In this document: in pieces, positions 1-45,320 of the stretch | Position numbering within the stretch: the stretch's first letter is position 1 | How the letters are laid out: every line of letters starts with the position of its first letter | Assembly: GCA_031393795.1 (NCBI GenBank) | Contig: JANMWE010000217.1 | Coordinates: 1-45,320, forward strand | Origin: Gemmatimonadota bacterium | GTDB lineage: Bacteria; Gemmatimonadota; Gemmatimonadetes; Gemmatimonadales; GWC2-71-9 | Direction of reading: 5' to 3' | DNA length: 45,320 nucleotides | Position numbers and translations under genes: made by a program | Notes under the pieces: generated by a model | Told to the model about the DNA's origin: nothing | The model's input: the letters and a program-made list of their open reading frames with translations, nothing else | Databases searched by the model: none

Positions 1-46
1 GCCAGCGACAAGCATCATGGCCTCGCACGCCAACCAGGAGGTACCC

Positions 47-1294
47 ATGCGTGCCAATCGCTGGATGCTCGTCGCAGGCCTGTGCGTCGTCACGGCCTGT
101 TCGGAGCAGAGGTCCCCGGTGTCCGTGGCGGAAGAGTCAGAGGTCCGTCCACTCGGCCTCGACCGCGAGGCCCGGCGGGCCCCGATGGAACGGCTCGCTC
201 GTCGGGTCGCAGTCGCGCTGGCCGATCCGGAGTTCCGCGCCTACGTACGGCGCTCGCTCGAGGCGTCGCCCTTCGTCGAACGGAAGCTTCCCTTCTCGCG
301 CTTCGTCAGCGCCGATGGAGCGCGCGCCGGCGCGGCCCTGGCGCGGGCCGATGGGAGCACCCCCGCCGCGGTCACGGCCGATCTCACCCTGGCCGGAGGA
401 CTCGAGTTCTACTTCCCCGTGCCCGCCCACCGGACGGCGTGGCAAGGAGGGGATGACCTCCTCGTGGCCACCGAGGTCGAGGACCACGAAGCACCGGTCG
501 CGTTCGACACCAAGGGGGTGCGGCACGTGCTCGATCCGCGGACCCCGCCCCGGACGCCGGTCCTGGCCGTGGTGCCGCTGGAGACCGATTTCGACGCACC
601 CTCGGCGCTGCAGGGGGCCGTGATCGCCCCGTGCGACACCTGTATCACGGGGGGGAGCAGCGGGACCGGTACCGGGGGGACCGGATTGCCCCAACCGTCG
701 GACGCTCCCCCCTCCCTCCGGATGACCTATTTCAATGTCAATAAAGACTTTGAAGGTTGGTTGAAGGGGGCCCCCGAATATGAGATCCACGTGATGGCCC
801 CGGTGAGCCCGGCCGACACGAGCCACTACCGGACCCTGTACTGCGTCGGGGAGCACAGCCCCAAGTACTGGAACAATGACAACGATTCGTGGAGCGGTGA
901 CGTGGTCCTGATGACCCCCCCGGAGCTCTACGCGTACCACGCCGCCTTCCCGAACAACAACTACTCCGTCCTGGCGGTCGAAGACGATGACACCTCGTGC
1001 GAGATCCGGGTGGACCGCGACCGGCTCTCCAGCCTGATCAACAGCGTGAGCCAGGCGTACGCCAACTACAAGGCCGCCAAGGATTCGATCGGGCTGAACG
1101 GCAAGACGGTGAACGCGGCGCGCAGTGCCTGGGGCGTGATCGCCGCGGTCGCGAACTTCTTCAGGACGAATGACGACATGATCGGGATCGCGGTGGCCAA
1201 TTCGATCACGGGTCTCTATTCGGCGAACGCCGATTGGGCCTGGATCGGCGACAACGCCAACCGCTACGGCTGGGTGAAGCTGGAGCTGAAGTGA
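47..1294 (+). CDS. Secreted lipoprotein of unknown function
   Basis: ORF 17..1294 trimmed to ATG 47, which is preceded by AGGAGG (36-41). N-terminus MRANRWMLVAGLCVVTAC is a signal peptide plus lipobox (VTAC). A Gly/Ser/Thr linker is followed by a ~200-aa C-terminal domain with no motif I recognise. Confidence 0.6.
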   Translation: MRANRWMLVAGLCVVTACSEQRSPVSVAEESEVRPLGLDREARRAPMERLARRVAVALADPEFRAYVRRSLEASPFVERKLPFSRFVSADGARAGAALARADGSTPAAVTADLTLAGGLEFYFPVPAHRTAWQGGDDLLVATEVEDHEAPVAFDTKGVRHVLDPRTPPRTPVLAVVPLETDFDAPSALQGAVIAPCDTCITGGSSGTGTGGTGLPQPSDAPPSLRMTYFNVNKDFEGWLKGAPEYEIHVMAPVSPADTSHYRTLYCVGEHSPKYWNNDNDSWSGDVVLMTPPELYAYHAAFPNNNYSVLAVEDDDTSCEIRVDRDRLSSLINSVSQAYANYKAAKDSIGLNGKTVNAARSAWGVIAAVANFFRTNDDMIGIAVANSITGLYSANADWAWIGDNANRYGWVKLELK

Positions 1295-1355
1295 CCTTGA
1301 AGGACCGGACGGCATCGACACCGGCCGCCCGACACCCTGGATCGGAGGGATCTCC

Positions 1356-1955
1356 ATGCGACGGATAGCCACGACGTTGATCTGCCTGACCAGCCTGGGA
1401 GGAACTCTCGCCGCCCAGGAGCGGTGGACCCTGACCATCGAACGGGGATTCACTTCCTACTCGATGGCGGCCCACGATACCAGCACACCACAGGTCCGAG
1501 TGCTCCCTTGGCACCCGGCGGTCTACACCGTCAGGCTGGCGAGAGAAGGCGGCCGGATCGGGGTCGCCGTCAGCCTCGGTGCGGCCGGCGGGGAGCTCGC
1601 CGGCACCTCCGAGGATGTGGTGGTCCTACCTGGCGCGGGACTGGGCCTTCTCGAGGTCGCCCCTGAAATGAGACTCCGCCTCACCACGCTGGCGACCGGG
1701 GCGGAGCTGGTGGCCCACGCAGGCCCCGTGCTCGACCTCTGGCTCCCGGAAGGGGACGACGCGAGGGCGGCGTACGGCGGGATCGCGGGAGCCACCCTCC
1801 TCGCTCCGATCACGCGGCGGTGGAAGGTGTCGATCAGGACCGACGTCACCATCACCGGGAGCGAAGTCACCAAGGCGGAGACCTCGGATGCCCTCATCCG
1901 GGCCCGCACGATGCGCCGAGGCCGGCTCGCCCTCGGGATCACAAGGACACTTTGA
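1356..1955 (+). CDS. Secreted beta-rich protein, possibly a small outer-membrane barrel; function unknown
   Basis: GGAGGG lies 6 nt upstream of the ATG. N-terminal signal peptide (MRRIATTLICLTSLGGTLAAQ). Alternating hydrophobic/polar strand-like segments. No catalytic motif recognised. Confidence 0.5.
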   Translation: MRRIATTLICLTSLGGTLAAQERWTLTIERGFTSYSMAAHDTSTPQVRVLPWHPAVYTVRLAREGGRIGVAVSLGAAGGELAGTSEDVVVLPGAGLGLLEVAPEMRLRLTTLATGAELVAHAGPVLDLWLPEGDDARAAYGGIAGATLLAPITRRWKVSIRTDVTITGSEVTKAETSDALIRARTMRRGRLALGITRTL

Positions 1956-1981
1956 CACGACCAGACCACGAGCGAAGCGGT

Positions 1982-2024
1982 GAGACCCCTGACGTTGGTC
2001 GTGTGTCAGGGGTCTCGTTTCATT
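1982..2024. terminator. Hairpin terminator between convergent genes
   Basis: Perfect 12-bp stem GAGACCCCTGAC (1982-1993) / GTCAGGGGTCTC (2005-2016) with an 11-nt loop, followed by GTTTCATT. It sits between the stop of 1356..1955 and the stop of 2020..2364. Confidence 0.55.
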
Positions 2025-2364
2025 CCCGAAGGGGCGCATTCCTTCCATTCACCACCCGCTTCACGGCGAGGACAGGGGCATTGAAGTTCAGCAACAATCC
2101 TACGTTCAGCCCAGTGGCTCGGAGATAGGCGCGCAGTTGTGCGAAATGGAGCTCCTCGAACCGCCGCACCGCCTTCAGCTCCACCACGACCTGCCCGGCG
2201 ACGACGAGATCGATCCGGTAGGCGCCCGCGCTCCACCCCGCAAAGGTCAGCGGTACCTCACATTCCGCGTCGTATGATACGGCGCGAATCTCCAGCGCCA
2301 CACGGAGCATGTGGGCGTAGGTCTTCTCCAGGAACCCAGGTCCCAAGGCACGGTGCACCTCCAC
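2020..2364 (-). CDS. GxxExxY family (PD-(D/E)XK-like) protein, N-terminus possibly disrupted
   Basis: The signature LGPGFLEKTY (G-x-x-E-x-x-Y) and overall ~115-aa layout are typical of the family. The tracked ORF starts at GTG 2364. An in-frame ATG at 2412 is separated from it by TAG (2386-2388). Confidence 0.7.
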   Translation of the reverse strand: MEVHRALGPGFLEKTYAHMLRVALEIRAVSYDAECEVPLTFAGWSAGAYRIDLVVAGQVVVELKAVRRFEELHFAQLRAYLRATGLNVGLLLNFNAPVLAVKRVVNGRNAPLRE

Positions 2365-2612
2365 GGCCGCGCCCAGGATCTGTGACTAGGTCTCTTCGAA
2401 CGAATGGCCCATGACCTAGCCTACACTGTCCGCGCTCGGGGGCCGTCATCGTTTCGCGTCGAGCAGGGGCTGCGAAAACGCGAAAGCCCTTCTCCTTGCA
2501 GGGGTGCCAGCCTCCCCACACCCACAACGTGACGAGCTGGTTGTGGGCTCGATACGGGCATCCAGGACGGGAGCGCGCTTTCGCCATTTCGCGGTTTCGC
2601 GGTCCCCGCTGT

Positions 2613-2651
2613 CCAACAGAAAGGGCCCTCACCTCGACCTCGGTGGGGCCC
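2613..2651 (-). terminator. Rho-independent-like terminator downstream of the ccm operon
   Basis: The minus strand reads GGGCCCCACC-GAGGTCGA-GGTGAGGGCCC followed by TTTCTGTT. The stem is 2623-2633 / 2642-2651 with one bulge. It lies 22 nt after the stop at 2674. Confidence 0.5.
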
Positions 2652-2673
2652 CCGCTTTGCGCGAACAGGATCG

Positions 2674-3147
2674 CTACCGCGCCACCGTTCTCCCGCAGCT
2701 CTCGCAGAACATCGCCCCGGGCGCCATCGCCACGCCGCAGCCGGCGCAGGTCAACGTGCTCAGGAGCATGCCACAGTTGGAACAGAAGATCGCGTCGGAT
2801 TCGGGGCGCGGGCCGCAGGTGGGGCAGGCCATCGTCCCCCCCTTCGCGACCGTCGCGACCCCAGCGGCCGGGGTCCCCCCCTGGTCTTCCCGGATCGCGG
2901 CGACGGCTTCGGCGGTGAACTTTCGCTTGAGGTCGGCGAAGTCCCCGTCCGAGAGCTTGCCGGTCGCCAGGTCGAACTCGATCTCCTTGAGCGCGATGAG
3001 CGCCTGTCCCTTGCGGGTCTCCTCGAGGTCGGGGAGGTCCCACCCCGGCGCGGCGACGGCCGGCGTCGGTCGGAAGAGCGGGAGGAGGATCAGGGAGAGC
3101 GCCGCAGCCCCGACCAGCACCGCGAGGAGGGCTTCGACGATCATCAT
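2674..3147 (-). CDS. CcmI N-terminal-like membrane protein fused to a double zinc ribbon
   Basis: ORF 2674..3528 trimmed to ATG 3147, which overlaps the ccmH-like stop (ATGATGA). One TM helix (MMIVEALLAVLVGAAALSLILLPLF). The segment ALIALKEIEFDLATGKLSDGDFADLKRKF resembles the CcmI N-terminal module. The C-terminus carries four CxxC pairs (CPTC..CSNC..CAGC..CESC). Confidence 0.6.
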   Translation of the reverse strand: MMIVEALLAVLVGAAALSLILLPLFRPTPAVAAPGWDLPDLEETRKGQALIALKEIEFDLATGKLSDGDFADLKRKFTAEAVAAIREDQGGTPAAGVATVAKGGTMACPTCGPRPESDAIFCSNCGMLLSTLTCAGCGVAMAPGAMFCESCGRTVAR

Positions 3148-3761
3148 GATTCGAGCTCGTGCAGTTCGCGGTCGACCAGCGCGATCTCGTCGGGTGTCAG
3201 CGCCCCTTCTCCCGGCCGGGAGTGGGGGCCGGGGGGTGCGGTCGCGACCGCCGCGACGGCCGCTGCCCGTTGGCGCAGGGCCAATACGGCGATGAGGATC
3301 GCGCTGAGCCCGAGCACCACAGAGGCCGGCAGGAGATAGCCGACGAGGTTGAATCCCTTCGGGATCGGCGCCATCAGCGCTTCCTCCCCGTACCGCGCCA
3401 CCATCGTGTCGAGGATCTGCTGCACGTTCATCCCCTGCTCCACCAGGGCCACGACCTCCTTGTGGCGCGCCGGCGAGTAACTGCAGGTGAAGTCGGTGGT
3501 CCGGCAGGTGAAGACGTCGAGCGTGCACGGGCAGGGACAGGCCAGCCGATGCTCAGCCTCGTTCGCGGTGGCATCGTTGTCGGTCTCCTCCACGATCGCG
3601 TCCCGGCGCTCGAGGCTGTTCGGATCATACAGCTGGTCGGCCTGGGCCGGGACCGGCTTCGGCGCCGGGGTGGCCCGCTGCTGGCCGCGAAGGAGCGTCG
3701 GCAGGGCGAGCCCTCCCAGGCCGAGCGCCAGAAATTGGCGGCGTGCGAGGGACCGAGGCAT
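3144..3761 (-). CDS. ccmH: CcmH/NrfF-like cytochrome c maturation protein (atypical Cys motif, Tat-like signal)
   Basis: ORF 3144..5201 trimmed to ATG 3761 (MPRSLARRQFLALGLGG...). The core ...VEQGMNVQQILDTMVARYGEEALMAPIPKGFNLVGYLLP followed by a TM helix matches the CcmH layout. The Cys region reads LACPCPCTLDVFTCRTTDFTC instead of LRCxxC. Confidence 0.7.
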   Translation of the reverse strand: MPRSLARRQFLALGLGGLALPTLLRGQQRATPAPKPVPAQADQLYDPNSLERRDAIVEETDNDATANEAEHRLACPCPCTLDVFTCRTTDFTCSYSPARHKEVVALVEQGMNVQQILDTMVARYGEEALMAPIPKGFNLVGYLLPASVVLGLSAILIAVLALRQRAAAVAAVATAPPGPHSRPGEGALTPDEIALVDRELHELES

Positions 3762-5803
3762 CACGACTTCCCCGCCCCGGCGAGGGTGGCCGCGTAGCCC
3801 GCCTGCGGCCCGACGTCGATGTTCGCGGCTTTCGGGCCCACGCCTGACCCCGGCCACATCGCGATGAGTCCGCCGAGGGTGAGGATGCACCCGGCGATCC
3901 AGACCCAGCCGACGAGGGGATTGATGGTGAAGCGATAGTTGGCCTGCTCCGAATTGCCGACCGCGCTCTCGAAGACGACGTACACGTCCTCCCGGAGCCC
4001 GGTCATCAACCCCACCTCGGTGGAGGGGTTGAACGTGGGCCGGTCGAACGCGTCGACGTGCTGGCGCTTCTCGCTCACGAGGTTGCCCAGCTTCACACCA
4101 TCCCGGCGCACTTCGAGATTCGCGGCCGACACGTGGCGATTGAGCGCAGTGTATTGCGACACGCCCATATGGGTGAAGGTGTATGTCCACCCGTATGGGC
4201 TCTTCACCTCGGCCGACTCGCCGACCTTGAGCGACACCTGGCGATCGACCCGGAAAGCGGCGCCGGTGAAGGCGACGAAATAGGCGAGGATCCCGACGTG
4301 GACGATGTACCCACCGTACCGCCGCCGGTTCCGGGCGATCAGGTTGGCGAGCGCCACGCCCCATCCCTCGGCATACATCCGCATCCGGGCGCGGGTCCCG
4401 CGGTAGAATTCCTGGAGCACCGTCCCGAAGACGAAGGCGGCCAGGGAAAGGCACATCACCACCGAGAAGTTCCGCATTCCCGCGGCGAAGAGCATCGCAA
4501 AGGTGAGCACGAAGACCCCGCCCGGCACGAAGAACTGACGTCGGATGTTGGCCGGACTCGCCTTGCGCCACGCGATGAGCGGCCCGATCCCGGTCAGCGC
4601 CAGGAGCAGGAGCCCGAGCGGACCGTTGACCTTGTTGAAGAACGGTGGACCGACGGTGATCTTGGTCCCTTGCACCGCCTCGGACAGGATCGGGAAGAGG
4701 GTGCCCCAGAGCACCGAGAACGCGATCCCGACCAGGAGCAGGTTGTTGAACAGGAACGCCGACTCGCGGCTGGCCATCGACTCGAGCTCGGCCTCGGGCT
4801 CGAGATCGGGCCACCGGGTGTAGAGCAGCGTGAATGCCCAGACGCCCGCGACGATCAGGAAGCCCAGGAACCACCACCCGACCGGCGATTGGGTGAAGCT
4901 GTGCACGCTGGCAATGACGCCCGAGCGGGTCAGGAAGGTCCCGAAGATGGTCAACAGGAAGGTGATGACGACAAGCGTGAGGTTCCACCGCTTGAGCATC
5001 CCCCGCTTTTCCTGGATCATGACAGAATGCAGGAACGCCGTCATCGTGAGCCAGGGGAGGAAGCTCGCGTTCTCGACCGGATCCCAGCCCCAGTAGCCGC
5101 CCCAGCCGAGCTCGACGTAGGCCCACCACATCCCGAGGGTGATCCCCATCGAGAGGAAGAGCCACGAGACCAGTGTCCACTTCCGGATGGCGTGGATCCA
5201 CCCGGTGTCGAGCTTGCGCGAGAGCAAGGCCGCCATCGCGAAGGCGAACGGGATGGTCGCGCTGATGTATCCGAGATAGAGCATCGGCGGGTGGATGATC
5301 ATCGCCGGGTGCTGCAGCTGTGGATTGAGCCCGTTGCCGTCGTCGGGCGTGAAGGCGAGCCGCTCGAACGGGTTGGCCGAGACGATCATCACCAGCACGA
5401 AGAAGAGCAGCGTGGCGTTGGTGACGCCCGCCACCCAGGGCAGGAGGTCAGCGTGCCGGCGCGCGGTGAGCCACTGGGCCAGGGACGCGAAGATGGAGAG
5501 CACCAGGGCCCACAGCAGCAGCGACCCCTTCTGCCCCGCCCAGAAGGCCGAGATCAGGAAGTAGGGGGGAAGATTGCGGCTGGAATACGCGGAGACGTAC
5601 TGGACGTTGAAGTCGTGCGCGGCGAAGACCTGCCAGAGACAGAAGGCGGCCGTGACCATCAACCCGAGCCCGGCGTACACGCTCCCCGTGAGAGATCGCC
5701 GGAGGTCGGGTCGGGTCTGCCATTGTCCCGAGAAGGCGACGATCGCCCCCCAGAGGGCGATCAGCGCGGTGGCCCAGAGTGCGAAGGTGCCGAGCAGCGT
5801 CAT
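3761..5803 (-). CDS. ccmF: Cytochrome c-type biogenesis protein CcmF (haem lyase)
   Basis: WWD signature WGGYWGWDPVENASFLPW. Polytopic membrane protein of 680 aa. The start was moved to ATG 5803 (MTLLGTFALW...), which directly abuts the ccmE stop at 5805. Confidence 0.9.
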   Translation of the reverse strand: MTLLGTFALWATALIALWGAIVAFSGQWQTRPDLRRSLTGSVYAGLGLMVTAAFCLWQVFAAHDFNVQYVSAYSSRNLPPYFLISAFWAGQKGSLLLWALVLSIFASLAQWLTARRHADLLPWVAGVTNATLLFFVLVMIVSANPFERLAFTPDDGNGLNPQLQHPAMIIHPPMLYLGYISATIPFAFAMAALLSRKLDTGWIHAIRKWTLVSWLFLSMGITLGMWWAYVELGWGGYWGWDPVENASFLPWLTMTAFLHSVMIQEKRGMLKRWNLTLVVITFLLTIFGTFLTRSGVIASVHSFTQSPVGWWFLGFLIVAGVWAFTLLYTRWPDLEPEAELESMASRESAFLFNNLLLVGIAFSVLWGTLFPILSEAVQGTKITVGPPFFNKVNGPLGLLLLALTGIGPLIAWRKASPANIRRQFFVPGGVFVLTFAMLFAAGMRNFSVVMCLSLAAFVFGTVLQEFYRGTRARMRMYAEGWGVALANLIARNRRRYGGYIVHVGILAYFVAFTGAAFRVDRQVSLKVGESAEVKSPYGWTYTFTHMGVSQYTALNRHVSAANLEVRRDGVKLGNLVSEKRQHVDAFDRPTFNPSTEVGLMTGLREDVYVVFESAVGNSEQANYRFTINPLVGWVWIAGCILTLGGLIAMWPGSGVGPKAANIDVGPQAGYAATLAGAGKS

Positions 5804-5804
5804 T

Positions 5805-6224
5805 TCAGGTGGCCCGGGGCTTCGGTACCGCTTCGTAGCGCGATCCGCACTTGGCCAGTACGTCGGTGGCGTGGAGCACGCCATCGTGCTGCAACCGTCC
5901 CTCGACCACGACCTCGATGTCATTCGCGTCGGTGAAGGTGTCGGGCACGGTGCCGCGGTAGGTCACGGGATATTCGGTCGTGCCGTCACTGATGCGGAAG
6001 TCGATCTGGCGCCGGTCGGCGCTCCGCACGATGGTGCCGGGCACGACCTTCGCTCCGACCTTGATCCCGACATCAAAGAAGGTCGGGTCCGAGGTGGTCT
6101 TGGCGTGGAGCTCGGTGGGGGTGAGGAAATAGACCCCGGTCTGCTTGACGCCTTCGATCATCAGGAACGAGACCGCGGCCACGATCACCACGGCCCCGAG
6201 GAGGAACTTGTGTCCGGCCTTCAT
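5805..6224 (-). CDS. ccmE: Haem chaperone CcmE, CXXXY variant
   Basis: ORF 5805..6281 trimmed to ATG 6224 with GGAGG ~10 nt upstream. N-terminal TM anchor (FLLGAVVIVAAVSFLMI). CcmE body VYFLTPTEL...GTIVR...FRISDG...VTYRG. The C-terminal tail is LAKCGSRYEA. Confidence 0.85.
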   Translation of the reverse strand: MKAGHKFLLGAVVIVAAVSFLMIEGVKQTGVYFLTPTELHAKTTSDPTFFDVGIKVGAKVVPGTIVRSADRRQIDFRISDGTTEYPVTYRGTVPDTFTDANDIEVVVEGRLQHDGVLHATDVLAKCGSRYEAVPKPRAT

Positions 6225-6287
6225 ACCGATCGACCTCCGCTGCGAGTGCCGTAAGCTGGCCGGTGGTGCGGCCCGACACAAGGCCGT

Positions 6288-6950
6288 TCAGCGCGGGGGA
6301 AGGTCGAGCTGGCGCTTGAAGGCGTCGATGCTGGTCTTGTGCTTCTCGTACTCCGGGCGCCCGCGCGCCATCTCCCCCGCATAGTTCCGGAGGAAGGTCG
6401 CGCCGGCCTTCCTGGCCCCGGCCGAATCCCCGGTGAACCGGGCCACCGTCGCGCGGATCATGTATCCGAAGAGATGCCCCGGGGCGCCCCGGACCATCGT
6501 GTCGGCCAGCGCACGGGCCCCCTCGATATCTCCCACGTGCAGCTTGATGACCGCCACGTCATATCGGGCGTCGATGTCGACCGAGTCGAGCATCCCGTAG
6601 GCCGAGATCGCCATCGGCGCGAAACGCTGTGCGGTCGCGGCATCCCCCGAGGACGAGGCCCGCATCACCCGGTCATACAGGCGGTCGAATCGCTCCCGGG
6701 GCGACATGTTCGAGATATCGGGAGGCGCTTCCGCTGTTACCCCGGCCACCGGCGCCTCGGACTCGGCCAGGGGGGCCCCGCGACCCCGCCCGACCAGCAC
6801 CCCTAATGCGAAGATCACCACCACGACCAGTCCGCCACCGATCCAGGCCCAGGGGCCTGAACCGCCTCGCACGAAAGGGTTGGCCCGTCCGCAGGATCGG
6901 CAGTATCGGCCCGAGACCGGAGAATTGCAGGCAGGACAGAGGGTCGTCAC
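6288..6950 (-). CDS. Zinc-ribbon / single-TM / helical-repeat (TPR-like) protein, first gene of the ccm operon
   Basis: GTG start at 6950. N-terminus MTTLCPACNSPVSGRYCRSCG (a CxxC..CxxC zinc ribbon). TM helix WAWIGGGLVVVVIFALGVLVG. Then a ~150-aa helical domain. Same strand as ccmE, 63 nt upstream of it. Confidence 0.6.
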   Translation of the reverse strand: MTTLCPACNSPVSGRYCRSCGRANPFVRGGSGPWAWIGGGLVVVVIFALGVLVGRGRGAPLAESEAPVAGVTAEAPPDISNMSPRERFDRLYDRVMRASSSGDAATAQRFAPMAISAYGMLDSVDIDARYDVAVIKLHVGDIEGARALADTMVRGAPGHLFGYMIRATVARFTGDSAGARKAGATFLRNYAGEMARGRPEYEKHKTSIDAFKRQLDLPPR

Positions 6951-7002
6951 GAGCGGATCACTCTCTTAAGTGGACCTTCACGGCGGATTCATCAATTTCC
7001 GC

Positions 7003-7031
7003 TTGCCGCGTTTTTTGTTCACCGTGAATAT
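7003..7031 (+). promoter_or_regulatory. Candidate sigma70-type promoter of the cytochrome operon
   Basis: TTGCCG (7003-7008), a 17-nt spacer, then GAATAT (7026-7031), all in the locally AT-rich 109-bp divergent gap. GAGGAG (7049-7054) lies 5 nt before GTG 7060. This rests on consensus resemblance only. Confidence 0.25.
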
Positions 7032-7059
7032 ACCTCCGTAGCCCTACCGAGGAGTTCCT

Positions 7060-8607
7060 GTGTACAGTCGTCGCACTCGGGCGTTTGGCGCCCTGCTCGC
7101 CACACTCATCGTCGGTGCTTGCACCGAGACCCAATTCGTGGAACGCGATCCAGTGAATCCACCGCCCGATGCGGCGAGCGGATTCGTGGGCTACTTCGAC
7201 GCGAGCACCAAGCTCACCACCTGCGGCAATTGCCACGTGACGCACCAGGGAAAGTGGGAGACCACCGCCCACGCGTCGGCGTGGGCCGCCCTCCCGGTGA
7301 ACGCCCCCGCGTACTGCGCGGGATGTCACACGGTCAACGAGGCCGGCAACAGCGTCGACTCGGCCGCCGGCTACAACAAGGTCAAGAGCGACGCCTACCA
7401 CGACGTGCAATGTGAAAGCTGCCATGGCCCCGGCTTCGCGCACGCAACGAACCCGGACGGCAGCACGCCGCCGCTGGCGCATATCGGAGTGACGCAGGAT
7501 CCTACCGCCTCCTGCGCCTCCTGCCACACCGGCACGCACGCCCCGTTCGCCGAGCAGTGGGCCGCCTCCGGCCACAACGACTCGGTCGGGATGGCGTATC
7601 CGGCCGCCAACCCGAGCTGCCAGAGCTGCCACGAAGGGCGCGCGGCGATCCGGAAGTTCAACGGCAACCAGAATACCCGGTATATCGACTCGGTCGGTAC
7701 CAAGACGATCGTCTGCGTCGTCTGCCACGACCCACACGGCAGCAAGAACGTGGCTCAGCTCCGCGCGCCGCTCGACACGCCGGACCCGACCCAGAACCTC
7801 TGCATGCAGTGCCACCTCCGGAACGCCACGGCCACGCCGACGTTCACCCGCGGTGGCCGGAGCGCCCACTCCTCCCAGGGTCCCATCCTCCTCGGCGAAG
7901 GCGCCGGCTGGATGCCCCCGGGCTTCTTCTTCGACTCGGCCGGCGCGTACGCGACCCACGGGTCGACCGCCAACCCGCGCCTCTGCGCCGGCTGTCACGT
8001 GAACCGGTTCACGGTCACAGATTCGAGCGGCTTCGTGTTCCAGTCGACGGGGCACCTCTTCAAGCCGACCCCGTGCGTGGATGCCACCGGCGTTCCCGTG
8101 GCCGACAATACCTGCGCCTACTCCTCCACCACCCGCAACTGGGCAGCGTGCACCACCTGCCACGCCAGCGCCTCGGTGGTCGCCAACCTCTTCAATACCG
8201 AGCGGAACACCGTCCGCACGCTGGTCCGGACCCTCTGGTATGACGTGAACGGGAACAAGGTGCTCGACGCCTACCCGACCGACAGTGGCTACCTGGCCCA
8301 AGTCTGGGCCACGACGCCGTCCCAATTCAACAGCACCAACGCGCTGACCCCGGCAGAAGGCGCGCTCTTCAACACGATGATGCTGGCCGAGAAGACCCAG
8401 TACGACCACGCGGACGGTTCGTACGGGGTGCACAACCCGTTCTACTACGAGGGGCTCCTGAGCGCCTCGATCGCAGCCGTCCAGTCGACCTATGGGCTCG
8501 CGCCGCCGGCACCCGCGACCCAGGCGATCATGGATCATGCCCTGTCACGCCCGGCGGTGCGCTACGCACCACCGGCAGGGGCAGTCCGGGTGGCCGCTCG
8601 GCGGTGA
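7060..8607 (+). CDS. Nonahaem c-type cytochrome, predicted lipoprotein
   Basis: Signal peptide with lipobox-like IVGAC. Nine CXXCH sites: CGNCH, CAGCH, CESCH, CASCH, CQSCH, CVVCH, CMQCH, CAGCH, CTTCH. The first site has a c554-like context (CGNCHVTHQGKWETTAHASAW). Confidence 0.85.
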   Translation: MYSRRTRAFGALLATLIVGACTETQFVERDPVNPPPDAASGFVGYFDASTKLTTCGNCHVTHQGKWETTAHASAWAALPVNAPAYCAGCHTVNEAGNSVDSAAGYNKVKSDAYHDVQCESCHGPGFAHATNPDGSTPPLAHIGVTQDPTASCASCHTGTHAPFAEQWAASGHNDSVGMAYPAANPSCQSCHEGRAAIRKFNGNQNTRYIDSVGTKTIVCVVCHDPHGSKNVAQLRAPLDTPDPTQNLCMQCHLRNATATPTFTRGGRSAHSSQGPILLGEGAGWMPPGFFFDSAGAYATHGSTANPRLCAGCHVNRFTVTDSSGFVFQSTGHLFKPTPCVDATGVPVADNTCAYSSTTRNWAACTTCHASASVVANLFNTERNTVRTLVRTLWYDVNGNKVLDAYPTDSGYLAQVWATTPSQFNSTNALTPAEGALFNTMMLAEKTQYDHADGSYGVHNPFYYEGLLSASIAAVQSTYGLAPPAPATQAIMDHALSRPAVRYAPPAGAVRVAARR

Positions 8608-10586
8608 CCCTGTCGGTCGCCTGGTCCACCCTGCAGACCGCCGCCCCGCTCGGGGCGGCGGTCTCAGCGTCTCAACAGGTCCCGCACGACGCCCTCGACT
8701 CGGTCGTCGTGCACTCGCCGGTCCCCGATCCCCTCATTCCGTTCGTCCAGTTCATCTTCCAGCAGCCAGGATGGGTGCTGGGCATGGAGATCCTCCTGGC
8801 CGGCGCCATCGGCGCGGCGACCGTCTGGTACATGTGGACCCGCAGGCTCTGGATGGTCGGGTGGTTCCGCGGCACGTCGCGCGGGGCCCAGGCCGCGTTC
8901 GTGGGCGCCAACGTCACGGTGGTCCTTGTCGCCGTCAGCGCGGGGCTCTACGGCCACAACTACGCGTTGCACGACAACGACTTCTGCAAGGGATGTCACA
9001 TTTTCGTCCCGAGCGGACAGGCGTGGGTGCGGCCCGATACCGGCAATTACCTCCTGGTCAACGCGCTCGAAGGGAAGCACGACACCCTCTCGTGCCATTC
9101 CTGCCACCCATTCGAGCTCGGGACGCAGACCAAGGAACTGCTCTTCTGGATCGCCGACCGGCCCGACCAGGTACCGCCGCACGGCCGGGTCCCCCGCGCG
9201 ATCTGTGAAGGGTGTCACGTCCAGGGCGAGGCCAAGAAATCGTGGCAGCAGATCGCGGCGACGGCGGGTCACTCGGTCCACCTTGCACAGGACAGCGCCA
9301 AGACGGGCGGTCGCATCCAGTGCCTGACCTGCCACGCCCGGACCGCACACCGCTTCGAGGCGCGGGACTCCACCTGCGCAATGAGCGGATGTCACGTCAC
9401 CAGCGACATCCGGCTCGGCCGGATGGCGTCGCAGACCAATCTGCATTGCACCCTCTGCCATCAATTCACGGCGGACCACGCCCCCGACATCTCCTCCGAC
9501 TCGGCCAAGGGACTGCTGATCCCCGGGGGCAAGCAATGCCTCGCCTGTCATGGAATGCAGCAGCTCACCGTCTCGCTCGACTTCTCCAAGGACCCCCACA
9601 ACGCCAAGTGCGGCACCTGCCACAACCCGCACAAACAGACCCGCCCGGCCGACGCCGACTCCACCTGCGCCTCGTGCCACACCAAGTGGCGGGAGGTGGC
9701 CTTCCACACCGGGGCGATCCACCGCGGGGCGGTCCGGCCGACCGCCTGCACCCAGTGCCACCAGGCCCACGCCGCCCGGGTGGACGCGAGCGACTGCACT
9801 GGATGTCACGCCGAGATGCGGAAATCTCGGAGCGGCCACCCAGCGCTGGTCCCCCCGCTCCCATTTGACACCACCGCGACGCTCCGTACCAGCGCATTGC
9901 CGCCCGTGCCACCGCCCCGCGAACCGCGGGGCAAGGGAGACGCCCCGGTCGCCGACGAGCCTCCGTGGCCGACCGACACATTCGCCCACGCCCGCCATCA
10001 ACGCCTTCCCTGCCTCACCTGCCACGTCCCCCGCTCCACGCAGAAGTTGACCTTCGAACCGGGCCGCGGCTGCCAGATCTGTCATCATCAGGCGCCGGAT
10101 CGGAACAACTGCGCCACCTGTCACACTCCGGAGGAACTCGCCGCGCGCGCGCGCGTCGTCACGGTGACGGTGACCGTGACCGACCGGTCCCCGCTCCCCC
10201 GTTCGGTGACGTTCGATCACGCGGCGCATCGATCGCAGGTGTGCACCGTCTGTCACACCACGGCCGTCACGCTCGCCCCGGCGGCCGAGGCGGTCACCTG
10301 CTCAGCGTGCCACGCGCAGCACACCGCCGGCACCGCGAACTGTGCGACCTGCCATTCCACGGCCGAGTCCTCCCGCGCCCACGCCCCACCGGCCGATGCC
10401 CATCGCGCCTGCGCCGCGTGCCACAGCGCCGCCATCGTGGTCACCCTCACGCCCACGCGCACCCTCTGTCTCACCTGCCACACGCCCCAGCGCGACCACA
10501 AGCCGGGCGCGGAGTGCACCACTTGTCACCTCGGCGCCGACCCGACCAGCTACCGGTCGCGCCTCATCGCGGGAGCGACCCGGTGA
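8604..10586 (+). CDS. Membrane-anchored multihaem cytochrome (19 CXXCH + 1 CX4CH) with NapC/NirT/NrfH-like N-terminal module
   Basis: GTG 8604 overlaps the upstream TGA (GTGA). Two hydrophobic helices come first, then CKGCH, CHSCH, CEGCH and CLTCH in a NapC/NrfH-like arrangement, followed by 15 more CXXCH. CAMSGCH lies at 9375-9395. The exact start is uncertain. Confidence 0.8.
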   Translation: MTLSVAWSTLQTAAPLGAAVSASQQVPHDALDSVVVHSPVPDPLIPFVQFIFQQPGWVLGMEILLAGAIGAATVWYMWTRRLWMVGWFRGTSRGAQAAFVGANVTVVLVAVSAGLYGHNYALHDNDFCKGCHIFVPSGQAWVRPDTGNYLLVNALEGKHDTLSCHSCHPFELGTQTKELLFWIADRPDQVPPHGRVPRAICEGCHVQGEAKKSWQQIAATAGHSVHLAQDSAKTGGRIQCLTCHARTAHRFEARDSTCAMSGCHVTSDIRLGRMASQTNLHCTLCHQFTADHAPDISSDSAKGLLIPGGKQCLACHGMQQLTVSLDFSKDPHNAKCGTCHNPHKQTRPADADSTCASCHTKWREVAFHTGAIHRGAVRPTACTQCHQAHAARVDASDCTGCHAEMRKSRSGHPALVPPLPFDTTATLRTSALPPVPPPREPRGKGDAPVADEPPWPTDTFAHARHQRLPCLTCHVPRSTQKLTFEPGRGCQICHHQAPDRNNCATCHTPEELAARARVVTVTVTVTDRSPLPRSVTFDHAAHRSQVCTVCHTTAVTLAPAAEAVTCSACHAQHTAGTANCATCHSTAESSRAHAPPADAHRACAACHSAAIVVTLTPTRTLCLTCHTPQRDHKPGAECTTCHLGADPTSYRSRLIAGATR

Positions 10587-12067
10587 GCGCGCGCCGGGTC
10601 CTGGTGTCGATGGGCGCGGCGCTCGCGTTCGCCTCGAGCGCGCACGCGCAGGGCTGGCGCGTGCTCGTCGACACCCGCGCCCAGGCGACGAGCTACCGCG
10701 GATGGCGGGTGGACAGCATCCCGGCGAGCGACACCATCTCGGGGAGCACCGGAGGGCCGGAGACCCCGGATGGCTACGTCGCGCGTTGCGATGGAAGCGG
10801 CTTCTGCCGCTTCTGGCGCCCGGGCCCCGAGGCCCGCGGGATCCCGGTCGTGACCACGACCGATGCCACCGCCTGGGGACTCGGGATCGCCGGGCTCTCG
10901 CTGCACGGGCGGACGCGCCTCGGCGCCGACCTGGGCAAGGGTGACCCCTGGTATGGCCCGGACCGCGCGCTGGAGCTGGTGGAAGGGTACGCCGACCTCG
11001 ACCGGACCCACTACGAGCTCCGCGCCGGGCGACAGGTCGTCGCGGGTCGGCTCGGCTGGTGGGGGATCGACGGCGGCCGCGCCTGGCTCCGCGACCTCGC
11101 CCACGGGCTCGATGCATCCATCTATGGAGGGTGGGGGCTGGCGCGTTCCTCGAATCTCACGGCCACCAGCGCGGCACTCAACCCGCTCGGCGACTTCCAG
11201 ACCTCCCGCCGGCAGTCGGCAGTCGGCGCGACGGCGCGCTGGCAGACGACCCGGGGATCGCTCGAAGGGCAATACCATCGGGAGGTGAGTGGCGTCGACG
11301 GCGGCGTCGTCATCGAACGGGCGTCGGTGAGCGCCGAGGGAGTCATCTCCCGCGCGGTCGGTGTCACCGGGGGCGGGACCTACGACATCGCCAGCGGACT
11401 CTGGGGGAGCTGGGACCTCGGCGCGCGCGCATCGCTCGGTCCCTGGCATGCGACCGGACAGATCCGACAATACCGCCCCCTCTTCGATCTCTGGAGCGTC
11501 TGGCAGGCGTTCAGCCCCGTCCCCTATCACGCGGTGAACGGCAGCCTCGCCGTCCGACCGTTCCGCGCCATCGCGCTCCGGGTCACGGGTGAGCGGTATG
11601 CGTTCGACGCGACCGAGACCTCGACCCCGCTCGTCTCGATCGTAGATGCGGGGTGGCGGATGAGCGTCGGCGCGACATGGACGCCCCGCCCCGCGTTGAC
11701 GCTCGACGGTGAGGTCCGGCGTGAATTCGGCGTGGGTGCGTACGCCAACTCCATCCAGGGCAACGTCACCTGGATGCCCCGAGAGCGCTGGACCCTTCAC
11801 GCCGACGCAGGGCACCTCGAGCGTCCGCTCGAATACCGCTATGACGTGTCGACCCTGAACTGGCTTGGCGCCGGCGCCGACTGGCGCGCCGACGATCGCC
11901 TCGCGCTCGGGGTCGCCGCCGACAGCTGGAGCGAGACCCGCGCGCGCCCCGATGCCGCAGCGTTCTCCTGGGACCAGTTCCGGCTCTCGGCGCGCATCAC
12001 GTGGTTGCTCGTGTCGGACGCGGACCGGGTTCCCCTCCCTCCCGGCCGGCCGCGGAGCCCTCGATGA
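10583..12067 (+). CDS. Haem-free predicted outer-membrane beta-barrel (porin-like partner of the cytochromes)
   Basis: ORF 9965..12067 trimmed to GTG 10583 (GTGA overlap). Signal peptide MSARRVLVSMGAALAFASSAHA/QG. No CXXCH. Many amphipathic strand-like segments rich in W/Y/G/R (ELRAGRQVV, WRMSVGATWTP, LTLDGEVRREF, WTLHADAGHLE, LALGVAADSW, FRLSARITWLL). There are only two Cys (CDGSGFC). Confidence 0.65.
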   Translation: MSARRVLVSMGAALAFASSAHAQGWRVLVDTRAQATSYRGWRVDSIPASDTISGSTGGPETPDGYVARCDGSGFCRFWRPGPEARGIPVVTTTDATAWGLGIAGLSLHGRTRLGADLGKGDPWYGPDRALELVEGYADLDRTHYELRAGRQVVAGRLGWWGIDGGRAWLRDLAHGLDASIYGGWGLARSSNLTATSAALNPLGDFQTSRRQSAVGATARWQTTRGSLEGQYHREVSGVDGGVVIERASVSAEGVISRAVGVTGGGTYDIASGLWGSWDLGARASLGPWHATGQIRQYRPLFDLWSVWQAFSPVPYHAVNGSLAVRPFRAIALRVTGERYAFDATETSTPLVSIVDAGWRMSVGATWTPRPALTLDGEVRREFGVGAYANSIQGNVTWMPRERWTLHADAGHLERPLEYRYDVSTLNWLGAGADWRADDRLALGVAADSWSETRARPDAAAFSWDQFRLSARITWLLVSDADRVPLPPGRPRSPR

Positions 12068-13449
12068 AGCGCATCGTTCAGATGTTGGCGCTGCTCATGC
12101 TCGCCGCCACCAGTCCGCTCCTTACGCAGCGGAGTCCCGACCAGTTCGATCACGCCAAGCACGCAAAGCTCTTTCCCTCGTGCATCGCTTGTCACGCCGG
12201 CGCGGCGGACAGTACCGCGAAGCTCCTGCCTGACCCCGCGGTGCACTGCGCCACCTGTCACGACGGGCGCGATCAACGGACGGTCGATTGGTCGCCCCGG
12301 CCCGGGCCCCGCGCCTCGAACCTGCGATTCGACCATCAGGCCCATCCCAAGGGTGCTGACTGCCTGGCCTGCCACAGAGATGCGGGAGCGCCGTGGATGA
12401 CCGTCCGCGCGGCGACGCCGCAGCGGTGCTTCGCCTGTCACGGGACCCGGACCGAGCACCTCGCCCAGGCCGACTCCACCTGCGCTGTCTGCCACAGCCC
12501 ACTGGCGGAGACCCCGCCCGCGTTCACCGCCGCCCAGGTCGCCCATTTCCCCGCCCCTCCTTCGCACCAGGTGAGAGGCTACGGGTCGGACGGCGGGCAC
12601 GCGGCGGCGGCACGTGCAGGCGACCGGAGCTGTGCCACCTGTCACGCGCGCGACTTCTGCGCCGAGTGCCACGTGAGCGGCACCTCGGCTTCGATCGCCG
12701 CACTGGCCCAGGATCCTCGTTCGCTCGCGGTCAGGGTCGCGATGCAGCCCCCGGCATCGCACTCGCGCGGCAATTTCGAGCGGGCGCACGGCGGCCAGGC
12801 CCGTGCCTCGATCCAGGTCTGCGCGACCTGCCACACCCAGCCAAGCTGCACGGCGTGCCACGCTACTACGCCCACTGCCGCGCGGAATCTGGCACTCGTG
12901 GATCCAAGGCCAGGACACGTTCAGGACATCACACGCACCCCGCCCTCCACCCACCGCACCGCCAACTGGGCCTCCACGCACGGCTCCCTCGCCTCCGCGC
13001 GGCCGCAGAGCTGCGCCGCGTGTCACGCCCGGAGCGACTGCCTGGACTGTCATCGCGCCGACGCGGCGACCCGCGCGGGGAGCTACCACCCGACCGGCTT
13101 CCTCGCGAGCCACCCGGCCCAGGCGTACGGCCGCCAGAGTTCCTGCACCGACTGCCACAACACCCAGGCGTTCTGTCAGGACTGTCATCGCCAGGCCGGC
13201 GTCGTGGCCTCCGCGCGGCTGCAAGGAGGCTTCCACGACTCGAAGCAGGCGTTCTCCCTGGGACACGGTCAAGCGGCGCGCCAGAGCCTGGAGACCTGTG
13301 TCTCCTGTCACAGCGAGCGGGACTGCCTGGCCTGCCACTCGTCGGCGAGGGGCCGGGGATTCGATCCCCACGGACCGGGTTTCGATGCGGAGCGCTTGAA
13401 GAAGAAGAATCCGGGAATGTGCGTTGCGTGCCACGCGACGGTTCCGTGA
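12064..13449 (+). CDS. 16-haem periplasmic c-type cytochrome with doubled CXXCH motifs
   Basis: ORF 12001..13449 trimmed to ATG 12064 (ATGA overlap). Sec signal MKRIVQMLALLMLAATSP. 16 CXXCH sites, ten of them in five CXXCH-X4-5-CXXCH doublets (e.g. CATCHARDFCAECH). The N-terminus starts c7/c3-like (FDHAKHAKLFPSCIACH). Confidence 0.85.
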   Translation: MKRIVQMLALLMLAATSPLLTQRSPDQFDHAKHAKLFPSCIACHAGAADSTAKLLPDPAVHCATCHDGRDQRTVDWSPRPGPRASNLRFDHQAHPKGADCLACHRDAGAPWMTVRAATPQRCFACHGTRTEHLAQADSTCAVCHSPLAETPPAFTAAQVAHFPAPPSHQVRGYGSDGGHAAAARAGDRSCATCHARDFCAECHVSGTSASIAALAQDPRSLAVRVAMQPPASHSRGNFERAHGGQARASIQVCATCHTQPSCTACHATTPTAARNLALVDPRPGHVQDITRTPPSTHRTANWASTHGSLASARPQSCAACHARSDCLDCHRADAATRAGSYHPTGFLASHPAQAYGRQSSCTDCHNTQAFCQDCHRQAGVVASARLQGGFHDSKQAFSLGHGQAARQSLETCVSCHSERDCLACHSSARGRGFDPHGPGFDAERLKKKNPGMCVACHATVP

Positions 13450-13463
13450 TGGTGCGCAGAGTG

Positions 13464-13604
13464 CCGTGATTCATCGCGGAAGCCCGGGAACACGGAGTCA
13501 CGCGGAAAACATTATTGGGGCCCCACAGCGACGATCTCGCCCTGGGCCCCCAAAGTCCTATTCCGTGGAACTCCGAGCTTCTGCGCTTCCGCGATGAATC
13601 ACGG
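13464..13604. repeat. ~141-bp long inverted-repeat (MITE-like) element
   Basis: Perfect 20-bp arms CCGTGATTCATCGCGGAAGC (13464-13483) and GCTTCCGCGATGAATCACGG (13585-13604). The arms extend inward by ~24 nt at 17/24 identity. The central part contains GGGGCCCC / GGGCCCC. The right arm covers the glpK stop codon. Confidence 0.6.
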
Positions 13605-15092
13605 AGTTCGGCCATCCTGCGCCCATCCCAATGTCGCACGCACCGCCCGTTCCCAGGCGGCGCGTTGGCGCGTCCGTTCGGTCGCGTTCCAGGTCGGGGT
13701 GAAACGGGTGTAGTGGCGTCCCTGCTGGAACTCTCCGGCGGAGTGCCAGACCCCCAGGGCGAGCCCGGCGAGGCCGGCGGCACCGAGCGCGGTGGTCTCG
13801 ACCACGTCGGGGCGTTCGACGGAGGTGCCGAGCACATCGGCCTGGAACTGCATCAGCCAGTCGTTGGCCGCGGCGCCGCCATCGACCCGGAGGAGATCGA
13901 GGGGGCGGCCGGCATCGGCGGTCATCCCGCCGATGAGGTCGGCGCTCGAGTGCGCCATCGCTTCGAGCGCTGCCCGCACCAGGTGCGCCTTGGTGCTGCC
14001 GCGCGTGAGCCCGACGATCGTCCCCCGCGCTTCGGCATCCCAATAGGGAGCGCCGAGCCCCGCGAAAGCGGGCACGAAGGTGACGCCGCCGGTGTCGGGG
14101 ACGCTGCGTGCCAGCGCCTCGGTCTCGCCAGCCGTGGTGATGAGTCCCAGCCCGTCGCGGAGCCACTGGACCGCCGCACCCGCGATGAAGACCGACCCCT
14201 CGAGTGCGTACGCTGGCCGCCCATCGGCCCCGACCGCCGCGGTGGCAAGGAGGCCGTTGGCGGAGCGCGCCCGCGTGCCCGTGAATGCAAGCAGGAAGGC
14301 GCCGGTGCCGTAGGTGTTCTTCGCAGCTCCCGGCGCCGTGCAGCCCTGCCCGAAGAGGGCGGCCTGCTGGTCGCCGGCGATCCCCGCGACCGGAAGGGCG
14401 CGCCCGAACCATTCCGGGCTGCTCTCTCCCACGACGCCGCTCGACGGGACGATGGTCGGCAGGACCGCGCGCGGGATGCCGAAGAGCTCGAGGAGCTCGT
14501 CATCCCATTCCCGACGATCCAGATGATAGAGCAGTGTCCGCGACGCGTTGGTATGGTCGGTGACGTGGACCGCGCCCGCCGTGAGCCGCGCGACGATCCA
14601 GCTGTCGACCGTACCGGCGGCCAATTCCCCCGACTCCGCTCGGCGGCGCAGCACCGGGTCGCGCAGCAACCATTCGAGCTTGGTAGCGCTGAAGTACGGA
14701 TCGGGAACGAGCCCGGTCTTTTCGGTGAGCCACGCGGCCCGACCCTCGTCCCGCAACCGGCGACAGCGCTCGGCCGTGCGTCGATCCTGCCAGACGATGG
14801 CGCGCGCCACCGGCTGGAGGGTGGTGCGCTCCCAGAGGACGATGGTCTCGCGCTGGTTGGTGATGCCGATGCCTTGGACTTCTGCAAGCGAGACACCTGA
14901 GGCGCCCAGCGCCGCGCGGCCAGACTCGACCAGGGAGCGGAAAAGGTCTTCGGGGTCGTGCTCTACCCACCCCGGCTGCGGGAAGTACTGCGGGATCTCC
15001 TGATACCCGCGCCCCAGGACGCGGCCATCTTCGGCCACCACGAGCGCCCGGCTCCCGGTGGTCCCCTGGTCGAGGGCGAGGATCGCCTTCAC
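13599..15092 (-). CDS. glpK: Glycerol kinase
   Basis: ORF 13599..15794 trimmed to GTG 15092 (VKAILALDQGTTGSRALV...). Full-length FGGY/GlpK similarity (GITNQRETIVLWE, PYFSATKLEWLL, IAGDQQAALFGQGC, NTYGTGAF, VDGGAAANDWLMQFQAD). Confidence 0.9.
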   Translation of the reverse strand: MKAILALDQGTTGSRALVVAEDGRVLGRGYQEIPQYFPQPGWVEHDPEDLFRSLVESGRAALGASGVSLAEVQGIGITNQRETIVLWERTTLQPVARAIVWQDRRTAERCRRLRDEGRAAWLTEKTGLVPDPYFSATKLEWLLRDPVLRRRAESGELAAGTVDSWIVARLTAGAVHVTDHTNASRTLLYHLDRREWDDELLELFGIPRAVLPTIVPSSGVVGESSPEWFGRALPVAGIAGDQQAALFGQGCTAPGAAKNTYGTGAFLLAFTGTRARSANGLLATAAVGADGRPAYALEGSVFIAGAAVQWLRDGLGLITTAGETEALARSVPDTGGVTFVPAFAGLGAPYWDAEARGTIVGLTRGSTKAHLVRAALEAMAHSSADLIGGMTADAGRPLDLLRVDGGAAANDWLMQFQADVLGTSVERPDVVETTALGAAGLAGLALGVWHSAGEFQQGRHYTRFTPTWNATERTRQRAAWERAVRATLGWAQDGRTP

Positions 15093-15997
15093 GCGGCCTG
15101 ACGGCTGAGGAGCTGCACCGGCGACCAGCGACCGAGGATGACGCCGGTGATGATGAGGGTCCCGCCGGCCCACTGGGCAGGGCCCGGCACTTCGCCGAGG
15201 GAGGGCCAGGCGATAAGCATCGCCACGAGCGGGGTGAGGCAATTGAAGATCGAGGTACGGTTCGGACCGACCGCCGCGATGCTCGCGTTCCAAAGCAGGT
15301 AGGCCAGGCAAAGCGAGAGCACGACGCTGTAGGCCAACGCGCTCCACGCCAGCGGGGTCACGACCCGCCACGACTGCGCCATCAGGTCGGGCCAGGCCAT
15401 GAAGACCAGCCCCGGCACGCCGGTGAGCGCGGTGAGCGCCGTGACCCGGAGCGGCGAGAGCGTGGTGGGGAGCATCCGGACGCCGAGCGTCGAAAGGGCC
15501 CAGCAGGTCCCGGCCCCGAGTGCCGCCAAGTCGCCCCACAAGGTCGCAGCGTCCACCGAGAGCCCCCGATCGCTGACGACGAGCGCGGCCCCCGCCAGGG
15601 CCAGCAACAGCGCGGTGATCAACCGCCCGCTCGGTCTCTCGACCCCGAAGAGTGCGCCGAGCACCGCGGTCTGGAGGGGTGAAGTGGCGAGGAGGATGGC
15701 GGTGTTCCCGACCGTGGTCCGCTCGAGCGCGACCATGAAGAGGGTCTGATAGATCGTGTTCCCGATCAACCCGATGAGCACCAGGCGTCCCCACGCCGCC
15801 CGGGGAGCACCGAGGCTTCCCTCGACCGCCCAGAGCACCATCAGGAGCAACAGCGCGGCCGCCGAATAGCGGAGCGCCCCGACGGCCAGGAGGGGCAGTT
15901 CACGCAGCGCGAAGCGCATCGCGATGAAGTTGCAGGCCCAGATGGCCACCACGAGGAGCATCGCGGGCGTGGCCCAGGCGGGGCGGGGGGCGGTCAT
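15089..15997 (-). CDS. EamA/DMT family transporter
   Basis: 302 aa with about ten hydrophobic helices in a two-fold EamA repeat pattern (LLVVAIWACNFIAMRFAL...). Its stop overlaps the glpK GTG (GTGA). Confidence 0.85.
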   Translation of the reverse strand: MTAPRPAWATPAMLLVVAIWACNFIAMRFALRELPLLAVGALRYSAAALLLLMVLWAVEGSLGAPRAAWGRLVLIGLIGNTIYQTLFMVALERTTVGNTAILLATSPLQTAVLGALFGVERPSGRLITALLLALAGAALVVSDRGLSVDAATLWGDLAALGAGTCWALSTLGVRMLPTTLSPLRVTALTALTGVPGLVFMAWPDLMAQSWRVVTPLAWSALAYSVVLSLCLAYLLWNASIAAVGPNRTSIFNCLTPLVAMLIAWPSLGEVPGPAQWAGGTLIITGVILGRWSPVQLLSRQAA

Positions 15998-16020
15998 GAC
16001 GGAATCTAGGTAATTTCAAT

Positions 16021-16124
16021 GTACGAGGTGCGACGTGCGGGGATCCAAGCGCACGGTCCCCCGCATCCCTCGCCTTCGCTCGGGACAAGCTTCGGACTTC
16101 GCACTTCGCACTTCGCACTTCGCA
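16021..16124. repeat. Heptamer-armed palindromic element (GTGCGAR type)
   Basis: The left arm is GTACGAG GTGCGAC GTGCGGG (16021-16041). The right arm is CTTCGCA x4 (16097-16124), the reverse complement of GTGCGAAG-type units. It fills the divergent gap between the EamA gene and the enoyl-CoA hydratase gene. Confidence 0.6.
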
Positions 16125-16148
16125 CACCAATCACCTCGTGGCCCCACC

Positions 16149-16931
16149 ATGCAACTCACCCACCTCACCCTCGACGTCCGCGACGCGATCGCCTGCCTCA
16201 CGATCGACCGCGCCGACAAGCTCAATGCCCTCAACGCGGCGCTGATCGAGGACCTGGGTCACGCCGCCCACCATCTCGCCACGGACACCGCCATCCGTGG
16301 CGCCATCCTGACCGGCGCCGGCACCAAGGCGTTCGCCGCCGGGGCGGACATCGGCGAGATGAAGGACCAGAATTCCCAGCAGGGACTGGAGCGGGCCCGC
16401 CGCGGGCAGGAGGTGTTCCGGCGGCTCGAGACCTGCGGCAAGCCGGTCATCGCGGCAGTGAACGGCTTCGCCCTCGGCGGCGGGTGTGAGCTCGCAATGG
16501 CCTGCCACCTCCGGGTCGCGAGCACGACCGCCAAATTCGGGCAGCCGGAGGTGAAACTCGGCATCTGTCCCGGCTATGGCGGCACTGTCCGGCTCCCGCG
16601 GCTGGTCGGCAAGGGGCGCGCGATCGATATCCTCATCAGCGGCCGGACGGTGGACGCCGACGAGGCGCTCCGCATCGGGCTGGTGAACCGCGTGGTCGAG
16701 ACGGACGCATTGATGGCCGAGAGCGAGTCGCTGCTCCGCACCATCCTCGCGATGGGGCCCCTGGCGGTCCGCTCCTGCCTCGAATTGGTCGATGCCGGGA
16801 TGGAAGTCGGCCTCGAAGAAGCGCTCCGAATGGAGGCCACTCACTTCGGTCTTCTTTCGGGTTCGGAAGATCAGAAAGAGGGGATGGCCGCCTTTTTGGC
16901 GAAGCGTCCGCCGGCTTTTCAGGGACGCTGA
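16149..16931 (+). CDS. Enoyl-CoA hydratase/isomerase (crotonase) family protein
   Basis: ORF 16035..16931 trimmed to ATG 16149 (MQLTHLTLDVRDAIACLTIDRADKLNAL). Crotonase motifs GAGTKAFAAGADI and AAVNGFALGGGCELAMACH. Confidence 0.85.
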   Translation: MQLTHLTLDVRDAIACLTIDRADKLNALNAALIEDLGHAAHHLATDTAIRGAILTGAGTKAFAAGADIGEMKDQNSQQGLERARRGQEVFRRLETCGKPVIAAVNGFALGGGCELAMACHLRVASTTAKFGQPEVKLGICPGYGGTVRLPRLVGKGRAIDILISGRTVDADEALRIGLVNRVVETDALMAESESLLRTILAMGPLAVRSCLELVDAGMEVGLEEALRMEATHFGLLSGSEDQKEGMAAFLAKRPPAFQGR

Positions 16932-16946
16932 AATCGATCGCTTTTC

Positions 16947-16985
16947 AGCCCGCGCCGGACCTGCATTTCGGGGTCCGGCGCGGCT
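16947..16985 (+). terminator. GC-rich hairpin downstream of the enoyl-CoA hydratase gene
   Basis: AGCCCGCGCCGGACC (16947-16961) pairs with GGTCCGGCGCGGCT (16972-16985), giving a ~14-bp stem. The tail is ACATTAAAGG, which is weakly U-rich. Confidence 0.4.
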
Positions 16986-16996
16986 ACATTAAAGGA

Positions 16997-17410
16997 ATGG
17001 GGAGCGGGGTATTTTTTTCGCGTTCGGCGGTCGCCGCGGCACTCCTTGCGGGGGGTCTGGGGTGCGAGGATCGGGCCCGTCCGGAGTTCATCGGGACCGG
17101 GAATGGGGTGGGTCCGCTGAGCCAGGTGACCGCCCCGTCGGAACTCGATACGGTCCACCTCGGGACCAGCTTCTTCCTCGCGGTGCGGGCCGCGGACCTG
17201 GACGGAGTGGACTCGGTCTGGGTGACGATCTCGGACACGAATCTCCCCGGCCTCCGCTACAGTGGCAGTGGCCAGGAGGTGTCATCGGCGGGGTACTCCG
17301 TGCTGCTCCCCGCCTCGCTCCCCGAGAACACATTGATCGTGAGCGTCCAGGGTGTCGACCTGTTGGGTGATACCGGCACGGTCTTTCTGCGGCACCTGCT
17401 CGTCCAGTAG
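16997..17410 (+). CDS. Small secreted/lipoprotein-like protein, unknown function
   Basis: N-terminus MGSGVFFSRSAVAAALLAGGLGC (signal peptide ending in Cys). Beta-rich, Ig-like feel. Its stop TAG overlaps the recF GTG by 1 nt. Confidence 0.5.
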   Translation: MGSGVFFSRSAVAAALLAGGLGCEDRARPEFIGTGNGVGPLSQVTAPSELDTVHLGTSFFLAVRAADLDGVDSVWVTISDTNLPGLRYSGSGQEVSSAGYSVLLPASLPENTLIVSVQGVDLLGDTGTVFLRHLLVQ

Positions 17411-18489
17411 TGCGACTTCGCCGGCTGGTGGCGCGCGGGTTCCGGAACCTCGCCCCGCTCGATCTCGAGGTCCCCTCGACCGGTGTGGCCCTCCTCGGCT
17501 CCAACGGCGCCGGCAAGACCAACGTCCTCGAAGCGATCTACTATCCGGTGCTCTTCCGCTCCTTTCGAGGGGCGGCGGACAGCGAAGTGGCCCGGTTCGG
17601 CGGTGAAGGATTCCACGCCGAGGTGACGTTCGGGGATGGTACCGCGCCGGGGACGGCGGCGGCGACCTGGACCGCGGTGGGACGGGAAAAGCGCCTGGTG
17701 ATCGACGGCGCGCCGGTGGGTACGCTCGCGGCGGCGGCAGGACGGTGGCTGGCGGTGGCCTTCCTCCCCTCCGACACCGGCCTCGCAGGCGGGCCACCAG
17801 CAGAGCGGCGCCACTATCTCGACCGGATGCTGGCGCTCGCTTCCCCCGACTACCTGCGCGCGCTGGCCCGCTATCGGCAGGGAGTGTCCCGCCGGAATGC
17901 CGCGCTCCGGCGGAACGAACCCGTGGCGGCGCAGGCCTTCGAGCCGGCGATCGCGGCGGCCGGGGCCCCGGTGATGGCGGCCCGACTCGAGTGGGCCGCG
18001 GCGGCCCGGGCCGACTTCGCCAGGGAATTCGCCGCGCTCGGCGAGGCCCTCCCCGCCGACCTGGCCTACGCGGGCGACGAGACGCTCGCCGACCCGGCCG
18101 CCTGGCCCGAACAATTCCGCGCGGTGCGCGATCGCGACCGCCAGCGCGGCATCACCTCGGTGGGGCCGCACCGGGATGACCTCCGGCTGACGCTCGCGGG
18201 GAAATCGCTGGGCCGTTACGGATCGACCGGACAGCAGCGGAGCGCGGCGATCGCGCTCAAGCTCCTCGAACTCGCCACCCTTCGGGCGGCCCGATCGGAA
18301 GAGCCGGCGCTGCTCCTGGATGACGTCTTCGCCGAACTCGACCGCGACCGGCAGGGCCGGCTGGCCGAACGGCTCACCGGCGGCGGCGTGCGGCAAGTAG
18401 TGGTGACCAGTCCGCGGCGGGAGGAGTTGCCGGGGGAGCTGAAGTTGCCGGTGTGGAGGGTGGAGGGGGGAGTCGTGAAGGGGGCCTAG
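17410..18489 (+). CDS. recF: DNA replication and repair protein RecF
   Basis: MRLRRLVARGFRNL... with Walker A GSNGAGKTNVLEAI, the SMC-like signature GSTGQQRSAAIALKL, and Walker B LLLDDVFAELD. Confidence 0.85.
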   Translation: MRLRRLVARGFRNLAPLDLEVPSTGVALLGSNGAGKTNVLEAIYYPVLFRSFRGAADSEVARFGGEGFHAEVTFGDGTAPGTAAATWTAVGREKRLVIDGAPVGTLAAAAGRWLAVAFLPSDTGLAGGPPAERRHYLDRMLALASPDYLRALARYRQGVSRRNAALRRNEPVAAQAFEPAIAAAGAPVMAARLEWAAAARADFAREFAALGEALPADLAYAGDETLADPAAWPEQFRAVRDRDRQRGITSVGPHRDDLRLTLAGKSLGRYGSTGQQRSAAIALKLLELATLRAARSEEPALLLDDVFAELDRDRQGRLAERLTGGGVRQVVVTSPRREELPGELKLPVWRVEGGVVKGA

Positions 18490-18581
18490 GGAATGGGGCC
18501 TAGGGCGTTCAAGTACTTAACCGGCGCGGCTTGCACCGATCCTCGACATCGCCTCCCCAGGCACCAGGCCCAAGGCCCCGA

Positions 18582-18920
18582 ATGCGCGACCGCTCAAAGA
18601 CATCCGCCAAACCCACCCTGCTCGCCGAGGCCCTCCAGGCATGGATCAAGCGGAAGGGACTGGTCAAGCGGATGGACCAGGCGGTGGTGCTGGGGGAATG
18701 GGCCGAGCTGGTGGGGCCGCAGATCGCGAAGGTGGCGGTGCCGGAGAGCGTGACGCCGGACGGCGTGCTGCGGGTGAAGGTGGCCACGGCGCCGTGGGCG
18801 ACGGAACTGCAGATGATGACGCCCAAGATCATCGGGCGCTTGAACACCGGACGGCCGGGACGGCCGATCACCGGGATCCGCTGGGTCGTCGGGGCGCTGG
18901 GCCCCGATGGGACACTCTGA
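18582..18920 (+). CDS. DUF721 (DciA-like) protein
   Basis: ORF 18531..18920 trimmed to ATG 18582. It holds the classical position between recF and gyrB. The core W.ELVGPQIAKVAVPESVTPDGVLRVKVATAPWATELQMMTPKII is typical of DUF721. Confidence 0.7.
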   Translation: MRDRSKTSAKPTLLAEALQAWIKRKGLVKRMDQAVVLGEWAELVGPQIAKVAVPESVTPDGVLRVKVATAPWATELQMMTPKIIGRLNTGRPGRPITGIRWVVGALGPDGTL

Positions 18921-20858
<1,938 letters not shown>

Positions 20859-20964
20859 CGCTGGGGCGCTCAGGCGCTGAGGCGGTGGACATCGGAAGGG
20901 CATGCAGCTCAGGGTCGAGCCTCGTGCCCTTCTGCATGTGTTGCAGCGCCTCAGCGCCCCAGCG
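20859..20964. terminator. Nested palindromes filling the convergent gyrB / kinase gap (likely a bidirectional terminator)
   Basis: The outer arms are CGCTGGGGCGCT(CAGGCGCT)GAGGCG (20859-20884) and CGCCTCAGCGCCCCAGCG (20947-20964). The inner stem is GAAGGGCA (20895-20902) / TGCCCTTC (20925-20932). Confidence 0.5.
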
Positions 20965-23900
20965 TCAGTCCACCTTCCGATCCAGCGCCGCCAGCGCCTG
21001 CCTGGCCAGATCCACTTCGCGCTGCAGCGGCCCATCCGCCTTGTCCCAGAGCGTCAGGAACCGGTCGTAGCGTACGCGCGCGCCCGCGGTGTCGCCGCGG
21101 GCCTCGAGGATCGCCGCGGCCGACGGGAGGGCCCGGACGCGCATCAGCACGAAGGGATCCACGTCGGTCGCGACCGCCACCGGCAACGAATCGATCCGGT
21201 CGTAATAGCGCAGCGCGACGTCGGGGCGACCGATCGCCTCGTTGGCCCGTGCCATCGACCAGAGCCGGATGACGCTGGTCGTGGTGTCCGGCCCGATATG
21301 CCCGAGCGCCCGCCGTGATCGCGCGGTGTCCCCCGCTTGGGCGTACGCCAGCGCGTAGAGCGACCAGTTGGTATCCGCCCCCTCCTGCGGCCAGGCGGCG
21401 AGGGTCGTCGTGTCCCCCACCGTGGCGGCCGCGACGCGCACGGGGGTGCGCACGATCCCACGGACCCTCGCCTGTCCCGGGCCGGAAAGGCGCGCCAGCC
21501 CGCGACGATACGCCAACGAGGCGGCCCGTACCTCATCCCGCGTCACGAGGCCGGTGGCCGAGCGCGCCAGCAGCCCGAAGAAGTCGGGCGAAGCGTCCAC
21601 GAAGCGCTGGATCTCGGGATTTCGTTTCCCCACATCGGCCTGCAAGAGCGCGACCAGCCTGGACGCTTCGCGCACTCGACCGGCCAGGACCCAGGTGTTG
21701 GCCAGGACGGCAGCCTGCAGACCATAGGTCTTGTAGGCGCTGTCGGGCCCGATGCTCCCGACCGAATCGCCCAACTTCAGGAGCTTGTCCCACCGGCGCG
21801 CCGCCGAGAGCAGGGCCATTCGGCGCAGCGGGAGCGCCTCGGCACTTGGGACACCGAGCTGCTGGGCCCGGCCCAGGGCCGCGAGCGCCGAATCGTATTG
21901 CTCGGCCGCGGCGTGGAGGTCCGCGAGCTGGAGATAGGCGGCCCCTTCGAGGGGGGCCACCGCCAGCCAGCGACGGGTCACTGCGACCGCGCGGACCCTG
22001 GCCCGCGCGCGAAGCGAGTCGATCACCCGCGGGGTGAGCCACGGCGGCTGTGAGTCGGACGGGAAGATCGCGATCGAATCGCCGACATAGCCGAGATGGA
22101 ACAAAGCATCGGGGATCCGATTGAAGACGGTCGGCAGATCACCGTTCGGCTGATGGAGGAACCCGGGGATCTCGAGACCGTCTTTCGAGCTCAACTGCGA
22201 ATAGAGCCCGGCGACATTGACGAACAGGGTGTGATCGGACTCGTCGAGCGCCAGCGCGCGCTCGTACGCACGGAGCGCGCGCGCATACGACCCCTGCACC
22301 CCGCGGTGGCCGCGGACGGTGTCGAGCGCCATGTCGTACTGCCACGCCGCACCGAGGAGCTGCCACGCGAGCGCGTTGGCGGAGTCCTTCGCCACCACCT
22401 GTCCCAGCAGTTGGCGTGCCTCGGCGAAACGGGCGTGCACCAGCGCGTTGTACCCCTGGATCAATTCCCGCTCGCGCGCCGGGCGGCCCGTCGCGTGGGC
22501 CAATGCGCTATCGGCAAAGGCGGCGAACTCCGGCACCGTGTGCGCCCACGCATCGTTGAAGACCAGGATGCTCCGCTCCATCCACGCGGTGGCGAAGGCG
22601 GGATCCGCCGCGGTGGCGCGCGCGAAGGAACGTTTGGCGCTGTCGACGCCCCACACCGACCGCTCGCGGATCCCCTGGACGTACGCGGCCCACGCTTCGA
22701 TCGAACGGGTCGGCGGGTCCTCGCCGGGCAGCTGCGCCACCGGCGCGCCGATCGAGGTGAGGAGCCGATCGGCCAGATCGCGGAAGGCGGTGGGGATGGC
22801 GCTGTCACCGACCACGGCGGCGCTGTCGCGCCGCAACTCGTTGCCGGTGACGACATCGTACGTCTTGAGCTGGACGGTGATCCGGTCGCCGAACTTGAAG
22901 ATCGACCCGACCGAGGCGGTCCACACTCCCGCGGCCCGCGCCATCGCGCGGACGTCATCGAGCGACTGACCGGAGTCCGGAGAGACCCCCTCCCGGCGCG
23001 CCAGGTCCAGCAGACGCTCGGCGTCCACCACCCTGAGGTCATCCCACCGCTGCATCTGGCCGGCCAGAAGCTTCACCCCGCCGATGCGGAGCCAGTCGAG
23101 CGAGCGGTCCTGGCTGGTATCGAAGAAACCGATCAGGAGGGACCGCCGAGGATCGACGCCACGAGGGACCCCGCCCTGCCCCCGTACCCACCACCCGCCG
23201 ATCAGGGCGAGGAGGAGGACCACGGCCGTGGCGACCCCGGGGACACGCCACCGGCGGAGTCCGCCGGACCGCGGGGCCCCCAAGCCGGTGGTGGTCGACG
23301 TGAGGAGCCCGTCGAGGGCCGCCACCACTTCGTCTCCCGTCTGGAATCGCTTGGCCGGGTCCTTGGCCAGCAGCCGGTCGATGATCAGCTCGGCCGCCAG
23401 CGGCAGGTCGGGCCGCTTGGCGCGGAGCGAGAGGGGGGCCTGGACGAGGTGCGCCGCCGCCGCCCCGCTCGGGCTCGACAGCTGATACGGATACGCCCCG
23501 GCGAGCATCTCATAGAAGACGATCCCGAGGGCATAGAGGTCGGACGGCGGACCGAGCGTGCGGCTCCCCGAGGCCTGCTCGGGAGACATATAGCGCGGGG
23601 TCCCGACCACCATCCCGAATCCGGTGAGCCGGTCGGCGTCAGCGCCGGTGGTCGCATTCCCCGCCACCGCGCCAGCGATACCGAAGTCCACCACCAGCGA
23701 CCGGCCGGTCTCGGGGTCCATCAGGATGTTCTGCGGCTTCACGTCACGATGGAGGATCCCGCGCCGGTGCGCCGCCGCGAGCGCCGAAGCCACCTCCCGC
23801 GCGACCCGGACCGCTTCAGCGAACGGGAGTTGCCCCTGGCGCGCCATCCGATCGGCGAGGCTCCCGCCATCGACATAGGCCATGACGAAATAGGCGAGAT

Positions 23901-24162
23901 CCCCCGAACTCCCGACCCGAAGGATCGACACGATGTTCGGGTGCTGGATCGCCGCCGCGGTCTCGGCCTCGCGTTGGAAGCGGCTCCGGAACATCGGGCT
24001 CGCGCCGAGCTCGGGGTCGAGCACCTTGATGGCGATCAGGCGGTTGAGCGCGACCTCACGCGCCAGGTAGACCGAGGCCATCCCCCCCTGTCCCAGAAGG
24101 CGGATGATCTCGAAATCCTGACCGAGTGCGCCGCGGACGCGTTCGAGGAGGGGGTCGCTCAT
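20965..24162 (-). CDS. Ser/Thr protein kinase with a TM helix and a large extracytoplasmic TolB-N-like/TPR sensor region
   Basis: Hanks kinase motifs GQGGMASVYLA, AIKVL, HRDVKPQNIL, DFGIA, GTPRYMSPEQ. TM helix VATAVVLLLALIGGWWV. Then a ~730-aa helical-repeat ectodomain. Confidence 0.9.
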   Translation of the reverse strand: MSDPLLERVRGALGQDFEIIRLLGQGGMASVYLAREVALNRLIAIKVLDPELGASPMFRSRFQREAETAAAIQHPNIVSILRVGSSGDLAYFVMAYVDGGSLADRMARQGQLPFAEAVRVAREVASALAAAHRRGILHRDVKPQNILMDPETGRSLVVDFGIAGAVAGNATTGADADRLTGFGMVVGTPRYMSPEQASGSRTLGPPSDLYALGIVFYEMLAGAYPYQLSSPSGAAAAHLVQAPLSLRAKRPDLPLAAELIIDRLLAKDPAKRFQTGDEVVAALDGLLTSTTTGLGAPRSGGLRRWRVPGVATAVVLLLALIGGWWVRGQGGVPRGVDPRRSLLIGFFDTSQDRSLDWLRIGGVKLLAGQMQRWDDLRVVDAERLLDLARREGVSPDSGQSLDDVRAMARAAGVWTASVGSIFKFGDRITVQLKTYDVVTGNELRRDSAAVVGDSAIPTAFRDLADRLLTSIGAPVAQLPGEDPPTRSIEAWAAYVQGIRERSVWGVDSAKRSFARATAADPAFATAWMERSILVFNDAWAHTVPEFAAFADSALAHATGRPARERELIQGYNALVHARFAEARQLLGQVVAKDSANALAWQLLGAAWQYDMALDTVRGHRGVQGSYARALRAYERALALDESDHTLFVNVAGLYSQLSSKDGLEIPGFLHQPNGDLPTVFNRIPDALFHLGYVGDSIAIFPSDSQPPWLTPRVIDSLRARARVRAVAVTRRWLAVAPLEGAAYLQLADLHAAAEQYDSALAALGRAQQLGVPSAEALPLRRMALLSAARRWDKLLKLGDSVGSIGPDSAYKTYGLQAAVLANTWVLAGRVREASRLVALLQADVGKRNPEIQRFVDASPDFFGLLARSATGLVTRDEVRAASLAYRRGLARLSGPGQARVRGIVRTPVRVAAATVGDTTTLAAWPQEGADTNWSLYALAYAQAGDTARSRRALGHIGPDTTTSVIRLWSMARANEAIGRPDVALRYYDRIDSLPVAVATDVDPFVLMRVRALPSAAAILEARGDTAGARVRYDRFLTLWDKADGPLQREVDLARQALAALDRKVD

Positions 24163-24171
24163 CCCGGAAAG

Positions 24172-25578
24172 CTAGCCGACCGGGGTCCGGCGCCGATACC
24201 GCCCGACGAAATAGAGTCCCGCCCCGATGGCGACCATCATCAGGCTCGACCCGACCACCTTGATCACCGCGAGCCGAGGGTTCGGGTCATCGGCCGGGGG
24301 AAGGCAGGAGAGGACTATGCTGATGAGCACCGTCGCCAGGCCCAGTGCCCCGAGGAGCACCCCGACCCCCCGCCCTCCGGGCACCCGTTTCACTTCGGGA
24401 CCGGCGGGGAGCCATTGCGACCTGATCATCGCTGCGTACATCAGCGCATACGGGATGAAGAAGGAAATGACCCCGAGATTGACCAGGATCGTGTACGCGT
24501 TCCGGACCGAAGTGCCGGCCTGGCCGAGCACCGCGATCCCGCCGGCGATGAGGGCCTGCACCACGAGCGCGAAGACCGGCGTGCCCCACTTCGGGTGGAG
24601 CTTGGCGAACGCCGGCGGGAGCGCCTTGTCGACGCCGGCCACGAACGGCAGCCGGCTCATCGCGGCCATCCACGCCCCGACGCCGCCGATGCTGCCGAGC
24701 GAGATCAGGAAGGCCGCCACCGGCGAGAGGGCACCGAGCCCGACCCGCGAGACCGCCCGGTCGATCGCCTGCATGATCCCCTGCAGGCTCGTCATCTCGT
24801 TGGCGGGGATCGCCACGAGCGCCGCGATGGTGCCGAGGATGTAGACCGCGACGATGCTGATCCCGGCGACGAAGATCGCCCGCGGGATGGTGCGCCGGGT
24901 ATCGTGGATCTCGTCGCCCAGCATCGAGGCGCTCTCGAGTCCGCCGAAGCCGAAGGCGAGGGTACTCCAGAAGGCGATCGTCGTGATGCCGCCGTGGGGG
25001 AGCATCGTCTGGATCGTGAAGGTGGTGGCGCTCCCGAACTTCACGTACGAGATGATCCCGGCCAGCACCAGCAGCCCGATCGGAAGCCAGGTGGCCCAGG
25101 CGCCGATGTTGTTGAGGTGCTTGCCGATCTCGAGCCCGACGATGTTCACCCAGAGGGCGAGGGCGAGGCAGCCGAGGGAGAACCAGATGAAGAAGACGGG
25201 ATCCGCCGAGTGGGCCAGCCAGCTCGGCCCACCGACGAAGAGGATATTGCCGGCCGCGAAGTAGAGCAGTCCCGGGAAGTAGACCAGATTGCTGGCCCAG
25301 TAGAGCCACCCCGTCATGAACCCGGTGAACTCGCCGAAGGTCTCCCGGGCCCAGACATAGATCCCGCCCTCCTCAGGGTACCGGCTCGAGAGCTCGAGCA
25401 CCGTGAACGCCGACGGGATGAACATCCCGACGCAAGCGAGCCCCCAGAGGAGGATCGAGCTCGGCCCGGCCGCGGCGGCGTTCCCGATCCAGCGGGGGCC
25501 GATGACGGCCACGATATAGAAGAGCGTGACGTCGCGAAGGGTAAGGACGCGGTGGAGGCCTTTGGTTTCCGCTGGCAT
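24172..25578 (-). CDS. APC-superfamily amino acid permease
   Basis: ORF 24172..25878 trimmed to ATG 25578 (MPAETKGLHRVLTLRDVTLFYIVAVIGPRWI...). About 12 TM helices. The upstream part of the tracked ORF runs through a repeat element. Confidence 0.85.
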   Translation of the reverse strand: MPAETKGLHRVLTLRDVTLFYIVAVIGPRWIGNAAAAGPSSILLWGLACVGMFIPSAFTVLELSSRYPEEGGIYVWARETFGEFTGFMTGWLYWASNLVYFPGLLYFAAGNILFVGGPSWLAHSADPVFFIWFSLGCLALALWVNIVGLEIGKHLNNIGAWATWLPIGLLVLAGIISYVKFGSATTFTIQTMLPHGGITTIAFWSTLAFGFGGLESASMLGDEIHDTRRTIPRAIFVAGISIVAVYILGTIAALVAIPANEMTSLQGIMQAIDRAVSRVGLGALSPVAAFLISLGSIGGVGAWMAAMSRLPFVAGVDKALPPAFAKLHPKWGTPVFALVVQALIAGGIAVLGQAGTSVRNAYTILVNLGVISFFIPYALMYAAMIRSQWLPAGPEVKRVPGGRGVGVLLGALGLATVLISIVLSCLPPADDPNPRLAVIKVVGSSLMMVAIGAGLYFVGRYRRRTPVG

Positions 25579-25595
25579 GGGCTCCCGTCGAGAGT

Positions 25596-25730
25596 GTGCG
25601 AGGTGCGAGGTGCGAGGTGCGAAGTCCGGGGGGTGTGAACATCGACCTGAAAGTGTTGAATTGAAATGCGAGTTGGTGAAGAGATCTTCGGCCTCATACG
25701 CCCCGGACCTCGGACCCCGCACTTCGGACC
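25596..25730. repeat. Heptamer-armed palindromic element (GTGCGAG type) with an AT-richer core
   Basis: The left arm is GTGCGAG x3, GTGCGAA, GTCCGGG (25596-25630). The right arm is CCCCGGACCTCGGACCCCGCACTTCGGACC (25701-25730). The 70-nt core is about 47% GC by my count. Confidence 0.65.
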
Positions 25731-25969
25731 TAGTTGCCGGGTGCCCCCGGCCCCCAACCGTCCTCCGGGCGCTCATCCTCAGGTGTAGCGGTCGCGGAGA
25801 TCCCGCGGACCTCGCGCTCGGCCCGCTCCAGTTCCTCCCGGTCGATCGGCGCGGCGCTGCCGTCATCGAGCGGGTCATCGGGGTCGGGAGCGTAGGTCCG
25901 CTTCGGTTGGATGCGCCAAGCGACGAGGATGATCACCCCAAGGACCGCCACCGTCAGGACGACGATCAC
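25730..25969 (-). CDS. Small membrane protein (one TM helix, acidic tail), hypothetical
   Basis: GTG 25969 overlaps the deoA stop (GTGA). MIVVLTVAVLGVIILVAW is followed by a Pro/Asp/Glu-rich tail. No family recognised. Confidence 0.45.
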   Translation of the reverse strand: MIVVLTVAVLGVIILVAWRIQPKRTYAPDPDDPLDDGSAAPIDREELERAEREVRGISATATPEDERPEDGWGPGAPGN

Positions 25970-27294
25970 CCCAGCTCCTCCACACCCTGGATCGTCACCC
26001 GGTGGGACACGAGCGGCAGCAGGATCGGCGTCCCCGCCCCGATGGTGATCGCCTCCGCGAGGCAGCGCATCCCGGCATCGATCCCGGTCTGGTCCTTGGC
26101 GAAGATCGAGGCCAGCGGTTCCCCTGCTTCCACCTTGTCGCCAGGGCGGGCCGAGATCACGAACCCGACGCCCGGATCGACCAGATCCTCGACCTTGGAG
26201 CGCCCACCGCCAAGTTCGATCACGCCGTAGCCAACGCGCTTAGGTTCGACCTGGAGGACGATCCCCTGCTTCGGGGCGCGCCAGACCTCGACCATCGCCG
26301 CCTGCGGGAGGAGACCAGGATCTTCGAGGATGCGCGGGTCGCCCCCCTGCGCCTCGATCATCGTGGCGAACTTCTTCGCCGCCGAACCGTCCCGCATCGC
26401 CTTTTCGAGCCGTTGGCGCGCCTTGACGGCGTCCTTCTCCACCCCCGCCACCAGCAGCATCTCGACGCCGAGGGCGTAGGTCACTTCCATCAGGTCGGCG
26501 GGGCCGTGGCCTTGGAAGGCGTTGATGCACTCCTCGATCTCCAGCGCGTTCCCGCAGGCGCGCCCGAGCGGGCGGTCCATCGCGGTCACCAGAGCGACGG
26601 ACTTCACGCCGTGCCGGTCCGCGGTCTCGATCATCGTCTTCGCCAGCTCCAGCGAGCGTGCCAGCTCCGGAATGAATGCGCCGCTGCCGGTCTTCACGTC
26701 GAGTACCAGGCCGTTGAGTCCTTCGGCGAGCTTCTTGGAAAGGATCGAGGCCGTGATCAGGGGGATGGCGGGGACGGTGCCGCTCACGTCGCGGAGGGCG
26801 TAGAGCTTCCGGTCGGCCGGCGTCACCTCGGGGCTCGGGGAGAGCATCGCCACGCCGTTCTTCCGGACCAGCGCCTCCACCTCCCGGAGCGACAGCGCGG
26901 TCCTGAAGCCGGGGATCGACTCGAGCTTGTCGATGGTCCCCCCCGTGTGACCGAGCCCCCGCCCCGACATCATCGGGACGGCGACACCGCAGGTGGCGAC
27001 GAGGGGCGCAAGAATGAGGGAGACCTTGTCCCCGACCCCGCCGGTGGAGTGCTTGTCGACCCGCGGAGTGGCCCAGCCCTCGAACCGGAGCCGGTCGCCG
27101 CTGTTGAGCATCGCGTCGGTGAGGGCCGCAAGCTCCTCAGGAGCGAGTCCCCGCCAGACGACCGCCATCAGGAGGGCCGACATCTGGTAGTCCGGCACGT
27201 TCCCTGCTGTATAGGCCTCGATGAGGGACCTCCATTCCACCGGAGTGAGGGTCCCCCCGTCGCGCTTGCGCTCGATGAGGCTTGGTATGACCAT
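25966..27294 (-). CDS. deoA: Thymidine / pyrimidine-nucleoside phosphorylase
   Basis: IERKRDGGTLTPVEWRSLIEAYTAGNVPDYQMSALLMAV, VDKHSTGGVGDKVSLILAPLVA, SGRGLGHTGGTIDKLESIPGF. Confidence 0.9.
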   Translation of the reverse strand: MVIPSLIERKRDGGTLTPVEWRSLIEAYTAGNVPDYQMSALLMAVVWRGLAPEELAALTDAMLNSGDRLRFEGWATPRVDKHSTGGVGDKVSLILAPLVATCGVAVPMMSGRGLGHTGGTIDKLESIPGFRTALSLREVEALVRKNGVAMLSPSPEVTPADRKLYALRDVSGTVPAIPLITASILSKKLAEGLNGLVLDVKTGSGAFIPELARSLELAKTMIETADRHGVKSVALVTAMDRPLGRACGNALEIEECINAFQGHGPADLMEVTYALGVEMLLVAGVEKDAVKARQRLEKAMRDGSAAKKFATMIEAQGGDPRILEDPGLLPQAAMVEVWRAPKQGIVLQVEPKRVGYGVIELGGGRSKVEDLVDPGVGFVISARPGDKVEAGEPLASIFAKDQTGIDAGMRCLAEAITIGAGTPILLPLVSHRVTIQGVEELG

Positions 27295-27341
27295 TAGAGC
27301 GTTCCCTTACGCAATATCGATCCCCGGAGCGGGAGTTCCCA

Positions 27342-28121
27342 ATGCGACGTACCGCACTCGCGTTCGTCCTGGCCATCGGTGCCGTCATGCCGGCCGCCGC
27401 GCAATCGGTCCAGGACCACATCAACCTCGGCGTCCAGGCCGTGGACCAGCGCGATCTTCACGCTGCCCGGAGCCATTTCGAGGCCGCACTCGCGATGGAT
27501 TCGATGAATTACGAGGCCAACTGGCGCGGCTCCGACAACCTGGTGGACATCGGCAAGGAGACCGACGATGCCATCGAGAGCCCGGCGCGCGATGCGCTGT
27601 ATGCCAAAGCCGAAGCGTGGGCCCGACGGGCCGTGGCGGCCGACCCGAACGGGGCCGACGGACACTTCGCGCTGGCACAGGCGATCGGCCGCGCGTCGCT
27701 CACGATGGGCAAGAGGGAACGGGTCAAGCGGGCCAAGGAGATCCGGGACGAGGCGCTCAAGGCGGTGGAGCTCGATCCGAAACACGATGGTGCCTATCAC
27801 GTGCTCGGGCGGTGGAACGCCGAGATCATGCGACTGTCCGGGATCCAGCGCTTCTTTGCGAAGAGCTTCCTGGGGGGCGCGGTGTTCAACCAGGCCTCGT
27901 GGCCCAACGCCTTCCAGTATATGGAGAAGGCCGTCTCGCTCCGCCCCGACTACATCTATCATCACCTCGACCTGGCCGAGATGCTGATCGACCAGGAACG
28001 GTGGGCCGAGGCACGCACCCAACTGGAAGCGGTGGGGACGCTGCCGGTGACCGACGCGGCCGATCCGCACTACAAGACCGAGGCCGTACGGCTCCTGGCA
28101 TCGATCCGGAATCGTTCCTGA
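27342..28121 (+). CDS. Secreted TPR-like helical-repeat protein
   Basis: Signal peptide MRRTALAFVLAIGAVMPAAAQ. All-helical repeats. No catalytic motif. Confidence 0.6.
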   Translation: MRRTALAFVLAIGAVMPAAAQSVQDHINLGVQAVDQRDLHAARSHFEAALAMDSMNYEANWRGSDNLVDIGKETDDAIESPARDALYAKAEAWARRAVAADPNGADGHFALAQAIGRASLTMGKRERVKRAKEIRDEALKAVELDPKHDGAYHVLGRWNAEIMRLSGIQRFFAKSFLGGAVFNQASWPNAFQYMEKAVSLRPDYIYHHLDLAEMLIDQERWAEARTQLEAVGTLPVTDAADPHYKTEAVRLLASIRNRS

Positions 28122-28195
28122 ATTGACCCGCGCAAGGTAGCGCCCCGGGCCCCGCTCCGACAGGCGGGGCTCGGTCCTCTCCACCTCGATCTCCG

Positions 28196-31169
<2,974 letters not shown>

Positions 31170-31209
31170 AACCCCTTGCCGCCACCCCAGCCCCACTCTA
31201 ACCTTAGAC

Positions 31210-31758
31210 ATGCCTTCCGCTATCGCGATCGCCCACGGGGGCGTGACCATCCCCGCCGCTTCGCTGCACGTCCTCCGCCAGGCCCTGGAAGAGGGGGGGC
31301 AGGACGCGGCCGCGGTGATGCAGCAGGCGGGGTTCGCGGCCGGACCGGCGCTGCTCGGGGCGTTCAATGCCTGGCTCCATTCCGAGCGCGGGATCGAGGA
31401 CGCGGCGCTGCTCGACCGCGACCACCTGGACGATGCGCTTTCGGGCTTCTTCGGCCAGACCGGCTGGGGCACCCTGACCGTCAGCACCCTCGGCGGCGGA
31501 CTCCTCACCCTCGACTCCCCCGACTGGGCCGAGGCGATCCCCAACAGCACCGAGTGGCCGAGCTGCCTGCTCTCGACCGGGCTCCTGCCCGCCTTCCTCG
31601 GCGCCCTCGGCGGCCACTCCCTCGGCGCGATGGAACTCGAGTGCCGCTCACGCGGGGATCGGCGGTGCCGGTTCGTGGTCGGGGCCCCCGACAACCTGCA
31701 CACGCTCTATGAACGGTTGGCGCTGGGAATGAAGCTCGAGGATGCGGTCCGCGGATAG
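31210..31758 (+). CDS. V4R (4-vinyl reductase-like) domain protein
   Basis: ORF 31117..31758 trimmed to ATG 31210. The C-terminal pattern ELECRSRGDRRCRFVVG is typical of V4R small-molecule binding domains. Confidence 0.6.
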   Translation: MPSAIAIAHGGVTIPAASLHVLRQALEEGGQDAAAVMQQAGFAAGPALLGAFNAWLHSERGIEDAALLDRDHLDDALSGFFGQTGWGTLTVSTLGGGLLTLDSPDWAEAIPNSTEWPSCLLSTGLLPAFLGALGGHSLGAMELECRSRGDRRCRFVVGAPDNLHTLYERLALGMKLEDAVRG

Positions 31759-31802
31759 GCTCCGGAGGGGGTCGGTGCCTCACCCCGTGCCCCCCAGAAC
31801 GA

Positions 31803-31841
31803 CCTCACCCCCTGACCCCCTCTCCCTTGCGGGAGAGGGGG
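31803..31841 (+). repeat. Dispersed 39-nt hairpin repeat, copy 1 (possible terminator of the V4R gene)
   Basis: CCTCACCCCCTGA followed by the hairpin CCCCCTCTCCC-TTGC-GGGAGAGGGGG (31816-31841), then AACTTATTTCT. A near-identical copy lies in reverse orientation at 43695-43732. Confidence 0.55.
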
Positions 31842-31918
31842 AACTTATTTCTGAGGGGGTGCAACCATTCTTCCCATCCCCCCGTCCTACCGGACATCCC
31901 TGGTCCTTGGAGCCGAAG

Positions 31919-33001
31919 GTGCCCCGTAAGCACATCCGCCACACCGCATTGTCCCTGATCGTCCTGATCTCAGCTGCATCCATCCTCTTCGCCCAGACTC
32001 CCGAACGGGTGACCCTCACCGGGTCCCGGGTAGGGATCTGGAACATCGCGGGGAACGTCTCCGTGGGGGCCAGCACTGGCCGCGCGGTCGAGGTCTCGGT
32101 GACCCGTCGCGGTCCCGATGGCGCCAAGCTCACCCTGGCCCACGGTCCCATCGGCGGTCGCGAGACGTTGCGCGTGATCTATCCGGGGGACGAGATCGTC
32201 TACACCGACCGGACCCAGACGGGTGGCCGGTGGAGCACGGAGCTCCGCGTACAGGACAATGGGACCTTTGGGGGCGACGACTACGTCCGCGGTCGAGACG
32301 ACCACGGCCGGCGTGTCCGGGTGGCCAGCTCGGGAGACGGCACGGAGGCGTCGGCCGACCTCGACGTCCAGGTCCCGGCGGGACAGGAGCTCAGCATCTT
32401 CCTGGCCGTGGGGCAGGTCACCGCCCGCAACGTGAACGGGAAGATCCTCCTCGATACCCACGGCGCCGACATCACCGCCAGCGCGATGAAAGGAGACCTC
32501 TCGGTCGACGCCGGCTCCGGCGACGTGCAGGTGAACGGAATGGACGGACCACTGACCATCGACGTCGGTTCGGGCGATCTTACCCTCTCCGACGTGAGGG
32601 GGACCACGCTCGACCTCGACACCGGCTCGGGCGACGTGCGCGGGACCGGAATGGTCGCGGACGTGCTCAAGGTCGATACCGGCTCCGGCGACGTGCAGCT
32701 CGAGGGACTCACCGCGCAAAATGCCAAGATCGATGTTGGCTCGGGTGACGTGACGCTCAGCTGGATCACTGACCCGGGCGACGTGGACATCGACAGCGGC
32801 TCGGGCGACGTGACCCTCACCCTCCCCGGCAACTCCGGCGGCACAGTGGACCTCGAGAGCTCGAGCGGAGACATCGAGAGCGCGTTCGACATCTCCACGA
32901 CGCACATCGAGCGCGACGTGCTCCGTGGCACCTTCGGCGACGCCAAGGGACGGATCGGCGTGGAGACGGGGAGCGGGGATGTGCGGTTGATCAAACGGTA
33001 G
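31919..33001 (+). CDS. DUF4097-like beta-helical repeat protein (putative adhesin-type fold)
   Basis: ORF 31742..33001 trimmed to GTG 31919 (VPRKHIRHTALSLIVLISAASILFAQ, a signal peptide). It has seven D-x-GSGD[VL] repeats plus one SSSGDI, at roughly 20-aa spacing. Confidence 0.7.
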   Translation: MPRKHIRHTALSLIVLISAASILFAQTPERVTLTGSRVGIWNIAGNVSVGASTGRAVEVSVTRRGPDGAKLTLAHGPIGGRETLRVIYPGDEIVYTDRTQTGGRWSTELRVQDNGTFGGDDYVRGRDDHGRRVRVASSGDGTEASADLDVQVPAGQELSIFLAVGQVTARNVNGKILLDTHGADITASAMKGDLSVDAGSGDVQVNGMDGPLTIDVGSGDLTLSDVRGTTLDLDTGSGDVRGTGMVADVLKVDTGSGDVQLEGLTAQNAKIDVGSGDVTLSWITDPGDVDIDSGSGDVTLTLPGNSGGTVDLESSSGDIESAFDISTTHIERDVLRGTFGDAKGRIGVETGSGDVRLIKR

Positions 33002-33040
33002 ACGGGTAGCATTGCAACGGAACCGTCCCGAACGGAGAGA

Positions 33041-33067
33041 GGGACCTAGCTAGACCAGCTAGGTCCC
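33041..33067. terminator. Hairpin between convergent genes
   Basis: GGGACCTAGCT (33041-33051), loop AGACC, AGCTAGGTCCC (33057-33067). This is a perfect 11-bp stem. Confidence 0.5.
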
Positions 33068-33117
33068 TCGTCGTTGCACTCCTCGGGACGGCTCCGAGCT
33101 TTCGGCCGCCGGTCCGC

Positions 33118-34404
33118 CTACCCGCCTGAGACCACCGCCACCCCCTCCGCCACCATCGCCGGCAGGCACTGGCTTCCCCGCCATTCCACGTCCCGCCCGA
33201 TGCCGCGCAGGCGGCCGAGGAGCTCGTACGCGTTCCCGGCGATCACCGCTCCCTTCACCCGTCCCACGACCTCTCCCTTCTCCACCCGCCAGCCGAGTGC
33301 CACTGGAAGGGTGAATCCGCCGGCGGGGCCGACCACGCCGTCGTCCTCCAGCGATCCGACGATGAGCCCTTCATCCAGCATGCCGAGGAGCACTTCGAAG
33401 GCGTGCGGGCCCGGCTCCACGACCACGTTGCTCCACGCGGTGAGGGGCTTGCCGAAGGTGGTGCGGCGCGCGTGTCCTGTGGAGCGTGTGCCGGCCCGCG
33501 TGGCCGTTTCCAGGTCGTACAAGAATCCCCGGATCACTCCCGACTCCACCACCACGGTCCGGGCGCTCGGCACTCCCTCATCATCGAGGGGACGGGAGCC
33601 GGCCCGCGCGTCGAGTGTGGGATCGTCGACGATGGTGAGCCCGGGATCGAACACCCGTTCGCCGATCTTCTCGGCGAAGGGCGAAAGCCCGAGCAGGGCG
33701 GAGCGGCCGAGGAGCGCCGTCCTGGCCGGTGTGAGCAGGGCCGCGGCGGCACCGGGGAGGAAGCAGACCGGGAGGTGCCCGCGCGGGGCGGTCGCCTCGG
33801 TCGCCGACCAGGAGAGCCGGCGGCGTAATCCATCGACCAGCTGTTCGATCGCCTCGCCTTCGGGAAGGTCGGCGCCCGCGACGTGCGCGCGGAGGGTCGC
33901 CCCCTCCTTCGTCGTCACTTCGGCGAGGATGGCGACGAGGGAGGTCTCGTAGCCGGCGTCGAGCCCGGCACTGTTCGCCACCCGGACCGCGCCGACCCCC
34001 CGCTCGACCGCGACGTGCACCCGGCGCCCATCGGCGGCGAGACGGTCGGCCACCATCTGGCCCAGGAAGCGGAGCTCGTCGGCGGCGACGGCGGCGGCAC
34101 GCGGCACCCGCGTGAGCACGCGCGGCGTGGGCCGGGCCTCGGGGAGCTCCACTTCGGCGGGGGGACCCTGCTCTGCGGCGTCGAGGGCGGAGGCGACCAC
34201 CGCTGCCGCATCATCGTCGGTGGTACCGGCGACACCGACGCGGCCGTCGCGGAAGAGCCGGACGTTGACGCCCCTCTCGCGGAGGAGCGACGATCGGACC
34301 AGGACTCCGGCCGCCAATTCGAGGACGAGGGTCTCGTCCTGCTTGGCCACGAGGTCTCCGCGCGCGCCGGCCCGGTGGATCTGCTCGAGCAGGCGCGGGA
34401 TCAC
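33118..34404 (-). CDS. PmbA/TldE family protein
   Basis: ORF 33118..34554 trimmed to GTG 34404 (GTGA overlap with the tldD-like stop). TldD/PmbA (U62) fold similarity across its length. It is the expected partner position. Confidence 0.8.
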   Translation of the reverse strand: MIPRLLEQIHRAGARGDLVAKQDETLVLELAAGVLVRSSLLRERGVNVRLFRDGRVGVAGTTDDDAAAVVASALDAAEQGPPAEVELPEARPTPRVLTRVPRAAAVAADELRFLGQMVADRLAADGRRVHVAVERGVGAVRVANSAGLDAGYETSLVAILAEVTTKEGATLRAHVAGADLPEGEAIEQLVDGLRRRLSWSATEATAPRGHLPVCFLPGAAAALLTPARTALLGRSALLGLSPFAEKIGERVFDPGLTIVDDPTLDARAGSRPLDDEGVPSARTVVVESGVIRGFLYDLETATRAGTRSTGHARRTTFGKPLTAWSNVVVEPGPHAFEVLLGMLDEGLIVGSLEDDGVVGPAGGFTLPVALGWRVEKGEVVGRVKGAVIAGNAYELLGRLRGIGRDVEWRGSQCLPAMVAEGVAVVSGG

Positions 34405-35756
34405 GCGGTCAATCCTCCCACCTGGAGGTGGCGGATACGCACGTGGCCCGCGCCGTCGGTGACCGGCACCGCGCCATCGATGCCGCGGGCGCAGCGGCTC
34501 GCGGCGACGTTCCACTGAAAGTCCCCCGCCACGGCGTCGATGCCGCCGAGCCAATCGGCGCCGGGGCCGCGGACCACACAGTCGCGCACCGGCTCGGCCA
34601 GACGTCCGTCGCGGATCATCGCCGCTTCGCCCACCGTGAGCACCAGCCGTTCGCCGTCCCAGTTGGCACCGCGCACGTCGCTGACGTAAAGCCCGTTTCG
34701 GATCCCGGCGAGGAGGTCATCTCGGGTCCCTTCGCCGCGTGCGAGGTAGAAGTTGGTGACGCGGGCGGAGGGGAGGTGGCGGAACGAGGCGGCCCGTGCG
34801 CTCCCGGTAGGGGCCTCACCAGTGCGCCCGGCGCTCTGGCGTGAGTGGAGTCGCGCCACCACCACGCCCGACTGGACGAGGAGGGTGGGCTGGGCGGGAC
34901 TCCCTTCGTCGTCATAGGCGATCGTGCCGCGGAGGGGCGAAGCGCTGGCGTCGTCGCCCACCGTGAGGAAGGGACTGCCGATCTCGGCGCCGAGGCGGAG
35001 AGGCGCGGGGGAATCACCGTCGAGACGATGGGCCAGGGCGGCGTGGATCATCGTGCCGGCCGCGCCGGGATCGAGCACCACCGGCATCTCGCCCGGACGG
35101 GGGCGGCCGGCGCCGAGGAGGGCGATGGCGCGCGCGCCGACCGAGCGCGCCCACCCTTCGCGCCCCTGCAGGGCGTCCCAGCCGCCGCGCACCGCGAGGG
35201 AATCGACCGCGCGCGCGGTGAGCCCTTCCTCGCGCGCCACCGCGACCAGGGAGAAGGTCCCTTCGCTCCGGAGATCGTGGATGCGGCTCCCCTCGCTCGA
35301 TGCGTACCACCGCTCCACAACTTCATCGCGCACCGCGAGCTGGAGATCAACGATGCGGCGGTCCATTCCGTAGAGCTCTGCCACCAGGGTATCGAGGAGG
35401 CGGCGGCGCTCGGCGACAGGGACCGCACGGAGATCCTGAGCGGGGGCGTGGGCGAGGTCGAGCTCGCGCGCGGGGACGGGCGCGAGTCGGGGGGCGGGAT
35501 CGGCCTGGACCGCGAGGGCGAGTTCCCAGGCGCGAGTGACCATCTCGCCCAAGCGGTCGAACCCGGTGAAGCTCACGCTCCCCCACCCACGACCGTGCAC
35601 GAGACAGCGGACCACGCCCCCGGCGTCGCGGGCGTGGGTGAGTCCTTCGACGCGGCGGCCGCGGGCGGCCGCGGTGCCTGCCCAGGCGCGCTCGCACCGG
35701 ATGTCGGTGAAATCGGCGCGACTGCTCTTGAGGGCCTCGCTCAGCTGATCGAGCAT
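34401..35756 (-). CDS. tldD: TldD family protein (HExxxH replaced by HAxxxH)
   Basis: ORF 34401..35876 trimmed to ATG 35756. It aligns by eye to E. coli TldD: GEMPVVLDPGAAGTMIHAALAHRLDGD versus [27 protein letters not shown]. The C-terminal Cys (SRCARG) and the ...LQVGGLTA end are retained. Confidence 0.85.
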   Translation of the reverse strand: MLDQLSEALKSSRADFTDIRCERAWAGTAAARGRRVEGLTHARDAGGVVRCLVHGRGWGSVSFTGFDRLGEMVTRAWELALAVQADPAPRLAPVPARELDLAHAPAQDLRAVPVAERRRLLDTLVAELYGMDRRIVDLQLAVRDEVVERWYASSEGSRIHDLRSEGTFSLVAVAREEGLTARAVDSLAVRGGWDALQGREGWARSVGARAIALLGAGRPRPGEMPVVLDPGAAGTMIHAALAHRLDGDSPAPLRLGAEIGSPFLTVGDDASASPLRGTIAYDDEGSPAQPTLLVQSGVVVARLHSRQSAGRTGEAPTGSARAASFRHLPSARVTNFYLARGEGTRDDLLAGIRNGLYVSDVRGANWDGERLVLTVGEAAMIRDGRLAEPVRDCVVRGPGADWLGGIDAVAGDFQWNVAASRCARGIDGAVPVTDGAGHVRIRHLQVGGLTA

Positions 35757-35764
35757 GAACGGGG

Positions 35765-35792
35765 GTGCGACGTGCGAGGTGCGAAGTGCGAT
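35765..35792. repeat. Solo heptamer array (GTGCGAN x4)
   Basis: GTGCGAC GTGCGAG GTGCGAA GTGCGAT, located 9 nt upstream of the tldD start. I found no convincing inverted partner arm. Confidence 0.45.
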
Positions 35793-35808
35793 GGGAGACG
35801 AGGCACCC

Positions 35809-36369
35809 TCACCCCTGCGCCAACCGGTCGGCGTAGTCGGGGCGGACGACGAGCTTTCCCTTGGAGAGGACTTCACGGTCCCAGGGGAGGACGATGAACG
35901 ACGCGGTGAGGAAGGCCTCGTAGTCGGGGCGCCAGGTGCCGGTCTGTATCGCCACCGCGGTGCGGACCTCCTTGGGACGCAGGGCCTCGACCTCCCGGAC
36001 CGCCAGCCGCATCGTCTCGCCGCTGTCGCAGGTGGCGTCGACGATGAGCACTCGGCGCCCCTTGAGGGTGGCCGGCGGGCCGCTCACGAGCACCGGCGCC
36101 TGGCCCTTGCCGGGACGGGCCACCGACATCGAGGCGAATTCACGCTGAAGGATGGACGCGACCACGACGCCGGGGATCGCGCCGGCGCGGACGATGCCGA
36201 GGACCACTTCGGGGTCGAAATCGCGCGCCACCTTGAGGGCGAGGGCCCGGCAGAGCTCGCCGAAGAAGGGCCAATCGACCTCGAGGGTGGCCTCGGGGCC
36301 TGCGACGCGACGCGCCGGGGACTTGGGCGCGGCCTTCCTGGTCTTGGGGCTCGTCTTGCGTGCAGGCAT
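35809..36369 (-). CDS. Phosphoribosyltransferase (type I PRTase) family protein
   Basis: ORF 35809..36867 trimmed to ATG 36369. PRPP-binding loop RVLIVDATCDSGETM. Basic Lys/Pro-rich N-terminal tail. Confidence 0.7.
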   Translation of the reverse strand: MPARKTSPKTRKAAPKSPARRVAGPEATLEVDWPFFGELCRALALKVARDFDPEVVLGIVRAGAIPGVVVASILQREFASMSVARPGKGQAPVLVSGPPATLKGRRVLIVDATCDSGETMRLAVREVEALRPKEVRTAVAIQTGTWRPDYEAFLTASFIVLPWDREVLSKGKLVVRPDYADRLAQG

Positions 36370-36465
36370 CGGGGGCTCCGGAGGGACGTGGAGGGAGTGT
36401 ACCGTGGGCTCCGACCGGGGGCAACTGCGTTGCCCAAGTCGATGCCCTGCTATAACTTCCGAACT

Positions 36466-36921
36466 ATGAGCCTGTGGCGGAAGCTGTTCGGCGGCGACGA
36501 TGCGACCAACGGTGGTGCGCCCACCCGCGGCCATCGACTCGACTATCAGAACGAGGCCCTCGCGCTCGAACGGCAGGGGGATTTCGAGGGGGCCCTGACC
36601 TCCTATCGCCTCGCGCTCCGCGGTGCCCCCACCGATGTCCGCCTGCTCCAGAACGTCGCGATCCTCTACAGCAAGACGGTCCAGCCGGAAGAGGCGATCC
36701 GCTACTACCGGAAAGCGCTCGACATCGACCGCGAACTTCCCGGCGCGCACTACGGGCTGGCGTTCCTCCTGGTGCGCCGCGGGTCGAACGCCGAGGCGGC
36801 GGAGCACCTCCGCGAGTTCCTGGCCCGACCGCTGAAGGGGGCCGACGCCGAGAAGTGGATCCGTCACGCCGAGGGGACGCTCCGCGAGATCGAATCGGCG
36901 CAGGCGGGGGGGGAGGCGTGA
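36466..36921 (+). CDS. Small TPR-repeat protein
   Basis: ORF 35755..36921 trimmed to ATG 36466 (MSLWRKLFGG...). TPR-like repeats (EGALTSYRLALRGAPTD..., EEAIRYYRKALDIDRELPGAHYGLAFLL). Confidence 0.6.
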   Translation: MSLWRKLFGGDDATNGGAPTRGHRLDYQNEALALERQGDFEGALTSYRLALRGAPTDVRLLQNVAILYSKTVQPEEAIRYYRKALDIDRELPGAHYGLAFLLVRRGSNAEAAEHLREFLARPLKGADAEKWIRHAEGTLREIESAQAGGEA

Positions 36922-37598
36922 GGCGGCGCCTCCAGGTGATCGCCGTCCTGCTCTTGGCGGCGGCGTGCAGCAAGCTCGGCCCGAGCGGGACGCCGGTGGC
37001 GATCGAGTTCCTGGTCCCGGTGCCGGCCGCGGTGGACATCGGCGACACCATCCAGCTCCGCGCGCGGGTGCTCGACACCAATGGTGACAGCATCGCAGCG
37101 ACGATCCGGTGGGTGACCCCCGACACCACCGTGGGGGTCGACAGCGTGACCGGACGGTTCTGGGGCCTCAAGGGGACGACCGGCAGGGTCCAGCCGGTGG
37201 CGGGATCACTGCTCGGCAATCCGACGCCGTTCGCGGTGCGTCGTCGAGCGGACACTTTGATCATCTCCCCGACCGCCGAGTCGCTCGTGGTGACGTTGGC
37301 GACCGATACCGCGTCCGTGGCGCTGACCCCGAAGGTGGCCAAGGCCGACACCGGGATCGCCGACCAGACGCTCGTGTTCACCCTGATCGCGCCGACACCG
37401 GCGGGCATCCGTCTGAGTGGGGACGTCACCACCCGCACCGTGACCACAGGGAGCACAGGCGAACCGGGGATCCCCGTCCGGGTCCGGAAGCTCACCGCCG
37501 TGGCCGGTGACAGCGCGATCGTGCGGGTCGAGGCCCGCCGCCCGAGCGGGGCCGTGGTGCCGGGGTCGGGGCAGGTCATTCGGGTCTTCTTCCAGTAG
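36918..37598 (+). CDS. Putative lipoprotein with Ig-like (Big_2-like) repeats
   Basis: ORF 36474..37598 trimmed to GTG 36918 (GTGA overlap). VRRRLQVIAVLLLAAACSK is a signal peptide ending in Cys. The body is beta-rich (IQLRARVLDTNGDSIAATIRWVTPD). Confidence 0.55.
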   Translation: MRRRLQVIAVLLLAAACSKLGPSGTPVAIEFLVPVPAAVDIGDTIQLRARVLDTNGDSIAATIRWVTPDTTVGVDSVTGRFWGLKGTTGRVQPVAGSLLGNPTPFAVRRRADTLIISPTAESLVVTLATDTASVALTPKVAKADTGIADQTLVFTLIAPTPAGIRLSGDVTTRTVTTGSTGEPGIPVRVRKLTAVAGDSAIVRVEARRPSGAVVPGSGQVIRVFFQ

Positions 37599-37614
37599 GT
37601 CCAGATCGCTCAAC

Positions 37615-37708
37615 ATGGCTCTTGGCTGTTGGCTACTGGTGGCTCCCGGCACCGACGCCATCGATTCAGTGATCCACCAGAAGCCAATAGCCAACAGCCC
37701 GCAATAGC
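37615..37708. repeat. Heptamer-armed palindromic element (TTGGCTR type)
   Basis: The left arm is ATGGCTC TTGGCTG TTGGCTA CTGGTGG (37615-37642). The right arm is CCACCAG AAGCCAA TAGCCAA CAGCCCG CAATAGC (37674-37708). The loop is 31 nt. Confidence 0.6.
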
Positions 37709-37740
37709 TTTCACCACGCACTCCCGAACCGGAGCCACCC

Positions 37741-39555
37741 GTGCCCACCCCCACCACGCTCAACGAGCTCTATTTCGGCGCCTTGGATCGGTTCCTCCAG
37801 CGGCCGGTCGTCATGCGCCGGAAGATCGACGGGCGGTGGATCGACCTGAGCTATCGCGGGCTGGCGGATCAGGTGAAGGAGACGGCGTTCGGGCTCACGG
37901 CCCTGGGCATCACGACGGGTGATCGCGTGGCGATCCTCTCCGAGAACCGGCCGGAGTGGGCCATCGCCGACTACGCCTGCCTCTCGGATCGGTGCACCGA
38001 CGTCCCGATCTACCCGACTCTTCCGGCCAAGCAGATCGAGTACCTCCTCAACGACTCCGGGGCGGTGGCGATCTTCGTCTCGACCCAGGTCCAGACCGAC
38101 AAGATCCTCGAGATCCGCGCCAACGTCCCGGGCCTCAAGCACATCTTCGCGATGGACGCGACGGTGAAGGGGAACGGGGTGATCGCGATGGACGCGCTGC
38201 GGGAAAAGGGGCGGAGCTCCGGGCTCGACGCCGGACGCTGGCGCACCGAGGCCCTGACGGTCAAGCCCGACGACCTGGCCACCTTCATCTATACGTCCGG
38301 GACGACGGGAGATCCCAAGGGGGTGATGCTCACCCACGGGAACCTCACCTCCAACGTCGTGGCCGGGCTGTCGGTGCTCGGCCTCGCCAGCAGCGACGAG
38401 TGCCTGTCGTTCCTGCCGCTCTCGCACGTGTTCGAACGGATGGCGGGGCACTACGTGATGATGCAGGCCGGCGTGATCATCAACTACGCCACCAGCATCG
38501 ACACCGTGGGGGCGGAGCTGGTCGAGGTGCGTCCCACGGTGGTGCTCTCGGTGCCGCGCCTGTTCGAGAAGATCTACGCCAAGGTCCTCGAAGGGGCGGT
38601 GAGCGGGAGTTTCGTCAAGAAGGCGATCTTCCACTGGGCCAAGCGCACCGGCGAGGAGTACGTCGACCTCACGATGGCGCACAAACCGATCCCGGGCGGG
38701 CTCAGGTTCGGCAAGCGCCTCGCGTCCAAGCTCGTCTTCAGCAAGCTCCAGGCGCGCACCGGGGGGCGGCTGCGCTTCTTCGTGTCGGGGGGAGCCCCGC
38801 TCCTGGCGGAGATCGCGCGCTTCTTCCACGCCGCGGACCTCCCCATCCTCGAAGGGTACGGCCTCACCGAGACCTCCCCGGTGATCACCGTCAACACCTT
38901 CGATCATTGGAAGATCGGCACCGTGGGACAGAAGGTCCCGGGAGTGGAGGTGCGGATCGCGGAGGACGGCGAGATCCTGACCCGCGGCCCGCACGTGATG
39001 AAGGGGTACTACCACAAGCCCGAGGCCACCCGTGAGGCGCTCGAGCCCGACGGCTGGTTCCACACCGGCGACATCGGCGAGTTCGATGCCGAGGGGTTCC
39101 TCCGCATCACCGACCGGAAGAAGGACATCATCGTCACCGCCGGCGGAAAGAAGATCGCCCCCCAGCCGATCGAGGGGACCACGAAGACCTCCCCCTTCGT
39201 CGCCAATGCGGTGATGATCGGCGACAAGCGGAAGTTCCCCCTGATGCTGGTGGTGCCCAACTTCGACAACCTCGAGTCGTGGGCCAGGCACAAGGGTCTC
39301 GTCTACGCCGACCGCTCGGCCCTCGCCAAGATGCCCGAGGCGCGCGCCAAGATCGAGCGCGAGGTGCTCAAGGTCCTGCGCGACCTGGCCCACTTCGAGG
39401 TGCCGAAGAAGTTCATCATCGTCGAACGCGACTTCAGCATCGAGAGCGGCGAACTCACGCCCAAGATGAGCGTGAAGCGGAAAGTGGTGGAAAAGAATTA
39501 CGCCGCCCAGATCGAAGCGGTGTATGCGGAGCCTGGACAGGCCGGAGACGCGTAA
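37741..39555 (+). CDS. Long-chain fatty acid-CoA ligase (AMP-binding family)
   Basis: GTG start. AMP-binding motif YTSGTTGDPKGVMLTHGNL, GYGLTETSP, WFHTGDIGEFDAEGFLRITDRKKD, GGKKIAPQPIE. Confidence 0.9.
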   Translation: MPTPTTLNELYFGALDRFLQRPVVMRRKIDGRWIDLSYRGLADQVKETAFGLTALGITTGDRVAILSENRPEWAIADYACLSDRCTDVPIYPTLPAKQIEYLLNDSGAVAIFVSTQVQTDKILEIRANVPGLKHIFAMDATVKGNGVIAMDALREKGRSSGLDAGRWRTEALTVKPDDLATFIYTSGTTGDPKGVMLTHGNLTSNVVAGLSVLGLASSDECLSFLPLSHVFERMAGHYVMMQAGVIINYATSIDTVGAELVEVRPTVVLSVPRLFEKIYAKVLEGAVSGSFVKKAIFHWAKRTGEEYVDLTMAHKPIPGGLRFGKRLASKLVFSKLQARTGGRLRFFVSGGAPLLAEIARFFHAADLPILEGYGLTETSPVITVNTFDHWKIGTVGQKVPGVEVRIAEDGEILTRGPHVMKGYYHKPEATREALEPDGWFHTGDIGEFDAEGFLRITDRKKDIIVTAGGKKIAPQPIEGTTKTSPFVANAVMIGDKRKFPLMLVVPNFDNLESWARHKGLVYADRSALAKMPEARAKIEREVLKVLRDLAHFEVPKKFIIVERDFSIESGELTPKMSVKRKVVEKNYAAQIEAVYAEPGQAGDA

Positions 39556-39615
39556 GGCGCGTGAGGTGCGGGAGCGGGTCGGGGCGCTCAGGGAGTTCCT
39601 GGGCGCCTTTCGCGT

Positions 39616-40215
39616 CTATCGCGCCTTTGCACTCACTCCCACCCACCACCCCTCCGCTGCCGCGAGGATCTGCAGGTCTTCACGAACGGGCGCGGGCCCC
39701 ACGCCGACGACCCGGAGCCCCGGGAGCACCACCCGGACCCCCTCGGCGATCCACTCCGGAGCCGCTCCGTACCCTGTCCCCAGCACCACCCCCCGCAGTT
39801 GCCGCGCCTTCACCGGGATGCTCGGCGCCCCCATCAGGCTCACCCTGTCGGAGCCCTCCGTCCCCGCGGGGGCGTTGATGCCGGCGAAGTGGACCCCGGG
39901 GAGGGCGGTGCTCAGTTCACGCCCCAGCGCGGCGATGTCACCCACGAGCCCCACATAGCCCCCCGGCCCGCCGAGGCCCAGGAAGGCAGCGAGGCCGGCC
40001 ACCGGAGGTGGAGCTGACGGGCTGACGGGCAGAAGAGCGGACGGGGGGCCAAAACGGACCACGCCATCCACGATCGGGTAGGTCGCGTTGCAGACCGGGC
40101 AGCCGAAGGTGCCGGTACGCACCTGGCGGTCCTTCACCGCGTCGGGGAGCAGGACGAGGAACGACTCGTCGTGCGCGGCGGGACAGCGGAGATGGTCGGT
40201 GAGTTCGATGAACAT
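39616..40215 (-). CDS. Hypothetical protein with an N-terminal Trm112-like zinc-ribbon
   Basis: ORF 39616..41331 trimmed to ATG 40215. MFIELTDHLRCPAAHDESFLVLL...FGCPVCNATYPIVDGVVRF resembles Trm112p-like fold proteins. The C-terminal part was not recognised. Confidence 0.5.
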   Translation of the reverse strand: MFIELTDHLRCPAAHDESFLVLLPDAVKDRQVRTGTFGCPVCNATYPIVDGVVRFGPPSALLPVSPSAPPPVAGLAAFLGLGGPGGYVGLVGDIAALGRELSTALPGVHFAGINAPAGTEGSDRVSLMGAPSIPVKARQLRGVVLGTGYGAAPEWIAEGVRVVLPGLRVVGVGPAPVREDLQILAAAEGWWVGVSAKAR

Positions 40216-40229
40216 GGAGCCAAACGTAA

Positions 40230-40353
40230 GGGGGGAGGGGGGAGTGCAAGAAGCGAGTGGGTGAAAAAGCGAGAAAGCGCGCAAGGGATCACCCTTTCGC
40301 GCTCGCTCGCTCGTGACCGACTCGCCGCTTGCACTCGAGCCTTGTCCCTCCCC
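40230..40353. repeat. ~125-bp long imperfect palindrome
   Basis: A central perfect 14-nt palindrome AAGGGATCACCCTT (40283-40296) is flanked by ~50-nt arms. For example, GAGTGCAAG (40242-40250) pairs with CTTGCACTC (40328-36), and GGGGGAGGG pairs with CCCTCCCCC. The arms carry indels. Confidence 0.55.
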
Positions 40354-40355
40354 CG

Positions 40356-42023
40356 TCAGGGCCTGAAGACCACCCACGTCAAATTCCCCTCCGTCACCGT
40401 CACCTTCCGCCACACTTTCTTGCCGTCGATCTCCACTCCCAGGGTGTATTCGCCGACCGGGACGTCCCCGATGGCGAAGTGTTCCTGGTAGAGGGGATGC
40501 ATATGGTTCTTCGCCCCGTACGTTTCCATCATGACGAGCGGCGTCTCGGCCGGCTCGAACTTGGAGAGCCCGAAGATGTGGGCCTGCGGCACCGGATGCC
40601 CCGACGCGTCGAACACCTGGCCGGCGACCCACCCGCTCTTCGCGCCGGCCGGCCTGAGCCAGAGCTCGGTGTTGGTGGTGTAGCGCGGGTATCGCTCGTT
40701 GGGATCCACGATGTACTTCACGCTGTCGATCGGGGAGGCGTGCACCTCGACGTGCAGGTGGTCGTTGGTGGCGCGGCCGGTGTTGCCCACGAGGGCGATG
40801 ACCTGCCCCGCGCGCACGCGGTCGCCGACCTTCACCTTGAGCGCGGAATTGTGGTAGTAGACCGAGAAGAGATAAAGCTTGGCCCGCACCACCGGCGTGG
40901 TGTCGACCGGTGAACGGGGGACGATCCCGGTGATGGTGGAGTCCATCCGGAGCGCCACGGTGAGGGCCCCCTGCTCCGCCGGCCCGGCCCAGACCACGAT
41001 GCCGCTCCCGATCGCGTGCACGGGCGTGCCGTCGGGGTTGTTGAACTCCACCCCCTGGTGCGGCTGGAAGGTCCCGCCGAAGGTCGATCCGTAGCGATAG
41101 GTCTGGTCGATGTACGGCTGGTCTCCACCGAGGATCGGTCGCTGGAACCAGGCGGTGCGCGGTGGCCGGCCGGAGTCGGTGGGGGCCCCGCGCATATTGG
41201 CGTAGCAGGTGGTGTCGTTGGCGGCGCCGCGGAAGACCAGCCCGCAGTTGGTCCCCTTCAGGAGCCAACGTCCGAGCTGGACGCTCTTGCGGGGGCGGAA
41301 GGCCACGATGGCCGCGGGTTGGGCGACCCACCCGGTGGGAGTGCGCTCGAGCCGCTGGTTGCCGCGGAGGGTCGCCACCGCGAGCCCGCGCCGGTCGGCG
41401 AGGATCTGCTTGACGTACTCGCTCCGGAGCACCGGGTAGGCCTTGGCGCCGAGTCGGTTGGTCTGGGGGCCGACCGAGTCGACGAGGACCTCCCAGGTAT
41501 GCCCGTCATCCCAGGTGAGCATCACGCCGTCGGCCGTCGCGATGTAGACCGTGTCGCCCCGGGTGACGATGCCGTCGGGCACGGTGTACTGGTACTCCGG
41601 ACCGAGCTCCGTTCCGGTCCAGTTCTTCCAGCTCTGGCCGCCGTCGAGCGACATCCCCCAGCCGTTGCCGGTGGCGCCGTACCAGATGACCCCGGGACGC
41701 GGGAAGGCGAAGGCGTGGATGAAGTCGAACGCGATCGACCTGTCGTGGTTCCGGTCGCGCACGATGTGCGTCCAGCTCGAATCTCCCGGCTTGAGCACGT
41801 AGATGCCGCGGCCGTAGGTGCCGACCCAGAGGGCGCCGTCGGGGGCCTTGGTCACGGTCAGCACCGGCACGCCGAACCCGGACGAGTCGGGCAGGGGCAC
41901 GATCGTCGGCGGCGGCTCGCGGGTGGCGGCACGCTGCGCCCGTGGCGGGGCGTTGATCTGGGCGGAGAGACCGGCGGCGGTGAGCGCGGCGGTCAGGGCG
42001 GCGAGCAGCGGCGAGCGGATCAT
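40356..42023 (-). CDS. Secreted M23 family metallopeptidase with an N-terminal BNR/propeller-like region and a C-terminal CarboxypepD_reg-like domain
   Basis: ORF 40356..42047 trimmed to ATG 42023 ([22 protein letters not shown], a signal peptide). Asp-box-like SLDGGQSW and TWDDGHTW. M23 motifs HQGVEF..GTPVHAIGSG and GNTGRATNDHLHVEVH; the first motif reads HxxxE rather than HxxxD. Confidence 0.8.
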   Translation of the reverse strand: MIRSPLLAALTAALTAAGLSAQINAPPRAQRAATREPPPTIVPLPDSSGFGVPVLTVTKAPDGALWVGTYGRGIYVLKPGDSSWTHIVRDRNHDRSIAFDFIHAFAFPRPGVIWYGATGNGWGMSLDGGQSWKNWTGTELGPEYQYTVPDGIVTRGDTVYIATADGVMLTWDDGHTWEVLVDSVGPQTNRLGAKAYPVLRSEYVKQILADRRGLAVATLRGNQRLERTPTGWVAQPAAIVAFRPRKSVQLGRWLLKGTNCGLVFRGAANDTTCYANMRGAPTDSGRPPRTAWFQRPILGGDQPYIDQTYRYGSTFGGTFQPHQGVEFNNPDGTPVHAIGSGIVVWAGPAEQGALTVALRMDSTITGIVPRSPVDTTPVVRAKLYLFSVYYHNSALKVKVGDRVRAGQVIALVGNTGRATNDHLHVEVHASPIDSVKYIVDPNERYPRYTTNTELWLRPAGAKSGWVAGQVFDASGHPVPQAHIFGLSKFEPAETPLVMMETYGAKNHMHPLYQEHFAIGDVPVGEYTLGVEIDGKKVWRKVTVTEGNLTWVVFRP

Positions 42024-42682
42024 CAGGTCGGTCCCAGCCGGAGCCAATCGATGTGAACATGCGGTGGCCGAGTGGCCGCGAAGAGCACTGCTTCGGCGAC
42101 GTCAGCGGGGCGGAGCATCTCGGCCCGGGGAGTGAAGCCCTCGCGGGCATCGGGATCGATCGGATCCCAGAGGGTGGTGTCCACCGGGCCGGGGGAGATG
42201 AGGGTGAGTCGCACCCCCGACCCACGATACTCGTCCACCAGGGTCTCGTGCAGCCCGCGGAGCCCGTACTTGCTGGCGGCGTAGGCCGCGTTCTCGGCGA
42301 AGCCGGTGTGGTCCGCCACGGAACCGATCGAGATGTAGGTCCCCCGCCCCGCCACGCCCATCGCCGGGAGGAAGGCGCGCGCCACCGCGAAGCTCGCGGT
42401 GAGATTGAGCGCGATCTGCGAGCGGAACTCCTCGACCGTGGTCTCGGCCAGCGGCTTGACGATATATGCGCCGGCGTTGCTCACCACCACCTCGGGCGCC
42501 CCCCGCTCGGCGAGGATCCGGTGCGCCACGGCGTCCCACGCCGCCGCATCGGTGAGGTCGCAGCGGTAGTCCCCTTCGGAGCGCGCCACGGTGACCACCC
42601 GGAACCCCGCGCCGGCCAGGGCGGCGGCACACGCCGCCCCGATGCCACGCGAGGCGCCGGTGACCACCGCGGTGTGGCTCAT
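42023..42682 (-). CDS. Short-chain dehydrogenase/reductase (SDR), candidate pterin (sepiapterin-type) reductase
   Basis: TGASRGIG cofactor motif, NAG, catalytic YAASKYG (YxxxK). Its stop overlaps the M23 start by 1 nt and its start overlaps the folE stop by 4 nt. Confidence 0.85.
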
Positions 42683-43257
42683 TCGGCCCAGCGGCCCGGC
42701 GAGACGAGCCGGAGGAACTCGTCGCGCGTGCGGGGGTCGTCGCGGAAGACGCCGCGGAGCGCGCTGGTGACCGTGCGGCTGTTCTGCTTCTCCACGCCGC
42801 GCATCGCCATGCAGAGGTGGACGCAGTCCACCACGACGCCCACCCCCTGGGGATGGAGCACGTCCATGATCGCGTCGGCCACCTGGTCGGTGAGGCGCTC
42901 CTGGACCTGGAGCCGGCGCGCGAAGACCTCGACGATGCGGGGGAGCTTGGAGAGCCCGACGATCTTGCCGTTGGGGATGTAGGCCACGTGGGCCCGTCCG
43001 AAGAACGGGAGCATGTGGTGCTCGCAGAGCGAGTAGAGCTCGATGTCGCGCACCAGGATCATCGACTGGTGCGACTCCTCGAACATCGCGTCGCCGATCA
43101 CGTCCTTGACCGACATCCCGTACCCGCGGGTGAGGGTGCGGAGGGAGGCGTCCACCCGCTGGGGGGTCTTCTTGAGGCCGTCGCGATCCGGATCCTCGCC
43201 GATGGCGACGAGGAGGTTTCGGACGGCGGCGGGCATGTCGGTCGGCTTATCGGCCAT
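42679..43257 (-). CDS. folE: GTP cyclohydrolase I
   Basis: [64 protein letters not shown]. Confidence 0.93.
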
Positions 43258-43660
43258 CGTAGTCCACCCAGTTCCGGGGCGTCTCGTAGAGCCGCACGCG
43301 GAGCTTCAAGTGCATCGGGATATGGGGTCGGAGTTCCCGCCAGGTCACCAGGGCGATGTGCTCGGCCGAGGGGAGGAGGTCGCGGAACCAATCGACGTCG
43401 AGGTTCAGGTTCTTGTGGTCGAGCTTGGCGACCACGTGCTGCTCCGCCAGCCCCTTCAGGATCCCGACGTCCATCACATAGCCGGTGTCGGGAGCGATCG
43501 GCCCCTCGACCGTGAGGTCGAGTTCGTAGTTGTGGCCGTGCCAGTTGGCGTTATTGCACGGTCCGAAGATCTTGGCGTTCCACTCGTCGGACTGGCGGGG
43601 GTTGTGCAGACGGTGCGCGGCGTTGAAGTGCACGCGCCGCGTCACGGCGACGATGGGCAT
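43247..43660 (-). CDS. 6-pyruvoyl-tetrahydropterin synthase family protein (Cx5HGH, eukaryote-like PTPS type)
   Basis: [54 protein letters not shown]. This is a close by-eye match to the mammalian PTPS motifs (FGKCNNPNGHGHNY, LDHKNLD, VYETDNN). Confidence 0.85.
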
Positions 43661-43694
43661 CGGGGGTCCGAAGAGGGATATCGAAAATAGTACA

Positions 43695-43732
43695 CCCCCT
43701 CTCCCGCAAGGGAGAGGGGGCTGGGGGTGAGG
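43695..43732 (-). repeat. Dispersed hairpin repeat, copy 2 (reverse orientation)
   Basis: CCCCCTCTCCC-GCAA-GGGAGAGGGGG (43695-43720) plus CTGGGGGTGAGG (43721-43732). Its reverse complement matches copy 1 (31803-31841) except for 2 flank positions. Confidence 0.55.
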
Positions 43733-43963
43733 CAGGTGGTCGAACGGCGGCGGAGAGGGGTGTTTCGAAGCCCGTTGAATATGTTCGGCACCCTCAGATC
43801 GGCTTTTGCCTTCCCCCGAGGGGGCGTGACATCGGTCAACTCATTCGGGCCCTTCAACAGACATGTTGGCTCGACACGCAGGTTCCCCACCGTCGTCCGT
43901 GCATTAAGATACGGGCAGGCCCGGACGGGCGCAATCGGTTTTTCTTCTCTCTTGCGGAGTCCC

Positions 43964-44125
43964 ATGCTGACGCTTCTCGCCGCCGTCGTGTCACTGGTCG
44001 CCTGGGTGATCTTCGCCTTCATCCTCAAGGTCGGCTCAGGCGCGATCCACCTCCTCCTGGCCCTCGGGGGGACCCTGCTGGTGCGCTGGTGGGCCCTCCG
44101 GACGCCGGGCCAGGCCTCGAAATGA
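43964..44125 (+). CDS. 53-aa two-helix membrane protein, hypothetical
   Basis: ORF 43727..44125 trimmed to ATG 43964 (MLTLLAAVVSLVAWVIFAFILKVGSGAIHLLLALGGTLLVRWW...). Its stop overlaps the next ATG (ATGA). Confidence 0.45.
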   Translation: MLTLLAAVVSLVAWVIFAFILKVGSGAIHLLLALGGTLLVRWWALRTPGQASK

Positions 44126-45320
44126 GCACCCCGACCACGGGTGGCGCCCACACCGACATCCGCGACCTCGCCGGATTCGCCCTCGCCGCTACGCTCTTCG
44201 GGCTCCTCGTGCTGGGGGTCTATGACGACCTGACCCCGCCCCTCATCTACTTCCTTTTCGCCTGGACGGTCTGGCCGCTCCGTGCCCGGGCCGAGGTCCG
44301 CACGGCGCTCGGCGTGAGCACGGCGATCATCGGGGTCTGGTTCCTCGGTGAGTTCGGTCCGGTGCTGACCCCCTTCGTGGTGGCGATCGGCGTCGCCTAC
44401 GTCATTGCGCCACTGGTCGGATTCCTCGCCGCCCGGCGGGTGCCGCGCGGACTGGCGATCGTCCTCGTGGTGCTGCCGATCGCGGCCCTCGTGGCCACGG
44501 CGATCCTGGTCGCGGGACCGCAGCTGGTGGACCAGTCGCAGGCAATGGTGACTCGGCTCCCCGGGTTCGCCCACCGGATCGTCGAATGGCTGGCGAGCTT
44601 CGGCGACCGGCTCGCCACCCTCCCCTTCCTCAGCGCGGCTCAGAAAAGCTGGCTCAACCGGCTTGACGCCGACAAGCTCGGCGCGATCCTGCAGGGGTAC
44701 GCCCAGATCCTCTTCCGGGACATCGCGAACTCCTTCCTCGGCATGCTGTCGCACGTTCGCAGCATCCTCGGGTTCCTCGCCTTCCTGGTGGTGGTCCCGG
44801 TCGTCACCTTCTACCTGCTGTATGACTGGGCCAAGTTCACCGCTGCCATCGAGAACCTGATCCCGGGGTCACGGCGGCCCAATGTGGTCGCGTTCATCCA
44901 GGAATACGACAAGTCGCTGGGCCGCTACGTCCGGGGGGTGCTGATGGAGGCCACGCTGGTCGGCACCCTCACGACCATCCTGTTGACGGCCTTCGGGATC
45001 CCGAGCGCGCTCCTCCTCGGCCTCATCGCCGGCGTGTTCAACCTGATCCCCTACATCGGATTCTTCGCCTCGCTCATCCCGGCGCTGATCTTCGCGCTGA
45101 CGATGGACGATCCGGTGGGGGGCCTCTTCCGGGTGATCATCACCTTCGTCGGCATCCAGTTCCTCGATGGGCACATCACCGGCCCCCGGATCGTGGGGCA
45201 CTCTGTGGGACTCCACCCGATCTGGATCATGATCGCGATGGGGATCTCCGGGACCCTCTTCGGCTTCATCGGGCTGCTGATCGCGATCCCGCTCGCGGTG
45301 CTGGCGAAGATGCTGCTGGC
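44122..45320 (+). CDS. AI-2E (PerM/UPF0118) family transporter, 3-prime partial
   Basis: This gene is absent from the ORF track because it has no stop inside the window. My own translation from ATG 44122 gives MSTPTTGGAHTDIRDLAGFALAATLFGLLVLG... and later GVFNLIPYIGFFASLIPALIFAL...FVGIQFLDGHITGPRIVGHSVGLHPIWIMIAMGISGTLFGFIGLLIAIPLAVLAKMLL. That is the conserved core of AI-2E permeases. Confidence 0.8.
   Translation, partial: MSTPTTGGAHTDIRDLAGFALAATLFGLLVLGVYDDLTPPLIYFLFAWTVWPLRARAEVRTALGVSTAIIGVWFLGEFGPVLTPFVVAIGVAYVIAPLVGFLAARRVPRGLAIVLVVLPIAALVATAILVAGPQLVDQSQAMVTRLPGFAHRIVEWLASFGDRLATLPFLSAAQKSWLNRLDADKLGAILQGYAQILFRDIANSFLGMLSHVRSILGFLAFLVVVPVVTFYLLYDWAKFTAAIENLIPGSRRPNVVAFIQEYDKSLGRYVRGVLMEATLVGTLTTILLTAFGIPSALLLGLIAGVFNLIPYIGFFASLIPALIFALTMDDPVGGLFRVIITFVGIQFLDGHITGPRIVGHSVGLHPIWIMIAMGISGTLFGFIGLLIAIPLAVLAKMLL

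Follow-up and report, generated by a model that had tools for sequence, protein, structure and literature searches.

Short tandemly repeated repetitive (STRR) sequences are heptamers of filamentous cyanobacteria; a Calothrix report on them is cited in PMC4692102. They resemble the repeats of this work in being scattered intergenic tandem heptamers with several unit types per genome and unexplained function. They are described chiefly as direct arrays, and the description does not extend to inverted pairs, to polarity or to a gene linked with the arrays. The nearest published systems are the convergent GGGAATC arrays of Xanthomonas and Coxiella's intervening sequence (IVS). The heptamer arrays of Xanthomonas (GGGAATC) and Nostoc (GGGGAYT) were reported by Rehm et al. 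2015 (PMC4692102). Those of Xanthomonas are, like ours, intergenic and mostly of about 4 units; 70-75 pairs per genome are convergent (G-rich first) and stem-loop capable, with a strong bias to positions at or over the stop codon and no known function (PMC4692102). The ORF-bearing 23S rRNA IVS of Coxiella burnetii, found also in Leptospira (Warrier et al. 2016, PMC4990558), is likewise a hairpin, with a terminal stem of about 28 bp, tandem GACAGAT heptamers of strain-variable copy number and an S23p/PF05635 gene in the loop; ORF-less IVS hairpins exist as well, and the element is viewed as selfish and possibly once-mobile (PMC4990558). It lies, however, within helix 45 of the 23S rRNA and is cut out by RNase III (PMC4990558), whereas the elements described here lie between protein-coding genes of a bacterial class in which RNase III was not found in 66 of 66 genomes searched.

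Genome-specific bursts of tandem heptamers, typically of about four units and mostly intergenic near gene ends, are also known from Geobacter metallireducens (four-heptanucleotide elements, GGGACCG, 49 sites; PMC2700814) and Beggiatoaceae (TAACTGA direct repeats; PMC4679880). These differ in being direct arrays, with a lone inverted case in Beggiatoa, and in having one unit per genome, read as a regulatory site (PMC2700814, PMC4679880). The REP/BIME/REPIN sequences associated with RAYT (REP-associated tyrosine transposase) are again abundant, hairpin-forming, imperfect intergenic palindromes at gene ends, selfish or neutral, with possible effects on mRNA and a tendency to attract further insertions (e.g. 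PMC3116915). The preliminary description of this locus had held that no class with heptamer-phased arms was described; the Xanthomonas (PMC4692102), Coxiella (PMC4990558) and Geobacter (PMC2700814) reports contradict this.

The window analysed here is a stretch of 45,320 nt from a Gemmatimonadota bacterium. We consider it probable that its hairpins belong to a genome-wide tandem-unit class, the gene-less form of a PF05635-bearing element, and that they behave as rapidly evolving DNA-level repeats and not as host-tuned RNA signals. Each element consists of a pair of facing arrays that repeat one unit of 7, 8 or 9 nt around an unconserved core, and the gene-bearing form, a little studied type with its gene in the loop, would correspond to the design of the Coxiella IVS placed at ordinary gene junctions.

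By direct inspection and TRF, the five paired elements listed previously (A, C, D, E and G) and one solo array have the positions and units first given for them; none of the five contains an ORF. Element A occupies the divergent gap between an EamA transporter gene (start 15997, minus strand) and an enoyl-CoA hydratase gene (start 16149); its G-rich 5' arm (GTACGAG GTGCGAC GTGCGGG, 16021-16041) and C-rich 3' arm (CTTCGCA x4, 16097-16124) enclose an unconserved 55 nt core (16042-16096; fold z = -4.5). The G-rich arm of element C (GTGCGAG x3, GTGCGAA, GTCCGGG, 25596-25630; z = -6.6) lies 18 nt from the start of an amino-acid permease gene and its C-rich arm (25701-25730) abuts the stop codon of a 79-aa ORF; the 70 nt core (25631-25700), said to be about 47% GC, contains 33 G or C by hand count. 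Element D begins with its G-rich arm (28972-29006; z = -3.9) 2 nt past the TGA of a GAF-domain gene and, after a core at 29007-29041, ends with a C-rich arm (29042-29070) which stops 5 nt short of the ligA GTG start and overlaps the ligA ribosome-binding region. The GTGAGGA-type G-rich arm of element E (31087-31123; z = -6.6) encodes the end of ligA itself, its 7 final codons and TGA stop, and is followed by a 12 nt core (31124-31135) and the C-rich arm (31136-31169). Element G has a 5' arm of TTGGCTG TTGGCTA CTGGTGG (37615-37642; z = -6.0) and a 3' arm at 37674-37708. The solo array (GTGCGAC/G/A/T, 35765-35792) is C-rich on its sense strand, the minus strand, and stands directly upstream of a start codon, the expected position of a 3' arm.

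Two further members complete the window. Element B (18453-18579) had been overlooked: its left side (18453-18505) is made of GTGGAGG x3 within the 3' end of a RecF-like gene followed by GGGGCCTAGG x2, its right arm of CCCCAGG x3.6 (18555-18579), and its fold is not significant (z = +0.9). The array at about 39552, first noted as weak, is indeed present, but is really the paired, 9-mer-armed element H (AGGCGCGNN; z = -2.5), with a left arm (39550-39574) of TAAGGCGCG TGAGGTGCG and further units that includes the TAA stop of an AMP-binding gene, and a right arm (39604-39636) of CGCCTTTCG CGTCTATCG CGCCTTTGC.

The RNA folds of the five listed elements range from -47 to -73 kcal/mol (z = -3.9 to -6.6), and 0 of 200 dinucleotide shuffles reach the native folding. 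Strong period-7/8 arrays number nine in the window against a mean of 0.22 (maximum 3) in 60 Markov-1 simulations. When TRF arrays are counted that score >=36 and have >=3 copies, periods 7, 8, 9 and 12 account for 452, 256, 82 and 36 arrays genome-wide, respectively, and periods 4, 5, 6, 10, 11 and 13 for at most 25 each. A partner within 250 nt is inverted for 473 of the 878 arrays and direct for 45. The genome carries about 309 paired elements (1.3% of the assembly, about 12.6% of non-coding DNA), with a typical arm of about 4 units and 25-35 nt, and cores are unrelated between elements carrying one and the same unit. A single family with a fixed, inverted and phased layout filling intergenic gaps, as proposed from the window, is borne out by the genome-wide data, except that phasing is not constantly 7 nt, units of 8 and 9 nt occurring too. 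Both outcomes that the preliminary description named as refuting, a lack of enrichment over shuffled controls and a lack of further copies, are contradicted by these data.

More than 80 unit types of 7, 8 or 9 nt are present, in distinction to Xanthomonas, whose genomes each carry essentially a single unit that was taken to form G-quadruplexes, and where no associated gene family is named (PMC4692102). A role of the arrays as G-quadruplexes at the DNA or RNA level, which has been suggested for the repeats of Xanthomonas and Nostoc, would fit 5' arms with 49% G and about four units able to supply four G-tracts (PMC4692102); we reject it as most improbable, since the canonical (G3+N1-7)3G3+ motif occurs in only 27 of 309 5' arms and the commonest units, GTGAGGA, GTGCGAG and GCTATCG, have no G3 run.

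The search for a partner gene gave a candidate in PF05635, the S23p/Avd-like four-helix-bundle (4HB) family, to which the arrays are statistically tied. Seven of the eight PF05635 genes of this genome lie between inverted arrays, as do 33 of 42 (79%) in relatives. Of 371 small genes taken as controls, 6 do so (about 1%), three of these six being PF05635 genes themselves. In other phyla 33 of 74 PF05635 loci are in hairpins, mostly with period-7 G-rich arms, a fraction biased upward because the 80 loci sampled are those most closely related to an armed gene. Protein clades match unit "dialects" (GGGTNTA-type versus GGSAGTN-type), paralogs 68% identical share one unit, and 49% of gene-less units are within one mismatch of a gene-bearing arm unit, compared to 15% of shuffled units. 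PF05635 genes per Mb correlate with array density (rho 0.62, and 0.48 outside the genus, kinship being ignored).

The gene-less form may be derived from, or linked to, the gene-bearing one; a search of the gene-less cores gave no remnants of a 4HB gene and so does not support an origin by deletion. Ring proteins reading tandem repeats are an established principle, as in TRAP. One could imagine the phased units as binding sites of a ring-shaped PF05635 pentamer, with gene-bearing hairpins autonomous and gene-less ones dependent on them, in a protein-repeat system that possibly makes, maintains or moves the hairpins. Besides the genomic association, which holds across phyla, this would agree with arms centred on about 4 units, with the match of the protein to the solved structure 2GSC (E = 9e-27), with the homopentameric toroid formed by the solved member (PMC4990558) and with the positively charged, nucleic-acid-binding barrel of Avd (bioRxiv 10.1101/2023.10.23.563531). 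We regard it as tentative and on the unlikely side: about 300 hairpins with their many unit types face only 8 PF05635 genes here, the gene has no reverse transcriptase partner, and in certain relatives it sits within non-periodic inverted repeats without arrays. One relative (G025) has 8 PF05635 genes, yet no periodic arrays in the 55 kb sampled. The association could also arise if hairpin loops simply tolerate or favour insertions; one holds a nested MITE, itself palindromic. As to the suggestion of a non-autonomous mobile element, the gene-bearing counterparts and the gain, loss and replacement of elements agree with it, but no transposase, reverse transcriptase or target-site duplication was found for the elements and they share no core.

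The GTAG tetranucleotide is the head of many REPs, and it is contained in some units. The genome also has five Y1-transposase-like ORFs with HUH motifs, which would fit elements of REP/BIME type moved by a RAYT. Each RAYT-like gene, however, has classical palindromes of its own at its flanks, and not heptamer arrays; and while REPs have one conserved palindrome per family linked to a flanking RAYT (e.g. PMC3116915), the arms here repeat many different unit types in tandem, around unrelated cores. This identity is largely refuted, and we give it hardly any credence.

Genome-wide, the median share of an intergenic region taken up by its element is 86%, in agreement with the gap filling first noticed, with a median of 1 nt from stop codon to element start and 15 nt from element end to start codon. 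They occupy 28% of all convergent gaps versus 9.6% of tandem ones, and 33 are in divergent promoter gaps. Polarity is strict: about 93% of pairs have their G-rich arm on the 5' side (G exceeds C in the 5' arm for 219 of the 236 arrays having a downstream inverted partner), with G-first to C-first ratios of 32:1 in divergent, 54:2 in convergent and 151:14 in tandem gaps. Solo arrays follow the same rule, and the G-rich strand runs nearly always 5' to 3' from the adjacent gene toward the hairpin centre. Within units ATG is 12-fold depleted and TGA and TAA are 2.2-fold enriched. Polarity, unit grammar and tight abutment of stop codons go beyond slippage alone and hint at selection or a directed process.

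In transcripts the elements would form 25-35-bp stems directly after the stop codon, closing shortly before the next ribosome-binding site. Host-selected RNA structures, be they bidirectional terminators or insulators, 3'-end mRNA stabilisers or gates masking the next ribosome-binding site, would thus be in keeping with the high predicted stem stability, the placement between stop and start codons, the preference for convergent gaps, the overlap at ligA, the avoidance of ATG and preference for stop triplets; in Xanthomonas transcripts begin or end at such repeats more than at controls (PMC4692102). The stems would also persist in RNA, because RNase III was not found. This reading, raised in part in the preliminary description, is nevertheless unlikely, and distinctly so. 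Nothing pointed to selection for RNA pairing, sense-strand G.U versus A.C mismatches being 171 versus 158 (p = 0.51); canonical terminators are rejected, with a T-rich tail after only 24 of 306 elements; and the elements also occupy divergent promoter gaps. Moreover, arm length is free to vary among strains (e.g. 7 units versus 4), and in the closest species, and even among strains of one species, the corresponding junctions carry either nothing or a hairpin unrelated to the one found here.

The variation is better accommodated by DNA-level repeats that are probably near-neutral for the host. In 22 kb compared between strains of 99.2-99.9% identity, all internal indels fall within three elements, in which up to 53-57 mismatches per kb are counted versus 1-7 per kb outside, and two elements are replaced outright. 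Unit-step polymorphism is seen in the left (G-rich) arm of element C, with 5, 6 or 7 units by strain and the remainder identical, and in the right arm of element A, with 4 units here and 2 in one conspecific strain; replication slippage may add and remove such whole units. In three other conspecific strains element A is wholly replaced by a GGTACGT-unit hairpin. Gain, loss and replacement at the same junctions are also evident between species: the junctions of elements A and C are empty in G008, the closest species, and that of C holds a different element in a second relative, G004, whose hairpin at the element D junction has the same GTGCGAA unit but an unrelated core. At the element E junction both G008 and G004 have an 8-mer GGTAGGAA hairpin instead, so that the unit, and even the period, can change at one and the same junction. 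Fixed junctions acquire, lose or exchange whole elements, even among 99%-identical strains.

The two arms change in concert. Units would be homogenised inside one arm and across both by intrastrand template switching or gene conversion in the hairpin, and the arms would therefore remain complementary despite sequence drift. In element B (18481) the right-arm change CGCT>CCCC is paired with AGCG>GGGG in the left arm; other strains and G008 have CGCTAGG in the right arm and a left arm changed to match. In the G008 ortholog of element G, CTGG replaces TTGG in the units of both arms, and in the innermost unit the paired changes G>A / C>T compensate each other.

The assembly (G000) amounts to 2.64 Mb in 319 contigs at 68% GC, and its contig C113 makes up the window. 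An element, as the term is used here, is composed of two opposed arms of tandem 7-, 8- or 9-nt units flanking a core, and is named by its start. The five paired elements of the preliminary description (16021, 25596, 28972, 31087/31089 and 37615) and its solo array at 35765 are exact in their positions, and TRF calls the arrays independently. As single strands the five paired elements fold with -47 to -73 kcal/mol (z -3.9 to -6.6), which none of 200 dinucleotide shuffles matched. The copy at 39550/39552, previously considered weak, is a real element (z -2.5), but its unit is a 9-mer and not a heptamer; one additional element, which had not been listed, is found at 18453-18579. Four elements in the window are of the GTGCGAR type. 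Markov-1 simulations give 0.22 strong period-7/8 arrays where the window carries nine, so that this phasing is above chance. The stems are of the 25-30-bp class and constitute a terminal inverted repeat of tandem heptamers, the cores measure 12-70 nt without an ORF in any of them, and an Rfam search of the window gave no match to rRNA or to any Rfam family.

Genome wide, TRF arrays with a score of at least 36 and at least three copies are concentrated at periods 7 (452 arrays), 8 (256), 9 (82) and 12 (36), with no more than 25 arrays each at periods 4, 5, 6, 10, 11 and 13. The units are diverse, including 88 canonical heptamers in addition to octamers and nonamers. Among the 878 arrays of period 6-10, a partner within 250 nt is inverted in 473 cases and direct in 45. 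Merging of arrays yields 309 paired elements, and the further copies on which the existence of a family had been made to depend are therefore present well beyond the window. Their units are 7-mers in 198, 8-mers in 68 and 9-mers in 39 elements; the median span is 101 nt, the median core 39 nt, and each arm has a median of 4.1 copies (interquartile range 3.6-4.6). They account for 1.3% of the assembled sequence, or about 12.6% when non-coding DNA alone is considered, at a density of about one hairpin per 8.5 kb.

For placement, gene boundaries were taken from a home-made codon-usage gene caller (2445 genes, 89.5% coding). All elements lie between protein-coding genes and none within helix 25 or 45 of the 23S rRNA; they occupy 28% of convergent, 15% of divergent and 9.6% of tandem gaps and fill 86% of the gap. 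The distance from stop codon to element start has a median of 1 nt (interquartile range -4 to +6), and the first unit of the arm often includes the stop codon; the element end is a median of 15 nt before the next start codon. The idea that single unit types spread locally on the chromosome was rejected, as clustering of like units is weak (31 versus 22.8 +/- 4.5, z = 1.8), and arrays do not appear to break the assembly, since contig ends are not enriched for them (7.1% versus 5.8%, p = 0.17).

The order of the arms follows a strict rule. As an arrangement A-loop-rc(A) is identical on both strands, arm order is a real property of the element, and in 219 of 236 arrays with a downstream inverted partner the 5' arm has more G than C. 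G-first elements outnumber C-first ones in divergent (32:1), convergent (54:2) and tandem gaps (151:14), and the apparent exceptions mostly carry the skew-neutral unit GCTATCG, always with GCTATCG first. Solo arrays show the same polarity, with the G-rich strand leading away from the adjoining gene into the gap; where the gap is tandem, sense-G solos adjoin stop codons (median 1.5 nt) and sense-C solos are located near starts. Array-free gaps carry only a mild version of this skew, the sense strand being C-rich upstream of starts (-0.12 to -0.16) and neutral downstream of stops (+0.02).

The units also obey a grammar of their own. With shuffled versions of each unit as the reference, TGA and TAA are enriched 2.2-fold, while ATG is depleted 12-fold (3 versus 35.7 expected) and GAT 7-fold (5 versus 35.4). 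In the 5' arms of all 309 elements AGT is also over-used, AAT does not occur at all and AT steps are almost absent. Avoidance of start codons is a doubtful cause of the ATG depletion, because GTG is common in units. Similarly, stop-codon content as a filter acting in a specific gene context can be ruled out, as stop triplets are enriched in divergent gaps too (13 versus 7.4 expected), which makes the enrichment intrinsic to the units. Slippage alone does not account for either the polarity or the grammar. Since the polarity resembles two head-to-head extensions of a G-rich strand, repeat addition by a reverse transcriptase or a telomerase-like activity was considered, but no RVT_1 domain was found in the genome. 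A G-quadruplex function would fit the G-rich first arm, but this reading was rejected, as a G4 motif is present in only 27 of 309 arms; moreover G000 does not have one dominant G3-containing unit.

The preliminary description had offered RNA hairpins as one role of these elements. In tandem gaps, transition mismatches that would pair as G.U in the sense transcript number 171, and those that would do so in the antisense transcript only number 158 (p = 0.51). Selection at the RNA level was rejected on this null result and on the lack of a U-tract. Nor are the elements canonical intrinsic terminators, since among 306 of them only 24 have a T-rich 10-mer behind the stem. Canonical A-tract/stem/T-tract hairpins are nested in some cores. 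About 36% of cores fold by themselves, containing either these terminator-like hairpins or a palindromic MITE of about 85 nt with the layout GGAACCKTCCYGA ... GARGGACCT ... AGGTCCYTC ... TCRGGAMGGTTCC. This MITE nests mainly within (GGCGGGTA)n arms, arrays lie alongside 13 of its 19 strict matches, and examples in G000 are C41:459-548, C70:22904-22992 and C123:260-361; two tandem copies are found downstream of ligA (locus L002) in the more distant relative G004. The elements themselves are not classical MITEs, as cores are unrelated among elements with the same unit. No target-site duplication was seen at the filled and empty sites compared.

Change between strains was followed on contigs from several other metagenomes which encode the same GyrB protein; 22 kb from three of these contigs, 99.2-99.9% identical, were aligned to the window. 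All internal indels of this alignment are within elements 16021, 18481 (that of 18453-18579) or 25596, and the two 1-kb segments that contain 16021 and 18481 have 53-57 mismatches per kb, compared to 1-7 per kb elsewhere. The left arm of element 25596 has five, six or seven units, the core, right arm and flanks being otherwise identical, which is direct evidence of slippage by unit steps and of arms that change independently. The right arm of 16021 has four or two units among strains, and in three assemblies the whole element is swapped for a hairpin of GGTACGT units with another core between the same flanks. This junction between the EamA and enoyl-CoA hydratase genes (16007-16142, compared to loci L145, L147 and L149) thus carries GTGCGAR or GGTACGT hairpins in strains about 99.2% identical, while the flanking genes are at background divergence. 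In element 18481 the strains and the closest species, G008, have CGCTAGG units where the window has CCCCAGG, with a complementary AGCG>GGGG change in the opposite arm. The adjacent imperfect heptamers at the 3' end of a RecF-like gene are more uniform in the lineage of the window, and the gaps holding 28972, 35765, 37615 and 39552 are unchanged in length in the strains seen. Slippage, concerted change of both arms and replacement of whole elements are thus all observed. Template switching within the hairpin would be the favoured molecular route for these changes, with short-patch recombination as an alternative.

Tandem arrays are dense across the rest of the genus and sparser in other genera. 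Between G000 and G008 (LigA 92% identical, genes at about 88-92% nucleotide identity) junctions 16021 and 25596 are empty in the latter, with gaps of 58 nt and about 30 nt. Element 37615 is orthologous in G008 and differs by TTGG>CTGG in units of both arms, and in addition by a compensatory G>A / C>T pair. Downstream of ligA, G008 and G004 have arms of the 8-mer GGTAGGAA where G000 has the 7-mer GTGAGGA. Upstream of ligA the GTGCGAA unit is common to G000 and G004 with unrelated cores, and in G008 the arms are GTGCTGG and the 430-nt core encodes a protein of the S23p/Avd-like four-helix-bundle family PF05635 (23S_rRNA_IVP).

This cassette led us to the PF05635 family as a partner candidate. 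Of the eight PF05635 genes of G000, seven lie between inverted tandem arrays, forming gene-bearing hairpins. When genes are termed armed if their flanking inverted arms reach a local alignment score of at least 35, 33 of 42 PF05635 genes in relatives from three families are armed, compared to 6 of 371 small control genes of G000; the six consist of three PF05635 genes and three genes that simply happen to be located between two hairpins of one family. For one family of relatives, long inverted repeats without periodicity flank the gene. Close paralogs and orthologs have unit and period in common, and two G000 paralogs with only 68% DNA identity both have GGGTGAG arms. At the loci considered for orientation (contigs C40, C79, C176, C194, C211, C236 and C312 of G000, and L021-L060) the gene is antisense to same-direction neighbours in 18 of 25 cases in relatives, as also in G000 cases, and is almost never found in divergent gaps. 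In other phyla 33 of 74 testable loci reach the score, a share biased upward by the choice of loci, which are those most closely related to an armed gene. Two protein clades correspond to two unit dialects, GGGTNTA-like and GGSAGTN-like. The arms of the loci that reach the score are mostly G-rich with period 7, and examples include Mesorhizobium, Bosea, Devosia, Brevundimonas, Nostoc and Limnospira, as well as Planctomycetota, Chloroflexota and Acidobacteriota.

Gene-less hairpins are linked to the gene-bearing ones by their units, 49% of gene-less units being at most one mismatch from the unit of a gene-bearing arm of the genus, against 15% of shuffled units. Over 27 genomes the number of PF05635 genes per Mb correlates with array density away from these genes (Spearman rho 0.62, and 0.48 outside the genus, both statistics ignoring phylogeny). 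Gene-less cores gave no sign of being decayed PF05635 genes, with one trivial blastn match and no blastx match. The solved structure of the family is the pentameric XCC0516 (2GSC), and the family has been equated with the DGR protein Avd, whose positively charged barrel binds nucleic acids (PMC10053308; bioRxiv 10.1101/2023.10.23.563531). It is conceivable, but in our judgement rather improbable, that the pentamer reads the phased units, about one per subunit, and together with host replication or repair creates, homogenises or replaces the junction hairpins, gene-less hairpins being its non-autonomous partners. If true, a protein-repeat system not described before would be at work, and it would account for the old puzzle of excess heptamers in bacterial genomes as well as for how rRNA intervening sequences (IVS) arose.

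Two known systems resemble the elements. The convergent arrays of Xanthomonas have about four head-to-tail 7-nt units, are paired on opposite strands with the G-rich array first, and are intergenic, at or over the stop codon. Unlike here, where 8- and 9-nt units also occur, units are many and G4 motifs few, they are dominated by one G3 unit. The 23S IVS of Coxiella has a 28-bp terminal stem with tandem GACAGAT heptamers in strain-variable number and an S23p ORF, and is excised by RNase III (PMC4990558). Both the heptamer-built stem and, for seven of the eight PF05635 genes of G000, an S23p ORF in the loop are found here, whereas the window elements have no ORF and are situated between protein-coding genes and not in 23S rRNA. 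The elements belong with these two groups and not with REPs. As far as the literature was searched, the new points are the diversity of many units, of 7, 8 and 9 nt, within a single genome, a polarity and a unit grammar in quantitative form, slippage and swapping at strain level, the tie of gene-less to PF05635-bearing hairpins and a host class that yielded no RNase III. An excess of tandem heptamers has been on record for decades (cyanobacterial STRR, Xanthomonas and Geobacter arrays) and still lacks a mechanism, and the rRNA IVS and the very large S23p/Avd-like family are equally unexplained. G000, with gene-bearing and gene-less forms side by side, is an unusually rich and tractable case, in which abundance, polarity and strain polymorphism lead to testable statements on slippage and conversion between arms, on binding by protein and on consequences for RNA. 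A cyanobacterial origin was rejected, the HIP1 octamer not being enriched.

RNase III (PF00636, PF14622) was found neither in G000 nor in 30 of 31 relatives, the sole Pfam match being a partial ORF from a genome contaminated at 4%. Within the class, TIGR02191 had no match in 66 genomes, of which eight are single-contig; in other classes of the phylum 14 of 15 genomes had one. As the enzyme was not found in the genomes searched from the class, IVS-style excision by it cannot be assumed, and excision of these elements by RNase III is unlikely. Long stems in mRNAs would persist in this class, and it may be speculated that loss of the enzyme let hairpins proliferate there.

The preliminary description had compared the elements with REP/BIME and suggested a search for a RAYT partner. 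Five RAYT-like ORFs with a Y1 transposase domain (Y1_Tnp), 155-175 aa and the HUH motif are present in G000, at C183:2644-2967, C112:16899-17102, C42:4711-4941, C247:3993-4259 and C179:363-602. Our gene caller places no gene over any of them except that on C179, where a minus-strand gene call overlaps the ORF. Every ORF has classical REP-like palindromes of its own on its flanks and no heptamer arrays, which indicates that G000 has several REP systems distinct from the heptamer hairpins. Mobilisation of the latter as RAYT-dependent REP/BIME was rejected, since their arms are tandem arrays of many units and their cores are unrelated, without one conserved palindrome.

Elements also affect annotation. 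The last seven codons of ligA (KRVRSKG) and its stop codon are encoded by the hairpin arm at 31087 (region 31083-31210), and one public call of the next gene, with a V4R domain, starts inside the hairpin at 31117, giving a protein of 213 aa versus 182 aa in our own call. Arms thus distort gene ends and gene calls, and in practice gene callers extend genes into arms or start them there. Two further 8-mer arrays are present in the window, CGCGGTTT x3.8 at 2574-2603, where our caller places no gene, and GCTGACGG x4.1 at 40013-40045, inside a 199-aa ORF on the minus strand (39616-40215).
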